A DNA stretch of 64,000 nt, taken from assembly GCA_003551305.1 (NCBI GenBank), contig PUMJ01000017.1, positions 3,232-67,231 on the forward strand, in the 5' to 3' direction. Positions within the stretch are counted from its first letter, which is position 1; every line of letters begins with the position of its first letter. The notes under the pieces are model-generated. The model did no database searches, had not been told where the DNA came from, and worked only from the letters and a program-made list of their open reading frames with translations. The DNA is from Candidatus Brocadiaceae bacterium. Its GTDB lineage: Bacteria > Planctomycetota > Brocadiia > SM23-32. Shown piece after piece: positions 1 to 64,000 of this stretch. The position numbers were made by a program, and so were the translations under genes.

Positions 1-167
1 CCGGCGGCCACGTCCAGGCGGCCCAGCGCGGCGCTCGCCTCATCGTGCAGTTCGGCCAGCCGCCCCTCCATCGCAAGAGGCGGGTCCGCCGGCGGCAGTG
101 GCCTCGGGATGAACGCCCGCACCCGCTCTCCGCCGACCTCGATATCCCTGTGAGCGCCCGTAATGCG
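1..167 (-). CDS. Fic/DOC family protein, N-terminal fragment (gene continues off window)
   Basis: Reverse translation from ATG at 167 gives MARITGAHRDIEVGGERVRAFIPRPLPPADPPLAMEGRLAELHDEASAALGRLDVAA. The xAFIPxPLPP...ALGRLDG pattern is the typical Fic N-terminal domain. AGGAGA SD-like sequence upstream. Too short to appear in the ORF track. Confidence 0.45.
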
Positions 168-461
168 TGCCATCGTTCGTAAAGTTCTCCTTACCAATCA
201 AGGCTGCTATCAAAGCAATCTTACATAACGCGCCCGGTTAATCAAGTGCGCTTTACTAACGCGCGCCTCCCGCCGGTGCTCTTGCGGCGCTCCGGGCCGC
301 CCGCGGCCCCGTTGAGCCCCCGGGAAGAGCGCCTTCCGGCGGATGGGTGCCGTGTCCGTGCAAAGCGGCCGGGACACGCTGGACTTAGGCCGGCGGGATT
401 GCTTATGATAGAGGCGCTGGAGAGGCCGGCCGGTATCTGTAGGAACCAGGGAGGCGGCAAG

Positions 462-1844
462 ATGTTCCGTAAAGTGGTTTTTCTATCCATATGTGCATGC
501 GCCCTGCTGCCCGGGTGCGAGAGACGCGAGCCCGAAGAGCCCGAACCCCGCCAGGTGGTCCGGGTGCCGCAGGAGCGCCCCCAGGTCCCGCCGGGGATGA
601 CGCCCATCCGCGAGGGGGCCTCCGTTTTCATCTCCGAAAGCCCCGTCACCGTCGGCGAGTACGTCGAGTACCTGCGGGCCACCGACCAGGGCGTGCCGAG
701 CCGGTGGCGCGGGGTCGAACCGGGCACCCCGGGAGCCCGCGCCCCCGTGACCGGGCTGAGCCGGCAGGAGGCCGAGTTCTACGCCCTCTACCGCCGCCAG
801 CGCTTGCCCACGGCCACCGAGTGGCGGGTCGCCGGCGCCGTTGTCGGCGCGCGCCCGTATCCGTGGGACGACGGTGAGCCCGCCGCGCCGGACGCCGAAC
901 TCTTCCTGGCCCAGGACTGGGTGCCCGGAACCGAAGCGGAGGAGGAGGCCCACCGGCGAGCGGCCGCACTGCCCGACCTGCTGCTGGCGCACCACCAGGA
1001 GGAGCTGGACGAGTCGCGCGCCGCCCTGGAGCAACTCGTCGAGGAGCACGAAGCGCAGACCGCCCGCCTGTGGGAGGAACTCAGGCCGGCTTTCTTTGCG
1101 ATGATTGACCGGCAGCGCGAACTGGCCCGCCACTCGGCCCGGCAGGAACGCCGCCTGGACAGCCTGGAGGTCGTCGAGAGCCTTTTCAGGGCCAAGCGCG
1201 AGATGGTCGCGCAACTGCCGCCCGTGGTTGATGATCTCAGCCCGGAGGAAGCCGACCGAGCGGTCCAGCGCTATGACGACCTGCTGGCCGAGACGCTGGA
1301 GGGCGTCCAGCAGGTCGAGGAGCGACTGGGCGAGGACATCCGCGAACTGCAGGAACAGGTCGTGGCGCTGACCCGGCGTTTCGAGCAGCACGGCGAGGGG
1401 CTGCTGCGGACGGGCACCGAGGAGGCCCGCCGCTTCCTGGCCGAACTCGACCAGGAGGCCGAATCCGTGCTGGAGGCTGTCCGGCGCAAGAGCCGCCTGC
1501 AGGAGGTGAAAGAGGAGCTCAGGGCCGTCGAACCCGGCCTGGAGGGGATGCCCTCGCTGGAGCAGGTCCGCCGCAGGACCGCCGAGCTGGAGGGCCGCCT
1601 CGACGACCTGACCGAAGACCCCCGGATACAGGAACGGATCGAGGAGGTGCAGGACGGCCTGCGCAGCATCGGTGAGGCGATCGGCCGGGAGTTCACCCGC
1701 GAGGAGGCCGTCTTCGAGCAGTTGCCCCCGCTGGTGGAACTGCGCGCCCGCAAGGAGGGCGCCCGCGCCGCTGCGCAGACCCTGCGCGAGGCGTTAGGGC
1801 CGGCCGCCGAGCCACAGCAAGCGCCCCAAGAGCAATCCGCATAA
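462..1844 (+). CDS. Lipoprotein with a truncated FGE-sulfatase (SUMF1-like) domain and a long C-terminal coiled-coil
   Basis: ATG at 462 preceded by AGGAACCAGGGAGG. Signal peptide plus lipobox (LLPGC). Segment PVTGLSRQEAEFYALYRRQRLPTATEWRVAGAVVGARPYPWDD matches the FGE motif PVVxVSWxDAxAYCxWxGxRLPTEAEWExAARGGxxYPWG, but the C-terminal catalytic half is absent. The remaining ~300 aa are E/L/R-rich heptad-like sequence. Confidence 0.55.
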   Translation: MFRKVVFLSICACALLPGCERREPEEPEPRQVVRVPQERPQVPPGMTPIREGASVFISESPVTVGEYVEYLRATDQGVPSRWRGVEPGTPGARAPVTGLSRQEAEFYALYRRQRLPTATEWRVAGAVVGARPYPWDDGEPAAPDAELFLAQDWVPGTEAEEEAHRRAAALPDLLLAHHQEELDESRAALEQLVEEHEAQTARLWEELRPAFFAMIDRQRELARHSARQERRLDSLEVVESLFRAKREMVAQLPPVVDDLSPEEADRAVQRYDDLLAETLEGVQQVEERLGEDIRELQEQVVALTRRFEQHGEGLLRTGTEEARRFLAELDQEAESVLEAVRRKSRLQEVKEELRAVEPGLEGMPSLEQVRRRTAELEGRLDDLTEDPRIQERIEEVQDGLRSIGEAIGREFTREEAVFEQLPPLVELRARKEGARAAAQTLREALGPAAEPQQAPQEQSA

Positions 1845-1874
1845 CGACCCTTCGACGACTCAAACCTCGCGAGA

Positions 1875-2735
1875 ATGCCCATGGGTCCGATGGAAGCGAT
1901 CCTGCTGGGAGCCCTGCAAGGAGTCACCGAGTTTGTGCCCGTCAGCAGTTCGGGCCACCTGGTTTTCGCCCAGCACCTGCTCGGAGTGGACCAGCCGGGC
2001 ATCACGCTGGAGATCTGCGTTCACTTCGGCACACTGCTGGCCATCCTGGTGGTCTTTGCCCGCCCCCTGTGGGAGACGGCGCGCGACGGGGTCCTCGGCG
2101 CGCGCCTCGTGCTGCGGGGAGAACGGGACCTGATAGCGGAGCAAACGCCCCTTTTCCCCACGGCCGTGGCCGTCGTGGTCGGCACCCTGCCGGTCGCGTT
2201 CGCGGGCGTGCTGCTGGGCCACCAGGTCGAGCGCCTCTTCGCCAGCATGGTCGGCGCCGGCGCCTTCCTGTGCGTGACGGGTCTTGTGCTGGCCGCATCC
2301 CGCCTGGCCGCGCCGGGGGAGAACACGGAGGTCGGCGTTGCCCGCGGGGCGCTCATCGGGGTGGCGCAGGCGTTCGCTCTCCTGCCGGGCATCAGCCGTT
2401 CCGGCATCACCATCGTCGCCGCCCGATTCACGGGTCTGGACGGGGACCGCGCGGCGCGCTTCTCTTTCGTGCTGGCCGCCCCGGCCCTGCTGGGCGCTTC
2501 GGTATGGGAACTGATGCAGGCGATGAATCGGGCCGGCTCTGCCGGCAGCATCGGCGACCCCGAACTCGCCACCTTTCCTCTTGTGCTGGCCACCGTGGTC
2601 GCGGCCGTGGTGGGGTATGCGAGCCTGCGCGCGCTGCTGCGTATCGTGCGCCGGGGTCGGCTCCACTGGATTGCCCTCTACTGCCTGCCCGTCGGGCTTT
2701 TCATGATAGCGGTGGGGGGCATGGGCGGTGGCTGA
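1875..2735 (+). CDS. uppP: Undecaprenyl-diphosphatase UppP (BacA)
   Basis: VSSSGHL motif near the N-terminus, polytopic membrane protein ~286 aa with the SRSGxT motif. Confidence 0.85.
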   Translation: MPMGPMEAILLGALQGVTEFVPVSSSGHLVFAQHLLGVDQPGITLEICVHFGTLLAILVVFARPLWETARDGVLGARLVLRGERDLIAEQTPLFPTAVAVVVGTLPVAFAGVLLGHQVERLFASMVGAGAFLCVTGLVLAASRLAAPGENTEVGVARGALIGVAQAFALLPGISRSGITIVAARFTGLDGDRAARFSFVLAAPALLGASVWELMQAMNRAGSAGSIGDPELATFPLVLATVVAAVVGYASLRALLRIVRRGRLHWIALYCLPVGLFMIAVGGMGGG

Positions 2736-3474
2736 GAAAGAGGCCGGCCGCGACGGCGGGCAGCTACTGCACGAACGCGGCTACTACGCCGAGTCCCGCT
2801 CTTTCGCGCTGAGCATCGTCAGTATCCTGCCCATCGTCGTGCTCTACCACGTCGGCATTGTGCAGAGCGGCTACCCGGTGCGCAACCTGGCGCAGGTCTG
2901 GATGGAGGGGCCGCTGCACCTGGTGGGGCTGCGCGCCGCGCACGTGCTGAACATAGCTCTCATCATCGCCCTGGTGGCCGTGCTGCTGCGCAGCGACCTG
3001 AAGGGTTCGGTCGGGCTCATGACCGTGGTCGTGATGGTGGCCGAGAGCGCCTTCTATGCGCTGGCGCTGTTCAAAGGCGGGGCCGTCATCACCTCACTGC
3101 TGCACGAGCAGGCCGCCGAAGTCATCTTCGCCGTGAACTTCAACCTGGAGTCGGCGGCCCCGCTTTTGCTTGCTCTGGGGGCGGGGGTTTACGAGGAGTT
3201 GCTGTTCCGGCTGGTGCTGCTGGGCGGCGGCACGCTGCTGCTGCACCGGGTCTTCTGCTGGAACCGCGAGCTGAGCGCCGTGCTGGCCCTGCTCGTCTCG
3301 GCGGTGCTCTTTGCCGCCGCCCATCACGTCGGGCCGGCCGGTGAGGCGTTCACCACCTACAACTTCCTTTTTCGCGCCGTCGCCGGGGTCCTGCTCGGGC
3401 TCATCTACCTGCTGCGTGGTTTCGGCGTGACCGTCTGGACGCACGCCCTCTACAACGCCATGGTGGTGTTGTAG
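2728..3474 (+). CDS. CPBP family intramembrane glutamic endopeptidase (CAAX protease / Abi family)
   Basis: EELLFRLVLLGG, FAAAHH and HALYNAMVV motifs in a multi-TM protein. GTG start overlapping the uppP end by 8 nt. Confidence 0.7.
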   Translation: MAEKEAGRDGGQLLHERGYYAESRSFALSIVSILPIVVLYHVGIVQSGYPVRNLAQVWMEGPLHLVGLRAAHVLNIALIIALVAVLLRSDLKGSVGLMTVVVMVAESAFYALALFKGGAVITSLLHEQAAEVIFAVNFNLESAAPLLLALGAGVYEELLFRLVLLGGGTLLLHRVFCWNRELSAVLALLVSAVLFAAAHHVGPAGEAFTTYNFLFRAVAGVLLGLIYLLRGFGVTVWTHALYNAMVVL

Positions 3475-3553
3475 GGGCGGCGCTTTCTATAGCGAGCAGC
3501 ATTGGGGAGGCGCCCCGCACCCGGGACCACCCCGCAACGCCGGGAGAGCGCGT

Positions 3554-4534
3554 TCAATCCGCGCCCGCGCCGACCGCTTCGGCAGGCTGTCCGGCGTCCT
3601 GCCTGCGTTCGGCCTGAGGCTCGGCCCCGGTGAGGGCCTCGATGACCTCGCTGCTTCCGTCGATAGCCAGCAACTTACCGGATTTCGCGACCACGCCGCC
3701 CTCTTCGTCAAGGACCACCCGGACGACGCCGAGAAGCTGCCGCCTGTCGGGGTCAATGGCGTGGGGATTCCCGCCGGTCTGGGCGATAAGCACGCCGTTG
3801 ACGTTTCTGGCGGGGTCTATGTGGCTGTGAGAGTGGCCGCCCACAATCACGTCCACTTCGCCGAACCGGGCGGCCAGCAGGAGGTCGGCCCCCAGGCCCA
3901 CGTGCGTCAGCAGCACAAAGAGGTTGTGTTCCTCGGCGAGGTGCAGGTGGTCTTCGACGGCCTGCGCGGGGCTCGTCAGTCCAATGCCCTCCCGCTGGCC
4001 GTAGCCCCCTCCCGTCAGGCCCAGCACGGCGACCGTCCAGCCTTCGGCGGTCTCCATGATAGTGTAGGGCTCCGGCGGGTCCAGTTTGTCGGTGCTCACC
4101 TCCACGTTGGCCCCGAGCAGGGGGAACTCGGCCAGGCGCAGACTGTCGCGCGTGATGGTGCCGTGGTAGGCGATTTCGTGGTTGCCGAGCGTGGCGGCGT
4201 CGTATCCGACCTGGTTCATCGTCTCGATCATGAACCGGGAGCGTTCACGGTAGAACTCCAGGTCATCCGTCGGCCAGCGGTGCCGATGCCGCACGAAGAT
4301 GTCCCCCGCATCGAGCAGCAGCACGTTGGGGTAGTTCTCCCGGAAATGCGCGACGACTTCCTCGAAGTCCTCACGGTGATTGAAGTCGAAGTGCAGGTCG
4401 TTGGTGTGCAGTATGACGATCTCGGTGTGCGCCTCCGGCGCATCGGATGTGGCGCGAACTGCCGAGGGCGCCGCCGTCAGCAAAAAACAGAACAGGATGC
4501 CAACGACCGCCAGGCATCTCTTGTGAAACCGCAT
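3554..4534 (-). CDS. Secreted calcineurin-like metallophosphoesterase (UshA/YfkN N-domain-like)
   Basis: ATG at 4534 preceded by GGAGGT. Signal peptide; LHTNDLHFDF, LLLDAGDIF and LGNHE motifs. No C-terminal 5'-nucleotidase domain. Confidence 0.6.
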   Translation of the reverse strand: MRFHKRCLAVVGILFCFLLTAAPSAVRATSDAPEAHTEIVILHTNDLHFDFNHREDFEEVVAHFRENYPNVLLLDAGDIFVRHRHRWPTDDLEFYRERSRFMIETMNQVGYDAATLGNHEIAYHGTITRDSLRLAEFPLLGANVEVSTDKLDPPEPYTIMETAEGWTVAVLGLTGGGYGQREGIGLTSPAQAVEDHLHLAEEHNLFVLLTHVGLGADLLLAARFGEVDVIVGGHSHSHIDPARNVNGVLIAQTGGNPHAIDPDRRQLLGVVRVVLDEEGGVVAKSGKLLAIDGSSEVIEALTGAEPQAERRQDAGQPAEAVGAGAD

Positions 4535-4649
4535 ACCTCTACCTCCGCACAACAGGATACTCGTCCGCGCGTGGCGCTCCTCCGGGGGGCATGGTAACGG
4601 CCGGCCAAGGCGGGGGCAAGAAACACGCCGCCGCCCCGGGCTCCCCTAT

Positions 4650-6002
4650 TCAACGGTTCTCTGCCTTCTCAGCGCCTTCCAGGCTCGCCCGTTCCGGCCC
4701 GGGGTCTGTGGCCGCCGCCTCGCGGTAGAGGGCAGCGGTGGCCCGGGCGGCCTTGCCGGCGGCAAAGCGGACCCGGGCGGTCCGGCGGGCCGCGCGGCTC
4801 AGGCGCTCGGTCTCCTGCCGGTTGTCGCGCAGGCGGGCCAGCGTCCGGGCCAGGGCTTGCGGATCGTCGGGCGGCACGAGGACGCCGGCGCCGCTGGTGC
4901 GCACCAGTTCGTCGAGGCAGGGTCTGCGCGGCGCCACCAGGGGCAGGCCGGCCTCCAGCGCCTCCAGCCACGCCATGGCCGTGGGCTCGTGCTGGCGGGA
5001 GGGGACGCAGAAAACATCGCAACCCCTCAGGAAGGCGGAGCGCGCCGCGGCGTCCGGATTGTCCAGCAGCTCGAGTCTGTCGCCGAGCCCCCGGTCGGTG
5101 AGCAGGCGGCGGCAGCTTTTCCAGTAGCCGCTGTAGTGGTGCGTCAACTGCCCGCCAACCGCCAGCACCGCGCGGAGGGCTCCGGGGGGTTCCTCCGAGG
5201 CCAGCCGGCAGAAGGCCTCACAGAGCAGGTCAAGTCCCTTTCGCGGGATAATGCGGGAGAAGAAGGCGATGCGGAAACTCCCGTCGGGCCGGGATGCTGT
5301 GCCCTCGGCGCGTCCGTCCAGCGGCAGGCCGGGGGGGACGATGTGAATCCGCTCGCGCGGCACGTCCAGGAACGTCGCCATCGTGTCGGCATAGCCGGGG
5401 AAGGAAGCGACGAAAGTATCCACGCTCCGGGCGTGCTCTCGCATGAGCGCCTGTGCCCGGCCCCGGTGAGGTTCGGGCAGGCGTCGGACGAAATCGTCCT
5501 CCCCCTGCAGGTTGCAGACAACCGGCACGTCGAGGCGGCTGCGCAGCCCGGGCAGGATACCGCTCAGCAGGGAGTTGGAGAGGTTCACCACGTCCCAGGG
5601 GCCGTTGCCGGCCAGGTAGTCCGTCAGCTTCTCCAGCTCCTTGCGCTGGCGGCCGTCCGGGCCGCGCAGCACTGAGACGGTCATCTCGCCCAGTTCTTCC
5701 GGCCGGGTCTCGACACCGAGACGCGACACGGCCCGCAGCAGCAGGGGCGCGTCGAGCAAGGCATCCAGGGAGCGCGGAGTGCGCCGGAACAGGCTCAGGC
5801 GGTGCTGCAGATAAACGTTGATAGCGCCGTAGAAGACGCGGTGGGGGCCGGCGACGTGCCCGTCGGCACGGAGCGGGGTGTAGAGGGGGAAGACGACGGC
5901 GTCGCAGCCGGCCTCGCGCAGGGCCGCGCAGATGCGCACGTCACGGGCGCAGGCACCGCAATAGCTGCCGGCCGCCCCGGCGGCAATGTAGGCTATCCTC
6001 AT
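4650..6002 (-). CDS. Glycosyltransferase family 4
   Basis: GT-B fold and GT4-like C-terminal E-x7-E region (HEPTAMAWLEALEAGLPLV). ATG at 6002 preceded by GGAGGT; overlaps the upstream stop (ATGA). Confidence 0.7.
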   Translation of the reverse strand: MRIAYIAAGAAGSYCGACARDVRICAALREAGCDAVVFPLYTPLRADGHVAGPHRVFYGAINVYLQHRLSLFRRTPRSLDALLDAPLLLRAVSRLGVETRPEELGEMTVSVLRGPDGRQRKELEKLTDYLAGNGPWDVVNLSNSLLSGILPGLRSRLDVPVVCNLQGEDDFVRRLPEPHRGRAQALMREHARSVDTFVASFPGYADTMATFLDVPRERIHIVPPGLPLDGRAEGTASRPDGSFRIAFFSRIIPRKGLDLLCEAFCRLASEEPPGALRAVLAVGGQLTHHYSGYWKSCRRLLTDRGLGDRLELLDNPDAAARSAFLRGCDVFCVPSRQHEPTAMAWLEALEAGLPLVAPRRPCLDELVRTSGAGVLVPPDDPQALARTLARLRDNRQETERLSRAARRTARVRFAAGKAARATAALYREAAATDPGPERASLEGAEKAENR

Positions 6003-7999
6003 CCGGTTACCTCCTCCGGCTTGAAGGCGAGAGCGCCGGTGGGGCACGCCTCGGTGCAACGGGCCGTTGCACGGGTGAGCCCCTCTGAAAGCGGGCGGTC
6101 AAAGGGCACCCCTACGCGCGTGCCGAAGCCCCGGTTGCGGAACGCCATGCCCAGCTCCTCGTCCTCGGCGGCCGAGATGCGGACGCACAGCCCGCACGAG
6201 ATGCACTTGCCCGATTCGTAAACCAGTTCCGGGTGCCGGTCGTCGCGTTCGAACCCCCTCGACTCGCCGTCCAGGCGGTGCAGGTCGGCGCCGTACTCGG
6301 TGCCGTAGATGCGCAGTTTGCAGTTGTCGCGGGCGCGGCAATCGCAGTTCAGGCAGCGCCGGGCCTCTTGGCGCGCCGCTTCGGCGCACAGCCCCGGCCG
6401 CACTTCGCGGAAGTCCCCGCGGCGGCTCTCGGCGGGCAGTTTCTGTGGTTCCGCCCGGGGGGTTTCCGGGTAGCCGCGGCAGAGCTGCTCGAGCACCGCC
6501 GGCTCCACCCGCCCCATGCGCACGCAGAGCAGGTGTCGCTCGCCGACCACGGGCTCGCCCCGCAGGTACTGGTCCACGGACGCGGCGACCCCCACGGCGC
6601 CGGCGACGGCCCGAACCGACCACGTGGCCCCGAGGGTGACCTCACCGGCCGCGAAGACGTCCGGGGCGCCCCGGCAGCGCCCAGCATCGTCCACGCTCAG
6701 CGCACCTTCCTCGACCTCGAGCCCCCAGCGGGCCGGCCCTCGCACGTCCACCCGGCGGGACCCGGCGGCTATCACGCACTCCCCCACCAGGGTCATCTCC
6801 CCTCCGGGGCGGCGCACGGCGCACTCCACGGCGCCATCGTCCCGCTGCCGAAGACTTACCAGTTCGGCGTCTGTCTCAAAGGTCACCCCCTCTTCGGCGG
6901 CGTCCTGTGCGCCGGGCTGTCGCGTGAGGCGGGCCCGGGAGAGGCCACTCAGCAGCGTCACCGGCTGCGCGCCGAGACGAACGGCGGACCGCGCGGCGGC
7001 CAGCGCCTCCTGGCCGTCCCCCACCACGACGGCGCCCCCGGCCATGTCGGTGCGTCGGCCGGTGGCCACCTCCTCCAGGAATCGCAACGCCGGGATGGCC
7101 GCCTGCGCGCCCGGGCATCCGGGGGGGACGTCGGCCTGCGCGCCTGTTGCCAGCAGCACGGCGTCGTGACGGGCGCGCAGCTCTTCCAGCGTTACCTCCC
7201 GGCCCAGGGCGGTGTTGAGGTGGAACTCGGCTCCCATGCGGCGGATGACCTCCACCTCGTGCTCCAGCGCGTCGCGGGGCAACGCGTAGGCCGGCACGGC
7301 GTACCTGAACATGCCGCCCGGCTGCGGCCTGGCTTCGTAGAGGGCGCATGCGTGGCCCATGCTGAGCAGGGTATAGGCGGCGGAGAGCCCCGCCGGGCCG
7401 GCCCCGACTATGGCGACCCGGCGGCCCGTGGGCTCGGGGCGCTCGGGCAGCCACGCGGCTCCCTCCTGTTGCTCGCGGTCCGGCACGTGGCGCTTCATGG
7501 CGCAGATGGCGACGGGTTCGTCACGCTGCCCGCGGCGGCACGCGCGTTCGCAGTAGGCGGGGCAGATTCGCCCGAGGGCGCCCGGCAGGGGGATGCGGCG
7601 GCGGATGAGCCGCGCGGCGGCCTCGGGCCGTCCGGCCGCCACGTGGCGCAGGAAGCCCGGGATGTCCAGGCGGGCGGGGCAGGCCAGCGTGCAGGAAGCC
7701 TCGCAGTCGCCCGGGTGGTCGGAGAACAGCAACTCGAGCGCCATCCTGCGGGCGGCGCGGATTTCCGGGCTGTCCGTGGTGACCTCCATGCCGTCCTCGA
7801 CCCGAGCAACGCAGGAGGGCACCAGTCCGGGGCGGTCCCGGACGGCCACCACGCAGAGAAAGCATGAGCCGACCGGTTCGACCTCGTCCCTGTGACAGAG
7901 GGTGGGGATGTCGCGGCCCAGCCGGCGAGCGGCCTCCAGGATGGTGGTCCCTGCCGGCACGCTGAGGCGCTCACCGTCTATGGTTATCGTAAACGGCAT
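5999..7999 (-). CDS. Fe-S flavoprotein: N-terminal 2Fe-2S ferredoxin, GltD/NfnB-like NAD(P)H-FAD oxidoreductase core, C-terminal 4Fe-4S clusters
   Basis: Starts MPFTITIDGERL (ATG at 7999). CHRDEVEPVGSCFLC resembles the NuoG-N 2Fe-2S; CEASCTLACPARLDIP resembles the GltD 4Fe-4S; VAIVGAGPAGLSAAYTL is a dinucleotide-binding motif; C-terminal CISCGLC...CTEACPTGA cluster. The longer 8278 start in the ORF track overlaps the upstream gene and is rejected. Confidence 0.7.
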   Translation of the reverse strand: MPFTITIDGERLSVPAGTTILEAARRLGRDIPTLCHRDEVEPVGSCFLCVVAVRDRPGLVPSCVARVEDGMEVTTDSPEIRAARRMALELLFSDHPGDCEASCTLACPARLDIPGFLRHVAAGRPEAAARLIRRRIPLPGALGRICPAYCERACRRGQRDEPVAICAMKRHVPDREQQEGAAWLPERPEPTGRRVAIVGAGPAGLSAAYTLLSMGHACALYEARPQPGGMFRYAVPAYALPRDALEHEVEVIRRMGAEFHLNTALGREVTLEELRARHDAVLLATGAQADVPPGCPGAQAAIPALRFLEEVATGRRTDMAGGAVVVGDGQEALAAARSAVRLGAQPVTLLSGLSRARLTRQPGAQDAAEEGVTFETDAELVSLRQRDDGAVECAVRRPGGEMTLVGECVIAAGSRRVDVRGPARWGLEVEEGALSVDDAGRCRGAPDVFAAGEVTLGATWSVRAVAGAVGVAASVDQYLRGEPVVGERHLLCVRMGRVEPAVLEQLCRGYPETPRAEPQKLPAESRRGDFREVRPGLCAEAARQEARRCLNCDCRARDNCKLRIYGTEYGADLHRLDGESRGFERDDRHPELVYESGKCISCGLCVRISAAEDEELGMAFRNRGFGTRVGVPFDRPLSEGLTRATARCTEACPTGALAFKPEEVTG

Positions 8000-8121
8000 A
8001 TGTGGTGTCTCACCGAACTCTTGTGTTGCGTTCTCGCGGGACGCTTTTTCCCTGCGAATCGGTGTCTGCTGCGGGGCTGCGCCTCGCTGCGGCGGCGGTC
8101 CTTTTCGCTTGCTCCATCGGC

Positions 8122-10530
8122 TCAGTCCTTGCGCAGGATGATGGCGTCCCGTGGGCATGCGTCCCTGCAACTGCCGCAGTGGACGCAGGTGTCCTGGTCT
8201 ATCTCGTGTTTCTCGTAGGGGCGGGCCTCGATGACGTCCGCCGGGCAGGCCTGGGCGCAGACCGTGCAGCCGTTGCACTCATCGGTCACCTCGTAGCGTA
8301 TCAGCGCCAGGCAGAGCCCGGCGGGGCAGCGGCCCTCGACATGGGCCTCGAACTCCTCGCGGAAGTAGCGCAGCGTGGTCAGCACGGGGTTCGGGGCGCT
8401 CTGGCCGAGGGCGCACAGCGTGGTGCCCTTGATGCGGTTGGCCAACTGCTCCAGCAACTCTATGTCCTCCGGCTTGCCGTCGCCCTCGCAGAGGCGCTCC
8501 AGTATCTCCCGCATCCGCCGGGTGCCGACGCGGCAGAAGGTGCACTTGCCGCAGGACTCGTTCTGGGTGAACTCCAGGAAGTAGCGGGCGATGTCCACCA
8601 TGCAGGTGTCTTTGTCCATGACGACGAGACCGCCGGAGCCCATCATGGCGCCGTGTTGGGTCAATTCCTCGTAATCAATCTTGACGTCGCGCAGGCTGGC
8701 CGGCAGGCATCCGCCGCTGGGGCCGCCTATCTGCACCGCTTTGAAGATGCGGCCTTCCTGCATGCCGCCGGCGATCTCGTCCACTATCTCGCCGATGCGG
8801 ATGCCCATGGGCACCTCGATGAGGCCGCCGCGCTTGATGCGCCCCACCAGGGCGAAGACCTTCGTGCCTTTGCTCCGCTCGGTGCCGATAGCGGCGAAGG
8901 CCTCCGGCCCGTTACGGAGGATCCATGGGATGTTGGCGAAGGTCTCGACGTTGTTGACGAGGGTCGGCTTGCCCCACAGTCCCCTCTCGGCCGGGTAGGG
9001 TGGGCGGTAGTGCGGCATGCCGCGCCGGCCCTCCAGGCTGGCCAGCAGGGCGGTCTCCTCCCCGCAGACGAACGCACCGGCGCCCTGCATGATGTTGACC
9101 CGGAGGCTGAAGTCGCTGCCCAGTATGTTCTTGCCCAGGTAGCCGCGCTCTTCGGCCTGGCGGATGGCGCGGCGGATGCGGCGCACGGCCAGCGGGTACT
9201 CGGCCCGGATGTAGAGGTGGGCCTCCTGCGCGCCGATGGCGTAGGCCGCGATGGCCAACCCCTCCAGGATGCGGTGGGGGTAGGACTCCATCAACATGCG
9301 GTCCATGAACGCGCCGGGGTCGCCCTCGTCGCCGTTCATCACCACGTACTTGGTATCCTCGTGCCGGGCGCGCACATGTTCCCACTTCTGCCCGGTGGGG
9401 AAGCCGGCCCCGCCGCGGCCGCGCAGGCCGGATTTCTTCACCGCCTCGATCACCTCTTCGGGGGTGCGTTCGACCAGGACCTCGCGCAGGGCGCGGTAGC
9501 CGTCCCAGGCTTCGTAGTCGTCCAGGCTGTCGGGGTCCAGCCGTCCGGCGCCCTCCATGACGAGGTGCTTTTGCCCGGCCAGGAAGGCGTTCGTGGCGGG
9601 GTCCCGGCTGTCGAGGGTGTGGTCGTCGGGCTCGGTCCAGGCCGAATCGCTGGTCAGCAGGTCTTTTGCCCGCAGCAGGGCGGCCTTGCCCCTGGCCAGC
9701 AGGCCGCGGCCGCGCAGGTGGCGCCGGGCGAGGTGACGCGCCACGCCGGGGGTGACGCCGGCATAGCGGAAGCTGTGGCCGTCAACAAGGACCTCCACCA
9801 CCGGCTCCTGGAAGTACATGCCGGCGCAGGCCGCGCCCCGCACGTGCGCCGCCGCACCCAGCCGCTGCGCCTCCTCCAGCAGGACGGCACGCACCCGGTC
9901 GCTGCCGCTGGCGATACACGCCGAGTCCAGGCCGAGCCGTATCTCGGTCAACTCGCCGTCCTCCTGCCGGCCGCCCGGCCGGCCGGGCGGCTCCTCGTCG
10001 GCGTCCCGGCCGCCGTACGTCTGCAGGAAGTGCTCAAGCATCCGCGGGGCGGTGTCCCGGGTCAGGTAGCCGTAGAAGCGTTCCCCGATCTTCGCCACCG
10101 GCGCCAGGGAGCAGCAGCCCAGGCACGGAACTTCTTCGATGGTCCAGCGTCCCTCCTCGTCGGTGTCCCTGTTGTCGGGGATGTCCAGGTGGCGCATCAG
10201 GGACTCGGTGATGGCGTCCGCCCCCGCCACGTGGCAGGGGGTGCCCACGCAGACGCTGACGATGTGATCCCCGACGGGCCGGCGGCGGAACTGGGAGTAG
10301 AAGGTGGCGATGCCCTCGACCTGCGCCGGCTGCAGCTCGGTGCGCTCGCAGACGCGCTCCAGGGCGGCCTGCGGCAGGTAGCGAAAACGCTCCTGGATGG
10401 CCTGCAGGATGGGGATGGCGGCCCCCCGGTGGCGGCCGTGGCGCTCGATGATCTGATCAACCGCGTCCAGGTCCACGGCCTGCTCGGCGCCGCCGGTCTG
10501 CCGGGCGCTCTGTTCGGTCACCTCTGTCAT
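8122..10530 (-). CDS. Fused NuoE-like (2Fe-2S thioredoxin-like) and NuoF-like (FMN/NADH, 4Fe-4S) subunit with a C-terminal 2x[4Fe-4S] ferredoxin domain (HoxF/HydB-like)
   Basis: N-terminal CVGTPCH...CLGCC is NuoE-type. GGAGFPTGQKW and NGDEGDPGAF are NuoF FMN/NADH motifs; ESCGKCTFCRVG is the NuoF cluster. C-terminal CNGCTVCAQACP and CVHCGSCRDACP. Confidence 0.8.
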   Translation of the reverse strand: MTEVTEQSARQTGGAEQAVDLDAVDQIIERHGRHRGAAIPILQAIQERFRYLPQAALERVCERTELQPAQVEGIATFYSQFRRRPVGDHIVSVCVGTPCHVAGADAITESLMRHLDIPDNRDTDEEGRWTIEEVPCLGCCSLAPVAKIGERFYGYLTRDTAPRMLEHFLQTYGGRDADEEPPGRPGGRQEDGELTEIRLGLDSACIASGSDRVRAVLLEEAQRLGAAAHVRGAACAGMYFQEPVVEVLVDGHSFRYAGVTPGVARHLARRHLRGRGLLARGKAALLRAKDLLTSDSAWTEPDDHTLDSRDPATNAFLAGQKHLVMEGAGRLDPDSLDDYEAWDGYRALREVLVERTPEEVIEAVKKSGLRGRGGAGFPTGQKWEHVRARHEDTKYVVMNGDEGDPGAFMDRMLMESYPHRILEGLAIAAYAIGAQEAHLYIRAEYPLAVRRIRRAIRQAEERGYLGKNILGSDFSLRVNIMQGAGAFVCGEETALLASLEGRRGMPHYRPPYPAERGLWGKPTLVNNVETFANIPWILRNGPEAFAAIGTERSKGTKVFALVGRIKRGGLIEVPMGIRIGEIVDEIAGGMQEGRIFKAVQIGGPSGGCLPASLRDVKIDYEELTQHGAMMGSGGLVVMDKDTCMVDIARYFLEFTQNESCGKCTFCRVGTRRMREILERLCEGDGKPEDIELLEQLANRIKGTTLCALGQSAPNPVLTTLRYFREEFEAHVEGRCPAGLCLALIRYEVTDECNGCTVCAQACPADVIEARPYEKHEIDQDTCVHCGSCRDACPRDAIILRKD

Positions 10531-10564
10531 ATTGCCTTCCGTCTTTGTCCGTTATAGCATGTCG

Positions 10565-12286
10565 TCACTTGCCGATGCACCAGAGGTGGTCCTCACCGCG
10601 AATGTAGATGCGCGAGTCCACGAAAGCGGGCGTCGCGTAAACGGCCTCCCCCAGCCGGCCCGTCGAGGTCACCTCGAAGCTGTCGGCCAGCGGGAAGATG
10701 TGCGTCACCCCGGCCGCGTCGGTCAAATAGACCAGGTCGCCCACCAGCACGGGTGAGGACCATATCTCCTCGTCCAGGTAATCCTCCCAGAGCAGTTCGC
10801 CGGTCTCGGCGTCGAAGCAGGTCAGCCACGCGCTGCTGGCCACCTGCAGGCAGAGCCGGTCGTCGGCGACGGGGCTGGGGGCGTCCGAGAGGCCGTCGCG
10901 CGCGCTCCACAGGACGTTGGAGTCGGTGACGTCGCCGAACCCGCCGGTGCGGATGGCCGCGATGCGGGCGTGATCGGTGGTGACGAAGACCCTGTCGCCG
11001 CGCGCAAACGGGCTCGGCCCGACATCGCCGCCCAGCACGTCGGCGCGCCAGAGTTCCTCGCCGTCGGCCGGGTCGTAGGCTATCACCCAGGGGGCGGCGC
11101 TGGTGATGAGTTCCGTGCCCGCCGGGGTCTCGGCCAGTATGGGGCTGCTCCAGGAGTTGGGCACGGGCCGCTGCGTCCTCCAGACCTCCTCTCCCGTGGC
11201 GCCGTCCAGGGCGATGAGGGCGGAGGGGGCGTCCTCGGCCATGACGCCCCGGTCGAACTGCACGATGACGTTGCCCTCGTAAGTAAGGGGCGAGCTGGCG
11301 ATGCCGTAGACGTTCTCCGGCTCGCCAAGGTTTTTCTCCCAGAGCACGTTGCCGTCGAAGTCGAGGGCAGCCAGGTCCGCCGTGGCGAAGAAGGCATACA
11401 CGCGCTGTCCGTCGGTGGCGGCGGTCGGTGCGGCGTATCCGGTGTACATGAAGACCTCGACCTCGTCCGGCGCGTCGGGGGTCTGCACGGATGTGCGCCA
11501 CAGAAGCTCGCCTGAGGCGCGATCATAGCAGAAGACGGCCTGCGAGTTCTCGTCAGCGCCCGTCAGGAAGATGCGGTCGCCCCAGACGACCGGCGAGCTG
11601 CGGCCCGGCAGGTCAATGGGGCTCTTCCAGGCGATGTTCTCGCCCGTCTCAGCGTCCCAGCTTCCGGGCCAGTCCCCGTCCTGCACCGTGGCGCGGCCGC
11701 CGTGACCGCGGAAGTGGGGCCAGGTCAGGTGGGCGGGCACCTCCGCTACCTCGGGCGGCTCTGCCGCCGGCTGAGGGGTTATGACGGCGGGCGCCTCGGA
11801 GGGCGGGGTCGGCGGGGCATCCTCCCTCGGAAAGTCGGGCCCGCCTACGACGGCCAGGCTCACCAGCCCCACCAGCACGGCGGCGGCGAGGGTCGCCACG
11901 GCGGCCAGTCTCAGGCGGCGCCGGCCCTCCCACGCCTTCCGGTCGCTCTGCTCTTCGCGGCTCAGCGGCATCGGCACTTCGGAGTCCGTCGAGGCGTACC
12001 AGTGCAGCGCCAGCGCGAGGCCGACCGCGCCGGCCAGCAGCAGCACGGCGCCGGCGGCTATCAGGCGACGGCGCGCCAGATAGGCCCGTCTCACCCTGGC
12101 GTCCTGTTCACGCACGGCCTGCTGGAGCGCTTCGTTGTCGGGCTCGCGGGCCAGCGCCTCCCTCATGCCTTCCAGGGCGGGTGACTCGGGCGGAGGCTCG
12201 CCACTGCGGGCCAGGTGAGCCGCCGTCATCGCACCGATAAGGATGCCGCAGAACAAGGCCGCCACAACCACCAGGGCCAGGGCCAT
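10565..12286 (-). CDS. Membrane-anchored PQQ-like beta-propeller repeat protein (BamB/YxaL-like, non-enzymatic type)
   Basis: N-terminal TM segment and a proline-rich linker, then repeated xLDxxTGEELW blades. Start at 12286 is the first ATG clear of the upstream gene; no obvious SD, so the start is uncertain. Confidence 0.55.
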   Translation of the reverse strand: MALALVVVAALFCGILIGAMTAAHLARSGEPPPESPALEGMREALAREPDNEALQQAVREQDARVRRAYLARRRLIAAGAVLLLAGAVGLALALHWYASTDSEVPMPLSREEQSDRKAWEGRRRLRLAAVATLAAAVLVGLVSLAVVGGPDFPREDAPPTPPSEAPAVITPQPAAEPPEVAEVPAHLTWPHFRGHGGRATVQDGDWPGSWDAETGENIAWKSPIDLPGRSSPVVWGDRIFLTGADENSQAVFCYDRASGELLWRTSVQTPDAPDEVEVFMYTGYAAPTAATDGQRVYAFFATADLAALDFDGNVLWEKNLGEPENVYGIASSPLTYEGNVIVQFDRGVMAEDAPSALIALDGATGEEVWRTQRPVPNSWSSPILAETPAGTELITSAAPWVIAYDPADGEELWRADVLGGDVGPSPFARGDRVFVTTDHARIAAIRTGGFGDVTDSNVLWSARDGLSDAPSPVADDRLCLQVASSAWLTCFDAETGELLWEDYLDEEIWSSPVLVGDLVYLTDAAGVTHIFPLADSFEVTSTGRLGEAVYATPAFVDSRIYIRGEDHLWCIGK

Positions 12287-12348
12287 CGTGCGGTCTTTGG
12301 GCGGGTGGCGGCGCGCCGGGCCGTCGCCGGTGGGGGAAGTCTGCTTGC

Positions 12349-12798
12349 TCACGGCTTCCCTCCCGGTATCTCGTCGGTAATCTCCCGCTGGGCGCGCCGG
12401 TCGCGCTCGGCCGGGCAGGACATATAGCACCGCGCGCAGGCCACGCAGTAGAGGTGGTTGATGACGTACTCTTCGTGCTCACGAGGGCCGGCGTGGGCCA
12501 GCAGGGCGACGGCCAGCACCAGGCCGAGCCAGCCGCCCAACGCCGCGGAGCCCCGGGTGAGGTTGCGCTCGGCCCGGCGAGCGTCCTGGTAAAGCTCCTG
12601 CTCGGTGCGGTCGGCGTTCCAGAAGGCTTCGGTGTCCTGGGTGAGGCCGCGGGCCCCGAGCACGGACTCCTCCCGCCAGATCTCGCGGGCGAGGCGCACG
12701 TCGCGGTGCGCGCGCGCCACGAACGGACCGGCCCCGAGCCCGAGGGCGGCCCCCAGAAGCGGCAGCACCAGTAAGGACAGCCATAGCAGTCTGCGCAT
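12349..12798 (-). CDS. Small membrane protein with a single CxxCxxCxxxCP 4Fe-4S ferredoxin motif
   Basis: Two hydrophobic segments, then CVACARCYMSCP. ATG at 12798 overlaps the upstream stop (TGATG). Confidence 0.45.
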   Translation of the reverse strand: MRRLLWLSLLVLPLLGAALGLGAGPFVARAHRDVRLAREIWREESVLGARGLTQDTEAFWNADRTEQELYQDARRAERNLTRGSAALGGWLGLVLAVALLAHAGPREHEEYVINHLYCVACARCYMSCPAERDRRAQREITDEIPGGKP

Positions 12799-13664
12799 CA
12801 CGCCTCATGCACTCCTTCCGGGGTCTTCGGTTCGATCGCGCCGTAGGGGCAGGCCTTGTGACAGAGGGTGCAGTTGACACATTCGTCCGGCGTGATGCTG
12901 GTGCGCCGCCAGGAGACGCGCGAGACCGTCCCGAGCAGCGGGACGCCGTAGGGGCAGAGCCAGCGGCAGTAGGGCCGGCCGATAAAGGCGGAGCTGATCA
13001 GCACCACGCCGCCGGCTATCAGCATGGGGAAGTCCCCGCCGAGCCGGAAGAAGGCCACGAACGGGTCGTAGCGGCAGATGATCCACAGCGTGTCGGTGAC
13101 GGTGAACATGACGGCGGCCCCGAGGTAGAGGAACGGGACGACCCCCAGCGTGCGGTCCAGCCACTGCGGCACGCGCACGGGCTTTATCAGAACCACCTCC
13201 TGGATGGCCCCGAGGGGGCAGACGCCGCTGCAGAAAACCCGCCCGAACAGCAGCGCAAAAACCAGCGGCAGGGCGAAAAAGAGCGCCACCGTGACCGGCA
13301 CCACGTAGCCGGGGAGCGCCAGCCCGGCGGTGACGTTCTGGATGGCGCCGATGGGGCAGACGCAGCCCCGCCGGTAGAAACCGAAGTAAGCCAGCGCCAG
13401 CACCGAGAGGACGAACATGGCGCGGCGGCTGCGGGCCTTCAGGGCGATGTAGGCGGCAACCCCGAGCGCCACGAACAGCACGGCTACGTCCACGACCTCC
13501 CGGCTCATGGCGCGCGCGGCCGGCCAGGCGGTCTCGGGCATCTCGTAGGGCGCCTCGAACTGGGGCGCCGGGAAGCGCCGCTGCGCGGCGGCCTGCCCCG
13601 GGGCCAGCACGGCGGCAGCCGCCAGCAGACAGAGCGCGATGATGATGGCCTTCAGTGCCTTCAT
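12798..13664 (-). CDS. NapH/MauN-family membrane polyferredoxin
   Basis: Signal/TM segments; repeated CxxCP motifs within TM helices (GCVCPIGAIQ, FCSGVCPLGAIQ, YCRWLCPYG); C-terminal CVNCTLCHKACPYGAI ferredoxin. Confidence 0.7.
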   Translation of the reverse strand: MKALKAIIIALCLLAAAAVLAPGQAAAQRRFPAPQFEAPYEMPETAWPAARAMSREVVDVAVLFVALGVAAYIALKARSRRAMFVLSVLALAYFGFYRRGCVCPIGAIQNVTAGLALPGYVVPVTVALFFALPLVFALLFGRVFCSGVCPLGAIQEVVLIKPVRVPQWLDRTLGVVPFLYLGAAVMFTVTDTLWIICRYDPFVAFFRLGGDFPMLIAGGVVLISSAFIGRPYCRWLCPYGVPLLGTVSRVSWRRTSITPDECVNCTLCHKACPYGAIEPKTPEGVHEA

Positions 13665-13788
13665 GTCCTGTGGTCGTCAGAAGTGGGCCGTCGAATGATC
13701 GTTTTCGGTTCGGTTCTCATCCTCGTGCTCGGCGTTCCTCTGCCGTGTGGTGTCCCCGGGGCCGTGGCCCGGGCCGGCAGCGCCCCAG

Positions 13789-14385
13789 TCATTCCCCCCT
13801 CACGGCGGATATGAGGTGCCCGGGGCCGCTGGCCTTGTCCATGTAGGGGGTCGCGACGGGCAGGCGGATGAAGGCGTCGGAGGGGCAGCGCATGGCGATA
13901 AGGCACTCGTTGCAGTTGACGCAGCGGTCGTGGCGCACCTGCAGGTAGAGCGAACCGTTGCCGAACTGCTCGCAACCCTCCACGCACTTGCCGCAGCCGT
14001 TGCACAGCTCTTCGTCAATGATGTACTCGTAGTAGGGCTCTTCGATGAAAGTGCGTTTGATGGCGCCGAGGGGGCACATCTGGTTCTCCGCCGCCTCGTC
14101 GAGCCCGACGGGGTCTGTCTGGAAGAATCCGAAACACAGCCGGCAGTAGCCGCACATGGCGTACTGGTGCACGCATTTGACGGCCGAGTCGTCCAGCACG
14201 CAATCAGTGGTGCAGCGGCCGCAGCGGGTGCACTTGAAGGGGTCTATCTGCCAGACCGTCCCGTCGGCGCCCCACCGCATGCTCAGCGCGCCGAGGGCGC
14301 CCCCCACGGCCAGCAGGGAGGCGCCGCGGCCGAGCCCCGTGAGGAAATCGCGCCGTGTCAGGCGGTCCTTTTTACCTTTGCTCAT
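13789..14385 (-). CDS. Tat-exported NapG/MauM-like ferredoxin with about four [4Fe-4S] clusters
   Basis: RRDFLTG twin-arginine signal; CTRCGRCTTDC, CNGCGKCVEGC and CVNCNECLIAMRCP cluster motifs. AGGAGAAGAG SD. Confidence 0.7.
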   Translation of the reverse strand: MSKGKKDRLTRRDFLTGLGRGASLLAVGGALGALSMRWGADGTVWQIDPFKCTRCGRCTTDCVLDDSAVKCVHQYAMCGYCRLCFGFFQTDPVGLDEAAENQMCPLGAIKRTFIEEPYYEYIIDEELCNGCGKCVEGCEQFGNGSLYLQVRHDRCVNCNECLIAMRCPSDAFIRLPVATPYMDKASGPGHLISAVRGE

Positions 14386-14403
14386 CCGGTCTCTTCTCCT
14401 CCC

Positions 14404-14688
14404 TCAGGTTCGTTCGCGGAAGGGGCATTCGTCGCTTCCACGGACGGGGCGCCTGTCGGCGAACGCCGGTCCTTCCGCCCGCTGCCTGCGGGCCAGGGCG
14501 GCGGACGGCAGGGTGCAGTCCTTCAGGGCGTTGCACTGCACGCAGACTTCTGCGGCGGCGGGGGCCGGCCCGCCGCCGCCCCCGCGCCAGGCGGAATGCA
14601 GCACCAGCCCGCCCAGCAGCCCGCCAGTCGCCCAGCGGGCGCAGCGCCTGAGGAACTCGCGCCGTTTCAGGTCCTGTTCGCGGCTCAT
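14404..14688 (-). CDS. Small Tat-signal Cys-containing protein (hypothetical redox partner)
   Basis: RREFLRR twin-arginine motif and h-region; mature part has CVQCNALKDC...ECP. ATG overlaps the upstream stop (ATGA). Confidence 0.4.
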   Translation of the reverse strand: MSREQDLKRREFLRRCARWATGGLLGGLVLHSAWRGGGGGPAPAAAEVCVQCNALKDCTLPSAALARRQRAEGPAFADRRPVRGSDECPFRERT

Positions 14689-15563
14689 GCTGTCTCAAAG
14701 CCCTCCGGGCTCCAGGGGATGGGCGCGCGGAACGTCGCCGTCTCCAGGTCCGCGGGGGCCCGGTTCTGCTGCAGGGAGCGCAGCCGCCGCGCCAGTTCTT
14801 CACGGGTGCGCCGGGGCAGCTCGGCCGAGAGGGCCACCGTTATCCACGGGACGCCGGCCGTGGCGCCCACCTGCCGGAAGACGTCCGGTCGGCCGGCCAG
14901 TTGCCGGCCGCTGTGGTCGGCGCAGTAGTGGCTCACGGCCGCGAGCTGCACGTCGCCTTCCAGCACGCGGGCGGCGGCTTCCAGGCAGGTGCCCACCGTC
15001 TCGGTCCGGGCGGGTCGCACCCCGGCCGCCTCCAGCCTCTGAAGCGCCAGGAAGTAACTCTCGTAATGCTCGCCGTTGCCCAGGGCGACGGTCCCGCCGG
15101 ACGCGTCCTCCAGGCTGGTGACGGGGCCGTCGGCGCGCGTCAGGAACAGGCTGCGCAGCAGGGGCGAGTCGTCCGGGCCCGGCACGTCCAGCACCCGTTC
15201 GAACCCCGGCCCGCCCGCCTCCAGCCCGCGCATCAGCGTCCACGTCTTGCAGACGGCTACGTCCACCTGCCCCGCGACGATGGCCGTCACCATCTGCTCG
15301 TCCAGGCGGTAGTAATCAACTTTGACCTCAGCCTTGGTGCCGTTGCGCAGCATGTCCAGGAGCCCGTCATAGCGCCTGGTGGCGTATTCGCCGACGCAGG
15401 CGCTGGCGCTCTGCACGGCCAGGGAGTCGCAGATGCCGACGCGCACGCGCCGGTGCCGCCTGTGGGGGCGGCATCCCGTCACCAGGGGCAGCGCCACGCC
15501 CGAGGCTGTGAGTATGAACTGGCGGCGCGTCAGCCGGTTTCCTCTCCCCTCATCCGTTCCCAT
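14685..15563 (-). CDS. PhnD/SsuA-like periplasmic substrate-binding lipoprotein
   Basis: ATG at 15563 with AGAGG SD; Tat-like RRQF plus LVTGC lipobox; AIVAGQVDVAV resembles the PhnD motif. Confidence 0.5.
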   Translation of the reverse strand: MGTDEGRGNRLTRRQFILTASGVALPLVTGCRPHRRHRRVRVGICDSLAVQSASACVGEYATRRYDGLLDMLRNGTKAEVKVDYYRLDEQMVTAIVAGQVDVAVCKTWTLMRGLEAGGPGFERVLDVPGPDDSPLLRSLFLTRADGPVTSLEDASGGTVALGNGEHYESYFLALQRLEAAGVRPARTETVGTCLEAAARVLEGDVQLAAVSHYCADHSGRQLAGRPDVFRQVGATAGVPWITVALSAELPRRTREELARRLRSLQQNRAPADLETATFRAPIPWSPEGFETA

Positions 15564-16524
15564 CGTCTTTGCCTCTTTGCTCGAATATGTGGATACCCCC
15601 CGCCGGCGGGTCCAGCACGTAGAGCCGGCCGGCGGAGTCCGCGGCGAGGTCCAGCCCCTCGGCGTCCCGGGAGAAGTGCTCCGGCCCGATGTAGGCCAGC
15701 AGCCCCCTGTCGGCGTCATAGACCTTCACTCGCGGTATGTCCTTCTCGGATACGGCGATCTTCGCCTCCTCCATCAGCAGCAGGTCCGTGGGGTTGCAGC
15801 AGCCTACGAACTGGTGCGGCTCGCGCCCGAACTCCCCCCAGTGGCTCAGCACTTCCCCGCGCCAGTCGTAGACCTCCACGCGGTGGCGGCCCGGGTTCGT
15901 GACGTGCAGGCGGCCCTGCTCGTCAACGCGCACGTCGAGGAAGGGGCTGGGGCAGACCAGGCCGACAATGCCCCGGCTCAGGTCGCGACCGCCGATGTCC
16001 TTGACGAAGTCCCCGTCCAGGGCGAATTGATGCACCAGGCGTCGGCCGGGGTCGGCCACGTAGACCCCCGCCCCGTGGACGGTCAGGTTCGTGATGATGC
16101 CGAAGCGCCCGCCCTCCTCCACCGGCGCTCCCCACTGCCGGATTCTGTCGCCTCCGGGGCTGAAGACCTCTATGGCCGTCTCCAGCGCCACGTAAATCTC
16201 GCCCTCCTCCTCGTCCACCGCCACGGCCACGGCGGGGGCTGAGGTCGCGCAATAGAGCAGCGGCCGGCCGTCGAGCCCGTAAACCCGCACCCCCTCGCGC
16301 CCGGCCACGTAAAGTCGGTCTCGCCGGTCGATGTAGATGCCGGCGGGTTCTTCCACGTCGGGCTCGAAAATCGCCGCCGGCTCGTACTGCAGCTCTGTCT
16401 GCACCGCGCTTCCCTGGTCGGCCCGTGTCGGCCTGTCGGCCGTGGCGGGGCCCTCATCGGTGCAACCCCAGAGCGCCACGGCGACAGCGGCCAGCAGAAG
16501 TGCGGTTGTTCTGGCGGCGGCCAA
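15550..16524 (-). CDS. NHL-repeat beta-propeller lipoprotein
   Basis: LLLAAVAVALWGC lipobox; repeated YVAD/YVTD...G NHL-like blades. TTG/GTG start near 16524-16533 preceded by GGAGGGAGG; start approximate. Confidence 0.5.
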   Translation of the reverse strand: MAAARTTALLLAAVAVALWGCTDEGPATADRPTRADQGSAVQTELQYEPAAIFEPDVEEPAGIYIDRRDRLYVAGREGVRVYGLDGRPLLYCATSAPAVAVAVDEEEGEIYVALETAIEVFSPGGDRIRQWGAPVEEGGRFGIITNLTVHGAGVYVADPGRRLVHQFALDGDFVKDIGGRDLSRGIVGLVCPSPFLDVRVDEQGRLHVTNPGRHRVEVYDWRGEVLSHWGEFGREPHQFVGCCNPTDLLLMEEAKIAVSEKDIPRVKVYDADRGLLAYIGPEHFSRDAEGLDLAADSAGRLYVLDPPAGGIHIFEQRGKDDGNG

Positions 16525-16525
16525 C

Positions 16526-17941
16526 TCAGTCACCTCCCTCCGTTGGCAGCGCCACGCAGACCATCTCTTCCATGTTCCGCAGGATGAGGCGCTCCCCCAC
16601 CAGGGCCAGCGGCGCCCAGGGTTCGTCGGGCTCCAGGACGTTGACCCTGTCCAGTTCATTGTAGCCGCCCGGGACAGCCTCCACCATGAACAGGTCGCCG
16701 GTGCGGTCGTCCAGGGCCAGCAGCTTGCCGTCGGCCAGCAGGAACGGCCCCAGCCCGAAGCGGCGCGCGCGGGTGCTGGTCCACAGCACGTTGCCCTCCA
16801 GGTCCATGCAGGCCAGCTCGCCGGACGGGATGACGCCGTAGATGTGGCCGTCGTGGAAGATGGGGGTCTGCTGGTCGGAGCCGAACTCGCGCGGCCCCAG
16901 CCGCCAGACCTCCTCGGGCTCTATCTCGCCGCCGTCGCTGCGCAGCCGCAGCATCATCGCGCCGCTGTTGTAGCCGCCGGACAGGAACACGTGCTCTTCG
17001 TCGATCACGACCGGCGTGGGGATGTTGGCGATGCGGATGCGCCAGCCGGGGTATTCCCAGAGCAGCCGGCCGTCCTCGGCGTCCACCCCCACCACGCTCT
17101 CGGTGGTGCAGTAGATGTACTGGCGGCCGGCGGCGTGGTCCATGGCCGCGACGCTGGAGTGCGTCATGCCCCGGCCGCCGGGGTTCGGCGTCTCCCAGAG
17201 CACCTCGCCGGTGGCCAGCTCCACCTTCATCATCAGCGGCTCGCCGCCGGGCGCGAGCACCACCGCGTCTCCGTCCAGCAGCGGGCACTGGCCGGTGTAC
17301 CAGTCGGGTATGACGGTGCCGAACTCCTCGACCATGTCCATGCGCCAGACGAGCTCTCCGGTCTCGGCCTCCAGGCAGTGCACGTGCCCCAGGGCGCCGA
17401 GGGTCACCACGTATTCGTCGGTGACGGCGGGTATGGTGCGACTGAAACCGTGGTTTCGGCGTATGCGGACGGAGTAGCTGTAGCGCCATATCTCACGGCC
17501 GTCGGCCAGTGAGAGGCGGCGCACGACCTCGGAGTCGTTCTCCGGGTCGTAGTCGAGCAGGAACACGCTGCCGTCGTTGACCGCCGGGCCGGCGTAGCCC
17601 TCCCCGACCTCGACGCTCCACAGCTTGCTCAGTCCCCCCTGCGGCCAGGAAGCGGCCAGCGAGGGGGCGTCGCGGACGACGTTGGTGCGGTCGGCGCCGC
17701 GGAACTGCACCCACCGGCCCGGCAACTCGGCCGCCCGGCCGGGGCCGGGGGTCAGGGTGCCCTCGCGCCAGGAGGGAAGCTGCGCCTCCGCCAGCTCGAA
17801 CATCGGCTGCAGGTCCAGCGGCACACGGGTCTCGACCGTCAGCCCCAGGCTCCAGCGCATCCAAGCCACCACCGTCAGGGCGCACACCAGCCCCGCGGCG
17901 AGCGATACGGCCAGCGCCGGTCGGCGTCTAAAGAAGCCCAT
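16526..17941 (-). CDS. PQQ-like beta-propeller repeat protein with N-terminal TM anchor
   Basis: ATG at 17941; RRRPALAVSLAAGLVCALTVVAW anchor; blades such as ADGREIWRY, ETGELVWRM, TGEVLWE, EDGRLLWEY. Confidence 0.6.
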   Translation of the reverse strand: MGFFRRRPALAVSLAAGLVCALTVVAWMRWSLGLTVETRVPLDLQPMFELAEAQLPSWREGTLTPGPGRAAELPGRWVQFRGADRTNVVRDAPSLAASWPQGGLSKLWSVEVGEGYAGPAVNDGSVFLLDYDPENDSEVVRRLSLADGREIWRYSYSVRIRRNHGFSRTIPAVTDEYVVTLGALGHVHCLEAETGELVWRMDMVEEFGTVIPDWYTGQCPLLDGDAVVLAPGGEPLMMKVELATGEVLWETPNPGGRGMTHSSVAAMDHAAGRQYIYCTTESVVGVDAEDGRLLWEYPGWRIRIANIPTPVVIDEEHVFLSGGYNSGAMMLRLRSDGGEIEPEEVWRLGPREFGSDQQTPIFHDGHIYGVIPSGELACMDLEGNVLWTSTRARRFGLGPFLLADGKLLALDDRTGDLFMVEAVPGGYNELDRVNVLEPDEPWAPLALVGERLILRNMEEMVCVALPTEGGD

Positions 17942-18084
17942 GGCGCCTCGCGGGACCGAAAGGGGAACGGAAACTCCGGAACCGCCCGTCCTGGCGCGCA
18001 GGGCGGCCCTCAACCGGTCGCATGTCGAACCTCGGATACAATGTCTTCTCATTCAACATATGGTACTCTCTGCCTCTTCAGGCG

Positions 18085-19251
18085 TCATTCCCGGCCCGCC
18101 TCCTCCGGGACGAAACAGTGGACCTCCCCGTCCTGGCTGCTGATGACGAGCATGCCGCCGGCCACGGCGGGCGAGGCGAGGACCGGCGAGCCGAGCGGTC
18201 GGCGCCAGAGCTGACGGCCCTCCCCGAGGGACAGCGCGTACAGGCTGCCGTCGTCGCTGCCCACGTAAACGACGTCTCCGGCGATGACCGGCGATGAGTC
18301 AATGCTGCCGCGGGCGGTGAACTTCCACAGTTCCTCTCCTCTCTCGGCGTCGAAGCAGCGCACCGTGCGGTCCCGCCCGGCCACGACGACCCGCCCGGCC
18401 GAGACGGCGGGCGAGGCGTAGAGCGCGTCCCCCTCCGAAACGTCGGCCTGCCAGACCGTAGCACCGTCCTGTGCCCGTATGCGGAACAGCAGCCCCTCGA
18501 AGGTGGCCACGTAGAGGGAGCCGTCCCGGTAAACCGGAGTCGCCGCGGTGTAGCCGCCGACGTCGGCCTCGACGCGCTGCTCGCCGGTCTCCAGATCAAT
18601 GACGCGCAATATGCCGTCGCAGCCCGCTATGGCGACCGAGCCGTCGAAAACCGCCGGGCTGCAGTGGACCGGCTGGTCGGTCTCCAGCTTCCAGATCAGT
18701 TCGCCGTCGGCAGCACTCAGGCAGTAGAGGAAGCCGTCGTAACTGCCGAACAACACCCTGCCGTCCACCACGATGGGCGAGGAGATGATCCTCTCGTCAG
18801 CCTCGAACCGCCAGAGTTCCTCGCCTGTGGCGGCGTTGAGGGCGTAGAAGATGCCGCGTTCGTCGCCGACGAACACCCTGCCGTCACGGGCGGCGGGCGC
18901 GCCGGGCACGCGGCCGCGCGTCTCGAACAGCCACAGGCGCGCCCCTTTGTCCCGCCGCAGCGCCAGCAGCCCTTCCGAGGTGCCCACGAAGACGTAGCGC
19001 CCCACCAGGGCCGCCGTGGACTCGACACCCGCGCCGGCTTCATGAGTCCAGCGGGCCGCGAGCGGTGCGGACAGCGGCGCGCGCGCCAGGCCCGTCTGGG
19101 CCGGGTCGCCGCGGAACGAGGGCCAGTCTGCCCCCTGCCGCGCCGCGAGGACGGCCGGCGCCAGGCATGCCACCGATATCAAGACCGTTACGACTCTCCG
19201 CAAACGCCGGCCCCCTCGAAAATGCACGTTACCAGCTTTCCATACTATCAT
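18085..19251 (-). CDS. PQQ-like beta-propeller repeat protein (secreted)
   Basis: ATG at 19251 immediately after the upstream stop. Signal peptide; blades ATGEELWRF, ADGELIWKL, QDGATVWQ, ERGEELWKF, GEGRQLWRR. Confidence 0.6.
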   Translation of the reverse strand: MIVWKAGNVHFRGGRRLRRVVTVLISVACLAPAVLAARQGADWPSFRGDPAQTGLARAPLSAPLAARWTHEAGAGVESTAALVGRYVFVGTSEGLLALRRDKGARLWLFETRGRVPGAPAARDGRVFVGDERGIFYALNAATGEELWRFEADERIISSPIVVDGRVLFGSYDGFLYCLSAADGELIWKLETDQPVHCSPAVFDGSVAIAGCDGILRVIDLETGEQRVEADVGGYTAATPVYRDGSLYVATFEGLLFRIRAQDGATVWQADVSEGDALYASPAVSAGRVVVAGRDRTVRCFDAERGEELWKFTARGSIDSSPVIAGDVVYVGSDDGSLYALSLGEGRQLWRRPLGSPVLASPAVAGGMLVISSQDGEVHCFVPEEAGRE

Positions 19252-19252
19252 T

Positions 19253-22200
19253 TTACTCTGAACGCAGCGCCGACAAAAGCTCGCGCCGCACGGAACCGGC
19301 CGCGGCGGCCGCACACGAGACCAGGCCGACGGCGAAACACGCCGCCAGAACCGCCACGAGCGAAGCCCACCGGACGTCCGCCACGTCGGAGGCCAGGTGC
19401 GGAGCGACGGCCACCAGGGCGCTCACCGAGCCTAACGCCAGCCCCAGTGTCAGCAGCAGGGCGTTCTCCAGCGTCACGGCGGCCACGATGCGCCGGCGCG
19501 GGATGCCGACGGCCAGCATCAGGGCGAACTCCGCGCGCCGCTCGACCACGCCGCGCAACAGCACCGTCACCAGCCCCAGCGTGCCGAGCAACAGCCCCAG
19601 CCCGCCCAGCGTCTGAAAGGTGCCCAGGTAGGTGTTCTGCACGCCGGCGAAACGCGCCAGCAGCTCGCCGGTCTCCAGCACCTCGACGCCCATCTCGCCC
19701 AGCCCGTTGCGCAACGCGGCCGCCACGGCTTCGGTCTCGCCCGGCGGCGTCTCCACCAGGAAGTAGCGGTAGCCCGATTCGCTGCCGAAGTGCCGCACGA
19801 AGTGACGTTCCGCCACGAGCGCCTCGCTCTGGAAGATAGTGTTGGCCAGCAGGCCGACCAGTTCCATGCGGGCTTCTTCGCCGTGGGCGGCCGGCGCGGT
19901 CAGCAAGTCCCCCACGCCCTTGTGGAGGATCCAGCGCGCGCTGGCGGCGTCCGCGAAGGCGGGCAGGGCGCCCCCGGCCGCGTCGGGGTCGCGTCGAAGC
20001 AGGCGCCAGGGCCGGCCGGCCTCCTCGTCTCCCAGGCTCACGTGCTCGGCGAAGCCGAAGCCGCCGCGCTCGACCACCTGCTCCGGCACGCCCAGCACGC
20101 GCGGCACCGAGGGCCTTTGCACGTTCAGACAGCTTATGTCCTCCCCCTCGCTCATGCGGAACTGGTAGATTTCGGCCCGGGCGATCGCCTCCGACTCCTC
20201 CTCCGTCAGCCCGACCCGCTCGCGGCCCTGGGGGGTGGACAGGTCGGCGTGGATGCCGACGCTGCTGCGCGCCACCAGGGTAAAGCCGCCCGCGCCGGAG
20301 GCCCGGTCACGCACGTCCACGCGGCGCATGTCGCGCCGGTTGACAGCCACGGAGACGATCATGAAGCTGGCGGCCGCCAGCAGACCGGCGCTCAGCAGGC
20401 TGCGCACGCGGTTGCGCCGGGCGCCGCGCCAGGCCAGCCTCAGCAGGCCGGGCGCCGCGTGCCGGCCCGGGCCGCCCGGCCGCAGGGCGAGCGCCGTCAC
20501 AGCCAGCGCGCCCACCAGCAGCAATGCCCCGATGCCGAAGAAAGCGCCCGTCGTCGGCACCACCGGCAGCAGCGTGCTCAGCACCAGCAGGGCGGCCGCA
20601 CCGAGCCCGGCCAGACCCGCCACCCACGCCGCCCGCAAGCGGCGCGCCGGCCGCGTTGCCGGGGGCGCATCGCGCTCCGCCTGCCAGCCCGCCAGCAGCC
20701 GTGCGGCCGACGACCTGCGCAGCAGACGGATGCCCCACCAGATGGCGAGGGCCGCCACCGCCAGGCCGCCCAGGAAGCCGATGAACAGGCTCAGTGGCGT
20801 AACGTGCAGCTCGAACGGCATCTGCCCGGCCGCCGGCTCCCACCAGGTGTGGAGACCCAGGATGATAAGGCGCGCGTAGCCGACCCCGGCCGGCGCCCCG
20901 ACGGCGCCCCCCGCCAGGGCCACCAGGCCGGCCTCGGCGGCCAGCGGCGCCGCCGTCCTCCGCCCGGGCAGGCCCACCGCCAGCATGATGCCGAGCTGGC
21001 CGGCGCGCCTCTCGACGTTCAGCCGCAGCATCAGCCCCAGCAGCATCGCGGCCGCCGCCACCAGGAACATGCTCATGGAGAGGAACAGCATCCCGAAGTC
21101 CGTGGAGCCCCGCGCCGCTGCCAGCGCCTGCTGCCGCACGGACCGGAACGCCAGCCCGTGCGCGGCCGGGTCCAGTTCGGCCAGCAGGGCGCGCCGATAG
21201 CGCCCGGCAAAGCCGGCATCAGCCCCTTGCGGCCGGGCCGCCAGCACGGACGTGACCCAGTCCTCCCCGATGCGGGCGGAGCGCCAGATGCCGCGCATCG
21301 CCTCGGGAGCGACGAACGCCTTGGGCGTGGCGCGGTGTTCGTCCCAGTAGTCCTCGTCCCGGGCCCTCACCCGCGAGAGGTCCACGGGGAAGGGCGGGTC
21401 CCACGCGCCGATGGTGTCCACATCGGTGATGCCCTCGAAGAACGGCACGAGGTCAGGGTCCGCCGCCGCCCCCCGCATGGGCACGACGCCGGCCACTTCG
21501 AACGTCATGCTCCCGGTCGTCATAGCGCCGCCGCGGCCGCGCACGTAGTAGGTCATCTCGACGGCGTCCCCGGGCGAGGCGCCCAGGTCATCGGCGGCCC
21601 AGTCGTTCAGCAGGACCTGGTCCGCCCCCAGGTCGGGGGAGGGCGAGCCGTCGGTCAGGACCAGCCCGCCGGCCGCGCGGGCGGCCTCCGGCTCCAGGGC
21701 CGCCACGATGGAGTAAGGGACGGAGCCGTCCTCTGCGCCGACCAGGCGAAGGGTGTTGGCCAGGTAAACGGAGGCCGCACCGGCCGCTATGCCCTCCGCT
21801 TCGGCCGCCGCGCGGGCGGCCCCGGCGGCGCGTGCGGAGAGCACCATGCGGGCGCTCTGCAGGGCCAGGTAGGCGCGGCCTTCCGGTTCTTCCAGGCGCA
21901 GGCCGTAGTCCTCCAGTTGCGCCTGCCGCCGCAGGACCTCTCGCAGGAGGGCGTCCCCGTCAGGCAAAGGGCGGTCGGGCGAAGAGGCGACCAGGAGGGC
22001 GTTGGCGCGGCCGGGCTGTTCCAGTTGCCGGGCCAGCCACTCCCGCTCGACGAAGAGGTTGTGCGGGTGGGGGCGGTCCCCCTGCAGGCTGAACCGGCCC
22101 ATACCCTCCGGGGGCAGCACCTGCCCGACGGTGACCGACAGCGTGCGCAGCGTGCGTGCGCGGCTCTGGTGCGAGAAGACGGTATCCCCCGGCGCCATGC

Positions 22201-22696
22201 CCTCTCGCCCCACGCTGACGAACAGCGTGTCGCCTTCGCGCAGGTCGAGTTCTTCGGCCAGGGCGGCGCTGAGGGCCGCGTTTCGCCCGCTCGGGGCGTC
22301 CCGCGGGCCGCCTTCGCCAAGGTCCCAGAACTCCGGCGGCACTCCCAGCAGGTTCACGCGCGGCGTCGCCCTCTGCTCATCGGCCGTGCGCGCACTGCCC
22401 CCCAGCATCAGCGCGCTGACCGCCCCGGAGAAGGCGTCGTCGAAGCCCGGCTCATCGGCCAGCTCGTCTGCGATCTCGCGGGCCAGTTCAGCCCGGAAGA
22501 AGCCGTCCGTCACCAGCGCGTGCTCGACGCGGCCCAGCCGCTGCAGGGCGAGGTCGCGCAGGCTGCCCTGCACGCTGTCCCCCACCAGCAGCGAACCGAC
22601 CAGCACGGCCACGGCCGTCGCCGTGCCGGCCAGCGCCGCCAGGTTCGAGCGCCGGTAGTAGGCCAGGCTCCGCAGTGTCAGGCGCAGGATGTTCAC
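19253..22696 (-). CDS. ABC transporter permease with two FtsX-like domains (MacB/YbbP-type)
   Basis: 1147 aa. Two sets of 4-TM FtsX modules separated by large periplasmic domains; N-terminal LRSLAYYRRSNLAALAGTATAVAVLVG motif. GTG start. Confidence 0.75.
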   Translation of the reverse strand: MNILRLTLRSLAYYRRSNLAALAGTATAVAVLVGSLLVGDSVQGSLRDLALQRLGRVEHALVTDGFFRAELAREIADELADEPGFDDAFSGAVSALMLGGSARTADEQRATPRVNLLGVPPEFWDLGEGGPRDAPSGRNAALSAALAEELDLREGDTLFVSVGREGMAPGDTVFSHQSRARTLRTLSVTVGQVLPPEGMGRFSLQGDRPHPHNLFVEREWLARQLEQPGRANALLVASSPDRPLPDGDALLREVLRRQAQLEDYGLRLEEPEGRAYLALQSARMVLSARAAGAARAAAEAEGIAAGAASVYLANTLRLVGAEDGSVPYSIVAALEPEAARAAGGLVLTDGSPSPDLGADQVLLNDWAADDLGASPGDAVEMTYYVRGRGGAMTTGSMTFEVAGVVPMRGAAADPDLVPFFEGITDVDTIGAWDPPFPVDLSRVRARDEDYWDEHRATPKAFVAPEAMRGIWRSARIGEDWVTSVLAARPQGADAGFAGRYRRALLAELDPAAHGLAFRSVRQQALAAARGSTDFGMLFLSMSMFLVAAAAMLLGLMLRLNVERRAGQLGIMLAVGLPGRRTAAPLAAEAGLVALAGGAVGAPAGVGYARLIILGLHTWWEPAAGQMPFELHVTPLSLFIGFLGGLAVAALAIWWGIRLLRRSSAARLLAGWQAERDAPPATRPARRLRAAWVAGLAGLGAAALLVLSTLLPVVPTTGAFFGIGALLLVGALAVTALALRPGGPGRHAAPGLLRLAWRGARRNRVRSLLSAGLLAAASFMIVSVAVNRRDMRRVDVRDRASGAGGFTLVARSSVGIHADLSTPQGRERVGLTEEESEAIARAEIYQFRMSEGEDISCLNVQRPSVPRVLGVPEQVVERGGFGFAEHVSLGDEEAGRPWRLLRRDPDAAGGALPAFADAASARWILHKGVGDLLTAPAAHGEEARMELVGLLANTIFQSEALVAERHFVRHFGSESGYRYFLVETPPGETEAVAAALRNGLGEMGVEVLETGELLARFAGVQNTYLGTFQTLGGLGLLLGTLGLVTVLLRGVVERRAEFALMLAVGIPRRRIVAAVTLENALLLTLGLALGSVSALVAVAPHLASDVADVRWASLVAVLAACFAVGLVSCAAAAAGSVRRELLSALRSE

Positions 22697-22826
22697 CTGT
22701 CAGGCTCCATGGGGCGTTCGGTTCATGTTCTTGCTCGCGGCGTCAGGTTGCTCATTTTCCGTTGTTCGTTGCTCGTGGGCGCTCCGGCCTTCCGGGGCCT
22801 CGGGGCCCACTTCCGCCGGGCCCTCC

Positions 22827-23516
22827 TCATGGTTCGCCGTCGTTGCGGGGGTGGAGGGCGCCGTCGCGCAGCTCGTGGACGTCGCCGAACCGCTCGGCCA
22901 GTTCGGGGTCGTGCGTGGCCACCACCAGCATCACGTCCCGCTCGGCGATCATGCCCTCGAACAGGTCGGCCATGCGACGGCCGGTCTCGCTGTCCAGGTT
23001 ACCGGTCGGCTCGTCGGCCAGCAGCAGGACGGGCTCGTTGATCATGGCGCGGGCGGTGGCCACCCTCTGGCGCTCCCCGCCGGAGAGGGCTGCCGGGAAG
23101 TGGTCCATCCTCTCGGCCAGGCCGACGGCTTCCAGCAACTCCTCGCCGCGCGCGAGCGCCGCCCGGCGTTCCTCCGCCCCGGCGCCCAGGGTGGGCAGCA
23201 GCACGTTCTCCAGCGCGGTGCACTGCGGCAGCAGGTGGTGGTCCTGGAAGATGAAGCCTATCTCGCTGTTGCGCAGCCGGGCCAGTTCGCGCTCGTCCAG
23301 GCCGGCCAGGTCCCGGCCGTTCAGCTGCACGTTGCCAGCCGTAGGAGCGTCCAGCGTGCCGATGATGTTCAGCAGCGTGCTCTTGCCGGAGCCCGACGGG
23401 CCGACCACCGCCATGGACTCCCCGGGCCGCAGGGTAAAGCTGACGTCGCGCAGCACCAGCAGCGTTGTCTCGCCCGTGGGATACTCCTTCCGCAGCCCTG
23501 TCAGTTCAAGCGTCAT
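22827..23516 (-). CDS. ABC transporter ATP-binding protein (LolD/MacB ATPase family)
   Basis: Walker A GPSGSGKST, signature LSGGERQRVA, Walker B LLLADEPTGNLD, H-loop ATHD. Confidence 0.85.
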   Translation of the reverse strand: MTLELTGLRKEYPTGETTLLVLRDVSFTLRPGESMAVVGPSGSGKSTLLNIIGTLDAPTAGNVQLNGRDLAGLDERELARLRNSEIGFIFQDHHLLPQCTALENVLLPTLGAGAEERRAALARGEELLEAVGLAERMDHFPAALSGGERQRVATARAMINEPVLLLADEPTGNLDSETGRRMADLFEGMIAERDVMLVVATHDPELAERFGDVHELRDGALHPRNDGEP

Positions 23517-23876
23517 GCAGCCCTCCCAACCCCCGGAGAAGCCCTCCTGCCGTCATAGCTCTGTGCGTCCCAGCCACGCCCGCGGTGAACACACACGGCA
23601 ACGACGTCGCTCTTCCGCACGCTCCCGACACTTGGGATTATACCTGCCCGCCGCCGGTATGACTACCGGGGCGCTCGCCCTGTTGGCCCCCCAATCCTCT
23701 CTTGCTGGCGCCGAAAACGGACCTCAAGTGGATTGTGTGAGTCGTCCGTAGTGCTGCGCTGGTGAGCCGTCGCCCGGTACCGTATACTGAATCGGGGAGT
23801 ATCCGGGTTACTGCGCGCGGGGGCCGGACGTGTCGCCGGCACCGAAAGCGCCTGTCTTTTTCGTCGGAGTACGCCG

Positions 23877-25142
23877 ATGGGTCTGTTGAAGCGGGCTGCA
23901 CGTGTCGTTATCGCGCTTGCCGTGGTGTTGCTGGTGACGGGGTTCCAGGAGGCGAAAGGGGAACCGTGGAACCAGTTCCTCGGCCCGCGCCGGGACGGCG
24001 TGGCGCGCGAGGCCGAGGGCCTGCCCCGGCAATATCCGGAAGGCGCGCAGGTGCGCTGGCAGCAGGAGATGGGCCGCGGCTTCGGAGGGGCGGCCATCTG
24101 GGAGGACTCGGTGCTGGTGGTGGACCGCGTGCGGGGCGAGAGCGACATAATCCGGCGGCTTCGTCTCTCCGACGGCAGCGAGGTCTGGCGGCACGAGTAC
24201 GAGGCCCGGCGCAGGGTGGCCCATCCCGGCAGCCGCTCAACGCCCGCCACGGACGGGCAACTGGTCTACACCGTCGGCACCCTCGGCCACATCAAGGCCC
24301 TGCGGTTCGAGGACGGAGAGGTCGTCTGGCGACGACACCTGCTGGAGGACTGGGACGCGAACCTGCCCCAGTGGGCCGTCTCCCAGTCGCCCCTGCTGAT
24401 GGGCAACCTGCTCATCGTCGCCCCCTGGGGCAGCGAGGCCGCCGTCGTCGCCTACGACAAACAGACCGGCGAAGTGGCCTGGACCACCCCCAATCGCGCC
24501 GGAAGAGACCTGGATTACCAGTCCCCCGTGCCGATGAACGTGGACGGGCGCTGGACAGTGGTCGCCAGCGGCCGTCACGGCTATACCATCGGCGTTGACG
24601 CCGCCACCGGCCGCGAACTCTGGTCATACGACGGCTACAACAGTTCCTGGCACATCCCCAGCCCCACCGTGCTTCCTGGCAATCGCGTGCTCATCACCGG
24701 CGGCTACCGCGCCGGCAGCGCCTTGCTGCAGGTGGGCCGCAGCGGCCAGGGCGGCTACGCCGTCCGCGAACTCTGGCAGAACCGCAATCTCGGCTCCCAG
24801 ATGGCCCAGGCCCTCTACTGGGACGGACACATCTACGGCAACAGCACCGACACCCGCGGCGGCCTGCGCTGCCTGAACCTGGACGGCGAGGTCGTGTGGG
24901 ACTCGGCCGACGACGGCCGCACATTCGAGCGCGGATTCCTGCTTATAGCCGACGGTCTCGCCTTCAGCATCAACGGCCGTGACGGCCAGATTGTCGTCGC
25001 GCGCGCGACGCCCGATGGCTTCCAGGACCTGGGCACCATAGACGTGCTCGGCGGCAACGAGGTCTGGGCGGCCATCGCCTACAGCGACGGCGTGCTGGTG
25101 GTGCGCGACCACAGCCAGCTGGTCTGCCTCGACCTCAGGTGA
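23877..25142 (+). CDS. PQQ-like beta-propeller repeat protein (secreted)
   Basis: Signal peptide; blades SDGSEVWRHEY, EDGEVVWRRH, QTGEVAWTT, ATGRELWSY. Confidence 0.65.
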   Translation: MGLLKRAARVVIALAVVLLVTGFQEAKGEPWNQFLGPRRDGVAREAEGLPRQYPEGAQVRWQQEMGRGFGGAAIWEDSVLVVDRVRGESDIIRRLRLSDGSEVWRHEYEARRRVAHPGSRSTPATDGQLVYTVGTLGHIKALRFEDGEVVWRRHLLEDWDANLPQWAVSQSPLLMGNLLIVAPWGSEAAVVAYDKQTGEVAWTTPNRAGRDLDYQSPVPMNVDGRWTVVASGRHGYTIGVDAATGRELWSYDGYNSSWHIPSPTVLPGNRVLITGGYRAGSALLQVGRSGQGGYAVRELWQNRNLGSQMAQALYWDGHIYGNSTDTRGGLRCLNLDGEVVWDSADDGRTFERGFLLIADGLAFSINGRDGQIVVARATPDGFQDLGTIDVLGGNEVWAAIAYSDGVLVVRDHSQLVCLDLR

Positions 25143-25342
25143 AGCGACCCTGCGGGCCGTCCGCTCACCTGCCTTCCCCGGCGTTGCCCGCGGGCTGTGT
25201 CTGAGCCGCCGCAGGTGCGCCCGCCCTAACGGCGGGCTGCTGGGGCGGCGGGACTCCCATTGCCTTTGCGCCCGGAGACGAGGGGTTGTAGAATCCCGGC
25301 ATTCCATTCCCGGCGCTTTCAGCCTCACGGGGGTCCGACACG

Positions 25343-26374
25343 ATGACTTCAGGGCCGATGACGGCGGTTTTTCTGGAAGGGGTTCACAAGGTTGTTCAAG
25401 CGGAGGTGCCCGTCCCGCAGCCGGGCCCCCGCGATGTGCTCGTCAGGATGAAAGCGGTGGGCGTCTGCGGTTCAGACATGCACTACTACGAGCACGGGTG
25501 CATCGGCGACTTCGTCATCGAGCAGCCCCTCATCCTCGGGCACGAATGCGCCGGGGAGGTCGCCGAGGTCGGGCAGGAGGTGACCACGCTTCAGCCCGGC
25601 GACCGGGTGGCGCTGGAGCCGGGCATCCCCTGCCGCCGCTGCGCGCTTTGCCTGGGCGGCCGCTACAACCTCTGCCGCGACGTCGTGTTCATGGGCACCC
25701 CACCGCACCACGGGGCCTTCCGCCAGTATGTCACCTCGCCCGAGGACTTCGCCTATAGGCTGCCGGACGGGGTGAGCGCCGAGGTCGGCGCGACCGTCGA
25801 ACCGCTGGCCGTTGGCATGCACGCCTGCACCCTGACGGGCGTGCAGCCGGGCGAGAGCGTCGCCGTGCTCGGGGCCGGCCCCATCGGCCTGCTGGCCGTC
25901 GCAGCGGCCTCTGCCGCCGGGGCGGCCCACATAACGGCCGTGGACATGGTGCCGCGGAGGCTCGAGTTCGCCGGCAGGATGGGCGCCGACCGCGCCGTGG
26001 ACGCGCGCGAGGCCGACGTGTCCTCGGAACTGGCGGACAGCGCCGACGTGGTGCTCGACTGCGCGGGGGTGGAGCAGACGCTCGCCCAGTCGTTCAACCT
26101 GGCCCGGCCCGGCGGGCGGGTGGGCTGGATCGGCATGGCGGCCAGGACGGCCGCCGTGCCCCTGATTGAGGCCCAGGCCAAGGAGCTGACCATCGTGCCG
26201 GTGTTCCGCTATGCGAACGTGTACGGGCGGGCGGTGAGCCTGCTGGCGTCCGGCCGCATAGACACGGCGCCGCTTGTGACCCACAGGTTCCGCTTCCCGG
26301 AGGTGGAAGAGGCGTTGAAGTTCGCCTCCGAGAACCGGGAGGTCGCCCTCAAGACGATGGTCGTCTTCGACTGA
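25343..26374 (+). CDS. Zinc-dependent alcohol dehydrogenase (sorbitol/L-iditol/threonine dehydrogenase family)
   Basis: GVCGSDMHYY and GHECAGEV zinc motifs; structural-zinc Cys cluster CRRCALCLGGRYNLC; GAGPIGL Rossmann motif. Confidence 0.8.
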   Translation: MTSGPMTAVFLEGVHKVVQAEVPVPQPGPRDVLVRMKAVGVCGSDMHYYEHGCIGDFVIEQPLILGHECAGEVAEVGQEVTTLQPGDRVALEPGIPCRRCALCLGGRYNLCRDVVFMGTPPHHGAFRQYVTSPEDFAYRLPDGVSAEVGATVEPLAVGMHACTLTGVQPGESVAVLGAGPIGLLAVAAASAAGAAHITAVDMVPRRLEFAGRMGADRAVDAREADVSSELADSADVVLDCAGVEQTLAQSFNLARPGGRVGWIGMAARTAAVPLIEAQAKELTIVPVFRYANVYGRAVSLLASGRIDTAPLVTHRFRFPEVEEALKFASENREVALKTMVVFD

Positions 26375-26422
26375 GGCGCGCCGAGAACGGCTCCATGCGC
26401 CCTGAGAGCGCAGGTCTTGCGC

Positions 26423-26453
26423 TTGACAGCGCCCTGCGTGATGGTGTTATTAT
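26423..26453 (+). promoter_or_regulatory. Near-consensus sigma70 promoter (TTGACA, 18-19 nt spacer, TTATTAT/TATTAT) for the 61-aa gene
   Basis: TTGACA at 26423-26428 and TATTAT at 26448-26453, in a locally AT-rich stretch. AAAGGAGG RBS at 26489-26496. Confidence 0.5.
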
Positions 26454-26504
26454 GGCGGACGATTTGGCGGCAACGTCACTTTTTTCTCAAAGGAGGTCTG
26501 GTTC

Positions 26505-26690
26505 ATGGCCGCAGAGAAGGAGATGTTGATTGTCGGGACGAAGGTGAAGAACTACATCAAGGAAAAGGACCTGATGAGTTCCTCTGACGTGCTGGACGCC
26601 GTGAATGACGCCGTGTATGAGCTGCTGGACCGCGCGGCCGAGCGTGCCAAAGGCAACGGGAGGAAGACCGTCCAGGGCCGGGACGTGTAG
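26505..26690 (+). CDS. Small histone-fold DNA-binding protein (bacterial histone HBb/Bd0055-like, DUF1931)
   Basis: 61 aa: MAAEKEMLIVGTKVKNYIKEKDLMSSSDVLDAVNDAVYELLDRAAERAKGNGRKTVQGRDV. By recollection this resembles Bdellovibrio Bd0055 (VVTSKVKKLIKEKGQM...AKADGRKTV...RDI). Predicted helix - loop - long helix - RKTV loop. Strong promoter, strong RBS, intrinsic terminator and low local GC. Confidence 0.5.
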   Translation: MAAEKEMLIVGTKVKNYIKEKDLMSSSDVLDAVNDAVYELLDRAAERAKGNGRKTVQGRDV

Positions 26691-26729
26691 GCAGCGTTCT
26701 GATATCTGGAAACAGTCCGGCCAGAAAAG

Positions 26730-26761
26730 AAAAGCCCCGCCCGGAAAGGCGGGGCTTTTTC
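26730..26761. terminator. Bidirectional rho-independent terminator (8-bp GC stem, A-tract 5', T-tract 3')
   Basis: AAAAGAAAA GCCCCGCC cggaaa GGCGGGGC TTTTT, between convergent genes ending at 26690 (+) and 26783 (-). Confidence 0.8.
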
Positions 26762-26782
26762 TCCGTACGGGCCGTGGCCGTC

Positions 26783-27901
26783 TCAGTCAAGTTCCTCGAA
26801 GGCCGCTATTGTGCCCTGCCGGTTGGCCACGTAAAATACCGCCCGCTCGGGGTCGCCGGAGACCAGGCAGTCGGCCGGCAGCACGTCTTTCCAAAGTTCC
26901 TCCCCCCGGTCGGCGCTCACGGCGGCTATGCCGTTGTCGTCAGTGCGCAGGTAGAGCCGCTCACGGCCGGCCGTCACCAGTTCTGTAGCCCCCTCATAGC
27001 TCCACAGGACCTCTCGCTCGTCTTCCAGCGACACGCAATAGGCCGCGGGTTTGCTGGTGAAGACGAGCAACCTGTCCTCCACCACACGGGGCCTGCCCAC
27101 GATGGGTGCCCCCAAGGACTTCTGCCACCTCAGGTCGCCGAACTCTGCGCCCAGGGCATATAAGTCGCCGAGGTTATCCCCCACGTAAACGCGGCCCTCA
27201 TGCACGGCTATGCCGCTGTTGAGCCGGGCGGGTCGGCGCGGTTCCCAGCGCCACAGCTCGAGTCCGTCCTCCGCTTGCACACAGATGACCTCTGAGGCCG
27301 AAGCGAAGACCCGGCCCCCCACCATGGTGGGCTGATGCCAGATGGGCCCGCGGATGGAGCTGAGCCAGATCCGGCGGTAATCGGGGCGCGACAGCCGGGT
27401 CAGCAGGCCGTTGCCGGTGGGCACGATGATGGTATCCCTCCAGAGCCGCGGCGGGGCGAACGGCGGGGCTGCCAGCCGATGGCCTTCCCCCACCTGGCCG
27501 GTGGCGGGGTCGAAGGGATAGAGCCGGCTGGCGGAGACGACCAGCATCCGGTCGCCGTCGGCTATGGGGCTGAATTTCAGGCCGCGAGCGAAGACCTGCA
27601 TGTTTTTCCACGTGCCGCGCCGGGCGTCCAGCACGTGCACCTCGCCGGTCGGTGTCTCGGCCACCAGCCAACCGTCCACCGGGTAGAGCGCCTTGAGGCG
27701 GGGCTCGGAGATGCGGCCCAGCTCGGCCACCCACAACGGCTTCAGCCCCTGGTCCTCCAGGTCAAACACCGGGTTGGCCGGGTCGAGCATCGAGCTCTCA
27801 GAAGCGTCGGCAGGCGGGGCGAGGCCGGCACCCAGGGACATCAGCAGGGCAGCGCCCATCAGAAGCAGACACGCGGGCCAACGGCGCGACGCGATCCTCA
27901 T
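26783..27901 (-). CDS. PQQ-like beta-propeller repeat protein (secreted)
   Basis: ATG at 27901; signal peptide ACLLLMGAALLMSLGAGLA; blades EDGLELWRW, FGDLRWQK, DEREVLWSY, DRGEELWKD. Confidence 0.6.
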   Translation of the reverse strand: MRIASRRWPACLLLMGAALLMSLGAGLAPPADASESSMLDPANPVFDLEDQGLKPLWVAELGRISEPRLKALYPVDGWLVAETPTGEVHVLDARRGTWKNMQVFARGLKFSPIADGDRMLVVSASRLYPFDPATGQVGEGHRLAAPPFAPPRLWRDTIIVPTGNGLLTRLSRPDYRRIWLSSIRGPIWHQPTMVGGRVFASASEVICVQAEDGLELWRWEPRRPARLNSGIAVHEGRVYVGDNLGDLYALGAEFGDLRWQKSLGAPIVGRPRVVEDRLLVFTSKPAAYCVSLEDEREVLWSYEGATELVTAGRERLYLRTDDNGIAAVSADRGEELWKDVLPADCLVSGDPERAVFYVANRQGTIAAFEELD

Positions 27902-28104
27902 AACCTGAACCTCCGGAGCGGAACTCGGAATCAGTGGCGATGCCCTCCCACGCGCCACCGACGTCGGGCCGCGCAGAGGACGGATTTTCTTCCCCAGAAC
28001 TGTAACCACTGCTACAGGTTGTGTCAAGGGCAAAAGCGGGTTCGACGCGGCCGGGCGCTACCGCTAAACTGAAAAGAAGGGTCTGGAGGGGAAGAAAACT
28101 CGCC

Positions 28105-28596
28105 ATGGAACGGCCACCGGAGTTCTTCTGCGACGCGATGCTGGGCGGGCTGGCCCGCTGGCTGCGCGCCGCCGGTTACCCGGCCCGCTTCGACGTCCAC
28201 ATCGCCGACGGGGAACTGGTCCGCCGCTGCCTGGAGGAAGGCTACGTCCTGTTGAGCAGTGATTCCGGCCTGCTGGAACGCTACGCCCTGGCCGAGGGGC
28301 TGGTGGAGCACGTCTTTGTGCCCCTGGGGCTGAGGCCGGTCCAGCAGCTTGCCCACGTGATGGGTGAACTGGACCTGCCCCTGCGCCCGGCCCGGTGCAT
28401 GGATTGCGGGGAAGAGCTGCAGGAGGTCTGCCTGCGCCAGGTGCGCCACCGCGTGCCCCCGGGGGTGCAGCGCCGCATGGAGGACTTCTTCCGCTGCGCC
28501 GGCTGCGGCAAAGTCTACTGGCACGGTACCCACTGGGAACGCATCCGCCGGCAGCTTCAGCGCGCCGCCCCGGGGGGCGGAGACGGGCCGGGCTGA
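28105..28596 (+). CDS. Mut7-C RNase-domain protein (PIN-like plus C-terminal zinc ribbon; DUF82 family)
   Basis: ATG at 28105 with GGAGGGGAAG SD. N-terminal FFCDAMLGGLARWLRAAGY and C-terminal CMDCGEEL...CAGCGKVYWHGTHWERI are typical of the Mut7-C family. Confidence 0.6.
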   Translation: MERPPEFFCDAMLGGLARWLRAAGYPARFDVHIADGELVRRCLEEGYVLLSSDSGLLERYALAEGLVEHVFVPLGLRPVQQLAHVMGELDLPLRPARCMDCGEELQEVCLRQVRHRVPPGVQRRMEDFFRCAGCGKVYWHGTHWERIRRQLQRAAPGGGDGPG

Positions 28597-28832
28597 GGCG
28601 GACCTGCGCCGCTTGCGAAAGATGCTTGAGCACCGCCCGAAAGCAGCCCGTAATGGTCGAGAAAGAGGGGTGGCCGGCTGATTCACTTGTGGAAGCGGGC
28701 GCCATGCCCGATAATACCGCTTGACTTGAAAACACTTGTTACCAGCAGGGCCGGGTGAGGCGCCCGGCGCATCGGCGCCCTGAGCCCTCGGGCCGGGCCG
28801 GCGCCCCCCGCGGTTCTGCTGCTTTGTTGCCA

Positions 28833-30212
28833 ATGAAAGACATGGGCGGCGCAGAAAAGTTACCTGAACTCCAGGACCCGGACGGGGAGTCCCTGCCCTC
28901 CGATCCCGCCGAGCTCCGGCGCAGACTGCTTGAGTTGACCCGTCAGTTGCGCAGGGCGCAGGCCCGCATCCAGGCCCTCGAGACCGGCATCAAGGAGTCT
29001 CCGGCCTCTGTGACGCCCCTGGCCCGGGGCTCCGACAACGAAATGCGCCTGCTCTCCGAGCAGCTCGAACGCCAGGCCATGTTGCTGGAACGCGACGAGC
29101 AGGTGGCGCGCGAGCTGCAGCGGAGCCTCCGCCCCGTGATAGACGAGCAACTGGAGGGGATCAGGTTCGCCCTCCAGACCCGCCCGGGCACTCGCGTGGG
29201 CGGCGACTTCTACGATATCATCAACCTTTCGGATAACTTCGTGGCCTTCCTCATCGCCGACGTCTCCGGCTACGGGTTGCCCGCCGCCGTCATCATGGCC
29301 ACCGGCCGGCTCGCCTTCCGCACCTACGCCGCCAACGAACTGCGCCCGCGCACCATTATGGAGAACGTCAACCGGGCCATGCTGCGCAGCACCCTGGCCG
29401 GCCACTACATGACGGCCTTCCTCGGGGTGCTCGACACGGAGCTGCTCACCCTTCAGTACGTCAACGCCTCCCACTGCTGCCCGTTCGTCGTGCGGGACGG
29501 GGAGGCCGTACCCCTCGACACCGAGGGGCTGTTCGTGGGCATGTTCGAGGACCCGCAGTACGAGGAGAAGGGAATGCAGCTGGAGCAGCATGACCGCCTT
29601 TTCCTCTACACCGACGGGGTGCTCAGCAGCTTTAGTGCCGCCGACCGGCGCGAGTCGGAAAAGCGACTGGAGAAGCACCTGATGGAAAACGGCCACCTGC
29701 CCATCGAGAGCCTCGTCGAGCAGCTTGCCGGCATGATGGAGGAACCGGAAGACGACGTGGCCCTGCTGGGGGCCGAGATATTGCTGGAGAAGGCCCAGCG
29801 CAAGACCATCGTCATCTCCAGCCTCCCCAGCGAACTGCCCCACGTCGAGAGCGCTATCCTGCCGGTGCTGGAGAACAAGGGCTACGGCGAACGCAACATC
29901 TTCGCCGTCAAGCTCGCCCTCGAAGAGGCCGTTATCAACGCCATCAAGCACGGCAACGAGCTGGACGACACCAAGAAAGTAGCGGTCAGTTTCTTCGTTG
30001 ACGACGACCGCGCCATGATCTCGGTGGGCGACGAAGGGGAAGGGTTCGACCCCGACGAGGTGCCGGACCCGACGGCCGAGGAGAACCTGCTGGCCTCCTC
30101 CGGCCGGGGGCTCGCCCTCATCCGGGCCTACATGGATGAGATCCGCTTCAACGAAGACGGCACCGAGATAACCATGATAAAACATGCGCCCTGGGCCGCC
30201 GCAAGCCGTTAG
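28833..30212 (+). CDS. Fused PP2C-type (SpoIIE/RsbU-like) phosphatase and RsbW-like HATPase anti-sigma-factor kinase
   Basis: N-terminal coiled-coil; PP2C motifs GGDFYD and ADVSGYG...LLYTDG; C-terminal GHKL ATPase (EAVINAIKHG, GDEGEGFD, GRGLALI). Confidence 0.75.
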   Translation: MKDMGGAEKLPELQDPDGESLPSDPAELRRRLLELTRQLRRAQARIQALETGIKESPASVTPLARGSDNEMRLLSEQLERQAMLLERDEQVARELQRSLRPVIDEQLEGIRFALQTRPGTRVGGDFYDIINLSDNFVAFLIADVSGYGLPAAVIMATGRLAFRTYAANELRPRTIMENVNRAMLRSTLAGHYMTAFLGVLDTELLTLQYVNASHCCPFVVRDGEAVPLDTEGLFVGMFEDPQYEEKGMQLEQHDRLFLYTDGVLSSFSAADRRESEKRLEKHLMENGHLPIESLVEQLAGMMEEPEDDVALLGAEILLEKAQRKTIVISSLPSELPHVESAILPVLENKGYGERNIFAVKLALEEAVINAIKHGNELDDTKKVAVSFFVDDDRAMISVGDEGEGFDPDEVPDPTAEENLLASSGRGLALIRAYMDEIRFNEDGTEITMIKHAPWAAASR

Positions 30213-30247
30213 CCCGGGCTCTGTTGCTCTTCAGTGCGAGTGAAGCC

Positions 30248-30607
30248 ATGCGCGACGACACCGCTACCGGCGGGGCCGCAATCGAGAAAGAGTTCAGGGA
30301 CGATGTCTGCGTCCTGCGTCTTTCCGGTCAGATGCGCGAGATGGGCGCCGACGCCCTGCGCGAGGAACTCGACCAGGTACTCGAGGGCGGCACCTTCAAG
30401 CTCGTCTTCGACATGGGCGAAGTTGACTTCATCAGCTCCACCGGTCTGGGCCAGATGATGCGCGCCTACCGCACCGCCACCGGCAACGACGGCTTCGTCC
30501 GCGTGGTCAACCCCCAGCCCCTCGTCGAAGAGGTGTTCCGGTTCACCAAGCTGCACACCCTCATCGGCATATTCGACACCGTCGAAGAGGCTCTGGCCGC
30601 CGATTGA
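30248..30607 (+). CDS. STAS-domain anti-sigma-factor antagonist (RsbV/SpoIIAA-like)
   Basis: STAS fold with the conserved phosphorylatable Ser/Thr region (DFISSTGLG). ATG at 30248; the TTG at 30224 is an alternative start. Confidence 0.7.
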   Translation: MRDDTATGGAAIEKEFRDDVCVLRLSGQMREMGADALREELDQVLEGGTFKLVFDMGEVDFISSTGLGQMMRAYRTATGNDGFVRVVNPQPLVEEVFRFTKLHTLIGIFDTVEEALAAD

Positions 30608-30740
30608 CCGGCTGCGAAGGCAGGCTCCGCGCCGCCACCGCCCTCCCCGGGTACATCTCGCCTGTCCGCCGGCCCCGATGCCTGCCCTGCGCAGACCCAT
30701 CTGAAGACGACCGCCCGTGACGCGGCGCATCTGGCGCCAG

Positions 30741-32351
30741 TCACGTGACTTCGAACGATGCGATCTCGTCGAAAGACAAATCGTGCCGTTTCAGGTACTT
30801 GCGAAGCCGGTCGGCGTCATTCGTCGAGCTCTTCTCGCGGCGGGAGACGGCGAACAGTGTGCGCCCCGCCTCCGACAGGCTGGAGGATGAGCGGCAGACG
30901 CGGATGACCTCGGCAAGCTGCACCCGGTCGAACAGGTCCATCTCCTCGACCCGCTGCTCGCCGATGAGGGCGACGAGCTGATCGAACCGCGGTCCCTGGT
31001 TGCTGTGGTCCTTCCAGGATTCGCGCAGCCTCTCGATTTCTTTCGCCACGTTGCTTGCCGTGATCAGGCCCTCAACGGCCAGAGTGGCCATGCGGACCAC
31101 GGCGCCGTTCAGGTCTCGAAAGTTAGCCCGCCAGGCCGCCCCCGGTGAGATCGCAAAGTCCAGGAACCTCTCTCGGGCCCCCGGCTCAAACCTGACCCGC
31201 TCGCCGGTCCTCTCGGCGAAGGCTTCAAGCTCGTAGGCGAGGTTCGGCTCGATATCTTCCGGCCGCTCTCGCAGGCCGGGGAGTCGAAAAGTCCACAACC
31301 CGATGCGGGCGAGCAGGTCTTCACGGAACTGCCCGTCCCGCACCCGTGCCGGCAGGTCCCGGTGGGTTGCACAGATCAGGTGGAAGTCGCTCTCCACTTC
31401 ATGGTCCGCGCCGAGGGGCAGGAAGCGTTTCTCTTCCAGGGCGCGCAGAAGCATGGCCTGCTCGTCGGGCCCCAGGTCGGCCACTTCGTCCAGAAAGAGC
31501 AGGCCCCCGTCGGCCGCGCGCAGCAGGCCGTCGCGGTCCCGGGCGGCCCCCGTATAAGCACCCTTCACGTGTCCGAAGAGCGCGGACTGCGCAGCGTCAC
31601 CTCGCAGAGTTGAGCAGTTTACCTCCACCAGCGGGCCGCTAAGGTGGCCGTGCTTTCTTTTCAGCTCGTAGATCCGCCGGGCCAGAAGCGTCTTGCCCGC
31701 GCCCGTGGGCCCCAGCAGCACGATGGGGGCGCTCGAGCGCACACAGACCCGCTCGATGCCCTCGATGAGCCGGTTGAAGTCCGCGTTCCGGGTCTCGATC
31801 CCCGCTTTCAGGAAGGCCAGGTCTTCCCTGGTCTTGCGGCGAATGCGGCTCGAGATCGCCTCATAGCGCGCCTGCTCCAGGTCAATGCATCGGAAACTCC
31901 CGGCCGGCCCTTGCCCCGATGAAGGCGGAATCGTCTGAAGCAGGCGGGCCGGCATGAACCTCGAGGCGCAAAGGGTGAAAAGACAGCTCTGGATAACGTG
32001 GGTGCCGGTCGTGATGTGAACGAGGTAGTCCTCGTTCTCCAGGTCGAACGGGTATTCCTCGGCAAACTCCAACAGGGCTGCGTAGACCACGGCGAAGTCC
32101 CACGGATCGCTCAAGTCGACCGTCACCTTCCGCACGCACGTGCCGGGTGAGACCCGCTCGATATCCCGGGCGATCCGGTCAGCCAGGTCACCAAACCGTG
32201 GTTCGTGGAGGAGTTCCAGGCGTTTCAGCGGCAGCGCATCGTGCCGACAGGCACTGACGGTCGGCCGCCATACCCCCCAGCGGTCGGGGCCCGAGTGCGC
32301 GTCGAGAGTCGTGCCGAGGAAGCCGATCAGCACCGTGGAGGGCCGCCGCAT
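30741..32351 (-). CDS. rtcR: Sigma54-dependent transcriptional activator RtcR (N-terminal CARF domain, AAA+ sigma54-interaction domain)
   Basis: N-terminus VLIGFLGTTLDAHSGPDRWGVWRPTVSACRHDALPLKRLELLH...ITTGTHVIQSCLFTL...PARLLQTIPP matches, by recollection, E. coli RtcR (FGFVGTVLD...RWSKWRPT...ITTGTHVAQICWFLL...PARLIQSSPP). Walker A GPTGAGKT and the GAFTGA-region analogue HVKGAYTGA. ATG at 32351. Confidence 0.8.
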   Translation of the reverse strand: MRRPSTVLIGFLGTTLDAHSGPDRWGVWRPTVSACRHDALPLKRLELLHEPRFGDLADRIARDIERVSPGTCVRKVTVDLSDPWDFAVVYAALLEFAEEYPFDLENEDYLVHITTGTHVIQSCLFTLCASRFMPARLLQTIPPSSGQGPAGSFRCIDLEQARYEAISSRIRRKTREDLAFLKAGIETRNADFNRLIEGIERVCVRSSAPIVLLGPTGAGKTLLARRIYELKRKHGHLSGPLVEVNCSTLRGDAAQSALFGHVKGAYTGAARDRDGLLRAADGGLLFLDEVADLGPDEQAMLLRALEEKRFLPLGADHEVESDFHLICATHRDLPARVRDGQFREDLLARIGLWTFRLPGLRERPEDIEPNLAYELEAFAERTGERVRFEPGARERFLDFAISPGAAWRANFRDLNGAVVRMATLAVEGLITASNVAKEIERLRESWKDHSNQGPRFDQLVALIGEQRVEEMDLFDRVQLAEVIRVCRSSSSLSEAGRTLFAVSRREKSSTNDADRLRKYLKRHDLSFDEIASFEVT

Positions 32352-32425
32352 TTATATCTCCATATAGATATTTATAGGAGCATATAATAGCAGCGCCCCC
32401 CGGTTCTGTCAAGGCTCCAGGCGAA

Positions 32426-32442
32426 CTGGGAGTCCGCTTGCT
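32426..32442 (+). promoter_or_regulatory. Candidate sigma54 (-24/-12) promoter directed toward rsr
   Basis: cTGGgagtccgcTTGCtg: TGG, 8 nt, TTGC matches TGGCACG-N4-TTGC spacing. Lies between rtcR (activator) and rsr, about 180 nt upstream of the rsr start. Confidence 0.4.
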
Positions 32443-32621
32443 GTATGTGACTTCTTTGTAACATGTTACGAGCGCCGTGTTCGCCGCCGTGAACTGGCGG
32501 CACAGTCATTGCGATAACGCCAGACGCGCCAGTTGGCGCGATGGCTGCCGGAAACGGAGCCGCACCGGAGGGTCCGGCCCGGCAGAACAGAAGGATGTCT
32601 CCTGGTGTGAGGTGGACCACA

Positions 32622-34181
32622 ATGGCGAACCCGGCGCTCTTCCAGACGGCTCGGCCCTCTCCCGCCGCTGATCTTGGGAGCAATGAGGCCGGAGGGATGG
32701 CCTGGCGCCTGCCGCCAAAGCAGGCCCTGGCTCAGCTCGCCGCCACGGGATGTATGAACACGAGCTACTACGCGGACGCGGCCGTACAGTTGCAACAGAC
32801 CCTGGCTCTGGCCTACATGGTCGAGCCGGAATACGTCGCGCGCACAGCGGTCTACTGCCACGAGCGGGGCGGCATGAAGGACATGCCCGCGCTTCTGTGC
32901 GCCGTTCTCTCGGTGCGCTCGGGCGCATTGCTGGAGCGTGTATTCCCGCGGGTGGTTGACAGCACCCGGATGCTGCGCACTTTTGTGCAGATCATGCGCT
33001 CGGGGGTGGTCGGCAGAAGGTCGCTGGGCCGGTTGCCCAAGCGCCTCATACGGCAGTGGCTGAGGTCGCGCGACGACGCGTCGCTTTTTCGGGGTTCGGT
33101 GGGCAATTCCCCGTCGCTGGCCGACATCGTGAAGATGGTCCATCCCCGTCCCCACACCCCGAGTCGGGAAGCCCTGTACGGGTATCTTATTGACCGGCCG
33201 GTTGACGACACCGCGCTGCCGGAAATCGTGAAGAGCTACGAGACCTGGAAGGAGAGCCCGAACAAGGAGATTCCAGACGTACCCTTCCAGATGCTGGCGT
33301 CGATGGAAGCCGGCCGGCGGGTGTGGGCGTCCGTGGCGCGGAATGCCCCCTGGCAGACACTGCGGATGAACCTCAACACATTTGCCCGGCACGGCGTCTT
33401 CAAGGTCTGGGGGATGACAGACCTGGTGGCTCGACGGCTCCGCGACCCGGAGAGCTTGCGCCGGGCTCGTCCTTTTCCTTACCAGTCCATGATCGCCCGC
33501 CTGGAAGCCGCTAAGGGTGTGCCGCGGAGAGTCCTCAAGGCGCTGGAGGATGTTCTGGAAGCTTCCCTGAGCGGTGTTCCGCGCCTGGGAAGGCGTGTGC
33601 GTGTCTGCGTTGACGTCTCGTCGTCAATGTCCAGCTCTCTTACGGGCTTTCGCCGCGGCGCCACCTCAAAGGTGCGGTGCGTGGACGTGGCGGCGCTTCT
33701 CGCCGCGGCGATCCTGCGCCGCAACCCTGAGGCGGAGATCATGCCGTTCAACCATATGGTGATTCGCCTTGCCTGTGATCCGCGCAGGCGCATCCTGGAC
33801 AACGCCGCCCGAATGGCACGTTTCTGCGAAGGGGGCACCGGTTGCAGCCTCCCCCTGGCGGTGCTCAACCAGAGAGCAGCCATGGCTGACATGGTGATCT
33901 ACCTCTCCGACAACCAATCCTGGATGGACGATCCGTGGCAGCCGGGCAAAAGAAACACCAGGCTGATGTGTGAGTGGGATTACTTCCGCCATCGGAATCC
34001 GGATGCGAAGCTGGTGCTGATAGACCTTCAGCCGTATATGACGGTGCAGGCGCCCGATCGAGCCGACATACTGAACGTGGCCGGGTTCTCTGACCAGGTG
34101 TTCGAGCTTCTCCGCCTGTTCGCGGAGGACCGGCTTGACCCCCAGCACTGGGTGGGAGTGATAGAGGCAGTGCAGCTTTAG
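32622..34181 (+). CDS. rsr: Ro60-related protein Rsr (TROVE domain plus C-terminal vWA/MIDAS)
   Basis: Divergent from rtcR. N-terminal ALAQLAATGCMNTSYYADAAVQLQ resembles the Ro60 N-terminus by recollection; C-terminal vWA with DVSSSMSSS (MIDAS DxSxS). ATG at 32622 preceded by GAGGTGG; in-frame ATGs at 32541 and 32595 are alternatives. Confidence 0.7.
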   Translation: MANPALFQTARPSPAADLGSNEAGGMAWRLPPKQALAQLAATGCMNTSYYADAAVQLQQTLALAYMVEPEYVARTAVYCHERGGMKDMPALLCAVLSVRSGALLERVFPRVVDSTRMLRTFVQIMRSGVVGRRSLGRLPKRLIRQWLRSRDDASLFRGSVGNSPSLADIVKMVHPRPHTPSREALYGYLIDRPVDDTALPEIVKSYETWKESPNKEIPDVPFQMLASMEAGRRVWASVARNAPWQTLRMNLNTFARHGVFKVWGMTDLVARRLRDPESLRRARPFPYQSMIARLEAAKGVPRRVLKALEDVLEASLSGVPRLGRRVRVCVDVSSSMSSSLTGFRRGATSKVRCVDVAALLAAAILRRNPEAEIMPFNHMVIRLACDPRRRILDNAARMARFCEGGTGCSLPLAVLNQRAAMADMVIYLSDNQSWMDDPWQPGKRNTRLMCEWDYFRHRNPDAKLVLIDLQPYMTVQAPDRADILNVAGFSDQVFELLRLFAEDRLDPQHWVGVIEAVQL

Positions 34182-34330
34182 GAGCAACGGGCGGAATGCC
34201 GCCGAGACTACATGGGAGACGTCCCGGCACCCCTTGTCCGCCCGTCCTCCTTTCCTTCTCACCCTCCCGGTAAGCCGAAGGGCCCTTTGTCGGTCCGCAA
34301 GCTCCCGCCCGCTGCGGCAGGATTCGCCGC

Positions 34331-35434
34331 TCAGTGGTCGTCCGCCACATGGCGGGACTCCTCGGCCAGCCGCCGCAGGCTCAGCCCCCTCCACCAGAGC
34401 ACGGCCAGCCCGACCACGGTTATCGGCACCACGTTGATGACCCACAGCATGAAGGCGAAGGCGCCGGCCGGGCCGCGGGTCACCCCGTAGAGGCTCACTC
34501 CCGCCATTGCCGCCACCTGGAAGACGCCCACGAAGCTCGGCGCCTGCGGCAGCAGCACCGCCAGCGTGATCAGCACCTGCACCAGCACCGCCCCCCCGAA
34601 GGGCAGCGCCAGCCCGAACCCCTGCGCCAGGCTCCACGTGCTCAGCGGGTAGCAGAACCAGAGCGCCAGTGTCAGCACCAGCCCCGCCGCCACCCCCCGA
34701 GGGCTTTTCATGAATGCCAGCGACTGCACGACCGAGTCCGAGAACTCCAAGACCACGTCCGACCACTCCCGCGGCAGCGGCCTCAGCAACAGCCGCAGCA
34801 GCCGCAGCATGCGCTCCGGCTGAACCGCCACGGCCAGCAGCGCGAGCAGCCCGGCCAGCGCCAGCCCCCCCACCCACGGCGCGTGGGCCCGCAGCCGCGC
34901 CGGCCAGTCTACAGCCCGCCCCTCGGGTTCCTCCACCCGCACGGCGGCCGCTTGCTCGGCCTGGGGCGCCGGAGCGCCCTGCTCGGCAGGCCCGGGCAGC
35001 AACACCAGGGCCAGGAACACCAGGAGGAAGGAACCCATCATGTCGAACACCCGCCCCAGGCCGAAATCGGACCCGGCGGCGTGCCCGAAGTCCAGGTCGG
35101 TGGTGCGGCTCAGCACGTAGGGGCGGATGACCTCCCCGGCCCGCAGCGGCAGCACGCAGGTGGACATGAACCCGATCAGCGTCGCCTCCGTCACGTGCCG
35201 GTAGGGTATGTCCTTCAGCGGCTTCAAAAACAGCCGCCACCGCACGATGCGCAGGGCATACATGACGGCGATGAACCCCACGGCCGGGACCACGTAAAGG
35301 TAGTTGGCCCCGGTGAGGGAGGCCGCGACGTTGCCCCAGTGGCCGCGCAGAGCCCCTATGAAAACCGCCAGCGCGGCCCCGCTCAGCACCACTCCGCCGC
35401 CCAGGGTGAGCCGACGTCTCCAGCGCGCTTGCAT
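34331..35434 (-). CDS. Flippase-like / lysylphosphatidylglycerol-synthase TM-region family membrane protein (UPF0104)
   Basis: Polytopic membrane protein of ~370 aa with the R/K-rich N-terminus and LPxRxGE loop (LPLRAGEV) typical of this family. Start chosen at ATG 35434. Confidence 0.5.
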   Translation of the reverse strand: MQARWRRRLTLGGGVVLSGAALAVFIGALRGHWGNVAASLTGANYLYVVPAVGFIAVMYALRIVRWRLFLKPLKDIPYRHVTEATLIGFMSTCVLPLRAGEVIRPYVLSRTTDLDFGHAAGSDFGLGRVFDMMGSFLLVFLALVLLPGPAEQGAPAPQAEQAAAVRVEEPEGRAVDWPARLRAHAPWVGGLALAGLLALLAVAVQPERMLRLLRLLLRPLPREWSDVVLEFSDSVVQSLAFMKSPRGVAAGLVLTLALWFCYPLSTWSLAQGFGLALPFGGAVLVQVLITLAVLLPQAPSFVGVFQVAAMAGVSLYGVTRGPAGAFAFMLWVINVVPITVVGLAVLWWRGLSLRRLAEESRHVADDH

Positions 35435-35818
35435 CGAATTCCCCTGTCTGCCCGAAAGGGGCAATGTATCAGAGACGTTACACCCCCGCAACAGACCTCG
35501 CCGACGGGAGAGCAGCGGCCCCGCCGGCGGCCCCGGTCTTTCCCCGCGCCGGGCGGAGCCGTGGATGTCATCCTGAGTTCGCCGAACGGCGCAGCGAAGA
35601 ATCTCGCCGTTCAGGCGCGCAATGGACTGCGGCGTAGAGGTTCTTCGTCAGGGCTCCGCCTCTCCTCAGAATGACAGCGTTCTTTCCGGCTACACATTGC
35701 TTTTGCAGGTCTCCACAGTTTCGTTGGTCGGTCTTGAACCGGCCCTCGTGCCGTTTCTGCTCGTTCTCGGCGCGCCGCTGCGTTGAGTCGAGGACTACGA
35801 CCGGGAGCGGGCGCTCTA

Positions 35819-35846
35819 ATTGACACCGTTAAGCGCCCCGATATAA
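35819..35846 (+). promoter_or_regulatory. Near-consensus sigma70 promoter upstream of purM (TTGACA, 16 nt spacer, TATAAT)
   Basis: TTGACA at 35819-35824 and TATAAT at 35841-35846. Confidence 0.45.
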
Positions 35847-35910
35847 TAAAGAATCTGGCCTCCAACGGCCGCTGTTCTCGTCCTTTCCCCCGCCCCTTTC
35901 GGGAGCCCCG

Positions 35911-36978
35911 ATGAGTCCTGTCACCTACAGGGACGCAGGCGTTGACATTGAGAAAGGGGAGCGGTTCGTCGAGAGCATCGCGCAGGCCGTTGAGAGCACC
36001 TTCGGGGAGCGCGTCATGGCCAACCCCGGCGGGTTCGGGGCGCTGTTCTCCCTCGATTATGACGAGGATCTGTTCCGCCGTAACTACGCCCATCCCATCC
36101 TGGTCAGCTCCACCGACGGCGTCGGTACCAAGCTCAAAGTCGCCTTCATGACCGGCCGTCACGATACCGTGGGCACGGACCTTGTGGCCATGTGCGTCAA
36201 CGACGTCCTGGTGCAGGGGGCGGAGCCGCTCTTCTTCCTGGACTACCTGGCCACGGGCCGGCTGGAGCCCGGGGTGCTGCAGCAGGTGGTGAGCGGGATA
36301 GCGACCGCCTGCAAGCAGGCCGGCTGCTCCCTGCTGGGCGGGGAGACGGCCGAGATGCCGGGCTTCTACGGCGAGGGCGAGTACGACATGGCCGGCTTTG
36401 TGGTGGGCGTGGTCGAGCGGGACCGGCTTATCACCGGCCGGAAGGTCCGCCCCGGCGACGTCATCATCGGCCTGCCTTCCAGCGGCCTCCACTCCAACGG
36501 CTACTCGCTGGTGCGCAGGCTGCTGTTCGAGCAAGAGGGCATGGAGTGCGGGGACTCGCTGGAGCGTTTCGGCATCCCACGCACTGTCGCAGAAGAACTG
36601 CTGACGCCCACACGCATATACGTCCGGGCCGTGCGCCGCGTGCTGCACCGCTACCGCGTCAAGCAGGTGGTGCGTGGCATCGCCCACATCACCGGCGGCG
36701 GCCTGGTGGAGAACATCCCGCGGGTGCTGCCCGAGGGCTGCGGGGCGGAGCTGGACTCGTCCGCCTGGCGGCGCCCCCCCATCTTTGAGCTAATCCGGGA
36801 GCTGGGCCAGGTGCCGACCGAGGAGATGTACCGCACCTTCAACATGGGGCTGGGCCTGGTGCTGATGGTGTCCCCCTATTTCGTCGAGAGCGTGATGCGA
36901 CAACTGAGGCGGCACGGGGAGGAACCCGTCGTGGTCGGGCGGGTGGTGGAGGGCCGAGACGAGATGACCATTATCTGA
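35911..36978 (+). CDS. purM: Phosphoribosylformylglycinamidine cyclo-ligase (AIR synthetase)
   Basis: YRDAGVDI...GGFGALF...DGVGTK...GGETAEMPG is the classic PurM pattern over the full length. Confidence 0.9.
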   Translation: MSPVTYRDAGVDIEKGERFVESIAQAVESTFGERVMANPGGFGALFSLDYDEDLFRRNYAHPILVSSTDGVGTKLKVAFMTGRHDTVGTDLVAMCVNDVLVQGAEPLFFLDYLATGRLEPGVLQQVVSGIATACKQAGCSLLGGETAEMPGFYGEGEYDMAGFVVGVVERDRLITGRKVRPGDVIIGLPSSGLHSNGYSLVRRLLFEQEGMECGDSLERFGIPRTVAEELLTPTRIYVRAVRRVLHRYRVKQVVRGIAHITGGGLVENIPRVLPEGCGAELDSSAWRRPPIFELIRELGQVPTEEMYRTFNMGLGLVLMVSPYFVESVMRQLRRHGEEPVVVGRVVEGRDEMTII

Positions 36979-37000
36979 ACCCGCTGAGCAGGTGAGCCCG

Positions 37001-39619
37001 ATGCGAGGGGAGCGCGAAACAGACACCGACGCCCTTATGGCGCGCTACGGTATCGGCCGGCGCCTGGCCACGCGTGTGGTGGCGCTGCTGGCGGGCCGGC
37101 TGGACGCCACGCCAATCGTCCTGGACGAGGCCGGCCGCCAGAACGCCCTCTCCCGGCTTTTGCTGGACAGGCGCCTCGTCAGCACCCCCGAGTCCGTAAC
37201 GCAACAGTACCTGCAGCAGCGCGCCGAAGAACTGGGCTTTGCGGAAGCGGACCTGCTGCGACTGGTGGAAGACCCCGACTCGGGCTGGCGCACCGTGGCG
37301 CTGGAGGACGACCTGCTGGCCGCCGACGCCCGCCAGGCCGGGGACGCCACCGAGGAACTGGGTCTGGTGAAGCGGACGCCAGGCGAGATGAGCGCCACCG
37401 AGACCGGCGAGCTGTTCACCCCCCAGGAGGTCGCCCAGTTGAAGCTGGCCGCCCTGACCAGCCAGGATCCCGACGAACGCGTCGAGAACCTGCGCAAGCT
37501 CGTCTTCGCCCCGCTGGAGGGGTCCGGAAAGGCCGCCATCTTCGTCAGCGTGCTCACCGACCGCGAGGCCGCCCCCAGGGTGCGCCGGGAGGCGGTCCGG
37601 TCCCTGGAGCAGATCGGGTTCCGCTCGGACATGGCCGAGGCCGTGCGCGGGCTGTTCAGCGAGAACGCCGAGGACGCCGTCTACGCCATCCAGAGGCTGG
37701 CGGCGCTGCTTCGGGACGCCGAGAGCGGGGAGGCCGCCCTGGTGCTGGCCGTGCTGCTGGAGGTGCTGGACCAGAGCCAGCAGACCGAGATCGTCCGCCA
37801 GCTTCTGCGCCTGGTGGCCCGCAGCGCCGGCCTGCTGGTGACCAACGCGGAGAAGACCGAGCGTTTCGTCCAGTCCGCCCTCCGGCAACTGGAACGCCAT
37901 TTCGACGCCCTGCGCCCCGAGGTGCAGGACGCCTTCGAGGCCTGCGCCCGCCAGGAGCCCGAACTCATCGGCGAGATGATGTGGACCGAGCTGCAGCGCG
38001 CCGACAACCCCCGCGTGCGCAGCCTGCTGCTGGGGCTCAGCGAGGCGCTGGCCGCCACGCCCGAGCGGCTGGAAGAGCTGGCCGCCGGCGCCGTTGACCA
38101 GATACTGGACGCCTCCCTGCCCGAGAGCGAAAAAGCAGGGCTGCGCTACGCCCTGGTGCGGCTGGGCGAGAGCGCCGCCCGCACGGTGCTGGAGCGCGTG
38201 GGCCGGGTCGGCGGCGCCCGCCAGGCAGAGCTCATCCGCCTGCTGGACGTGCTCTGCACCGAGAGCGACGTCAGCGACCAGACCGTGGAAGACTCGGTCC
38301 GCACGTTGATTGACTTGCTGAAGCTGGCCGACACCCTGACCCGCCGAAGCGTCGTGCAGGCGTCCGTGCTGGTGGACGAGCGCGTCTCCCCCGAACTGCA
38401 GCAGGAACTGGCCCGCGAACTGCTGACCCTGATGGGGGAGCTGAACCTGCCCGACACCCTGGATATCATCCAGACCGTGCTGGAACAGATAGGCCCCCCG
38501 AGCCTCGGGCCGGCCTGCCGCTTCATGCGCACCAATTACCCCTCGGAGGCCGCCGAGAGGGCGGCCCTCGTGCTGGGCTCCGTCATGCGGGACCATCCCG
38601 GAGCGGCCGACGATGAACTGGCCGCCGACTTGCTCGAGTTCTGCACCGGCTTGCTGGAAGACCCCGGCAACCAGAGCGGCGCCTTCGCGATGGCCATGGC
38701 GGGCGTGGCCGGCTATACGGACTGGGGCCGGCGCGTTTTTGACCAGTGCCTGGACGCCATAAGGGGCAACCTCTGGAAGATGCCCTACAGCATGGACCTG
38801 CTGGACGCGCTGGCCATGCTGGCCGGCTCCCGCAACGCTGAAAAGCGACACCAGGAGAGGCTTTTCGAACTGTTCGACAACCTGGTGCAGTTTCAGGCCG
38901 GCACGGGGCTGGGCACGCGCCGGCAGTCCGAGCAGGGCACCGTCTATGAGTTCGGCCGGGAGATACAGTTTGACATCCGCGCCATGCCGGCCGCCGTGCG
39001 GGGGCTGGAGAGCATCTGCGTCAGCCCCCAGGCGTCGGCCGCCATGCGCACGCGCATCGTCAAGCGGTTGCTCATCCTGTGGGAAGGCGTCAGCAAGGTG
39101 CGCATCATCTGGGGGCCGGCGGCCATCAGTGCCCTCATAGGGGCGATGTGCAGCGCCGCCTGCGCCCCCGAGGCCACGGTGCAGACGAGGGTCCGGCTCG
39201 GCGAATCACTGCTGCGTTTCCTCAACAAGATGCGCGTCATCGAGGGGCTGGGGCAGATATGCTCACGCCCTGACACCCACCCGGAGGTGCAGCGCATGGC
39301 CGTCGAGACGGGGCTGGAGATGCTGAAGGAGTGGGCGCGTGCCGACGCCCAGGACGCCGAGCGCCGCCTGGCCCTGCTGCAAGCCACGGGGCGCATAGCG
39401 GCCAACACGGCCCTTGACCCCGAGGACGAGGACGTCCGGCTCCTGCGGGAAAAGACACTCAAGGCCCTCTTCAGCGGCCTGCGAGACGGGCAGGAGTCGG
39501 TGCGCGAGCCGCTGGAGCGGCTGCGCGAATGCCCCCACATCGCCCCCGAGCAGAAACGCGAGATTGACGAAAGGCTGAGCAAGGCGTTCGGCCTGGTGCG
39601 CATCGGCCGGCCGGCCTGA
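37001..39619 (+). CDS. Large alpha-helical HEAT/ARM-like repeat protein (hypothetical)
   Basis: Repeated PxVRxxAVRSLxxIG-like HEAT units (PRVRREAVRSLEQIG, ERVENLRKL). No enzymatic motifs recognised. Start is ambiguous between 37001 and 37037. Confidence 0.45.
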   Translation: MRGERETDTDALMARYGIGRRLATRVVALLAGRLDATPIVLDEAGRQNALSRLLLDRRLVSTPESVTQQYLQQRAEELGFAEADLLRLVEDPDSGWRTVALEDDLLAADARQAGDATEELGLVKRTPGEMSATETGELFTPQEVAQLKLAALTSQDPDERVENLRKLVFAPLEGSGKAAIFVSVLTDREAAPRVRREAVRSLEQIGFRSDMAEAVRGLFSENAEDAVYAIQRLAALLRDAESGEAALVLAVLLEVLDQSQQTEIVRQLLRLVARSAGLLVTNAEKTERFVQSALRQLERHFDALRPEVQDAFEACARQEPELIGEMMWTELQRADNPRVRSLLLGLSEALAATPERLEELAAGAVDQILDASLPESEKAGLRYALVRLGESAARTVLERVGRVGGARQAELIRLLDVLCTESDVSDQTVEDSVRTLIDLLKLADTLTRRSVVQASVLVDERVSPELQQELARELLTLMGELNLPDTLDIIQTVLEQIGPPSLGPACRFMRTNYPSEAAERAALVLGSVMRDHPGAADDELAADLLEFCTGLLEDPGNQSGAFAMAMAGVAGYTDWGRRVFDQCLDAIRGNLWKMPYSMDLLDALAMLAGSRNAEKRHQERLFELFDNLVQFQAGTGLGTRRQSEQGTVYEFGREIQFDIRAMPAAVRGLESICVSPQASAAMRTRIVKRLLILWEGVSKVRIIWGPAAISALIGAMCSAACAPEATVQTRVRLGESLLRFLNKMRVIEGLGQICSRPDTHPEVQRMAVETGLEMLKEWARADAQDAERRLALLQATGRIAANTALDPEDEDVRLLREKTLKALFSGLRDGQESVREPLERLRECPHIAPEQKREIDERLSKAFGLVRIGRPA

Positions 39620-39632
39620 CGGCGGCCGGCTG

Positions 39633-41051
39633 CTACTCGGCGGGGGCCCTCCGGGGGGCGGCCTCGCCGTCCCTGCGGGCGATCTCCGCCCCGACCTTCT
39701 TCCATCGGCCCCAGCGGAACAGCACCGCCGAGCTGACCCCGGCCATCACGTTGGAGGCGAAGATGGCTATCCACACCCCCCGCGCCGAGGAGAGCGCCGC
39801 GCTGAGCCCAAAGGCCAGGGGCAGCCCTACCACGAGGAGGGAGAACGCCTTCACCAGCATCGGCACCAGCGTGTCGCCCGCCCCCGCCATGCCCTGACCG
39901 AGCACAAACTCCGTGGCCATGAAGACGAACGACGCCGAGAACCACAGCAGCACCTCCGCCCCCATCGTGACCACCTCCGGCTCGTCGTTGAACAGGGCGA
40001 TGATCCTGTCCGGCATGGCCCAGAACACCCCCATGAAGACCAGGCAGATGGCGGCCGCCATGCCGGTGCCCATCCAGCCGGCCCTGGCGGCGCGGCCGGG
40101 CTGGCGGGCGCCCAGGTTCTGACCGATGACGGCGGCCGCCGCCGTCCCGAACCCGATGCTGGGGGCGAACATCACGATCTGCAGCCGCATGGCGATGCCG
40201 TAAGCGGCCACCGGCACCGTGCCGAAAGCGGCCACTATCCGCATCAGCAGCAGCCCCGCCACGTTCCGCACGAACATGCGGCCGGAGGCAAAAACGCCGA
40301 TGCGTAGGATGCGCCATATGCGGACCGGGTTGGGCCGCAGGTCCCGCAGATGCAGGCGGAACGGCCCGCTGCGCGAGATGAAAAAGACGTACACCATCAC
40401 CACCAGCCCCGTGCTGCGCCCCACCAGCGTGGCCCAGGCCGACCCGGCCACACCCAGCGCCGGCAAGCCCAGCAAGCCGAAAATGAGGATCGGGTCCAGC
40501 ACGAGGTTGACGGCGTTGCCCAGGACCATCGCCTTGAAGGGCGTCATGGCATCCCCCGCCCCGCGCAGCGCGGCGCTCAGCGCCATCATTGTCATCAGGG
40601 CCAGCGAGCTGACCGCGAAGATGCGCAGGTAAGGGGTTCCCTCGGCGACGACGGCGGAGTCCGCGCCCATCAGGCGCAGTATCGGCCCGGCCAGGGGCAC
40701 GCCGAAGGCGACCACCAGCAGGGCCAGGAACAGGCCCATCAGCAGGCTCTGGCCGGTGGCGTCCCGAGCGGCCTCCTCGTCCCCCCGTCCCAGCGCGTTG
40801 GAGACCAGCGCCATCGTGCCGGTGGTCACGCCCGTGCCGAGCATGATGATGATGCCCATGATGATGCCGCTCATGGCGACGGCGGCGACGGCCTCCTTGC
40901 CCAGCCTGCCGACGAAAAAGAGGTCCACTATGCCCAGCAGATCATGGGTCAGGAAAGCGCCCCAGGTCGGCAAAGTCAGGCGCCAGAGGGCGCGGGGGAT
41001 GCTGCCTTCGAGTATCTGTTCGGTGGGGACCTGACCTCGCACCTGGCCCAT
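39633..41051 (-). CDS. MATE family efflux transporter
   Basis: 12-TM protein with N- and C-lobe MATE repeats (FFVGRLG, PxxxAxxxNL motifs). ATG at 41051 overlaps the upstream tetR stop by 1 nt. Confidence 0.8.
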   Translation of the reverse strand: MGQVRGQVPTEQILEGSIPRALWRLTLPTWGAFLTHDLLGIVDLFFVGRLGKEAVAAVAMSGIIMGIIIMLGTGVTTGTMALVSNALGRGDEEAARDATGQSLLMGLFLALLVVAFGVPLAGPILRLMGADSAVVAEGTPYLRIFAVSSLALMTMMALSAALRGAGDAMTPFKAMVLGNAVNLVLDPILIFGLLGLPALGVAGSAWATLVGRSTGLVVMVYVFFISRSGPFRLHLRDLRPNPVRIWRILRIGVFASGRMFVRNVAGLLLMRIVAAFGTVPVAAYGIAMRLQIVMFAPSIGFGTAAAAVIGQNLGARQPGRAARAGWMGTGMAAAICLVFMGVFWAMPDRIIALFNDEPEVVTMGAEVLLWFSASFVFMATEFVLGQGMAGAGDTLVPMLVKAFSLLVVGLPLAFGLSAALSSARGVWIAIFASNVMAGVSSAVLFRWGRWKKVGAEIARRDGEAAPRRAPAE

Positions 41052-41707
41052 CAGTCCGTCCCCCTCTCGACCGCGGAGCGACGGACGGCGCGGATGCCCG
41101 CCAGGCAGAAGCGCGCCACGTGCTCGGCGTAGGCGTGCAGGTCATCGAGAGCGGCGGGGGCGGAGTCGTCCTCACCCTCGCCCGCGCTGCGGCGGCGCAG
41201 CATCACGTTTATGCACTGGCTCACGATGCTGAGCCTGCAGAAGTCCACCGTCCGCTCCGAGGCCCCGGGGCCGAGCAGGGCCCGCACCAGCGCGCGCATC
41301 TCCTCCTGGAGCGGGCGGATGCACTCGCGCCGCACCTCCTCCAGCAGCGGCGTGGGGCTTGTCATCTCGCGCAGGGCGATTATGAACGCCTGGTTGCCCT
41401 CGTCGGCCATCCTGTGGATCATGGCCCTGATGCGGCCGCGCAGGCGCTCCTCGGGCGGGGCGTCCGCCGGCACGCCGCCGTCCGGGGGATGGGCGCGTAC
41501 CGCCCGGCGGAAAGCCGTGCGCCACGCCTCCGCGTAGAGGGACTCCTTGCTGCCGAAGTAGTAGTTGACGGCTGCGATGTTGGCGTCCGCGCGGCGGCAT
41601 ATCTCGTGGATGGTCGCGGCCTCGAAGCCGGCCTCGGCAAAGACCTCGATGGCGCTCTCGAGAACCCTCTCGCGCGTCGCAGAGCTCGAAGTGCTATCCC
41701 CGGGCAT
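41051..41707 (-). CDS. TetR/AcrR family transcriptional regulator
   Basis: N-terminal HTH RERVLESAIEVFAEAGFEAATIHEICRRADANIAAVNYYFGSKESLY. ATG at 41707. Confidence 0.75.
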   Translation of the reverse strand: MPGDSTSSSATRERVLESAIEVFAEAGFEAATIHEICRRADANIAAVNYYFGSKESLYAEAWRTAFRRAVRAHPPDGGVPADAPPEERLRGRIRAMIHRMADEGNQAFIIALREMTSPTPLLEEVRRECIRPLQEEMRALVRALLGPGASERTVDFCRLSIVSQCINVMLRRRSAGEGEDDSAPAALDDLHAYAEHVARFCLAGIRAVRRSAVERGTD

Positions 41708-41732
41708 GCTGGTTCCAGAAAAGGGGCAACTC

Positions 41733-41757
41733 AAATGGCCGTTTCAAAGGGCCATTT
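41733..41757. promoter_or_regulatory. Candidate TetR operator: 8-bp inverted repeat AAATGGCC-N9-GGCCATTT
   Basis: Perfect inverted repeat 26-50 bp upstream of the tetR ATG, in the tetR-MATE promoter region. Confidence 0.4.
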
Positions 41758-41928
41758 TACATCCGTGCCGCGCCGACCGTCAAACCCCGAAGGATGGCAT
41801 GTCTGACAGGCAGACGCGTGCCCGGGGCGCAGTACGTGTCCGGCGTGTAGTCGGTCCGGTGAATCGCGGGCGCAAGGATGCCCCCGTCTGGCCGGCTCTG
41901 CTGGGGCGTGGGGCGCCACCCGTCCGCC

Positions 41929-42828
41929 TCAGGCCGGCTCTTTTCCCTCTTCGTCCTCTCCGCTCAGCACGCCGGTGTGCTCCGGCCGCCAGCCCCAGTC
42001 TGCCTCGATCTTCGAGATGTCCACCAGGCTTTCCATCTCGTCGGCCGGCACCCGCAGCGGCACGCCGGGGTAGAACTCCTCGATTATCTCGGGAAGGGGC
42101 TTGCCGACGGGTGTGTCCGGGGCAGCGGGGAAGAGCTGATGGTAACCGGGTGTGGTCTTCTGCACAATGGCGAGGACAAGGGAGGCGGCGTCTTCCACGT
42201 GCAGGTAGCTGAAGCCCTCGTCCAGGTTGGCGTAGCGCAGTCGCCGTCCGAACCCGGCCATCCGGCGGAACCAGCGCCGGTAGCGGTCGTGGAACAGGAA
42301 GGGGAACCTGACGGCGGCGCAGCAGAGTTCCGGATGCAGCCGCGCGTAATAGCGGAGCTGGTTCTCCCCGGCCTCCTTGCTCAGGGCGTAGGTGTTGCCG
42401 GGGCAGCAGGGGGCGTCTCCGTCTATGGGTAGGTAAGCCAGGCAGCTCGGCTTGTCCAGGTCGTCCGGCCCGTGGCGCGTGCCGGCCATCGCCTGCACCG
42501 AGCTTGAGAAGACGATACACCGGGCGCCGACATCCACGGCGGCCTGGAAGACGTTGATGTCCATGGACACGTTCTCCCGGTAAAGCTGCTGCGGGGAGAC
42601 GTGGCTGTGGGGGCCGGGATGGTTGGCCAGGTGCACGACGGCGTCGCAGCCTTCGGCCAGCGGGTAGACGGCCCGGCCGTCCAGCAGGTCGCGCAGCTCG
42701 AGCCGTACCGGCAGGTCCCGGCGGTAGTTGATGTCCGTGGCGCGGACCTCGAAGCCCGCCTCGCAGAGGGCGGACACCGTCTGCGAACCGAGCCGCCCGG
42801 CGGCGCCGGTCACGAGCACTGTTGTCAT
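41929..42828 (-). CDS. NAD-dependent epimerase/dehydratase family protein
   Basis: VLVTGAAGRLG Rossmann motif; catalytic YxxxK (YALSK). Confidence 0.7.
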   Translation of the reverse strand: MTTVLVTGAAGRLGSQTVSALCEAGFEVRATDINYRRDLPVRLELRDLLDGRAVYPLAEGCDAVVHLANHPGPHSHVSPQQLYRENVSMDINVFQAAVDVGARCIVFSSSVQAMAGTRHGPDDLDKPSCLAYLPIDGDAPCCPGNTYALSKEAGENQLRYYARLHPELCCAAVRFPFLFHDRYRRWFRRMAGFGRRLRYANLDEGFSYLHVEDAASLVLAIVQKTTPGYHQLFPAAPDTPVGKPLPEIIEEFYPGVPLRVPADEMESLVDISKIEADWGWRPEHTGVLSGEDEEGKEPA

Positions 42829-42886
42829 GGTGCGATTCTCCGTGAGCGGTTGGTGTTCTTCTGGCTTGCTGCCACGCGCGGTGCGT

Positions 42887-44986
42887 TCAACTTGATGAGT
42901 CCAGGCCGAAGCGCACGTCAACCGCCATCACGCCCTTCCCTTCGGGATAGACGAACAGCGGGTTCAGGTCGCATTCGGAGATCTGCGGATAGTACACGCC
43001 GAGCTGTGAGACCCGCAGCAGGCAGTCGGCCAGGGCCTCCAGGTCGGCGCGCGGTTGCCCTCGGAAGCCTTTCAGTATCCGGGCGGCCCTTATCTCCTCG
43101 ATCATCTTCCACGCCTCGCGCTCCGTCAAGGGGGCGACGCGAAAGACGACGTCCTTGAGCACCTCGACGTAGATGCCGCCGAGCCCAAACATGATGACGG
43201 GGCCGAACTGGGGGTCGCGGTTCAACCCGATGATGACCTCCCGGCCGGCAGGGGCGTTCTCCTGCACCAAAACACCCTCGACTGCCGCGTCGGGATCGTA
43301 TTGGCGGGCCGATTCCATGATCTCGCGGAACGCCCGCCGGACTTCCTCTTCGGATTCGAGGTCGAGCTTGACGCCGCCGGCGTCGGACTTGTGCAGTATA
43401 TCGTCGGAGGAGAGCTTCAGCACCAGGGGATAGCCGATGTCGTTGGCGGCTTCGGCGGCGGCGTCCTCGTCGGCGGCGAACTCGCTGCGCGGCAGCGCTA
43501 TGCCGCAGGCGCGCGCGATGCCGCGGGCCTGCCGCTCGCCCAGGGTGTCCCGCCCGCCGCGGCCGGCCTCCTCGATGGTTTCCTCGATGGCCGAATCGTC
43601 GAAATCGTAAGTGGGGGGCTCGTGCAGTTCGCTCTGCAGCCAGTCGCCGTACCGGCACATGGCCCCGAGCGCCATCACGGCGCTGTCGGGATAGTGGAAG
43701 TCTGGCACGCTTTTCTGCTGCAGGACCTTCCAGCCGCCGCTGACCGAGGCGCGCCCCATGAAGGTAGCCAGCACGGGTTTTTCCGTCTTGTCGGCGATCC
43801 GGCCTATGGCGCGTGCCGTCTCGACAACCTCCGTCGAGGTCTGGGGTGTCAGCAGGGCCAGCAGCATGTCCACGTTCTCGTCCTCGGCGATGGCGTCCAG
43901 CGCTGCCTGGTAGCGGTCGGCCTTCGCGTCGCCCAGCACGTCCACCGGGTTCTGCACGGAGGCCTGGGGCGGCAGGCTCTCGTTCAGGGTGCGCATAGTC
44001 TCCTCTGAGAGTTCGGCCATCTGGAGACCTGAGGAGCCGGCGGCGTCGGTGGCGATGATGCCGGGGCCGCCGGCATTCGTCACCACGGCGATGCGGTTGC
44101 CGATGGGCGGTTTCTGTCCGGCAAAGGCGCGTGCGTAGTCGAAGAACTCCCCCACCGTCTCGGCCCGGATGACGCCGCACTGGGCGAAGGCCGCCTCGTA
44201 GGCGGAATCGGACCCTGCCAGGCTGCCGGTATGGCTGCTGGCGGCCCGCGCCCCGGCGCTGGTGCGGCCGCTCTTGAGCATGATGACAGGTTTGACGTGC
44301 GTCACCCGCCGCGCCACGTCCATGAACCTCTGGCCGTCATCTACGCTCTCGACGTAGCCCAGGATGACGCCGGTGCGCTCGTCCTCGCCCAGGGCCTCTA
44401 TCAGGTCGGTCTCGTCCACGTCGGCCTTGTTGCCGTAGCTGATGAAGCGGGACATGCCGATGGCTTCGCCGACGGCCACGTCGAGCACCGCCGTGCCCAG
44501 GGCGCCGGACTGGCTGAAGAAGGCGATGTGGCCCGGCTGCGGCATGGCGGGCCCGAAGGAGGCGTTCATCTTCAGATGCGGGCTCATCACGCCCAGGCAG
44601 TTCGGCCCGATGCAGCGGATGCCGTGCTCGGCGCACTTTTTGGCCAGCTTCCGCTCCAGCTCGGCCCCTTCCTCCCCAGACTCCTTGAAGCCGGCGCTGA
44701 TGATGATGACGGCCCCGATACCCTTCTGCGCGCACTCGTCCAGCACCCCCGGCACGAACTGCGCGGGGATGACGATGACGGCCAGTTCGACCTCGTCCTC
44801 GATATCGGTGACGGCGCCATAGCACTCCAGCCCCAGCACCTCGTCGGCTTTCGGGTTCACGGGGAAGACCTCTCCCTCGAAGCCCTCCTCGACCAGGTTC
44901 TTCACGACGTCATGGCCCACCTTGCCGGGGGTGCGGCTGGCGCCGACTACGGCGATGGATGCCGGTTCAAAGAAGCTCTCAAGCAT
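42887..44986 (-). CDS. ADP-forming acetyl-CoA synthetase (fused alpha/beta, CoA-binding plus ATP-grasp)
   Basis: Starts MLESFFEPASIAVVGASRTPGKVGH (CoA-binding). Succinyl-CoA-synthetase-like ligase-CoA domain with phosphohistidine region (SHTGSLAG); C-terminal ATP-grasp (GYPLVLKLSSDDILHKSDAGGV). Confidence 0.75.
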   Translation of the reverse strand: MLESFFEPASIAVVGASRTPGKVGHDVVKNLVEEGFEGEVFPVNPKADEVLGLECYGAVTDIEDEVELAVIVIPAQFVPGVLDECAQKGIGAVIIISAGFKESGEEGAELERKLAKKCAEHGIRCIGPNCLGVMSPHLKMNASFGPAMPQPGHIAFFSQSGALGTAVLDVAVGEAIGMSRFISYGNKADVDETDLIEALGEDERTGVILGYVESVDDGQRFMDVARRVTHVKPVIMLKSGRTSAGARAASSHTGSLAGSDSAYEAAFAQCGVIRAETVGEFFDYARAFAGQKPPIGNRIAVVTNAGGPGIIATDAAGSSGLQMAELSEETMRTLNESLPPQASVQNPVDVLGDAKADRYQAALDAIAEDENVDMLLALLTPQTSTEVVETARAIGRIADKTEKPVLATFMGRASVSGGWKVLQQKSVPDFHYPDSAVMALGAMCRYGDWLQSELHEPPTYDFDDSAIEETIEEAGRGGRDTLGERQARGIARACGIALPRSEFAADEDAAAEAANDIGYPLVLKLSSDDILHKSDAGGVKLDLESEEEVRRAFREIMESARQYDPDAAVEGVLVQENAPAGREVIIGLNRDPQFGPVIMFGLGGIYVEVLKDVVFRVAPLTEREAWKMIEEIRAARILKGFRGQPRADLEALADCLLRVSQLGVYYPQISECDLNPLFVYPEGKGVMAVDVRFGLDSSS

Positions 44987-45155
44987 GGTGTCTCGCTCCC
45001 GGTGCGCGGAGGTCATTTTCGCAGGACGCGAAGCCGCCCTGTATAACACAACCCAGTTTACCGGGCAACCCCCTAACGATAAAGCGGCATTTGCGCGGAC
45101 ACGGGTTCGCGGGTACCCTTGCCCTGGACAATGGACAAGGCGCAGGAGGGCGAAG

Positions 45156-46064
45156 ATGAATGACGGTTCGACAGGGCGCACCGTGAATCGCGGCGCAACG
45201 ATGCCGGTGCTGCACGTCAGGGGCCGGGACCTCCCCGAAGCCTGGGAGAAGGCCGTGCTGGCCGTCTGGGACAACGGCGTCGAGGTCAAGACCGAGTATG
45301 ACAAACCGGATGCCAGGCCGAGCCTGGACGCCACGGTGACCGTGGAGGTGACCGACCCGATGGCCGAACCACGCATCCACAAGAACTTTCCCGGCGGACC
45401 GACCGAACTGGAAGCCTACCGCCAGGAGGTCGTCGAGGGCATTCACGACCACTGGATCAACCCCGCCGAGGGCAAGTGGACCTACACCTACCACGAGCGC
45501 CTGTTTGCGTACAGGCCGGTCGTGGACCTGCTCGACCCCTCCCGCGGGCCGCAGTTCCCGCCCGTCAACCAGGTCCAGTACATGATCGAGAAGCTGGCCG
45601 ACGTGCCCTACAGCCGTCGCGCCCAGGCGGTGACCTGGATGCCCCACTGCGACCCCGGCACAGACGACCCCCCCTGCCTGCAGCGGCTGTGGGCGCGGCT
45701 GCTGAGCGGCGCGGACGGCTTCGCCCTCATCATGAACGCCCACTGGCGCTCGCGCGACCTGCTGCTGGCCTGGTTCATGAACGCCTACGCTCTCACCGAC
45801 CTGCAGCGCATCATCGCCGGGCGCCTGGCCGACATGCTGGGCCGGCCCGTGCGCTGCGGCCGCTACGTGGACGTCTCCGACTCCCTGCACATCTACGGCA
45901 ATTACCGCAACGAAGACTGGGAGAGCGAGGTTCAGAAGATGCGCACCTCCCCCTACACCGAGCGCGCCTGGGAGACGTCGGTCCTGGAGCCGATGTTCGA
46001 GGAGGCCCGTCGCAACCTGGCCGAGGACCCCGACCACTACGCCCGCGGCGACCGCCGCGCGTAG
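45156..46064 (+). CDS. Thymidylate synthase (ThyA) family protein, divergent
   Basis: ATG at 45156 with AGGAGGG SD. Aligns by eye to E. coli ThyA: PYSRRAQAVTW vs DSRRIIVSAWN; PPCLQRLWARL vs APCHAFFQFYV (catalytic Cys); NAHWRSRDLLLAW vs QLYQRSCDVFLGL; SDSLHIYGNY vs GDTHLYSNH. Confidence 0.55.
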   Translation: MNDGSTGRTVNRGATMPVLHVRGRDLPEAWEKAVLAVWDNGVEVKTEYDKPDARPSLDATVTVEVTDPMAEPRIHKNFPGGPTELEAYRQEVVEGIHDHWINPAEGKWTYTYHERLFAYRPVVDLLDPSRGPQFPPVNQVQYMIEKLADVPYSRRAQAVTWMPHCDPGTDDPPCLQRLWARLLSGADGFALIMNAHWRSRDLLLAWFMNAYALTDLQRIIAGRLADMLGRPVRCGRYVDVSDSLHIYGNYRNEDWESEVQKMRTSPYTERAWETSVLEPMFEEARRNLAEDPDHYARGDRRA

Positions 46065-46497
46065 CCGTCTGCGGGGGCCGGGCTGCCGAGCACGATAACG
46101 CTCCGCGCCCTCCCGGGTGGCAAACCCGCCGTTGGCCCCGGCGGCAACTCCTGCTAAACTACGTGTCTGACGCAAGGCTCGCGACGGGCAATCCCGCGAC
46201 GCCCCGACCACGGGGCGAGCCGGGAGAGACGAGATAAAGGCGGCAAGGTGGCTGTGGCCGGCATGTTGCGCGGTGACAATCCTCACAGTCCTGACCGGCA
46301 CGGCCCGCATGAGTGCAACGATCGCGCCGGCGTCTGCACCGTGGACGCGCCGCGGGTCGGGCGTAAACCCGCTGAACATAGACAATTGCCACTCCCCGTC
46401 GGGTGGGCGCCATGTCCCCGCAGAGTAAGCAGAATACCCTGATCTCCGCCCCTGCCCGCGCTGCCGTGGGCATCTCTCCCCCCTAACGGGACCGGCC

Positions 46498-48000
46498 ATG
46501 ACGCTGTCCATGTCCGAGATCGAGTCGGTGGTGCAGGACTTGAAGCCGCGCCTGGAGGGCGGTCGCATCGAACGCATTGACCAGCCCGAGCCGGACCGGC
46601 TCATCCTCACCATCAGGAACCGGGGGGAGCTCTACTGGCTGCTCATCAGCGCGCATCGGCAGTTCAGCCGGCTCCACCTGCTGACCACCCGGCCCCCACA
46701 GGGCGAACCGGCCGCCGGTTTCTGCAACGCCGTGCGCCAGCACCTGACGGGCGCGCCCGTGGCGGCGCTGCGGCAGGTGCCCCGGGACCGCATCGTTGTC
46801 CTCGAGTCGGCCGAGCGGGACAAGCTGATGAAGCCGCACAGGGTGAGCCTGGTGGCGGAGCTGATGGGGGTCGGCAGCAATCTGATACTGCTGGACGAGG
46901 ACGACCGCGTGCTCGCCTCCCTGGTGCGGGAGGACAGCGACCGGCGCCGCCTGGTGCCCGGCGCCCGCTATGAGCCGCCGGAACTGCCGCCGGATCTGCC
47001 CGAGGCGGCGTTCCGCAACCGATTCGCCGATGCCGTCGAGCCCGACGACCCCCTCTCGCTCAGCCGGGCCATCATGGCGGTATACGCCGGCGAGGAAGTC
47101 GAGGAGCGGGTCGAGTCCCTGCGGGAGGAGGTCGGGGCGGCCGTCCGCCAGACCCGCCGGCGCCTGCAGAGGCGGCTGCGCAAGATAGCCGAGCAGCGCG
47201 AGCGCGCCGAGCGGGCCGATGACTGGCGCCGCAGGGGCGAGTTGCTCAAGATTGCCCTGCCCCACATCCGCAGGGGCCAGGAGGAGGTGGTCGTCGAGGA
47301 CCTGTTCGAGCCGGACAGGCCGCAGGTCACCGTCCCCCTGGACCCGAGGCTGAGCCCGACGGAGAACATGCGCGCCTGCTTTGAGCGCTACAAGAAGGCC
47401 CTCGCCGGACAGGAGCAACTGGCCCGGCGGGAGGAAGAGACCCGGCGGCGTCTTGAACGGGTGCGCCGCCTGGCCGCACGCGTGGAGGCGGCCGAAAACG
47501 CCGACGAGTTGAAGAAACTGAAACAGGAGAGCCGCCAGGCAGGCGTCGTCTATCCCGAGGACAGGCCCGAGCGCCGGCCGGAGGCACGCCGGGGGCCGCG
47601 CGAGTTCCTCTCCGCCGACGGACTACGGATACTGGTGGCCCGCAACAGCAAAGAGAACGAACGGCTGACCTTCACCATCGCGCACGGGAATGACTACTGG
47701 CTGCACGTGCGCGGCTGGCCCGGCCCCCACGTGGTCGTCCGCACGCCCCGGGGCGGGCAAATGCCCCAGGAAACACTGCTCGACGCCGCCCACCTGGCCA
47801 TACACTACTCGCGCATCCGGGGCACCGACTACGCCGAGGTGGCCTACACGCAGGTCAAACACGTCCGTCGCCTGAAGGGCGCCCCCACCGGGCAGGTCAG
47901 CTACTCGAACGAGTCCGTGCTGGCCGTCCGCTTCGAAAAGGGCCGGCTGGAAAGGCTCATGCGCAGCCGGGAGAGGACAGGCCACACCGCGGGCGAATGA
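46498..48000 (+). CDS. rqcH: Ribosome quality-control protein RqcH (NFACT family; FbpA-like)
   Basis: NFACT-N domain at the N-terminus, central coiled-coil, C-terminal NFACT-R/DUF814 (GWPGPHVVVR). Confidence 0.7.
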   Translation: MTLSMSEIESVVQDLKPRLEGGRIERIDQPEPDRLILTIRNRGELYWLLISAHRQFSRLHLLTTRPPQGEPAAGFCNAVRQHLTGAPVAALRQVPRDRIVVLESAERDKLMKPHRVSLVAELMGVGSNLILLDEDDRVLASLVREDSDRRRLVPGARYEPPELPPDLPEAAFRNRFADAVEPDDPLSLSRAIMAVYAGEEVEERVESLREEVGAAVRQTRRRLQRRLRKIAEQRERAERADDWRRRGELLKIALPHIRRGQEEVVVEDLFEPDRPQVTVPLDPRLSPTENMRACFERYKKALAGQEQLARREEETRRRLERVRRLAARVEAAENADELKKLKQESRQAGVVYPEDRPERRPEARRGPREFLSADGLRILVARNSKENERLTFTIAHGNDYWLHVRGWPGPHVVVRTPRGGQMPQETLLDAAHLAIHYSRIRGTDYAEVAYTQVKHVRRLKGAPTGQVSYSNESVLAVRFEKGRLERLMRSRERTGHTAGE

Positions 48001-48119
48001 GGCATCGCTTGCCCCCACGCAACGGCTACCGGGCCCCGGATGCCTCGTGGCGCCGCAGGGCGGACCTGCCGTGACAGGCCTGCCGCCCCGCGGTCATTGC
48101 GCGCCGGACAACCCGGCAG

Positions 48120-49190
48120 TCAGCGGCTGAAGTGGAAGGTGATCACGTCACCGTCCTGTACCTCGTAGTCCTTGCCCTCCATGCGCAGCCTGCCGGCGCT
48201 GCGGGCGTCCTTGAGCGATCCGCACTCGAGCAGGTCCTCACAGCCGATAACCTCGGCGCGGATGAAACCGACTTCCATGTCGCTGTGGACCTTGCCGGCC
48301 GCGTCCGGTGCGACGGCCCCGGCCTCCACCGTCCAGGCGCGCAGTTGCCCGTGCACGTGCGTGAAGAACGTCCTGAGGTCGAGGAGGTTGTAGCAGGCAC
48401 GGATGACGCGGCCCGCGGCGGGCCGCTCCAGCCCGGACTCCTCGAGGAACAATTCCCGATCCTCCTGATCCTCAAGTTCCATGATCTCCATCTCGAGTTC
48501 AGCGCAGATGGGGATCGGTGGGGGCTGGACGCCTTCGAGCCGGGGCTCGCGCCCTATCCGGTCCTCCCCGATGTTCAACAGGCAGAGGCGCGGCTTGAGC
48601 GTCAGGAAGGAATAGTTCCTCAACGTCTTGCGGTGGGCGGGGTTGAGGGCCAGTTCGCCGAGGCTGCGTTCCTGTTCGACGGCCGCCCGGCAGCGTTCGA
48701 GCACGTCCTTTTCCTTTTGCAGGGCTTCCCGCTCCGGCGTCGCCTTGCGCAGGTCCACCTCCAGGGATTCCAGGCGTCTCTCGATCACCTGCAGGTCGGC
48801 CAGCAGCATCTCCTCGACCATTGCGCGTCGCTCGCGCTCCGGGGCGACTTCGCCGAGAGGCGCCGGCACGAACGGCGACTCGAAGCACCGCAGCACCATC
48901 AGGATGGCGTCCGTCTCCCGCAGCGCCGCCACGGCCTGCCCGCTCTGGTCACCGCCGGTCAGGTGCCGGAACACCCCCCCGATGTCTTCGAACTGGATGG
49001 TGGCCGGCGTGACCTGGTCAGGCTCGAGGAGTGCGGCCAGCGCCTCGAGGCGCTCGTCCGGCACCTGTACGACGCTGACGGAGACGTGCTGGCCCGGGTG
49101 GAAGCCCCCGACCTCTCCGTGCGCGCCGGTCAGGGCGTTGAAGACCGTGGTGACACCGGCTTGAGGCAGGCCGACTATGCCGATTCTCAT
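48120..49190 (-). CDS. ychF: Ribosome-binding ATPase YchF
   Basis: Starts MRIGIVGLPQAGVTTVFNALT (G1 motif); TGS domain at the C-terminus. ATG at 49190. Confidence 0.85.
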   Translation of the reverse strand: MRIGIVGLPQAGVTTVFNALTGAHGEVGGFHPGQHVSVSVVQVPDERLEALAALLEPDQVTPATIQFEDIGGVFRHLTGGDQSGQAVAALRETDAILMVLRCFESPFVPAPLGEVAPERERRAMVEEMLLADLQVIERRLESLEVDLRKATPEREALQKEKDVLERCRAAVEQERSLGELALNPAHRKTLRNYSFLTLKPRLCLLNIGEDRIGREPRLEGVQPPPIPICAELEMEIMELEDQEDRELFLEESGLERPAAGRVIRACYNLLDLRTFFTHVHGQLRAWTVEAGAVAPDAAGKVHSDMEVGFIRAEVIGCEDLLECGSLKDARSAGRLRMEGKDYEVQDGDVITFHFSR

Positions 49191-49591
49191 CGTCCCGGCT
49201 CCCCGTTGGCCCTTGTCGCAGATTCCGATGACAGCATACCATGGCCGGGCTCCGGCGGCAAGGCTCCTGTCGCGTGCGCCCCTCCGCCACTGGAAGCGTG
49301 GGCGACGTGACGCCGGCTCCCGCCGAACACGTGTCGAAAACCACCATCGGACCGTGCCCCTGAGGGCGGAGTCCGTCTTGACGGGCCGGCGGGGCTGTGA
49401 TAGCATAGCCGGTACAGATGGGCGTGGTAACTTTTGTCGGTATAAGCCCCGTCCGGACATTATTTTATGCCGCAGAGACGTGCCGTGCGGTTCGGATCGG
49501 GGGCCGCGGCTATCACTTGCGAGGGCTGCCTCGATGCCACGTTCGCCGGGGTTGCCGGAATGGCAGATGGGGGTCGTGAGAACACCTGCCC

Positions 49592-50359
49592 GTGAAAATA
49601 CTTCTGACAAATGATGACGGTCCGTTCGCGGAGGGACTTTGCGCAATGCGGTCCGCCCTGGCGGACCTGGGCGAGGTGACGGTCGTCTGCCCGGATGCGG
49701 AGAGAAGCGGCGTCGGGCATGCCATAACCTGCCTCTTGCCGGTGCGGGCCCAGCGCATCCGCCTGGCCGACGGCGCCCGGGCGACGGTGCTGACGGGCAC
49801 GCCCGCGGATTGCGTCAAGTTCGCCCTGCTGCGGTTGATGGACCCGCCGCCCGGGCTGGTGGTCAGCGGCCCCAACCTGGGCACGAACGCAGGCGTTGAC
49901 ATGTTCTACAGCGGCACGCTGGCGGCGGCCCTGGAGGGGGGCTTTTACGGCGTCAGGTCGGTGGCTATCTCCTGTTCCCGGGAGAATTTGGAGCGGATGG
50001 ACCGCGCCGTCGAGCAGGCGATGCGGGTGCTGCGGAGCCTGCTGGAGCGCTGGCCGGAGTCCACGCGCGTCTTCAACGTCAATATCCCGTTGCTGGACGG
50101 CGCCGAGCCGGAGGTGCGCCTCGTGCGGCAAAACGGCGTCTTCCCGCGCGGTGGTTTCTCGGTCAGCCGGGATTCGCGCGGCCGCACGCACTACTGGCTG
50201 GACTCGGGCGAAGACGAGGACCCGCCGTCGGCCGATTCGGACGAAGGCGCCCTGGCCGCCGGCCACATCACCGTGACCCCCCTGCGGCTGGACCTGACGG
50301 ACCACGAGGCCCTGCGCCGATTGCGTGCCGCGGCCGGCGCCCCGGCCGGCGGCGAATAA
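49592..50359 (+). CDS. surE: 5'/3'-nucleotidase SurE
   Basis: MKILLTNDDG...GVGHAIT are SurE signature motifs. GTG start. Confidence 0.85.
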   Translation: MKILLTNDDGPFAEGLCAMRSALADLGEVTVVCPDAERSGVGHAITCLLPVRAQRIRLADGARATVLTGTPADCVKFALLRLMDPPPGLVVSGPNLGTNAGVDMFYSGTLAAALEGGFYGVRSVAISCSRENLERMDRAVEQAMRVLRSLLERWPESTRVFNVNIPLLDGAEPEVRLVRQNGVFPRGGFSVSRDSRGRTHYWLDSGEDEDPPSADSDEGALAAGHITVTPLRLDLTDHEALRRLRAAAGAPAGGE

Positions 50360-50373
50360 CGGAGGAGGAGGCG

Positions 50374-50844
50374 ATGATGAGGTATATCGGCCTGATTCTG
50401 GCTGTCGGCCTGGTGGTAGCCCTGGCGTTCGGGGCCGGCTGTTCCTGCGAGGATCCGCAGGCTGCGGACCCCGAGCAGCGCGTCGTGACCGTGCCGGAGC
50501 CCGAGCCACAGCCATCCGCTGAGGCCGAGCCGGCCGAGCAACAGCAGCGCGAACGGGCCGACAGGGAGCGCCAGGTGGGCGAGAGCGTCCTGCACGCCCC
50601 CGCCGACTACCTTCGCACAACAACCGTGCTCGCCCCCCGGGCGGCACGCCGACGGGTGAACCTGGCCCAGTTGCAGAACGAGATCGAACGCTTCTGGGGC
50701 CTGGAGGGGCGTTACCCCCAATCACTGGAGGAGCTGGAACAATGGCGCGAGGCTGAACTCCCCGAAATCCCGGCAGGTTACGAGTTCGACTACGATCCGT
50801 CCAGCGGCCAGCTGGATCTGGTGCGTACCCAACAGCAACAGTAG
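50374..50844 (+). CDS. Hypothetical lipoprotein with an acidic/Pro-rich linker
   Basis: Signal peptide plus lipobox (LAFGAGC); low-complexity EPEPQP region. No recognised domain. Confidence 0.4.
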   Translation: MMRYIGLILAVGLVVALAFGAGCSCEDPQAADPEQRVVTVPEPEPQPSAEAEPAEQQQRERADRERQVGESVLHAPADYLRTTTVLAPRAARRRVNLAQLQNEIERFWGLEGRYPQSLEELEQWREAELPEIPAGYEFDYDPSSGQLDLVRTQQQQ

Positions 50845-50884
50845 AGCCGCTCACCACCTAAACTCGCACCTTTGGAGCAGCACC

Positions 50885-51832
50885 ATGTCAGCCAGCCACG
50901 CAGAAGACCCCGTCGGTGTAGGTATTGTCGGAGCAAACCCCTGGAGCGGCACGGGCCTGGCGGCGGAGATGCCCGGCGGCGATCGGTTCCAGGTGGTCGG
51001 CTGGACCGATGAGGGGCTCAAAACCCCCCATGGCCAGCCGGAAGGCATCCCATGCTATCCCGACTACAACATGCTGCTGGAGGACTCGGCCGTCGAACTG
51101 GTCGTAGTCGAGGGGCCGCTGGAGCGGCGGCGCGACCTGGCCGTGCGCGCCCTCAACGCCGGACGTAACGTCCTGCTGCAGGAGCCTTTCTGCGAGACCG
51201 CCCTCGACGGCGAGCGGGTGATGAAGACGGCCTTCCATACCGGCCTGATTGCCACAATGCAGATGCCCTGGCGGGACGAGCCGGACCTGCGGGCCCTGCA
51301 GCACGCCCTCCGGCAGGAGAACCTTGACCAGGTGCACGGTTTGCACATGTTCTGGGCGCCTCCGGCGGATGAGCCCGCGCCCGCCGAAGGGCTGTTGGCC
51401 GAGCGTGCCTTTCCCTTGCTGGATCAGGTCAACATGGTTGTGCGGCAGGACGTAGGTGAAATCCGCACGCACCCGTTGCGGCCGGCGCCCGAGCAGCCGG
51501 ATACAGGCTTCACCCTCTACCTCTCGCTGCGCGGGGGCGGCTGCGCCGTGGTCCAGGCCGCCGGGGCCCGTATCGAGGAGGTGCCCGGCTGGCTGGTGAC
51601 CACCAGGGGCGCCACCATCGCCGTGCGGGACGGCGTGGCCCGTGTGGCAGCCGGGGAGCAGCGGCGCGAATACGCCGCCCCCGGCGAGGCCCAGGATTTC
51701 TGGGAAAACCTGCGCGCCGCCGTACGGGACGGCACCGAGCTCAAGTGTCACTCCGTTGACATAGTCCGGGCCATGAAGCTCCACGAGGCCGCCCTCGAGT
51801 CGGCCGAGACCGGGCGGGCGGCGGTCATCTGA
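50885..51832 (+). CDS. Gfo/Idh/MocA-like oxidoreductase (putative)
   Basis: N-terminal GIVGANPWSG Rossmann-like motif and overall size and fold pattern. Weak assignment. Confidence 0.4.
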   Translation: MSASHAEDPVGVGIVGANPWSGTGLAAEMPGGDRFQVVGWTDEGLKTPHGQPEGIPCYPDYNMLLEDSAVELVVVEGPLERRRDLAVRALNAGRNVLLQEPFCETALDGERVMKTAFHTGLIATMQMPWRDEPDLRALQHALRQENLDQVHGLHMFWAPPADEPAPAEGLLAERAFPLLDQVNMVVRQDVGEIRTHPLRPAPEQPDTGFTLYLSLRGGGCAVVQAAGARIEEVPGWLVTTRGATIAVRDGVARVAAGEQRREYAAPGEAQDFWENLRAAVRDGTELKCHSVDIVRAMKLHEAALESAETGRAAVI

Positions 51833-52001
51833 CCGGGAGGCCCCGCTTTTTTCTCCGCCCCATTCCCGCGGTTCCAGTGCGCGGTCGGCCCCTCGCAGCC
51901 CGCCTGCAGCGGCTTTTCGCCCCTTTCAGCCGCCTGCGGCACCCCGCGGCCCCTCCCGACGTTGAACTCCGCCGGCGCCCCTGATTAGCATCCTCCCGAA
52001 C

Positions 52002-52017
52002 GTTTCACGTGAAACAC
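52002..52017. promoter_or_regulatory. parS site (GTTTCACGTGAAACAC)
   Basis: 15/16 match to the consensus tGTTTCACGTGAAACa, 14 bp upstream of the parB start. Confidence 0.85.
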
Positions 52018-52030
52018 AGGAGGAACGCTC

Positions 52031-52912
52031 GTGGCTGAAAGAAGACGTTTGGGACGGGGGCTGGACGCGCTGATACCCGCCGAGGAGGCCGAAAGCGCCC
52101 CGGCCGGGGAAGTGCGCGAGGTGGAACTGAGCCGGATCGAGTTGAACCCGAAACAGCCCCGGCTGGAGGTGGACCGGGAGGAACTGGAGAGCCTGGCCGA
52201 CTCGGTGCGCTCTTCCGGGGTGATACAGCCCGTGCTGGTGCGCCCGGCCGGGGAGATGTTCGAACTCGTCTGCGGGGAACGCCGCCTGCGCGCCGCCCGC
52301 ATGGCCGGGCAGGACAGGATACCCGCCATCGTCCGCGACGTGCCGGACGAGAAGATGCTCGAGCTGGCCCTGATCGAGAACATCCAGCGGCATGACCTGA
52401 ACCCCATCGAGAAAGCACGCGGGGTGCGCCGCATGATCTCCGAGCTGGAACTGACCCAGGAGGAGGCCGGCCGCCGGCTGGGGCTGAACCGCTCGACCGT
52501 AGCCAACATGCTGCGGCTGCTGGAACTGTCCGATGAGCTGCAGGCGATGGTTTCACGTGGAACACTGAGTGCAGGGCACGCGCGCGCCCTGCTGGCGGTC
52601 GAAGACGAGGCCCGCCGCGCCCGCCTGGCGACGCTCATCGCCGAGAAGGGCATGTCCGTGCGCGAGGCCGAGCGGATGGCGGCCGACGGCCGCGACGGCC
52701 ACAAGACCACGAAACTGACCCGGCCCTCGCCGAACGTCGTGCAACTGGAGGAGCGACTGTCGGAGGCGCTCGGGACGAAAGTTGAGGTAAAGCCCCGCCG
52801 GCGAGGGGGTAAGATCGTGGTCCACTTCACGGACAACGACGACTTCGAGCGCCTCTTCGAGGAACTCGCGGGCCAGTCCTCCTTCGACTACCCGCGCAAA
52901 GTCCCCGCCTGA
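52031..52912 (+). CDS. parB: Chromosome partitioning protein ParB/Spo0J
   Basis: GRGLDALI, the ParB box GERRLRAA and an HTH region. GTG start. Confidence 0.85.
   Translation: MAERRRLGRGLDALIPAEEAESAPAGEVREVELSRIELNPKQPRLEVDREELESLADSVRSSGVIQPVLVRPAGEMFELVCGERRLRAARMAGQDRIPAIVRDVPDEKMLELALIENIQRHDLNPIEKARGVRRMISELELTQEEAGRRLGLNRSTVANMLRLLELSDELQAMVSRGTLSAGHARALLAVEDEARRARLATLIAEKGMSVREAERMAADGRDGHKTTKLTRPSPNVVQLEERLSEALGTKVEVKPRRRGGKIVVHFTDNDDFERLFEELAGQSSFDYPRKVPA
52550..52565. promoter_or_regulatory. parS-like site within parB (GTTTCACGTGGAACAC)
   Basis: One mismatch to the palindromic consensus. Intragenic parS sites within parB are common. Confidence 0.6.
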
Positions 52913-52925
52913 ACAGCGCCGGGGC

Positions 52926-52940
52926 GTTTCACGTGGAACA
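52926..52940. promoter_or_regulatory. parS-like site downstream of parB (GTTTCACGTGGAACA)
   Basis: One mismatch to the consensus, 14 bp after the parB stop. Confidence 0.6.
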
Positions 52941-53352
52941 GGCCGGCGGCCTCCCCGCCGGCGTGGCCGGTATTGTGTGCGGAAAAACCAGTAACCACGG
53001 CGACACGACGACCAAAATGAGAACGAGGACAAGGCCGATGCCCGGGGCGGCCTGTGTGAGCCCCGCGGGAAGGGGCCTCTGAAAGGGGCGGCCCGGGGTC
53101 ATGCTCTCGGGCCTTGTCCTTCGGTCTGGCATTCGTAGCGGAAGCAGGGCCGCGCGGAGGACGTTGCGCATCCCGCGGGCCGCCTCCGCATGGCCGGAGG
53201 GCAAGTCTCGTCGGGTCGGACGGCGAACTCGGCACAGCAGACCGGCCGGTCGTCGAAGGCAACCTGCCTCGGCTTTACACCCCGGGGCCGGGGGCGTATG
53301 ATTGCCCTCAGCAGCGACAGCACTCCGACTCTCCCTCGCAAGGAGGCGCACC

Positions 53353-53649
53353 GTGGTTACAGCTATAGTCCTGATCAACGCCCGGCGCGACATGATCGGC
53401 GAGACTGCGCAGGAACTGACCGAGCTGGACGGCATCTCCGAGGTCTACTCGGTGGCCGGCCTTTATGACCTGGTGGCCATCATCCGCGCCCGGGACAACG
53501 AGCAGATGGCCGAGATCGTCACGGGCAATATGCTCCGGATGGTCGGCATCGAGAAGACGACCACCCTGGTCGCCTTCCGCGCCTACAGTCGGCACGACCT
53601 GGAGCGCATGTTCGCCATCGGCATGGAGGACGAAGAGCCGCCGGCGTAA
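53353..53649 (+). CDS. Stand-alone Lrp/AsnC ligand-binding (RAM) domain protein
   Basis: GTG at 53353 preceded by AAGGAGG (6-nt spacer). About 98 aa matching the C-terminal effector-binding domain of Lrp/AsnC (AIVLINA...VAGLYDLVAIIRARD...MVGIEKTTT), without an HTH. Confidence 0.6.
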   Translation: MVTAIVLINARRDMIGETAQELTELDGISEVYSVAGLYDLVAIIRARDNEQMAEIVTGNMLRMVGIEKTTTLVAFRAYSRHDLERMFAIGMEDEEPPA

Positions 53650-53666
53650 CCACTGTTCGGCAGGGT

Positions 53667-54539
53667 CTATACGTCGCCCGGCGGCGCCCCGTCGGGGGTG
53701 AACAGGTGTGTGGTGTGGTCGCCGGAGCTCATGTCGAGTTCGATGAGCCTCTTGACCCTGTATTCGCTGCCGACGCTGAAGGCGCGGGTTCCGTTGAAGC
53801 ACGCCCTGTCCGGCCCGTGGCGGTGGCCGCAGAAGACGTAACGCACCTTCGGCCAATCCAGCAGCAGCCGCCCGAACCGCTCCGAGCCGAGGTAGGCTCG
53901 GCAGAACTCGAAGGCGGCGTTCGAGTGATCGTAGAGCAGTTCGCGGAAGGGCACGTGGTGCAGGAAAGCCACCACGGTGTGGACGCGCTCTTCGACGGCG
54001 CGGTAAGCGGTCTGCAGCTTGCGCAGGCACCTGTCGGTGAACTCCAGGTCGGTCATCTCCCACTCGATGAATCGGACGTCGTTCCAGACACAGACGCCGG
54101 GCAGTTCCTTGGCTTCGTACTGGTGCAGTGGCACGTTGAGGTCGGCGTTGCGGAAGCTGTAATCGTACCATCCGATGTTGCCGATAAAGCCGACGCGCCC
54201 GAATATCTGCGGGCCGACGTCCAGCATGTGGAAACCGCAGTCGGCGGCCAGGGCGGGCAGCACCTTGCGGTACTTGCCGGCGCTGTCGCTGCCGGCCGTC
54301 CAGAGGTCGTGGTTTCCCGGCACCAGCAGTTTCAGCCCCCGGAAGCTGGCGAACAGGTCCAGGCAGGTCTTGAAGCAGTCGGTGTCGGCATCGGCAACGT
54401 CCCCGCAGAGGGCGAACACGTCCGCGCCCGAATTGCGTACGAACTCGGCGAGCTTCAGGTTGCACTCGTCGCCGGCCGTGTAGAGGCCGAAGTGCAGGTC
54501 CGCCGTCACCAGTATGCGTTCCGGGTCGCCGTTGGCCAT
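53667..54539 (-). CDS. Calcineurin-like metallophosphoesterase
   Basis: ATG at 54539. Metal-binding motifs TADLHFG, CGDVAD, GNHD, GHRH. Confidence 0.7.
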   Translation of the reverse strand: MANGDPERILVTADLHFGLYTAGDECNLKLAEFVRNSGADVFALCGDVADADTDCFKTCLDLFASFRGLKLLVPGNHDLWTAGSDSAGKYRKVLPALAADCGFHMLDVGPQIFGRVGFIGNIGWYDYSFRNADLNVPLHQYEAKELPGVCVWNDVRFIEWEMTDLEFTDRCLRKLQTAYRAVEERVHTVVAFLHHVPFRELLYDHSNAAFEFCRAYLGSERFGRLLLDWPKVRYVFCGHRHGPDRACFNGTRAFSVGSEYRVKRLIELDMSSGDHTTHLFTPDGAPPGDV

Positions 54540-54552
54540 GGTGTGGTCGGGT

Positions 54553-55452
54553 TCAGTCCTCAGGGTCGGGGGGCAGCACCAGGGCGGCCGCGCCAAGCAT
54601 GCCGGCGGCGTCGCCGAGTTCGGCGGGCAGGATGCGCACCACGTTGCGGGTGACCTCGTTGATGTATTTGCGCGCTTCGTGCACCAGCGTCTCGCCGAAC
54701 AGGTCCCAGGCCCGCGCTATCGAGCCGCCCAGCACGAAGACGTCCGGGTCGCCGGCGTTGCTGAGCCAGGCGACGGGGACGGCGGCGTTGCGGCCGAACT
54801 CCCGCCACGTCTCCAGGGCCGTCTCGTCCCCCTCGCGGGCCAGGGCGGCCACCTCTCTGGCGTCGGCCCGGCGGTCGCTCACTTTGGCGTAAGTGCGTGA
54901 TATGCCGCGTCCTGAGACTTTTTCCTCGATCCAGTCGCCCTGGCAGGGCGAGCACCAGATCTCGACGCCGGCCCCATGCGGGCCGCCGTAGATGCGGCCG
55001 CCGATGACCATGAAGGCGCCCATCCCGGTGCCGAGGGTCAGGCCGCAGCAGACTTCGGCGCCCTTGCCGGCCCCGAAGCGTGCCTCGCCCAGCCCGAGGC
55101 AGTTGGCATCGTTGTCCAGCGTCACCGGCAGCTCCAGCGCCTCCGACAGCCGCTCCACCACGGGGAAGCCGTAGAGGGACGGCAGGTTGTTGGGGCTTAT
55201 CAGCACGCCGGCCTTGATATCCAGGGGGGCGGGCGAGCCCAGTCCGACCTGCTCTACGGCGTCGGTGCCGAGGCCTGCCTGTTCCATTGCCTGGCGGACG
55301 GCGGCCACCATGTTGCCCAGGATGGCGTCGGCCTCGCGGTCGGGCTCGGTGGGCAGACGCGCCTCGCCCAGTATTTCGCCGCCGGGGGCCACCACGCCGG
55401 CGTGAATCTTCGTTCCTCCCAGGTCTATGCCGACAACGGGCTTGGAACTCAT
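54553..55452 (-). CDS. ROK family sugar kinase (glucokinase-like)
   Basis: VVGIDLGGTKI ATP motif; ROK zinc region CxCGxxGC-like (CCGLTLGTG...CSPCQGDW). ATG at 55452, 2 nt after the hpt stop. Confidence 0.8.
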   Translation of the reverse strand: MSSKPVVGIDLGGTKIHAGVVAPGGEILGEARLPTEPDREADAILGNMVAAVRQAMEQAGLGTDAVEQVGLGSPAPLDIKAGVLISPNNLPSLYGFPVVERLSEALELPVTLDNDANCLGLGEARFGAGKGAEVCCGLTLGTGMGAFMVIGGRIYGGPHGAGVEIWCSPCQGDWIEEKVSGRGISRTYAKVSDRRADAREVAALAREGDETALETWREFGRNAAVPVAWLSNAGDPDVFVLGGSIARAWDLFGETLVHEARKYINEVTRNVVRILPAELGDAAGMLGAAALVLPPDPED

Positions 55453-55454
55453 GG

Positions 55455-56021
55455 TCACTCCGGTTCTTGAGCGTCCTCAGGCATGCGCAACTCCGCCACG
55501 TAGGGCAGGTGGCGCCAGCGGTTGTCGTGGTCCAGTCCGTAGCCGACCAAGAAGACGTCGGGCACCCCCAGACCGACATAGTCCGGCCGGACGGGGGCCC
55601 GCCGCGGGCGTTGTTTGCTCAGCAGCACGCAGGTCTTCAGGTCGGCCGGGCTCCTGCGGACGACCTCCCTGTGTATGCTTGCGAGCGTGCGGCCCGTATC
55701 CAGCACGCAGTCCACAAGCAGCACGGCCTTGCCTTCGAGGTCGAGCCCGCCCAGGTCGTCCAGCACCTCGACGGTTTCCTGGCGTGTGCCGTTGTAACTG
55801 CGCGCACTGACGAACTCTATCTGCAGGGGCATGGGCAGGTGCCTTACCAGGTCGGCCAGGAAGATGACCACGCCCTTCATGATGCCGAGGACGACGAGGG
55901 GCTGGTGCCGTCCGTGGTCCGCGGCGATCTCGTCAGCCAGCCGGCGCACGGTCGTCCGCAGCTCTTCCTCTGAGGCTACAGGCTGCAGGGCCCGCGGTCG
56001 GGCCGGACACGGCCTTTGCAT
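55455..56021 (-). CDS. hpt: Hypoxanthine-guanine phosphoribosyltransferase
   Basis: PRPP-binding motif VLLVDCVLDTGRT; size and overall pattern. ATG at 56021. Confidence 0.8.
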   Translation of the reverse strand: MQRPCPARPRALQPVASEEELRTTVRRLADEIAADHGRHQPLVVLGIMKGVVIFLADLVRHLPMPLQIEFVSARSYNGTRQETVEVLDDLGGLDLEGKAVLLVDCVLDTGRTLASIHREVVRRSPADLKTCVLLSKQRPRRAPVRPDYVGLGVPDVFLVGYGLDHDNRWRHLPYVAELRMPEDAQEPE

Positions 56022-56159
56022 TTTTCGGACTCCCGGGTTGCAGCTAACTTCACGAAACAGTAACACAGCAGGCCGGTCGGGGCAAGGCGACGCGAATTGA
56101 CGGCTCTGGTCAAGTGGGTTACGATAAACTGCTTATCCCCAGCGCCTACGGAAGCCGTC

Positions 56160-58082
56160 ATGCGAATGGAACTCAGGACAAGGGTCTTCCTTTACTTCGT
56201 GCTGGTGATCGCGCTTTTCGCGGTGCTTTGCGGAGTGATAGGGGCCGTCGTGCTGCACCGGACCACGCTGAACGAGGCTCAGCGCCGCGTGAGCCTGGAC
56301 CTGCGGGCCGGGTGGAACGTCCTGGACAGCCGAATGCAAGGGGTGAAGTCGGTCCTCAGCGTCATCGGCACAGGGCCCCGCGTGCAGTCCATGGCGGACG
56401 GCGCCGACCCGGAGACCTACCGCGCCGAGTTCGAGTCGGCGCGCCGGGACACGGGTCTGGACTTCCTGACCTTCACCGACAATACGGGGCGGGTGCTGTT
56501 GCGAACCCTGGAGCCTCACAATAGCGGCGACGACGTGTCCAGCGATCCGATGGTGCGCTCGGCGCTGCGGGGAGCGGGGATGACCGGCATACAGGTATTG
56601 GGGCCCCACCGCCTGGAGCGAGAGGGGGGCAGATTGCGGGAGACGGCCTATATCCGCTTCGAGGAGACCGCGAAGGCCAAGCCGCGCGTGCAGACCGAGG
56701 AGCACGCCGGCATGGCCCTGATGGTGGCCGTGCCGGCCCGGGACAAGAGCCAGCAGATCGTCGGCACCGTCTACGGCGGCATTCTGCTGAACCGCAACCA
56801 CTCGCTGGTGGACGAGATACGCCACATCCTCTTCGAAGACCAGAAGTATAAGGGCCGTCACCTGGGCACGGTGACCATCTTCCAGTGGGACGTGCGCATA
56901 GCCACCAACGTCCGCACGGCCGCCGGCCATCGGGCCATCGCTACGCGCGTCAGTGAGGAGGTCTACGACCGGGTGCTGGAGAACGGCGAGAGCTGGTACG
57001 ACCGGGCGTTTGTGGTCAAAGACTGGTACATCAGCGCCTACGACCCGATACGCGACGTGGACGATAAAGTGGTGGGCATACTGTACCTGGGCGTTCTGGC
57101 CGAGCGCTACGACGATATCCAGAGGGAGCTGTGGCTCATCTTCGGCGGCCTGTCCCTGGGTGCGGGCGTGCTGGCCGTGGTGATGGGGCTGGTCTTCAGT
57201 GGCCGGTTGACGTCCTCCCTGCACCGCCTGGCGGAGGCGGCGGGGCGGCTTTCGGCCGGAGAGCTTGGCCACCGCGTGCCGGACCCGCCCGCCAACGACG
57301 AGGTGCGCGACCTGACCCGGGCTTTCAACAGTATGGCCGAGAGTCTGGCTGACCGGGACGGCCGTCTCCGCGCGGCCAACGAGGAACTGCAGCAACTCAA
57401 CACCAGCTATCTGGAGATGCTCGGCTTCGTCTCCCACGAGCTGAAGAACACGCTGGGCATCATCTACACGGCCGCCCGCTCGCTGGACGGCGGCCTGATG
57501 GGCGAGCTGACCGAGCCCCAGAAGCGCATGGTGCACAGCATCCGCCGCAGCATTGACTCCGCCGTCGAGATGACGCGCCACTACCTGGACCTGTCCCGAA
57601 TCGAGACGGGGGAGCTTACGGTCGAGAAGGCCCGCATAGACCTGGTGGCGGACGTAATCGAGCCGGTCATGGGAGAGCTGGCCGAAGCCATGGCGGAGCG
57701 GGCCGTAACCGTCGAGGTGGGCATGCCCGACTCGCTGCCTGTGCGCGGGGACGCCGGGCTGCTGCGCGTGGTTTACAAGAATCTGCTTGATAACGCGTTG
57801 AAGTACGGGCGAGAAGGCGGCACAATAAGGCTCTCCTGCGAACAGCAGGACGGGACGGTGACGCTGCACGTCTGGAACGACGGCGAAGGTCTGGAGCCGC
57901 ACGAACTCGCAGGCCTGTTCGAGAAGTTTGCACGGTTCGACGAGGATGTGCGCCGCAAGGGCACCGGGCTCGGGCTGTTCATCACCCGCGACATAGTGCG
58001 CAAACACGGCGGTGACATCCGGGCCGAGTCCCGACACGGAGAGTGGATAGACTTCATCTTTACTTTGCCCGCTGATGGCTGA
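56160..58082 (+). CDS. Sensor histidine kinase (periplasmic Cache-like sensor, HAMP, HisKA, HATPase)
   Basis: Two TM segments flanking a ~300-aa periplasmic domain; HAMP; H-box FVSHELKNTL; N, G1, G2 boxes (DNALKY, GTGLGL). Confidence 0.8.
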   Translation: MRMELRTRVFLYFVLVIALFAVLCGVIGAVVLHRTTLNEAQRRVSLDLRAGWNVLDSRMQGVKSVLSVIGTGPRVQSMADGADPETYRAEFESARRDTGLDFLTFTDNTGRVLLRTLEPHNSGDDVSSDPMVRSALRGAGMTGIQVLGPHRLEREGGRLRETAYIRFEETAKAKPRVQTEEHAGMALMVAVPARDKSQQIVGTVYGGILLNRNHSLVDEIRHILFEDQKYKGRHLGTVTIFQWDVRIATNVRTAAGHRAIATRVSEEVYDRVLENGESWYDRAFVVKDWYISAYDPIRDVDDKVVGILYLGVLAERYDDIQRELWLIFGGLSLGAGVLAVVMGLVFSGRLTSSLHRLAEAAGRLSAGELGHRVPDPPANDEVRDLTRAFNSMAESLADRDGRLRAANEELQQLNTSYLEMLGFVSHELKNTLGIIYTAARSLDGGLMGELTEPQKRMVHSIRRSIDSAVEMTRHYLDLSRIETGELTVEKARIDLVADVIEPVMGELAEAMAERAVTVEVGMPDSLPVRGDAGLLRVVYKNLLDNALKYGREGGTIRLSCEQQDGTVTLHVWNDGEGLEPHELAGLFEKFARFDEDVRRKGTGLGLFITRDIVRKHGGDIRAESRHGEWIDFIFTLPADG

Positions 58083-58102
58083 ATCCCGGAAGGAGGGACA
58101 CC

Positions 58103-58504
58103 GTGGCCGCAATGAAGATCATGCTGGTGGATGACGAGCCCGATTTCGTGGAGGTGACGCAGACCCTGCTGGAGAGCCACAGCTTCGACGTGGTGACCGC
58201 TCACAGCGGTGCCGAGGCCCGCCAGAAAGCCCCCGAGGAGAAGCCGGACCTGATCATCCTGGATGTCATGATGGAGACCCGCACCGAGGGCTTCGACGTC
58301 GCCCGCTGGTTGCGCGAGCGTGAGGACACCGGGCGCATACCCATCATCATGCTCACGGCCGTCAACCAGGAGGTCCCCTGGCGGTTCGAACCCGACGAGA
58401 TGTGGCTCCCCGTGGACACCTTCCTGGACAAGCCGGTCAGCCCGGAGCGCCTGCTGGGCGAGGTCAAGAAGGTCGCTCAGCACGTGGAGGCTGAAGAGCA
58501 GTAG
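58103..58504 (+). CDS. Single-domain response regulator (CheY-like receiver)
   Basis: MKIMLVDDE...DLIILDVMM (phospho-Asp)...IIMLTA...DKP receiver motifs. No output domain. Confidence 0.8.
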   Translation: MAAMKIMLVDDEPDFVEVTQTLLESHSFDVVTAHSGAEARQKAPEEKPDLIILDVMMETRTEGFDVARWLREREDTGRIPIIMLTAVNQEVPWRFEPDEMWLPVDTFLDKPVSPERLLGEVKKVAQHVEAEEQ

Positions 58505-58605
58505 GACGCCGTCCCGCGCCATGTGCGGCCCCGGTGCCGTCCCGCCCGCCGGGGCCGCTGACTGCACGCGCCCGAAGTGCCATATTCCCCGGGAGGGCCG
58601 CCTCC

Positions 58606-59919
58606 GTGGACACGCCGAACATACTCTACCTGCACTCGCACGACACCGGCCGTTACATCAGCCCGTACGGCTACGCCGTCCCCACGCCCAACCTGCAGCG
58701 CCTGGCCGAGGGGGGCGTGCTGCTGCGGCGGGCCTTCTGCACCAATCCCACCTGCTCGGCCAGCCGCTCCAGCCTGCTCACGGGCCTCTACCCCCACAAC
58801 AACGGCATGACGGGGCTGGCCCACCGCGGCTGGCGACTCAACGACTACGGCCAGCACATCATCCATACGCTCCACGAACGCGGCTATCACTCCGCCCTCT
58901 GCGGCGTGCAGCACGTGGCGAGCCACCAGGCGGAAAAGCCGTGGGACACCATAGGCTACAAGGAGCACCTGAGCGAAGGGGCGGAGGAGCGTGATGAACG
59001 CGCCGCCGATTGGCTCAGGAGCGCCCCGCCGCAACTCTTCTTCCTGAGCGTCGGCTTCGTTGAGACGCATCGCCGCTTCCCCGAGCCGGCCTGCGACTGC
59101 CCCGAGACAGACCCCCGCTATGCCCGTCCGCCCGAGGTGCTGACGGACACGCCGGAGACGCGCCACGACATGGCGGCCTACAACACGACAGCCCGCACGC
59201 TCGATGCCAGGATGGGCCTCGTGCTGGACGCGCTGGAGGAGGCGGGGCTCGCCGAGAGCACCCTGGTCATCTGCACCACCGACCACGGCATCGCCTTTCC
59301 CCGCATGAAGTGCAACCTCCAGGACAGCGGCATCGGCGTGATGCTGATGATGCGGGGCCCGGGCCTGCCGCAAGGCGCCGTCGCCGATGGCATGGTCAGC
59401 CACGTGGACGTCTTCCCAACGGTGTGCGACTACCTGGACATCGAGCCGCCGGACTGGCTGCAGGGCGTCTCCTTCCTGCCGCTGCTGCGGGGGGAGGACG
59501 ACGAAGTCCGCGAGGAGCTGTTTGCCGAGGTCAACTATCACGCCGCCCCCGAGCCGATGCGTTGCGTGCGCACCGGGCGCTGGAAGTACATCCGTCGCTG
59601 GGATGACCGGGACTCGCCGGTGCTGCCCAACTGCGACGACAGCCCCAGCAAGACGCTGTGGATGGAGCACGGCTGGAGGGAGATGGCGCCGCCGCGCGAG
59701 GCGCTCTATGACCTCATCTTCGACCCGCATGAGGCGCACAACCTGGTGGGCCAGCCCCGGGCGGAGGAGGCGCTGCAGGAGATGCGCGCCCGCTTGAAGC
59801 GCTGGATGGTGGAGACCGACGACCCGCTGCTGACCGGCCGGGTGCCCGCTCCCGAGGGCGCCCGCATCAACGACCCGGACGGCGTGTCCCCGAGCGAGGA
59901 CACGCACGTGGTGTCGTAG
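58606..59919 (+). CDS. Cys-type sulfatase (arylsulfatase family), apparently cytoplasmic
   Basis: GTG at 58606 with GGGAGGG SD. Sulfatase signature CSASRSSLLTG (C-x-A-x-R, formylglycine site); NILYLHSHDTG metal-binding N-terminus. No signal peptide. Confidence 0.8.
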   Translation: MDTPNILYLHSHDTGRYISPYGYAVPTPNLQRLAEGGVLLRRAFCTNPTCSASRSSLLTGLYPHNNGMTGLAHRGWRLNDYGQHIIHTLHERGYHSALCGVQHVASHQAEKPWDTIGYKEHLSEGAEERDERAADWLRSAPPQLFFLSVGFVETHRRFPEPACDCPETDPRYARPPEVLTDTPETRHDMAAYNTTARTLDARMGLVLDALEEAGLAESTLVICTTDHGIAFPRMKCNLQDSGIGVMLMMRGPGLPQGAVADGMVSHVDVFPTVCDYLDIEPPDWLQGVSFLPLLRGEDDEVREELFAEVNYHAAPEPMRCVRTGRWKYIRRWDDRDSPVLPNCDDSPSKTLWMEHGWREMAPPREALYDLIFDPHEAHNLVGQPRAEEALQEMRARLKRWMVETDDPLLTGRVPAPEGARINDPDGVSPSEDTHVVS

Positions 59920-59989
59920 CAGAACGAGAAGCAGAGCCCGGACCAACTCTCACAACGCGAGCCTCCCGGCCCGGTCCGAAGGCGTCGGG

Positions 59990-61087
59990 CTACTCGCTGA
60001 AGAGCAGGGGGGCGAACTGACGGAGGCACTTGCGCCAGACCTGCCATTCGTGCGCTCCGTCGCACTCGAACCAGCCGTGCTTGATGCCGGTGGCCTCGAG
60101 GGTCTCGTGCATCCCGCGGGCCCCATCGTAGAGCCGGTCCTGTCGGCCGCAGCCCAGCCACAGCAGGCGGAATTGCTCGGCGGCCCGGTCCGGGTCCGCC
60201 AGAACGCCGCCGTAGGAGGTGGCCGGGTCGAAGTCCCTGCCCCCACCGCTGAAAGCGCCCACCGACCCGAACACCTCCGGGTGCCCCAGCCCGATGCGCA
60301 ATGCCTGTCCGGCGCCCATCGAGAGGCCCGCTATGGCCCGGCTCTGTCTGTCGGCGACGGTCCGGTAGCGGTCGTCAATCCGGGGCACCAATTCCTTGAC
60401 GACGACCTCCTCGAAGGCGTTCTCCTCTCGTGACGGGCGGCCGGGGTCGGCAGCGCCGGGGCGGGCGGCGTAGCCGTTGGCCATCACGACGAGCATGGGC
60501 CGCGCGTGCCCTTCGGCCAGCAGGTTGTCCAGGATGAAGTTGGCCTTCCCCTGCCAGGACCAGCACCGCTCGCTCTCCCCCGCGCCGTGCTGCAGGTAGA
60601 GGACGGGACACGCGGCGCCGTCACGGTCGTATCCCGGGGGAGTGTAGACGATAACGCGCCGCAGAGTATCCGTGATGCGGGAGTGGTAGCGGTGCAGCCG
60701 CAGCTCGCCGTGGGGCACGTCTTTCGGGTCGTAGAAGTCGAGTTCGGGGTCGGGCACCTCGACGCCGCCGACGGCCTGCCCCCAGCCCCAGTAAACCTCG
60801 GCGTGGGGATGCAGGCAGCGGGCGCCGTCCACACAGAACTCATAGTAATGGAACCCCGGCCTGACCGGGCCGATGGTAACGCGCCAGACGCCCTCCTCCT
60901 CCTTTTTCATCGGGTATGGGCCCGGGCCCATGCCGTTGTCGTCACCGCGCGGTACGACTTGAACCGACGCGGCTTCCGGAGCGGCGATGCGGAATGTGAC
61001 CCGTTGGTCCGAGTGGACCATGGGTTCCGGCTGGATGTGAGCGGAGGTGAGACCTCCGGCCGGCAGGACTCGGCGGGCAGTTCCCAT
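59990..61087 (-). CDS. Esterase family alpha/beta hydrolase with N-terminal E-set/Ig-like domain (enterochelin-esterase-like)
   Basis: Nucleophile elbow GLSMGAG; C-terminal His region; N-terminal beta-sandwich (VTFRIAAPEAASVQVV). Start ambiguous between 61087 and 61021. Confidence 0.6.
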   Translation of the reverse strand: MGTARRVLPAGGLTSAHIQPEPMVHSDQRVTFRIAAPEAASVQVVPRGDDNGMGPGPYPMKKEEEGVWRVTIGPVRPGFHYYEFCVDGARCLHPHAEVYWGWGQAVGGVEVPDPELDFYDPKDVPHGELRLHRYHSRITDTLRRVIVYTPPGYDRDGAACPVLYLQHGAGESERCWSWQGKANFILDNLLAEGHARPMLVVMANGYAARPGAADPGRPSREENAFEEVVVKELVPRIDDRYRTVADRQSRAIAGLSMGAGQALRIGLGHPEVFGSVGAFSGGGRDFDPATSYGGVLADPDRAAEQFRLLWLGCGRQDRLYDGARGMHETLEATGIKHGWFECDGAHEWQVWRKCLRQFAPLLFSE

Positions 61088-61148
61088 AGGGGCTCCTTGC
61101 AGGCAAAAGGATGCGCAGGCGACCACAGCCCGGAAGAAGGGGGTCGGT

Positions 61149-61544
61149 TCACTCCGGGCCCGCTATCTCCAGGCGGTTGGCGGCACGGGCGAAGGCGGCT
61201 TCAGCGCGGGCCATGTCTATGTCCTCCACACGTTTTTCCAGGCGTTCGGCGGCACGCTCACGCGCGCGGCGCGCGCGGTCCACATCTATGTCGGACTCCC
61301 GCTCGGCCGTATCGGCCAGCACGATGATGCGGTCCTGGAGCACCTCGGCGAAACCGCCGCTGGTGGCCAGGCGCACGGGACCGTCGGCCAGGTCCACCTG
61401 GATGCGGCCCACCCCCAGGGAGCAGACCATCGTTATGTGACCCGGCAGTATCCCGAGTTCGCCGCCCTCGGCCGGCAGCAGCACGTGCTCGACGTCGTCG
61501 GCTTCCAGCACCGTGTTGCGAGGTGTGATGATCCGTATCTCCAC
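61149..61544 (-). CDS. atpC: F0F1 ATP synthase subunit epsilon
   Basis: IITPRNTVLEADDVEHVLLPAEGGELGILPGH is the classic epsilon N-terminal beta-sandwich; followed by a helical hairpin. Confidence 0.85.
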   Translation of the reverse strand: MEIRIITPRNTVLEADDVEHVLLPAEGGELGILPGHITMVCSLGVGRIQVDLADGPVRLATSGGFAEVLQDRIIVLADTAERESDIDVDRARRARERAAERLEKRVEDIDMARAEAAFARAANRLEIAGPE

Positions 61545-61556
61545 GGGCAGTCTTCC

Positions 61557-63894
<2,338 letters not shown>

Positions 63895-63934
63895 TGCTGC
63901 CTAACTCCTGTGGCTGGCTGGGGGGCTCGCCGGT

Positions 63935-64000
63935 TTACTCGTTGTCATCGTCGTCCTCGGCGTCGGCCTCTTCACCCTCTTGCTCGGGCACGAAAGCCTC
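63935..64000 (-). CDS. atpA: F0F1 ATP synthase subunit alpha, C-terminal fragment (gene continues off window)
   Basis: In-frame ...EAFVPEQEGEEADAEDDDDNE* ending at a TAA complement at 63935-63937. Assigned mainly from its position upstream of atpG-atpD-atpC. Confidence 0.45.
   Translation of the reverse strand, partial: EAFVPEQEGEEADAEDDDDNE

Follow-up and report, generated by a model that had tools for sequence, protein, structure and literature searches.

In nitrous oxide reduction, NosR/NosGH, NosDFY and NosL serve the CuZ propeller of N2O reductase (NosZ), a metal center with seven ligands. More generally, NapH-like proteins are an established modular device for transmembrane electron transfer (PMC8238504). 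A NapGH-like quinol dehydrogenase feeds PceA, and the characterized NapGH, NosGH/NosR and PceA-linked systems deliver their electrons outward (PMC4585668); inward flow has been proposed by Méheust et al. for flavinylated NapH-like systems beside periplasmic PQQ alcohol dehydrogenases (PMC8238504). Among flavoenzymes, the B3 and B4 clusters in the C-terminal two-cluster domain of Bfu enzymes play a role in passing low-potential electrons to ferredoxin, and Bfu/Nfn enzymes can run in either direction (PMC11829005); predictions also exist of Bfu complexes that are membrane-bound and quinone-linked (PMC9304861). Finally, a part in extracellular electron uptake has been speculated for PQQ_2 surface propellers of methanogens (PMC10470525).

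The window (the whole stretch of 64,000 nucleotides analyzed here) contains a run of minus-strand genes that, judging from GC3 framing and the ORF listing, is uninterrupted from 23516 to 3554. The initial annotation described 16 consecutive genes; the single, unbroken, co-directional run was recovered, but the count is 15. Its tight spacing was likewise confirmed, with distances between the best start codons and preceding genes ranging from -14 to +143 bp, including four overlaps of 4 to 14 bp and three gaps of 122 to 143 bp, and all of its domain calls were upheld by Pfam. Two starts were revised: the GltD-like gene most likely begins at 7999 (MPFTITIDG) instead of 8278, and PQQb (ORF 16526-18052) most likely at 17941, on the basis of a 100% identical public protein of 471 aa (P0241).

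With the NapH-like protein of the run as the query, a scan of genomes gave at least 600 matches, of which the best 80 loci, all species-representative, were compared; these are the nearest NapH-like relatives, and the conservation figures hold for that set. Order and strand were kept across these 80 loci, which represent at least 10 phyla, with carriers in Planctomycetota, Bacteroidota (including the cultured Draconibacterium orientale), Verrucomicrobiota, Lentisphaerales, KSB1, Calditrichota, Armatimonadia and others, and the same arrangement was present on metagenome contigs of Planctomycetota and WS1. In order, the conserved core comprises a propeller, an NHL lipoprotein, a small Tat-targeted Cys4 protein, a four-cluster Tat ferredoxin, a NapH-like polyferredoxin (usually fused to a small membrane ferredoxin), a TM-anchored propeller, a NuoE-NuoF fusion and a GltD-like protein. 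A conserved neighborhood was what the initial annotation had proposed to look for, and this colinear order indeed recurs in 90 to 98% of loci with sufficient flank (best 80 of at least 600). Same-strand neighbors of the NapH-like gene were the NapG-like gene (74/76 loci), the NHL gene (64/69), PQQb (61/64, upstream of the NHL gene), the TM-propeller gene PQQtm (63/64, between the NapH-like gene and NuoEF), NuoEF (54/56) and the GltD-like gene (44/49). Where foreign genes are inserted within clusters, they are unrelated mobile or junk genes and the rest of the order is intact; no further family was enriched in the flanks, the most common being sulfatases (6 of 128 flanking ORFs). Since the same order is found in 80 loci of at least 10 phyla, the arrangement is far beyond chance, and the conserved genes form a single unit. 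We found no description of such a cluster in the literature, and the run is one copy of a strongly conserved, apparently undescribed cluster present in hundreds of species of many phyla.

The core propeller PQQb (16526..17941; PQQ_2, E = 3e-29 for ORF 16526-18052) carries an N-terminal TM helix anchor, and its AlphaFold (AF2) model (pLDDT 89.6) consists of a helix (residues 7-32) followed by an 8-bladed propeller, with BamB and tetrathionate hydrolase (6l8a) as best PDB fold matches. Public homologues are 47 to 61% identical across classes, which makes PQQb unusually conserved for a scaffold, and its invariant residues include H165, R169, C220, H262, S263, S264, Q358 and T360. The NHL lipoprotein (15550..16524; PF01436 in ORF 15550-16659) is modeled as a 6-bladed propeller (AF2 pLDDT 91.8; best PDB matches, the NHL domains of TRIM71 and TRIM2), and its consensus carries a "GC" lipobox. 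It contains a vicinal Cys pair (codons at approximately 15796-15801) within an invariant G-C-C-N-P motif: F225, G227, C228, C229, N230 and P231 do not vary among 54 sequences, and conservation at these positions is at least 90% in 66 sequences taken from the loci. In PQQtm (10565..12286; PQQ_2, E = 8e-33 for ORF 10565-12430), three N-terminal TM helices (TM-like segments at 49-67, 123-141 and 177-195 in the numbering of the 621-aa ORF) and a Pro-rich linker precede the PQQ_2 propeller. The window propellers score far higher against PQQ_2 than against PF01011 and reach only 19 to 84 bits against the PQQ-dehydrogenase family TIGR03075 (cutoff, 480); together with the BamB-like fold, this bears out the earlier view that they are of the BamB type, and we rejected, as had been done before, a PQQ-dehydrogenase cluster.

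Between the NHL lipoprotein and PQQtm lie the exported and membrane-embedded Fe-S proteins. The Tat-exported four-cluster ferredoxin (13789..14385; Fer4 families) has four 4-Cys motifs, with R11, R12, F14 and 17 Cys at least 90% conserved (n = 74 sequences) and 49 to 72% identity between phyla; the NCBIfam families for NapG/MauM gave no match to it. The NapH-like polyferredoxin (12798..13664; two Fer4_5 domains, E = 5e-15, plus Fer4) has a signal-like N terminus, about five hydrophobic segments and 11 invariant Cys (C101, C103, C145, C149, C197, C233, C237, C262, C265, C268 and C272). It has 6454 database relatives at E ≤ 1e-5, the top 120 of which are 52 to 68% identical; it scores 30 bits against NapH itself (TIGR02163; cutoff, 213), its best NCBIfam match is NosR (weak, 30.5 bits), and no solved homologue of its membrane part was found. 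The label "NapGH-like" given to this pair thus holds for architecture but not at the family level. The adjacent two-TM ferredoxin (12349..12801; weak Fer4 matches, CxxCxxCxxxCP), the gene for which overlaps the NapH-like gene by 4 bp, was correctly recognized as a small membrane ferredoxin in the window, but it is normally a C-terminal extension of the NapH-like protein, most homologues being fusions of about 430 aa. Upstream, the small Tat-signal protein Cys4 (14404..14688; 94 aa, KRREFLRR motif plus Cys residues) matched no NCBIfam family and, with the overlapping ORF 14372-14803 scanned, no Pfam family. A counterpart ORF of 56 to 130 aa occupies the same position in roughly half of the examined loci (called as genes of 80 to 84 aa in L001/L002 and L006/L007). 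It combines an RR motif, a hydrophobic segment and a basic c-region with the pattern C-x6-C-x2-C-x6-C-x-LP, which is rearranged to C-x2-C-x6-C...C-P-(Y/F) in the clade of the window, all four Cys being retained. Haem-binding CxxCH motifs were absent from the cluster except for one inside an Fe-S motif, and Pfam detected no FMN_bind or ApbE domains there.

The last two core genes encode what had been called a NuoEF/GltD-like module, a designation that we uphold and, on the basis of PDB sequence matches, narrow to the NfnABC/Stn (Bfu-family) type. The NuoE-NuoF fusion (8122..10530; PF01257 [2Fe-2S_thioredx], PF01512 [Complex1_51K], PF10589 [NADH_4Fe-4S] and Fer4) best matches NfnB (9n5u_B, E = 4e-212), 9bov_B and 8oh5_B, followed by HydB proteins, whereas complex I NuoF reaches only about 1e-111. 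By homology, it has an FMN/NAD(H) site, ends in the 2x[4Fe-4S] domain that characterizes bifurcating BfuB and is equivalent to BfuC-BfuB (NfnC-NfnB/StnC-StnB-like). The GltD-like protein (5999..7999; Fer2_4, Fer4_20 and Pyr_redox_2 in ORF 5999-8278) combines an N-terminal 2Fe-2S/4Fe-4S domain with a GltD/NfnL-like FAD-NADP(H) domain, and its best matches are 9bov_A, NfnA (9n5u_A) and 8oh5_C, only the first 670 to 700 residues of which are covered; NfnB/NfnA and Stn matches of the module span E values of 1e-110 to 1e-212. Orthologues are mostly 518 to 545 aa long, those of the window and of L018 being extended at the C terminus by some 140 aa of Cys-rich sequence. In contrast to characterized NfnA/StnA, however, the protein lacks the Fdh/NuoG-like C-terminal domain, so that bifurcation is not assured.

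Around the core, an accessory module of a BamB-like propeller, a GT4 glycosyltransferase, an ABC ATPase and a double-FtsX permease is found on either side, within 10 kb in roughly one-half to two-thirds of the long loci, a figure partly limited by flank length. The LolD/MacB-like ATPase (22827..23516; PF00005, E = 1e-34), with LolD as best NCBIfam match (245 bits, below the cutoff of 308), has homologues in related loci that adjoin the permease, on the upstream or the downstream side of the core. The permease (19253..22696; 1147 aa, PF02687 in two stretches) has about 10 TM segments (TM-like stretches at 20-38, 537-785 and 1033-1131) and two large periplasmic domains, with 33 to 50% identity in L002, L009-L011, L018, L022, L026, L032 and other loci. 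The secreted, BamB-like, 8-bladed propeller PQQa (18085..19251; PQQ_2, E = 3e-62 for ORF 18085-19314) scores 209 bits against BamB (TIGR03300; cutoff, 285), is present in 23 of the 34 loci of at least 20 kb and is located downstream of GltD in Bacteroidota; the PQQa-GT4-ABC-FtsX arrangement recurs in L022, L026, L032, L035, L057, L069 and L077. GT4 (4650..6002; Glycos_transf_1 and Glyco_transf_4 in ORF 4650-6059), the start of which overlaps the GltD stop by 4 bp, has a conserved N-terminal Y-C-x-N-C-x-R-D motif (n = 22 sequences; YCGACARD in the window) and occurs in 22 of those 34 loci, always beside PQQa and the ABC gene.

On balance, we lean toward reading the cluster as one envelope-spanning, cytochrome-free and flavinylation-free Fe-S redox machine that would connect an NAD(P)H flavoenzyme to periplasmic propellers. 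Functional unity is suggested by the colinear same-strand order in 80 loci, the 90 to 98% co-occurrence of the core and the tight junctions. In the cytoplasm, homology identifies the BfuC-BfuB fusion and the truncated NfnA-like flavoprotein as a module of the NfnABC/Stn type, with NAD(H)/FMN and NADP(H)/FAD sites. Its electron partner, we infer, would be not a soluble ferredoxin but the cluster domains on the cytoplasmic side of the NapH-like protein, together with its two-TM, one-cluster extension. By analogy with the NapH/NosH/NosR family, electrons might cross the membrane by way of the Cys motifs conserved in the NapH-like protein, for which a conduit role is suggested by its two Fer4_5 domains, its 11 invariant Cys and the fusion to the small ferredoxin. 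On the periplasmic side, as indicated by the conserved RR and 4x4 Cys of the NapG-like ferredoxin, the four Cys of Cys4 and the anchors and signals of the propellers, the two Tat-targeted proteins would receive the electrons, and three membrane-tethered propellers (PQQb, the NHL lipoprotein and PQQtm) would bind or convert a substrate, the NHL vicinal Cys-Cys and the His/Arg/Cys/Ser ring of PQQb being candidate reactive sites. GT4, the ATPase with its type VII/MacB-like permease and the BamB-like propeller might act in the same process, making and extracting or exporting an envelope glycoconjugate or mechanically driving periplasmic assembly. Electrons passing from NAD(P)H to the propellers would fit this anatomy; we favor that direction, i.e., a periplasmic reductase, with sulfur/disulfide species or soft metal(loid)s as best guesses for the acceptor.

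The same machine might run in reverse, with propellers oxidizing a low-potential periplasmic or extracellular donor and the NapG/NapH-like proteins passing electrons to the Bfu-like module for NAD(P)+ reduction, possibly by confurcation with NADH. The reversibility of Bfu/Nfn enzymes (PMC11829005), the inward flow proposed beside PQQ alcohol dehydrogenases (PMC8238504) and the speculated electron uptake by methanogen propellers (PMC10470525) are in keeping with this, but we consider it rather unlikely: the propellers, BamB-like in fold, fail PQQ-dehydrogenase models, no oxidase cofactor, haem or flavin domain was found for such a role in the cluster, and the characterized NapH-containing systems run outward. 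Quite unlikely, too, is a Nos-like function, in which the Fe-S chain and ABC transporter would build a metal or sulfur center in a propeller or keep it reduced. The components run parallel (NapH- and NapG-like proteins together with an ABC transporter, a lipoprotein and propellers), NosR is the weak best match of the NapH-like protein, and PQQb has invariant His and Cys and the NHL protein its Cys-Cys. However, Pfam and NCBIfam revealed no NosZ, NosD, NosY, NosL or cupredoxin domain, which led us to reject a nos cluster, as the initial annotation also had; moreover, the permease is of the FtsX rather than the NosY type, the ABC module does not always adjoin the core, and the two invariant His of PQQb fall far short of the CuZ ligands.

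NapH proper is a quinol dehydrogenase, and its relative in the window might trade electrons with quinones instead of the Bfu-like module; the latter would then feed or drain the quinone pool through a quinone site in the NapH-like protein, the propellers being scaffolds or unrelated genes sharing the operon. While NapGH activity (PMC4585668), the predicted quinone-linked Bfu complexes (PMC9304861) and the resemblance of PQQa, PQQb and PQQtm to the scaffold BamB point that way, we find this very doubtful, given that the three core propellers are linked to the NapH-like gene as tightly as the Fe-S genes are and are interleaved with them, that PQQb is so well conserved across classes and the NHL Cys-Cys invariant, and that an enzyme that only reduced quinone would have no use for the Tat-exported four-cluster ferredoxin. 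Mere adjacency of a transporter, scaffolds, a flavoprotein and a glycosyltransferase with independent functions is extremely improbable. The three longer gaps could house internal promoters, and two genes of the run are unrelated passengers, but the conservation data already contradict this explanation: strand and order persist across phyla, the NapH-like protein and the small ferredoxin are fused, and inserted genes leave the remaining order unbroken.

These passengers had been counted as members of the system. The PhnD-like Tat lipoprotein (14685..15563; PF12974 Phosphonate-bd, E = 2e-21 for ORF 14685-15719), with an RLTRRQF motif and an LVTGC lipobox, had no tblastn match in any of 87 loci and is a window-specific insertion outside the conserved system. 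The secreted, 5'-nucleotidase/UshA-like metallophosphoesterase (3554..4534; PF00149 Metallophos in ORF 3554-4552), with only UshA-like NCBIfam matches well below cutoff, likewise had no match in the 87 related loci and is co-directional only. Outside the run, both genes previously reported as PQQ paralogues do encode PQQ_2 proteins (ORFs 23877-25142, plus strand, and 26783-28033, minus strand). PQQe (26783..27901, minus strand; E = 3e-27 for the ORF) is BamB-like (TIGR03300, 80 bits; cutoff, 285) and can be linked only tentatively to the system. The secreted PQQd (23877..25142, plus strand; E = 4e-22) is a PQQb paralogue, with 33 to 35% identity to proteins of the PQQb type (E = 1e-65). Paralogues of this kind are common beside the cluster: they occur in 27 of the 34 loci that span at least 20 kb, and loci of Bacteroidota have up to four or five copies.

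Because the G+C content of the window is about 70%, raw ORF lists were noisy. Filtering by codon-position GC gave one clean series of minus-strand genes, extending from 3554 to 23552, and the remainder of the window consists of unrelated housekeeping genes. All domain calls of the initial annotation were confirmed by Pfam. In order of transcription, the series encodes an ABC ATPase (22827-23516; PF00005), a 1,147-aa permease with two FtsX domains (19253-22696; PF02687 twice), two PQQ_2 propellers, PQQa (ORF 18085-19314) and PQQb (ORF 16526-18052), an NHL protein (15550-16524), a PhnD-like Phosphonate-bd protein (14685-15563), a 94-aa protein with a KRREFLRR motif, here called the Cys4 protein (14404-14688), a NapG-like multi-Fer4 protein with a twin-arginine leader (13789-14385), a NapH-like Fer4_5 membrane protein (12798-13664), a small two-TM ferredoxin (12349-12801), a third PQQ_2 propeller, PQQtm (ORF 10565-12430), a NuoE-NuoF-Fer4 fusion, NuoEF (8122-10530), a GltD-like protein with Fer2_4, Fer4_20, and Pyr_redox_2 domains (5999-7999), a GT4 protein (4650-6002), and a metallophosphoesterase (3554-4534). 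These are 15 genes, not the 16 previously counted. The reported tight spacing holds: with the most plausible starts, adjacent genes lie -14 to +143 bp apart, with overlap at four junctions. The two propeller paralogues outside the series, PQQd (23877-25142, plus strand) and PQQe (26783-27901, minus strand), are likewise PQQ_2 proteins. A scan for promoter and terminator consensus sequences was uninformative at the 70% GC of the window. Public proteins 100% identical to the NapH-like, NHL, and PQQb proteins were found (P0001, P0121, and P0241); the first two come from short Logan contigs and the third from an 80,309-bp NCBI contig.

The NapH-like protein has thousands of relatives, the best 120 of which share 52 to 68% identity with it; the length of about 430 aa seen in many of them is due to fusion with the small ferredoxin. 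On the contigs of three relatives (from two Planctomycetota lineages and candidate division WS1), the same gene order was found, namely, a propeller, an NHL-like gene, a gene of 80 to 84 aa, a Fer4 protein, the NapH-like protein (with ferredoxin), a TM-propeller, the NuoEF fusion, and the GltD-like protein. The ABC and FtsX genes lie up- or downstream of this core on those three contigs, with GT4 next in one lineage. A genome scan, with one genome per species, yielded at least 595 confirmed stretches, of which the best 80 loci were examined. These belong to Planctomycetota (Brocadiia-labelled metagenome-assembled genomes [MAGs], Phycisphaerae/Sedimentisphaerales, and Pirellulales), Bacteroidota (Draconibacterium orientale DSM 25947, Prolixibacteraceae, Mariniphaga, Rikenellaceae, Lentimicrobiaceae, Saprospiraceae, and a Parabacteroides), Verrucomicrobiota, Lentisphaerales, KSB1, Calditrichota, Armatimonadia, Firestonebacteria, and Aegiribacteria.

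With the window proteins as tblastn queries, colinearity proved near-universal in the related loci, so that the unconserved neighbourhood by which the initial annotation would have been refuted was not observed. Among the best loci with enough flanking sequence, same-strand neighbours were the NapG-like gene (74/76), NHL (64/69), PQQb (61/64), the small ferredoxin (67/75), PQQtm (63/64), NuoEF (54/56), and the GltD-like gene (44/49). Loci of at least 20 kb contained GT4 in 22, PQQa in 23, ABC in 16, and PQQd-like paralogues in 27 of 34 cases. PQQa, GT4, ABC, and FtsX form one movable block, which precedes the core in many Planctomycetota and follows it in Bacteroidota. The PhnD-like and metallophosphoesterase genes recurred in no related locus by tblastn, and we therefore dropped both as members. 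Genes interrupting the cluster are introns, restriction systems, TonB receptors, and similar mobile or unrelated elements, and neither an extra conserved partner nor a regulator was found among these insertions and 128 flanking ORFs. The most frequent family flanking the cluster in other species, sulfatase, accounted for 6 of the 128; the window itself encodes a sulfatase and an FGE-sulfatase-domain protein (246-1844 and 58495-59919, plus strand), and such neighbours probably reflect the sulfatase-rich lifestyle of these phyla, not a functional link. Since the neighbours are conserved and no other family is enriched, we conclude that this is one conserved system with defined borders. The earlier picture is borne out in part, namely for a unified, conserved, redox-linked, and unnamed system; its mechanism is a proposal, and two of its listed genes are recast as passengers. 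Nearly all length outliers could be traced to ORFs extended too far in the high-GC DNA; the sole real fusion among them was that of the NapH-like protein with the small ferredoxin, besides one tandem PQQtm. The latter, in a Planctomycetaceae MAG (locus L060, 11270-14416), is a duplication that reads as a single 1,048-aa ORF.

At the cytoplasmic end, the best PDB matches of the NuoEF fusion were NfnB (9n5u_B, E = 4e-212), 9bov_B, and the Stn B subunit (8oh5_B), followed by HydB proteins, with E values of 1e-173 to 1e-212 for NfnB, StnB, and HydB versus about 1e-111 for NuoF of complex I. It carries the features of BfuB (PF01512, PF10589, and, at residues 746-797, the Fer4 match that is the C-terminal 2x[4Fe-4S], or B3/B4, domain) as well as that of BfuC (PF01257 at residues 24-167, E = 3e-44). 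As in NfnABC and StnABC (PDB 9n5u, 8oh5, and 9bov), the alignment runs along the full length of NfnB/StnB, spanning the thioredoxin-like region, the FMN domain, and the C-terminal 2x[4Fe-4S] domain, and the NuoE part is the counterpart of the C subunit; unlike in those enzymes, however, the C and B subunits are fused. The GltD-like protein, in which Pfam detected Fe-S and NfnL/GltD-like FAD domains, can be aligned to NfnA/StnA over the N-terminal and NfnL-like domains of the latter. Because its alignment to 9n5u_A, 8oh5_C, and 9bov_A (963 to 1,178 aa) ends at residues 673 to 701 of these proteins, the Fdh/NuoG-like C-terminal domain is absent (domain names as in PMC11829005), and in most species the last Cys-rich stretch is missing as well. 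Extra Cys-rich C termini of about 140 aa were seen in the NfnA-like proteins of the window (5999-6400) and of a Brocadiia MAG (locus L018, 16845-18830); this stretch resembles the HydA/NfnA region following the flavoprotein domain, and most orthologues, of 518 to 545 aa, do without it.

Judged by sequence, the NuoEF/GltD-like pair is homologous to NfnABC/Stn and would work like them, while missing one of the domains that define NfnA. NADPH is the compound that NfnABC oxidises, NAD+ and ferredoxin are those it reduces, and the route to ferredoxin runs through the B3/B4 clusters at the C terminus of its B subunit (Li et al., PMC11829005). Whereas NfnABC and StnABC stand alone and use a soluble ferredoxin, the genes described here sit among genes for membrane and periplasmic proteins, and the partner is presumably the membrane polyferredoxin. 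Among Bfu enzymes, 17 to 18 uncharacterised clades have been listed and membrane-bound Mbh-Bfu and Nuo-Bfu complexes predicted (Schut et al., PMC9304861); the arrangement seen here is not described in that work.

The NapH-like protein combines a signal-like N terminus, a conserved RFPPPDF segment, approximately five hydrophobic segments, and PF12801 (Fer4_5) in two stretches (E = 5e-15). Its 11 invariant cysteines lie in the motifs GCxCP, FCxxxCP, CRYDP, YCRxxCP, and CxxCxxCxxxCP. On the basis of the positive-inside rule, applied to the consensus, the C-terminal ferredoxin domain and the two CX3CP motifs would be cytoplasmic, with the GCxCP and CRYDP cysteines facing the periplasm. The scores fell well below the cutoffs of the curated NapH/MauN models (30.0 versus 213 bits for TIGR02163 and 25.6 versus 234 bits for NF007013). 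In the NapG-like protein, an RR motif and four 4-Cys motifs are conserved, and no NapG/MauM model matched at E <= 1e-3. Neither the membrane part of the NapH-like protein nor, beyond generic ferredoxin motifs, the NapG-like protein has a solved homologue. With NapGH, the NapGH-like modules adjacent to PceA, NosGH/NosR, and MauMN, the pair shares a putatively Tat-dependent four-cluster ferredoxin and a multi-TM partner with Fer4_5 (CX3CP) motifs and a cytoplasmic ferredoxin domain. Modules of this type link periplasmic enzymes with electron pools of the membrane or cytoplasm. It differs from them in the C-terminal two-TM, one-cluster extension of the NapH-like protein, in the conserved RFPPPDF N terminus (periplasmic in this topology), and in its coupling to an NAD(P)H flavoenzyme. 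Domains of molybdopterin enzymes, NosZ, RdhA, and amine dehydrogenase were absent by Pfam from the window cluster and from the 25 most frequent of the 94 Pfam families in the 128 flanking ORFs. By analogy, the pair may work like NapGH, NosGH, and MauMN, albeit outside the curated models and lacking any known terminal enzyme.

A related precedent is provided by what Méheust et al. (2021; PMC8238504) defined as "NapH-like systems," modular conduits whose reactions are for the most part unknown. In these, too, a membrane protein of the PF12801 Fe-S type serves as the modular route for electrons across the membrane, and some of them adjoin periplasmic PQQ-type propeller enzymes (ExaA). Those systems, however, are defined by an ApbE-flavinylated FMN-binding domain, whereas Pfam found no FMN_bind or ApbE domain in any cluster protein; here, the Tat ferredoxin and the Cys4 mini-protein take the place of the flavinylated domain, and a Bfu-like module is attached. 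The part of the 2021 supplement that was screened contained no match to the cluster.

On the periplasmic side, the Cys4 protein is conserved in position after the NHL gene, and in it an RR motif, a hydrophobic stretch, and a basic c-region accompany the motif C-x6-C-x2-C-x6-C-x-LP. The clade of the window has lost the first Cys and gained a C-terminal C-P-Y/F; that four Cys are kept despite this shift argues for a metal or cluster site. PQQb is predicted to form an eight-bladed propeller behind an N-terminal TM helix (pLDDT 89.6). Its top 50 PDB fold matches were to BamB and to the cofactor-less tetrathionate hydrolase (E values of 1e-17 to 1e-14, at only 15 to 21% identity), none being a PQQ dehydrogenase. 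Tetrathionate hydrolase demonstrates that a cofactor-less fold of the PQQ_2 type can be an enzyme acting on sulfur compounds. Unlike either match, PQQb is anchored by a TM helix of its own and differs in which polar residues are invariant, and neither BAM association nor polythionate hydrolysis is indicated. Across classes, it is 47 to 61% identical, with invariant His, Arg, Cys, Ser, Gln, and Thr residues in loops preceding inner strands; from the repeat register, not from coordinates, these would lie at the channel mouth. In Bacteroidota loci, two to five tandem PQQd-type secreted paralogues precede PQQb (L021, L023, L024, L034, L036-L038, L041, L043-L047, L053, L058, L061, and others). PQQd is a clear paralogue of PQQb (33 to 35% identity), and the invariant His of PQQb is not among its conserved positions.

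The NHL protein is a lipoprotein with an invariant G-C-C-N-P motif and a six-bladed propeller in the predicted model (pLDDT 91.8), for which the fold search returned only generic NHL domains (TRIM71 and similar), without a functional lead. PQQtm has three TM helices ahead of its propeller. A search of the propellers against BamB and PQQ-dehydrogenase profiles upheld the view that they are BamB-like rather than PQQ dehydrogenases, albeit with scores below the cutoff of the BamB model itself: the BamB model TIGR03300 (cutoff, 285 bits) gave 209 bits for PQQa, 48 for PQQb, 79 for PQQtm, 44 for PQQd, and 80 for PQQe, and the quinoprotein model TIGR03075 gave 84, 19, 49, 31, and 29 bits versus a cutoff of 480. 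Matches to PF01011 were partial and far weaker than those to PQQ_2. We therefore ruled out a PQQ-dehydrogenase identity on domain evidence (PF01011 and TIGR03075/TIGR03074), and no pqq biosynthesis genes were present among the annotated ORFs of the 64-kb window. The only c-type haem motif in the cluster proteins, CTLCH, is part of an Fe-S motif.

Similarly, the cluster was ruled out as a nos cluster on domain evidence, in keeping with the first reading: Pfam and NCBIfam gave no matches to NosZ, NosD, NosF, NosY, or NosL, and the NosR model scored the NapH-like protein weakly (30.5 bits versus a cutoff of 1,000). The ABC transporter resembles type VII systems (MacB, LolCDE, and YbbAP types) in its LolD-like ATPase and in an FtsX permease with large periplasmic domains, formed by large loops between TM segments, and departs from them in having a single 1,147-aa permease with two FtsX domains; a gene for a membrane-fusion protein was not found in the window cluster. 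Since the LolD, YbbA, MacB, and ADOP models all scored below their cutoffs, we placed it in the superfamily only. The GT4 proteins of the cluster (window 4650-6002; loci L022-L054) carry an N-terminal Y-C-x-N-C-x-R-D motif and a third conserved Cys (C163). This arrangement, unusual for GT4 enzymes, may mark a metal or redox site.

Taken together, the proteins would provide a chain of redox centres that starts at the cytoplasmic NAD(P)H sites and FMN/FAD of the Bfu-like module, passes through its Fe-S clusters to those on the cytoplasmic side of the NapH-like protein and its extension, crosses by way of the membrane Cys motifs, and ends in the periplasm at the four-cluster ferredoxin and the Cys4 protein. 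Given the continuity of this chain and the three membrane-tethered propellers encoded in between, we favour a single envelope-spanning redox machine, a reading that we hold to be somewhat probable. Coincidence of adjacency is effectively excluded in view of the gene order kept across related loci. Within such a machine, electrons more probably run outward, from NAD(P)H to an acceptor in the periplasm, than inward, since characterised NapH-type modules feed periplasmic reductases (PMC4585668), the chain consists entirely of low-potential Fe-S centres, and the propellers have no oxidase cofactor signature; inward flow through the same machine is accordingly judged unlikely. A Nos-like maturation or maintenance role would draw on the likeness to the Nos machinery (NosR or NosGH, NosDFY, and NosL with NosZ), which also unites a NapH/NapG-type donor, an ABC transporter, a lipoprotein, and a periplasmic propeller. 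However, the cluster has no orthologue of any Nos protein, its ABC permease belongs to the FtsX type, and there is neither a cupredoxin nor a CuZ-type His set, and we regard this role as improbable. A quinone-linked complex with the propellers as scaffolds would suit their BamB-like profiles; we give it even less credence.

For the favoured outward-directed machine, the vicinal Cys pair, the fold likeness to a polythionate-converting enzyme, and the Cys4 protein are weak pointers that suggest sulfur/disulfide or soft-metal chemistry of the acceptor. We tentatively speculate, with more doubt than conviction, that the cluster represents a widespread, previously unrecognised class of periplasmic oxidoreductase in the FCB group, the PVC group, and allied phyla. 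In this class, a Bfu-type flavoenzyme, possibly electron bifurcating, would dock directly onto the NapH-like polyferredoxin, and a haem- and flavin-free Fe-S relay would drive low-potential electrons to cofactor-less or thiol/metal-based propeller catalytic subunits. If so, sediment and digester bacteria would have a new route to reduce an abundant environmental substrate, candidates being sulfur species, disulfides, metal(loid)s, or an envelope glycoconjugate.

The cluster combines known kinds, NapH-like conduits and Bfu enzymes, and its propeller terminus is unprecedented. We found no description of it in full-text literature, a search outside which most subscription journals lie, so that an earlier description is possible. 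Database names of the components are generic ("polyferredoxin," "NosR/NirI family," "BamB," "YncE," "PQQ-binding-like beta-propeller repeat protein," and "NHL repeat-containing protein"). NapH-like conduits mostly have unknown partners and the Bfu family holds many uncharacterised clades; the cluster brings both together with a conserved set of three membrane-tethered propellers, none with a known redox role. It occurs in at least several hundred species-level genomes (order examined in the best 80 loci), including that of the cultured Draconibacterium, and the carrier phyla dominate anoxic sediments, digesters, and polysaccharide-degrading communities. Were its substrate identified, an electron sink or source new to the carriers might come to light, and a function could be given to a large share of the many "PQQ-like/BamB-like" and "NHL repeat" proteins of Planctomycetota and Bacteroidota. 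It would also test whether flavin-based bifurcation can feed a membrane conduit directly, without a soluble ferredoxin.

Elsewhere in the window, an RtcR-type sigma-54 activator (30741-32351, minus strand) is divergent from a Ro60/TROVE-like vWA_Ro60 protein (32541-34181, plus strand). In enterobacteria, an rsr-Y RNA-rtcBA operon is under RtcR control. Rfam and ARAGORN detected no Y-RNA-like or tRNA-like RNA in window positions 30741-34181, and no adjacent rtcB or rtcA was seen. An 883-aa ORF (36968-39619, plus strand) with a strong coding signal (GC3 of 0.90) and no Pfam match at E <= 1e-4 overlaps the preceding AIR-synthase-related (AIRS/AIRS_C) gene (35833-36978) by 11 bp. Finally, the protein encoded at 28755-30212 (plus strand) unites a SpoIIE/PP2C phosphatase and a HATPase_c_2 anti-sigma-factor kinase domain, that is, RsbU/RsbW-like partner-switching parts in one chain, and its gene adjoins one for a Mut7-C RNase-domain protein (28021-28596).

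Follow-up and report, generated by a model that had tools for sequence, protein, structure and literature searches.

The 61-amino-acid ORF at positions 26505 to 26690 (+ strand, ATG start) of the window, meaning the whole 64-kb stretch of DNA that was analyzed, probably (at about 70%) encodes a face-to-face (FtF) histone of the α3-truncated class from a member of the Planctomycetota (Candidatus Brocadiia-related) which, by analogy with HLp and HTkC, would assemble into a DNA-wrapping homotetramer and serve as a nucleoid protein. The gene is real, is under strong purifying constraint, and has been inherited vertically. Judged by its sequence, the protein is HLp-like (FtF) and not Bd0055-like, and it carries all sequence features that separate FtF histones from Bd0055-type dimers. 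This distinction matters because an FtF tetramer wraps DNA, whereas a Bd0055-type dimer bends it. The protein adds a planctomycete member to the known FtF family and is no new kind of system.

A native gene where the GC content of the window is lowest

An initial annotation had proposed a 61-aa coding sequence within a low-GC island, and both observations held. The translated sequence was identical to the one quoted, no upstream in-frame start that would extend the ORF was identified, and dN/dS values of 0.03 to 0.20 between the gene and 13 orthologs support its coding status. The 150-bp and 300-bp segments beginning at position 26441 had GC contents of 0.48 and 0.557, respectively, the lowest in the 64 kb, against a mean of 0.687. 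The GC3 of the histone ORF was 0.855, with neighboring genes at 0.81 to 0.91, while the GC content of codon positions 1 and 2 was 0.46 versus ∼0.60. The dip is accounted for by the K/D/E/N-rich composition of the protein together with intergenic DNA, and given the host-like GC3 it is no sign of foreign DNA.

The gene order ADH, histone, convergent PQQ propeller, Mut7-C, and SpoIIE was wholly or largely kept at most of loci L001 to L019, with the PQQ neighbor found at 23 of the 25 closest loci. Since its GC3 matches the host and this gene order is kept in the majority of the nearest Planctomycetota genomes, the gene is native. No record of the exact 61-aa protein was found among contig records; a cluster look-up places the protein in NCBI/Logan.

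Close homologs numbered 69, almost all of them from Planctomycetota, and 79 genomic loci were collected. Archaeal DPANN relatives shared 38 to 53% identity, and an ancient archaeal transfer into the ancestor of the clade may have taken place. An N-terminal M-x-C-G-x-C-G tail was present in 19 of the 69 relatives, and some others carried Cys-rich cores. Relatives are already labeled DUF1931 or histone proteins by NCBI and JGI, with the ortholog listed as "DUF1931 family protein" at NCBI. FtF histones have already been recorded in Planctomycetota, one of their main homes (PMC11390915, PMC12701072, PMC10627809), so the suggestion that the gene was noteworthy because bacterial histones are rare was overstated.

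No chromosome-related genes flanked the histone gene, unlike hlp in Leptospira with its SMC neighborhood. Searches of the 64-kb window with an HU probe and for a second histone returned nothing, and no tRNAs were found. At gathering score, Rfam identified nothing across the whole window, and the matches at the locus itself were all subthreshold and due to the terminator hairpin described below. Neither a Y RNA nor RtcB was found beside an RtcR/Ro60-like gene pair.

An α3-truncated histone fold

AlphaFold2 (AF2) modeled the single chain with a pLDDT of 91.4, predicting helices at residues 11 to 19 and 27 to 50 and one turn at 58 to 60, in agreement with the secondary structure proposed initially. 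In this model α2 spans 24 residues and α3 is made up of residues 58 to 60, with residue 61 the last of the chain. A Foldseek search returned HLp, HBb, or HTkC chains as its top nine PDB matches, HLp ranking first (TM 0.88/0.94; rmsd, 0.9 Å) and HBb and HTkC next, with nucleosomal histones appearing in the list only at E values of ≥0.06. Superposition of the AF2 model on HLp, HBb, and HTkC gave query-normalized TM scores of 0.85 to 0.89 and rmsd values of 0.7 to 1.1 Å. These matches and superpositions bear out the proposal that the protein is a bacterial singlet with the histone fold, in which an RKTV loop and an RD clamp are present.

The α3-truncated class has been described as having an α3 of 3 to 4 residues and an α2 shorter than that of nucleosomal histones (Schwab et al. 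2024, PMC11390915). The predicted protein combines a histone fold with a short α3, a short α2, and the RKTxxxxD motif (R53-K54-T55...D60), which was invariant in 70 sequences. The DUF1931 membership put forward in the initial annotation fared differently when compared with Pfam. The DUF1931 profile (PF09123) scored 20.5 bits (E value, 6e−4), below its gathering cutoff of 21.8, and the match spanned positions 19 to 53 of a 138-position doublet model, whereas the 61 residues of the window protein make up a single histone fold. CBFD_NFYB_HMF (PF00808) scored 15.9 bits, below its cutoff of 21.4, and NCBIfam archaea_histone (NF043032) scored 16.2 bits, below its 50-bit cutoff.

Sequence features of the face-to-face subtype

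Profile and sequence comparisons placed the protein nearest to HLp. Using phmmer against PDB sequences, HLp was recovered with an E value of 5.6e−12 and Bd0055/HBb with ∼7e−9. When the family profile was scored against the solved proteins, HLp reached 76.3 bits, HBb 55.1, and HTkC 46.5. Independent HMMs scored the window protein at 69.2 bits (Leptospira HLp), 78.5 bits (all HLp-like proteins), and 47.1 bits (HBb family).

Codons R47 to V61 (positions 26643 to 26687, + strand) take in the tetramer triad R47/N51/R53, the L2 loop R53-K54-T55-V56, the RD clamp R53...D60, and the C terminus. Residues R47, N51, R53, K54, T55, and D60 were invariant in 70 sequences. The triad aligned with R49/N53/R55 of HLp, which build the hydrogen-bond network of its tetramer (PMC12701072), and R47 aligned with HTkC R45, which is joined by a salt bridge to the C-terminal carboxylate opposite and whose replacement (R45A) yields dimers (bioRxiv 10.64898/2025.12.06.692711). 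The R-N-R triad was found in 69 of 69 family members, 44 of 44 Leptospira proteins, and 39 of 40 other HLp-like proteins versus none of 40 HBb relatives, which carried SDR, NDR, or ADR at these positions in every case (40/40). This is consistent with the FtF sequence logo, whose interface residues are R48 and N52, and with the description of the bacterial-dimer class as having neither (PMC11390915).

The C terminus also separated the two groups. The window protein ends in D60-V61, a single residue beyond the clamp Asp, and the same D-x-COOH ending was seen in 68 of 69 family members, 41 of 44 Leptospira proteins, and 39 of 42 other HLp-like proteins (the remaining 3 had no motif match), while all 120 HBb relatives continued for six residues after the Asp. 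The triad, the C terminus, and the profile scores are thus all of the HLp type, and the Bd0055-like, DUF1931-family assignment made initially is replaced by an HLp-like one. Three of six HLp interface residues are changed in the window protein (S52 to G50, T61 to R59, and F63 to V61).

Predicted DNA contacts and proposed assembly

In HLp, K15, K17, K21, and T57 contact the DNA backbone (PMC12701072), and these are kept in the window protein as K13, K15, K19, and T55. The three lysines fall in helix α1, within codons K13 to K19 (positions 26541 to 26561, + strand); K13 and K15 were invariant and K19 was at least 90% conserved across the 70 sequences. The predicted net charge is 0 with a pI of 6.19, at the acidic end of the family (median, +3; ≤0 in only 2 of 69), and on this basis DNA affinity could be lower. 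The Leptospira ortholog set also had a median net charge of 0, with HLp itself at +2 and a pI of 9.05. Charge was segregated along the protein (α1, +3; L2/α3, +2), as expected of a basic DNA-binding belt.

By analogy with HLp and HTkC, two head-to-tail dimers would join into a toroidal homotetramer, the assembly by which the FtF class is defined, and R47, with N51 and R53, would bond to the C terminus of the dimer that faces it. A basic belt of K13, K15, K19, S25, K54, and T55 would then touch the DNA backbone independently of sequence. HLp is a tetramer in solution that wraps ∼60 bp of DNA (PMC12701072); each tetramer of the planctomycete protein may likewise wrap ∼60 bp, which would give it a nucleoid-organizing role.

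Transcription and translation signals

Upstream of the gene, a −35 hexamer with the perfect consensus TTGACA was identified at positions 26423 to 26428 (+ strand), both in the sequence itself and by comparison with orthologous loci. The exact hexamer occupied the equivalent place at 23 of the 25 closest orthologous loci, with TTGACT in the other 2, and C-TTGACA-G was invariant in a 10-sequence alignment (A2). The candidate −10 region, TGT-TATTAT, lies at positions 26445 to 26453 (+ strand), its hexamer TATTAT (26448 to 26453) matching five of six consensus positions, and a TG in the style of an extended −10 (26445 to 26446) sits one base 5′ of this hexamer. The initial annotation had described this promoter as TTGACA-N18/19-TATTAT; both hexamers are present, but the spacer is 19 nt and not 18. 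The pattern TTGACA-N19-TATNAT matched once in the window, against 0.00 matches expected from 100 shuffles, T-nn-TAT-n-AT was invariant in alignment A2, and the 19-nt geometry was common to 16 of the 25 closest loci. An overlapping −10 hexamer at 16-nt spacing was the better fit in L002, L010, and L012 and is degenerate here (TGTTAT). Spacers of σ70 promoters are usually 16 to 18 nt, and a generic σ70 scan limited to these spacings found no promoter at the histone gene because that of the candidate is 19 nt.

Deduced from the position of the −10 region, the 5′ untranslated region would extend over ∼45 nt (positions 26460 to 26504, + strand). The leader is unstructured and U-rich ahead of the ribosome-binding site (RBS), and the predicted fold of positions 26460 to 26510 was no more stable than that of shuffled sequence (z = 0.14). 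A hairpin at positions 26465 to 26478, which a scan had marked as resembling a terminator, was rejected as an attenuator on the same stability comparison. The Shine-Dalgarno sequence AAAGGAGG lies at positions 26489 to 26496 (+ strand), 8 nt 5′ of the ATG, and its GGAGG was invariant in alignment A2.

The perfect bidirectional intrinsic terminator that had also been noted could be placed at positions 26730 to 26759, between the convergent genes and with no strand assigned. It has a perfect 12-bp stem, AAAAGCCCCGCC-cggaaa-GGCGGGGCTTTT, with flanking A and T runs, and was stable on both strands, with folding energies of −25.2 kcal/mol (+ strand) and −29.1 kcal/mol (− strand) and z scores of about −3. 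A downstream hairpin followed by a T tract was present at 13 of the 25 closest loci, 9 of which shared a GCCCCGC core. With a strong −35 box conserved across the clade, a strong RBS, an unstructured leader, and its own terminator, the histone gene would form a monocistronic unit, and high constitutive expression is plausible from these conserved strong signals. No expression data for planctomycete histones were found in the literature, and according to Hocher et al. no expression profiles exist for those of Planctomycetota.

Alternative interpretations

Were the protein a strict homodimer of the Bd0055/HBb type, it would bend DNA sharply in the manner of HU or IHF and would form no tetramer. 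Sequence identity of 41 to 42% and query-normalized TM scores of 0.85 to 0.89 to HBb structures speak for this, as do the HBb E value of ∼7e−9, the α1 lysines and RKTV...RD motif held in common, the non-identity of half of the HLp interface residues in the window protein, and the occurrence of bacterial dimer histones in Planctomycetota too (PMC11390915). It is nonetheless unlikely, since R47 and N51 are present where the HBb family has S, N, or A and D (40/40), the six-residue C-terminal tail of all 120 HBb relatives is absent, and the HBb profile scored 22 to 31 bits under the HLp profiles. We think it rather improbable that the histone binds DNA locally or conditionally, as a stress- or growth-phase nucleoid protein or a regulator, and is not a major global component. 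Schwab et al. warn that prokaryotic "histones" need not all be global organizers (PMC11390915), deletion of HTkC was nonlethal and changed only 45 genes, and the net charge of 0 and the lack of chromosome-maintenance neighbors point the same way; on the other side, the strong −35 box, strong RBS, and unstructured leader are kept clade-wide, purifying selection is strong, the gene persists phylogenetically, and characterized FtF homologs rank among the most abundant proteins.

A histone fold used for protein-protein scaffolding without DNA binding, as in DUF1931 pseudodimers or TAF-like folds, would suit the pI of 6.19, the DUF1931 name given to the ortholog by NCBI, and the fact that DUF1931, whose pseudodimers are without DNA-binding residues, is the best Pfam match, albeit subthreshold. 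This is very unlikely for a singlet that matched only 35 of 138 DUF1931 positions and has invariant DNA-contact lysines, an invariant R-K-T loop, and charge segregated to α1 and L2/α3. A histone recently acquired with a mobile element or phage, the AT-rich island marking horizontal transfer, is the most improbable of all. The gene does sit where GC content across the window is lowest, a "phage histone" class is known among α3 histones (PMC11390915), and archaeal DPANN relatives exist, but its GC3 equals that of host genes, it has the same neighbors in the majority of the nearest species-level genomes, and neither an integrase nor a transposase nor a tRNA was found close by. GC3 and synteny effectively refute recent transfer as the origin of the island. 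The reading preferred here stays that of a vertically inherited FtF histone that probably wraps DNA as a homotetramer.

Implications of the subtype

With the subtype corrected, the biochemistry to be expected shifts from a dimer bending DNA to a tetramer wrapping ∼60 bp, and R47A becomes the appropriate control mutant. To our knowledge, only HBb and HLp have been characterized both structurally and functionally among bacterial histones, and neither is from Planctomycetota. With its mapped candidate promoter, RBS, terminator, and synteny and its near-neutral charge, the gene offers a usable test of FtF wrapping in a high-GC bacterium and bears on whether histones take part in planctomycete nucleoid compaction. 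It is conceivable, though doubtful, that the protein is the principal chromatin protein of the clade, dominating or replacing HU as in Leptospira, with the invariant, oddly spaced promoter as part of this system and with the Cys tails and Cys-rich cores of some relatives making tetramer stacking or DNA compaction responsive to redox state or metal ions. If true, a bacterial phylum long known for its condensed nucleoids would possess chromatin that is both built on histones and regulated.

Comparison with characterized histones

HLp of Leptospira perolatii (PDB 9QT0, 9QT1, and 9QT2; with an L. interrogans ortholog) was the best match in both sequence and structure, at 45 to 46% identity. It shares with the window protein its length class, truncated α2 and α3, tetramer triad, RD clamp, D-x-COOH ending, and α1 lysine contacts, and its Leptospira orthologs have a similarly near-neutral median charge. 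It belongs to another phylum, has S52, T61, and F63 where the window protein has G50, R59, and V61, and carries RTTV rather than RKTV in the L2 loop; its gene neighbors are SMC, MAP, and DUF350 genes instead of the ADH and PQQ propeller genes found here. HLp has been shown to form tetramers, to wrap DNA, and to be abundant, whereas the window protein is known from its sequence and predicted fold. HTkC of Thermococcus kodakarensis (PDB 9F2C) is likewise an α3-truncated FtF histone (TM 0.85) with an RKT loop, and its critical tetramer arginine, R45, is kept as R47. It differs in sharing only 33 to 36% identity, in having E in place of N51, and in being archaeal and occurring alongside nucleosomal histones.

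HBb/Bd0055 of Bdellovibrio bacteriovorus (PDB 8CMP, 8FVX, and 9EZZ) has the same short fold at 41 to 42% identity, and both proteins carry SK/VK lysines in α1 and a GRKTV...RD motif. It differs in that S and D stand where the window protein has R47 and N51, in its six-residue C-terminal extension (...DIIIDHI), and in bending DNA as a strict dimer. The DUF1931 (PF09123) pseudodimers, such as Aquifex aeolicus Aq_328 (1R4V) and the Thermus thermophilus protein (1WWI), belong to the histone-fold superfamily and are linked to the window protein by the weak 20.5-bit match, but they are doublets of ∼138 profile positions without DNA-binding residues, whereas the window singlet keeps those residues; the DUF1931 name is nevertheless given to HLp-type singlets by NCBI and UniProt. 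Archaeal nucleosomal histones (HMfB and HTkA/B) have the histone fold, RKT loop, and RD clamp in common with the window protein (profile E values, 1e−3 to 0.6) but differ from it in their full-length α3, longer α2, and hypernucleosome polymers.

A histone ORF in a low-GC stretch with a conserved neighborhood

The 61-aa ORF quoted in the initial annotation is present with an identical sequence at 26505 to 26690 (forward strand), beginning with ATG and with no in-frame start further upstream. The low-GC island described for it was also borne out, as the stretch holding the ORF has the lowest GC of the 64-kb window; the minimal 150-bp (0.48) and 300-bp (0.557) segments both begin at 26441, compared with a mean of 0.687. 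GC3 of the ORF was 0.855 (0.81 to 0.91 in four neighboring genes), and GC at codon positions 1 and 2 was 0.46 versus ∼0.60. Host-like GC3 coupled with low GC at the first two positions indicates that the dip reflects a Lys/Asp/Glu/Asn-rich protein together with two intergenic regions, and it is no mark of foreign DNA. A spurious ORF was ruled out by homology and by dN/dS values of 0.03 to 0.20 (Nei-Gojobori, against 13 orthologues).

A word-indexed search identified 69 close homologues of 55 to 80 aa (the window family), almost all of which came from metagenome bins of Planctomycetota; JGI labels many of them "histone H3/H4." Searched exhaustively, a set of 1.84 billion representatives yielded 530 relatives (E value, ≤1e−3). 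An 80,309-bp NCBI/Logan contig that encodes the identical protein is already publicly available. Relatives were encoded at 79 loci among one-genome-per-species contigs. The closest locus, L001, is from a Candidatus Brocadiia MAG (95% amino acid identity, 76 to 81% nucleotide identity), and its orthologue, MFO7958864.1, which shares a 90% cluster with the window protein, carries the name "DUF1931 family protein [Candidatus Brocadiia bacterium]." Next were ∼24 MAGs labeled Planctomycetota or "Brocadiaceae," followed further out by Scalindua, Phycisphaerae, and Myxococcota-like MAGs; the most distant loci were from DPANN and other archaea (38 to 53% identity).

The conserved gene order comprises a zinc alcohol dehydrogenase, the histone, a convergent PQQ/BamB-like propeller (26783 to 28033, reverse strand), a Mut7-C RNase domain protein (28021 to 28596, forward strand; 127.6 bits), and a protein that joins a SpoIIE phosphatase to an HATPase_c_2 anti-sigma-like kinase domain (28755 to 30212, forward strand). 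All or most of these neighbors were kept in most of L001 to L019, with the order of the last two conserved in most close relatives. The propeller gene downstream of the histone was the most persistent, retained at 23 of the 25 closest loci. With a second PQQ_2/BamB-like beta-propeller gene (23877 to 25142, forward strand), it flanks the alcohol dehydrogenase-histone pair; no functional link was apparent.

An N-terminal M-x-C-G-x-C-G tail (CxxC motif), not carried by the window protein, was found in 19/69 close homologues (for example, L010, 2986 to 3183, and L016, 249 to 446), and relatives such as those at L023 and L024 have up to five core cysteines. Cysteines are unusual in histones, and those of the tail or core might allow metal binding or redox-sensitive cross-linking. 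Many of the relatives P0070 to P0218 from the exhaustive search have 117 to 150 aa, and a few exceed 200 aa, with two matched stretches; they are natural tandem doublets of the short alpha3-type fold and appear distinct from DUF1931 doublets.

Fold and subtype of the window protein

Scores against curated profiles fell below their cutoffs for Pfam DUF1931 (20.5 versus 21.8 bits, covering only positions 19 to 53 of the 138-position doublet model), Pfam CBFD_NFYB_HMF (15.9 versus 21.4), and NCBIfam archaea_histone (16.2 versus 50). These libraries make no call for the protein. Sequence comparison with solved structures was decisive, matching HLp, the face-to-face (FtF) histone of Leptospira perolatii (9QT0; E value, 5.6e−12), HBb, also known as Bd0055, of Bdellovibrio bacteriovorus (8CMP/8FVX; E value, ∼7e−9), and HTkC, the archaeal FtF histone of Thermococcus kodakarensis (9F2C; E value, 8.8e−5). 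The family profile scored 76.3, 55.1, and 46.5 bits against the three, respectively, with archaeal and eukaryotic histones next. AF2, using a 70-sequence alignment, predicted alpha1 (residues 11 to 19), alpha2 (27 to 50), and a single turn at 58 to 60 (pLDDT, 91.4). Foldseek searches of the PDB ranked HLp first (TM, 0.88/0.94; rmsd, 0.9 Å), then HBb (query-normalized TM, 0.85 to 0.89) and HTkC (0.82 to 0.85), with nucleosomal histones found only at E values of ≥0.06. Given this fold and ranking, the window protein is virtually certain to be an alpha3-truncated histone as defined by Schwab et al. (PMC11390915).

Two types of short bacterial histone are described, FtF and "bacterial dimer" (HBb/Bd0055), both present in Planctomycetota (PMC11390915). 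FtF histones form toroidal tetramers, with HLp wrapping ∼60 bp of DNA (PMC12701072) and HTkC wrapping and hypercompacting DNA, whereas bacterial-dimer histones bend it. As the monomer fold cannot separate the two types, four sequence tests were used. R49, N53, and R55 of HLp form a dimer-dimer hydrogen-bond network conserved in FtF histones (PMC12701072), and equivalents of the first two are reported to be missing from the bacterial-dimer class (PMC11390915). In HTkC, a salt bridge links R45 to the opposing C-terminal carboxylate, and the R45A substitution turns tetramers into dimers (bioRxiv 10.64898/2025.12.06.692711). The HLp positions correspond to R47, N51, and R53 of the window protein, and R-N-R was found in 69/69 of the window family, 44/44 Leptospira HLp proteins, 39/40 other HLp-like proteins, and 73/83 distant singlet representatives, whereas all 40 HBb relatives carried S-D-R, N-D-R, or A-D-R. 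Only one residue follows the Asp of the RD clamp (R53…D60) in 68/69 of the family, 41/44 Leptospira proteins, and 39/42 other HLp-like proteins; HBb relatives have six further residues (…DIIIDHI; 120/120). Independent HMMs scored the window protein at 69.2 (Leptospira-only HLp), 78.5 (all HLp-like), and 47.1 bits (HBb family), and HLp ranked above HBb in both single-sequence and family-profile scores. With interface residues, C-terminal register, independent profiles, and score ranking all in agreement, the protein very likely belongs to the FtF subtype. The initial description of a Bd0055-like protein of the DUF1931 family thus holds for the superfamily, but not for the subtype.

Proposed DNA wrapping and alternative explanations

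By homology, two head-to-tail dimers would close into a torus via R47, N51, R53, and the V61 carboxylate, a basic belt would touch the DNA backbone, and each tetramer would wrap ∼60 bp without sequence specificity. The DNA contacts of HLp (A13, S14, K15, K17, K21, T27, G29, T56, and T57; PMC12701072) map to G11, T12, K13, K15, K19, S25, S27, K54, and T55 of the window protein; across 70 sequences, conservation is complete for K13 and K15 and ≥90% for K19. Two features qualify this proposal. At the variable interface residues, the window protein differs from HLp, with G50, R59, and V61 replacing S52, T61, and F63. It is also net neutral (pI 6.19), and a net charge at or below 0 was found in only 2 of the 69 relatives (family median, +3). 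The Leptospira orthologue set has a median net charge of 0 (pI 6.24), and HLp itself has +2 (pI 9.05). Charge is segregated within the window protein (alpha1, +3; L2/alpha3, +2; alpha2, −3). We place the probability of the full proposal, a DNA-wrapping tetramer with a role in the nucleoid, at 0.7.

A dimer that bends DNA, as for Bd0055, would share the fold but is contradicted by all four subtype tests and is unlikely; a DNA-binding role that is local or conditional is slightly less likely still. It is improbable that the protein is a DUF1931-type scaffold that does not bind DNA, given its singlet architecture and conserved DNA-contact residues. Recent acquisition from a mobile element or phage, which the GC dip might have suggested, is rejected by host-like GC3 and synteny and retains a negligible chance.

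Expression signals

Upstream of the histone gene, a −35 box (TTGACA, 26423 to 26428), a candidate −10 box (TATTAT, 26448 to 26453; 19-nt spacer, with TG one base 5′ of the hexamer), and an RBS (AAAGGAGG, 26489 to 26496, 8 nt 5′ of the ATG) can be read on the forward strand. A generic σ70 scan limited to 16- to 18-nt spacers reported no promoter; TTGACA-N19-TATNAT matched once in the window versus 0.00 expected. At the equivalent place in the 25 closest loci, TTGACA was exact in 23, and TTGACT was present in 2; 16 of the loci share the window's 19-nt spacing to a TAT(C/T/A)AT hexamer. An overlapping −10 hexamer at 16-nt spacing was a better fit in L002, L010, and L012; the window's version is a degenerate TGTTAT. 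Alignment of 10 upstream regions (mean identity, 58%) revealed the invariant blocks C-TTGACA-G, T-nn-TAT-n-AT, and GGAGG and can be read as a phylogenetic footprint. The leader had no significant structure (z = 0.14). Between the convergent genes lies a bidirectional intrinsic terminator (26730 to 26759), a perfect 12-bp hairpin with A and T runs on either side (−25.2 kcal/mol on the forward strand and −29.1 on the reverse; z ∼ −3), and a GC-rich hairpin then a T tract was found 3′ of the gene in 13/25 closest loci. Together, the conserved blocks, unstructured leader, and 3′ hairpin favor a monocistronic unit that is functional and probably strong. According to Hocher et al., there are no expression profiles of planctomycete histones.

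In most orthologous loci, a T-rich element (consensus gATTTTGCCC; alignment columns 1 to 18) abuts the −35 box upstream, with a weaker form, ggtcttgcgc, at 26405 to 26422 in the window. It could be UP-element-like or a regulator-binding site.

Other features of the window

Genes for an RtcR-type σ54 activator (30741 to 32351, reverse strand; Pfam RtcR, 222.8 bits, plus Sigma54_activat) and a Ro60-like protein (32541 to 34181, forward strand; vWA_Ro60, 62.8 bits) are divergent, and their intergenic region (∼32351 to 32540) is the second-lowest GC dip of the window. Y RNAs are a usual feature of bacterial Ro loci, and RtcB is a frequent one. Rfam gave no Y-RNA match at this locus, and an unrecognized Y-like RNA could lie in 34182 to 34330. 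The next ORF (34334 to 35674) had no Pfam domain. No tRNA genes, and no Rfam families at the gathering threshold, were found in 1 to 64000.

Comparison with known histones

Published surveys (including PMC11390915) place FtF histones mainly in Spirochaetota, Planctomycetota, Bdellovibrionota, and Myxococcota, and histones have been noted as phylogenetically persistent in Planctomycetota. Relatives already carry histone or DUF1931 labels in databases. An FtF histone here would not surprise a specialist. No experimentally characterized planctomycete histone was found in the literature searched, and the window protein is a clean candidate for taking FtF biochemistry into a third bacterial lineage.

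Follow-up and report, generated by a model that had tools for sequence, protein, structure and literature searches.

A reduced rtcR-rsr (Ro60) locus without rtcB and rtcA, and a predicted hairpin-type Y RNA, in a Candidatus Brocadiaceae bacterium

Gene content of the locus

The DNA analysed was a stretch of 64,000 nucleotides (64 kb) from Candidatus Brocadiaceae bacterium, referred to here as the window. The locus contained rtcR on the minus strand (30741-32351), rsr in divergent orientation on the plus strand (32622-34181), and then a convergent membrane-protein gene on the minus strand (34331-35491), which starts about 150 nt past rsr and was assigned by Pfam to LPG_synthase_TM, in agreement with the original prediction of a convergent membrane protein at this place.

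The rtcR gene is a full-length open frame with intact catalytic motifs and encodes a sigma54 enhancer-binding protein of the CARF-AAA+ type (536 aa). Pfam annotation showed an RtcR/CARF domain (PF06956, E 2.9e-66) at residues 6-184 and a Sigma54_activat domain (PF00158, E 7.5e-47), and the protein demonstrated 56% identity with E. coli RtcR over 533 aligned positions (residues 1-530), which confirmed the CARF N-terminus and the AAA+ domain proposed earlier. The E. coli RtcR alignment extended to residue 525 of 532, and no Pfam HTH match was present in the C-terminal region. The sigma54-contact loop was GAYTGA (residues 264-269, nt 31545-31562) and not GAFTGA; this form was rare, being found in 2 of the 48 RtcR homologues examined, and it is a natural variant that is functional in HrpS (PMC3105312).

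The rsr gene encodes a predicted Ro60 orthologue of 519 aa with a putative TROVE-type ring and a vWA domain. The frame is open over its full length from an ATG at 32622, the start from which homologues align at residue 1, and a ribosome-binding site (GAGGTGG) lies upstream. The vWA_Ro60 domain was recognised by Pfam (PF25045, E 4.9e-17), and the translation of this C-terminal domain contained an intact MIDAS motif of the DxSxS type, DVSSSM, so that the rsr homologue divergent from rtcR was found as described. The protein aligned with D. radiodurans Rsr (PDB 2nvo, 8.9e-17) at residues 21-501 of 519, and other PDB matches included Ro60 (1yvp and 9nen) and TROVE proteins (9l5y and 9kop). The Pfam TROVE match itself did not reach the threshold (E 0.0081; 15.8 bits, cut-off 23), a result that had been named in advance as counting against the prediction; this part did not stand at the level of the profile, while the Ro60 identity did, being supported by the vWA_Ro60 domain, the alignment with the PDB structure, and homologues carrying PF05731 (TROVE). 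There were 7960 homologues at E<=1e-50, and PF05731 was present in most of the 120 matches listed and in homologues at 55-59% identity. Despite the sub-threshold TROVE match, the sequence evidence for Ro60 orthology is strong. The nearest relative in the databases searched was 59% identical, the look-up gave no exact match to the protein, and the only identical public call was shorter (494 aa) and came from a Logan contig of 3.4 kb.

Neither rtcB nor rtcA was detected in the whole 64-kb window by tblastn with E. coli RtcB and RtcA as queries, leaving flanks of about 30 kb on each side of the locus that encode neither protein, and with the identical queries 51 of 80 related loci showed at least one of the two genes near rsr. 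Continuation of the operon past the window is ruled out by the convergent gene that closes the rsr side, so that the arrangement held to speak against a minimal locus, with rtcB or rtcA just outside in the same operon, is not the case here. The gene calls and the negative tblastn search therefore uphold the prediction of an RtcR-controlled rsr locus whose operon has no rtcB or rtcA. Another genome (L020) likewise has rtcR, rsr, and Y RNAs without rtcBA within 6 kb. ARAGORN reported no tRNA or tmRNA in the window.

Promoters of rtcR and rsr

A scan of 32200-34500 gave a sole promoter-like site, a predicted sigma70-type promoter of rtcR at 32384-32412 on the minus strand (TTGACA, 17-nt spacer, and TATTAT, with TG before the -10), which fits at 11 of 12 positions and from which we infer that rtcR is driven. 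Adjoining the rtcR start, an AT-rich inverted repeat, TATC-N8-GATA (32355-32370), is a candidate RtcR upstream activating sequence (UAS). Of 45 related loci, 17 had the form with N6 close to rtcR within the intergenic region, where the window has N8, and this exact motif was absent in E. coli; TATC-N6-GATA was therefore dropped as a universal RtcR site and is taken as a hint only.

For rsr, the original prediction had proposed a sigma54 element, TGGGAGTCCGCTTGCT (32427-32442, plus strand), and a PWM scan as its check. The scan, run with a sigma54 PWM trained on related rtcR-rsr promoters, pointed to a better site at 32498-32513 on the plus strand (CGGCACAGTCATTGCG; CGGCAC-AGTCA-TTGCG, then ATA). 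This site scored 10.4-10.7 bits and ranked fourth of about 128,000 positions, the remaining matches in the window being inside genes or having poor -12 elements, and its GGCAC-N5-TTGC was unique in the 64-kb window on both strands. Its distances to rtcR (146 nt) and to the rsr ATG (108 nt) fall within those of the promoters of 45 related loci, which are 100-242 nt and 24-113 nt, respectively. The element begins with C and not T, and its score was under that of the weakest training promoter (10.7 against a minimum of 12.2 bits). The TSS of rsr is predicted at about 32524, which would give a leader of about 98 nt. The TGG-N8-TTGC pattern of TGGGAGTCCGCTTGCT is present as stated (32427-32441), but it occurs in the window at chance frequency (10 found against 8 expected), scored only 2.6 bits, and is outside the range of the related loci. 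It is probably not the rsr promoter, and judging from these comparisons the orthologous sigma54 promoter is likely to be 32498-32513 rather than 32427-32442.

Y RNA downstream of rsr

A hairpin-type Y RNA was predicted at 34181-34250 on the plus strand, within the rsr 3' flank (34182-34330) in which such an RNA had been expected. It was identified with model R1, a covariance model (CM) built from rsr-linked hairpins of other genomes, the window excluded. The match (34186-34246; 52.7 bits, E 5.9e-11) begins 5 nt past the stop codon of rsr and on its strand, and outer GGAG/CUCC pairs extend its ends, so that the hairpin starts at the stop codon itself and has a length of 61-70 nt. The opposite strand of the hairpin scored 10.8 bits and the next best match in the window 14.8 bits. 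Stem 1 (ACGGGCGGA/UCCGCCCGU) is followed by a GAAUGC internal loop and by stem 2 (CCGAGAC/GUCCCGG, with one A-C mismatch), the apical loop has 12 nt (UACAUGGGAGAC), and the 3' strand is CCCCUUGUCC. The MFE fold, with 5 outer and 9 stem-1 pairs, was the family structure (z = -2.47). The hairpin has preserved the Ro-binding module of the YrlA stem (GAAUGC...GACUACAU...GUC...CUUGUC) and all positions that are invariant in the family, while being the second shortest of 140 family matches, with an apical part among the two shortest. A tRNA-like domain was absent from it, with no T-arm motif, no Rfam YrlA match, and no ARAGORN call.

The 5'-strand motif, GCGGAAUG, departs from the published GNCGAAN0-1G by having G for C, and its partner in the 3' strand is changed from G to C, so that pairing is retained. 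At this pair, the 24 seed sequences had C-G (15), G-C (7), U-A (1), or no pairing (1). In view of the alignment, a published motif that is too narrow is more probable than a window RNA foreign to the family, and the hairpin at 34181-34250 is the predicted Ro60 partner.

Other places in which a Y RNA had been looked for gave no candidate. The motifs flagged originally, UCGGUCCGC and GGGUCCGG, are not the Y RNA. The remainder of the 3' flank (34247-34335) folded no better than shuffles (z = +1.2), and UCGGUCCGC had no CM support. The 5' leader (32453-32621) was rejected as a Y RNA site because it had no model R1 match and its folding did not differ significantly from shuffles (z = -1.5). The proposed Rfam search of the whole window at the gathering threshold gave 0 matches, and at E<=10 over 30000-36000 there was no YrlA (RF02553), only a weak RAGATH-31 match (24 bits, minus strand), which was the Y RNA hairpin read backwards.

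The Y RNA family was found on the rsr strand in 73 of the 80 related loci, from many phyla, and in most loci it is the first element downstream of rsr. Every one of the 140 matches at E<=1e-3 had the orientation of rsr, and with 5 exceptions they were downstream of it, often beginning 0-120 nt past the stop codon. Compensatory changes were seen at 15 of 18 pairs (10 of 11 in stem 1), and 93% of cells were paired against 66% in shuffles, with 0 of 500 shuffles as high. Model R1 also matched Rfam-called YrlA RNAs (for example, L035 7841-7959 and L001 7721-7839), and on this ground the basal module common to the family and YrlA (stem, GAAUGC, stem, CUAC..., CUUGUC, stem) would be the Y RNA Ro-binding module. 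An Rsr footprint on the YrlA stem, the GNCGAAN0-1G motif, and hairpin-type second Y RNAs have been reported (PMC4201824), and Y RNAs have been described as modular tethers and gates (10.1101/312249). As judged from the alignments, the short rsr-linked Y RNAs form a widespread and covarying family that is undetected by any Rfam 15 model; a covariance model of them would improve the annotation of Ro60 loci.

Comparison with known systems

Compared with the known rsr-yrlBA-rtcBA system, the locus is reduced and lacks rtcB, rtcA, and YrlA. It shares with the rtcR / rsr-yrlB-yrlA-rtcB-rtcA locus of Salmonella Typhimurium (Chen 2013; Hughes 2020, PMC7790460) the divergent rtcR, a sigma54 promoter before rsr (predicted in the window), and a Y RNA that immediately follows rsr in the same orientation and presumably is cut from the operon transcript; in both, the first RNA past rsr is small and not tRNA-like. 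Unlike the Salmonella locus, it has no yrlA, rtcB, rtcA, or downstream toxin-antitoxin pair and ends at the convergent membrane-protein gene, its RtcR differs in the GAYTGA loop, and its host is probably a Planctomycetota-like bacterium.

The predicted Y RNA resembles YrlA (RF02553) in the terminal stem, the GAAUGC internal loop, the second stem ending in GAC/CUAC, and the CUUGUC of the 3' strand, whereas the tRNA-like effector domain of YrlA (T arm GGUUCGA and D loop) is missing, replaced by 12 nt. S. Typhimurium YrlB, M. smegmatis YrlB, and D. radiodurans Yrn2 (PMC4201824) likewise have a long hairpin of the 5' and 3' ends, a small loop, the Ro-binding motif in the 5' strand, and a position adjacent to rsr, a likeness by description and not by sequence homology. 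A possible T arm was reported for M. smegmatis YrlB and is lacking here, and a BLAST search of 2014 found YrlB orthologues in Salmonella only (PMC4201824), against 73 of 80 loci for the present family. The E. coli rtcR-rtcBA locus (Genschik 1998; PMC9650030), whose RtcR is 56% identical over the full length, has a promoter of the same type (TGGCACGACGGTTGCA, then AT) and no rsr or Y RNA; it targets the ligase and the cyclase, whereas the targets in the window locus would be Ro60 and the Y RNA only.

Alternative explanations

It is likely that the window holds a self-contained reduced RtcR-controlled Ro60 operon, made up of rtcR, rsr with its predicted sigma54 promoter, and a single short Y RNA. 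The hairpin could be a mere intrinsic terminator or a chance GC-rich stem-loop, as it lies at a gene 3' end, the usual terminator place, precedes a tract weakly rich in pyrimidines (CCUCCUUUCCUUCUC), and has a z of only -2.47 in a GC-rich genome, where folding is easy. This is very improbable: the terminator scan gave no call at the hairpin, which has no U-tract, the 52.7 bits depend on the unpaired conserved GAAUGC, GACUACAU, and CUUGUC, with only 10.8 bits on the other strand, and the same motifs follow rsr in 73 of 80 loci across many phyla. The locus might instead be a decaying remnant of an rsr-yrlB-yrlA-rtcB-rtcA operon, from which yrlA and rtcBA were deleted and in which a truncated Y RNA and a weak promoter are nonfunctional. 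The very short apical region and stem-2 mismatch of the Y RNA, the promoter score under the training range, a possible Y-RNA-like scar seen by eye (AGCCGAAGGGCCCUUUGUCGGUCC, about 34272-34298), and the GC3 of rtcR (0.82) and rsr (0.78), below that of most neighbouring genes, would agree with decay. Such a remnant appears quite unlikely, as both genes are full-length with catalytic and MIDAS motifs intact, every invariant Y RNA position is retained, the scar has no CM support even at E<=10, and the lack of a nearby rtcBA is shared by one other genome at least (L020).

Transcription of rsr from TGGGAGTCCGCTTGCT at 32427-32442, which has the correct GG-N10-GC spacing, would give a leader of about 167 nt. 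The transcript would then include both arms of a 16-nt long-range repeat with 94% complementarity (32470-32485 and 32624-32639, the latter in the rsr start region), whose pairing could mask the start codon. This too is unlikely, given the 2.6 bits against 10.4 bits for 32498-32513, the chance frequency of the pattern, the distances to rtcR (75 nt) and to the rsr ATG (179 nt), neither of which is within the range of the 45 loci, and a position only about 60-70 nt from the candidate UAS and overlapping the surroundings of the rtcR -35 element. With 32498-32513 as the promoter, the repeat is probably irrelevant because it begins upstream of the preferred TSS. The chances are about even that the module is not autonomous but one part of a standard, split system, with rtcB, rtcA, and perhaps also an RNA of the YrlA type located elsewhere in the genome and either in the RtcR regulon or constitutive. 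Bacterial RtcA and RtcB are usually unlinked according to Das and Shuman (PMC3854526), RtcAB are required for RtcR activation in E. coli (PMC9650030), and the coverage of this genome was 64 kb; against a split system, nothing in the window resembled a second RtcR-type promoter with a UAS.

Proposed function

Work on Salmonella, E. coli, and Deinococcus suggests how the reduced operon could operate. RtcR, produced from its own sigma70-type promoter, would remain inactive until its CARF domain bound tRNA 5' fragments with 2',3'-cyclic phosphate ends, in line with the binding of tRNA halves carrying such ends (PMC7790460). Activated RtcR would oligomerise, bind on the upstream side of the predicted sigma54 promoter (32498-32513), and direct a single rsr-Y RNA transcript, from whose rsr 3' UTR the Y RNA would be excised and then stabilised by Rsr. 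The outer face of the Rsr ring is expected to contact the G-N-(C/G)-GAAUG strand of the Y RNA stem, the Ro60-Y RNP would gate access to the Ro60 cavity, and the invariant GACUACAU loop may tether an effector such as PNPase. The induced output would therefore be RNA quality control, in which structured or damaged RNA is handled or degraded, and not ligation.

A tentative extension is an autonomous, degradation-only RtcR circuit, in which a CARF sensor without RtcA and RtcB induces only Ro60 and a very small Y RNA, with GACUACAU as the effector dock instead of a tRNA mimic. RtcA and RtcB, which E. coli RtcR needs for its activation (PMC9650030), are missing from the window locus, which thereby offers a natural test of that need. 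A connection of the RtcR sensor to Ro60 and a Y RNA only would mean that the surveillance/decay arm is separable from the ligation arm. With every conserved position of the Ro-binding module in 61-70 nt, the predicted Y RNA would also lend itself to structural studies of bacterial Ro60-Y RNA complexes.

A predicted short Y RNA downstream of rsr

Comparison with 80 rsr-bearing loci of other genomes showed two kinds of Y RNA beside the rsr (Ro60) gene. The Rfam model for the tRNA-like YrlA (RF02553) gave a match between rsr and rtcB in 6 of 11 related loci with the canonical layout. Inspection of the downstream sequences of all loci showed that a shorter recurrent element came first after the rsr stop codon in most of them, in the order stem 1, GAAUGC, stem 2 ending in GAC, UACAU, a variable loop, GUCUC, CUUGUC and the other strand of stem 1. 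A total of 24 elements from other genomes were aligned with the window left out (alignment A1), and RNAalifold returned two helices of 18 pairs, with compensatory changes at 15 of the 18. The proportion of paired cells in A1 was 93%, a value that none of 500 shuffles reached (66% on shuffling), and just 33-46% when the partners were slid by 1-3 columns.

A covariance model built from A1 (R1) produced 140 hits at E<=1e-3 over the 80 loci and the window, all on the rsr strand, with 73 of the 80 loci positive. All hits except five were downstream of rsr, and many started 0-120 nt past its stop codon. Most were short (87 of 140 were <=90 nt), while the longer ones included Rfam-called YrlA RNAs (for example L035, 7841-7959; L001, 7721-7839), so the basal module corresponds to the Ro-binding module of Y RNAs. 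A T-arm regex placed a YrlA-type RNA nearby in 66 of the 75 loci with enough flank; those without one were the window and eight loci, and in these eight YrlA was also absent by Rfam at the gathering threshold. This short Y RNA family was the most useful by-product of the locus comparison. A published BLAST search with Salmonella YrlB, a hairpin-type second Y RNA, had found orthologues only in Salmonella (Chen et al. 2014, PMC4201824). In L064, L067, L079, L004 and L066, rsr was followed by 4-5 Y RNA genes in tandem, hairpin-type and tRNA-like mixed, and L064 carried four hairpin-type copies of 73-76 nt.

The original prediction had named the 3' flank and the 5' leader of rsr as candidate sites for a Y RNA. 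Rfam at the gathering threshold and ARAGORN returned nothing in the window. The recurrent element was matched at the rsr stop codon by GGAGCAACGGGCGGAAUGCCGCCGAGACUACAUGGGAGACGUCCCGGCACCCCUUGUCCGCCCGUCCUCC (34181-34250, plus strand). An R1 scan of the whole window with filters off gave its best match at 34186-34246 (plus strand; 52.7 bits, E 5.9e-11), followed by 14.8 bits for the runner-up elsewhere in the window and 10.8 bits for the reverse strand of the Y RNA site. The 3' flank was thus the correct choice; the 5' leader and the remaining 3' flank showed no significant structure in the fold test. The minimum free energy fold of the single window sequence was the family structure. At 61 nt it was the second shortest of the 140 hits, next to one of 60 nt in L021, its apical loop, with the motif GACUACAU, was 12 nt, and the RNA had no T-arm or D-loop. 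Many relatives have a small third helix in which ACAU, part of the invariant UACAU, pairs with an AUGU further downstream; no AUGU partner was present in the window Y RNA.

The motif GNCGAAN0-1G in the 5' strand is the likely Rsr contact (Chen et al. 2014, PMC4201824). The window Y RNA carried GCGGAAUG at this position, a C-to-G change relative to the published motif that a G-to-C change on the 3' strand (GUCC vs GUCG) offset, and the same G-C arrangement occurred in 7 of the 24 seed sequences. Further downstream, AGCCGAAGGGCCCUUUGUCGGUCC (34272-34298, plus strand) combined a GNCGAA-like 5' motif with a CUUUGUCGG 3' motif about 10 nt apart and looks like a Y RNA minus its interior; R1 gave no match there at E<=10, and there was no fold signal.

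Proteins encoded by the locus

The rtcR gene (30741-32351, minus strand) encoded a protein with matches to Pfam RtcR/CARF (2.9e-66) and Sigma54_activat (7.5e-47) and 56% identity to E. coli RtcR (533 aligned positions). By homology this ORF is a bona fide RtcR, with the CARF and AAA+ domains that had been predicted. Its sigma54-contacting loop (31545-31562, minus strand; residues 264-269) read GAYTGA in place of GAFTGA, as in only 2 of 48 rsr-adjacent RtcR homologues (the window and L062, Phycisphaerae), while 11 of the 48 had GSFTGA. GAYTGA is a natural, functional form in HrpS (PMC3105312).

The rsr gene, divergent from rtcR, was assigned to 32622-34181 (519 aa; ATG with GAGGTGG just 5') because homologues from 80 genomes aligned at residue 1 of ATG 32622. 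For the same reason P0001 (494 aa, Logan), the only identical public protein call, which starts 25 codons downstream of this conserved ATG, looks N-terminally truncated (region 32622-32696). The predicted pairing of a TROVE and a vWA domain held for the vWA part (Pfam vWA_Ro60, 4.9e-17; MIDAS motif DVSSSM present), but the Pfam TROVE profile fell short of its threshold (E 0.0081). Residues 21-501, nearly the full length, aligned to structure 2nvo, the Rsr of D. radiodurans (8.9e-17), other Ro60 structures also aligned, and homologues at 55-59% identity carried PF05731. On these comparisons the divergent ORF is accepted as a Ro60 orthologue.

Promoters and intergenic region

An element TGGCAC-N5-(T)TGCA, often followed by ATA, was present in 45 related loci with divergent rtcR, with 100-242 nt separating it from the start of rtcR and 24-113 nt from the downstream ATG of rsr. 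The E. coli rtcBA counterpart reads TGGCACGACGGTTGCA, then AT. The candidate sigma54 promoter in the window was CGGCACAGTCATTGCG, then ATA (32498-32513), at distances of 146 nt to rtcR and 108 nt to the ATG of rsr. No second GGCAC-N5-TTGC was present on either strand of the 64 kb. On a position-weight matrix built from the related-locus promoters it scored 10.4-10.7 bits, under the training minimum of 12.2 bits, and ranked 4 of about 128,000 positions. The element originally proposed, TGGGAGTCCGCTTGCT at 32427-32442, scored 2.6 bits, and its pattern occurred at chance level (10 occurrences, 8 expected), so the promoter was reassigned to 32498-32513.

On the minus strand, a near-consensus sigma70 promoter for rtcR (TTGACA, 17-nt spacer, TATTAT) was located at 32412-32384. 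An AT-rich repeat TATC-N8-GATA (32355-32370) resembled a TATC-N6-GATA that 17 of the 45 related loci have close to rtcR; it may be an RtcR binding site, a candidate upstream activating sequence. Between it and the sigma54 -24 element was a 12-nt perfect palindrome, GTAACATGTTAC (32458-32469), which may serve as a site for a regulator or an architectural protein and was not seen among the related-locus intergenic sequences inspected. A long-range inverted repeat (32470-32485 / 32624-32639; 16 nt, 94% complementary) would bring the first rsr codons into pairing with sequence 5' of the revised transcription start site (predicted near 32524), and is relevant only if the originally proposed promoter is used.

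Operon content and proposed function

As predicted, no rtcB or rtcA followed rsr. With E. coli queries, tblastn gave zero RtcB or RtcA matches in the whole 64-kb window, and the same queries picked up at least one of the two genes close to rsr in 51 of 80 related loci. The gene after rsr was the expected convergent membrane-protein gene (LPG_synthase_TM, 34331-35491, minus strand), and rtcR was monocistronic and convergent with a STAS gene. With convergent genes on both flanks, no longer operon can include the 3.6-kb rtcR-rsr-Y RNA unit. L020 (Blastocatellia MAG) had a comparable arrangement, lacking rtcBA within 6 kb; L021, L065 and L077 kept only rtcA, and L009, L017, L051 and L063 kept only rtcB. 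Two types of RtcB occurred after rsr, one E. coli-like (58-68% identity) and one divergent (25-28% to E. coli RtcB) that occurred mainly in Verrucomicrobiota and Phycisphaerae.

The window carries a known system in reduced form, and the overall interpretation first offered was right, the Y RNA having been located though the sigma54 promoter was reassigned. From the named studies we infer how it would work. The CARF domain keeps RtcR off until tRNA 5' halves with a 2',3'-cyclic phosphate bind, after which RtcR oligomerises (PMC7790460); binding of such a half would likewise derepress and oligomerise window RtcR, which would activate the sigma54 promoter to give one rsr-Y RNA transcript. The Y RNA would then be excised from this transcript and shielded by Rsr, like the Y RNAs of Salmonella, Mycobacterium and Deinococcus (PMC4201824), and would gate the Ro60 cavity and tether an effector such as PNPase, roles described for Y RNAs (10.1101/312249). 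Because the operon has no ligase or cyclase, the induced output would be RNA surveillance or decay. Since E. coli RtcR activation requires RtcA and RtcB (PMC9650030), either rtcA/rtcB are elsewhere in the genome or window RtcR works without them.

Genomic surroundings

The neighbours in the window were ordinary chromosomal genes (SpoIIE/HATPase, STAS, Mut7-C RNase, AIR-synthase-like, MatE, TetR, NFACT), and the best named relatives of YchF were from Brocadiaceae and Planctomycetota (64-68% identity). GC3 was 0.82 for rtcR and 0.78 for rsr, against 0.83-0.92 in most flanking genes, and the nearest Rsr homologue was only 59% identical, whereas YchF relatives reached 78-80%; together these values suggest that the rtcR-rsr module was acquired horizontally. 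RNA-related genes also occurred in the neighbourhood: a Mut7-C (PIN-like) RNase domain protein (28021-28596, plus strand) was encoded 2 kb past rtcR, and 12 kb downstream was the gene for an NFACT/RqcH-type ribosome quality-control protein (46498-48000, plus strand). In L014 (Acidobacteria MAG), rsr was immediately preceded, in the same orientation, by an array of about 28 tRNA genes (1510-5889), a striking neighbour in view of the links of Ro60, Y RNA and RtcR to tRNA.
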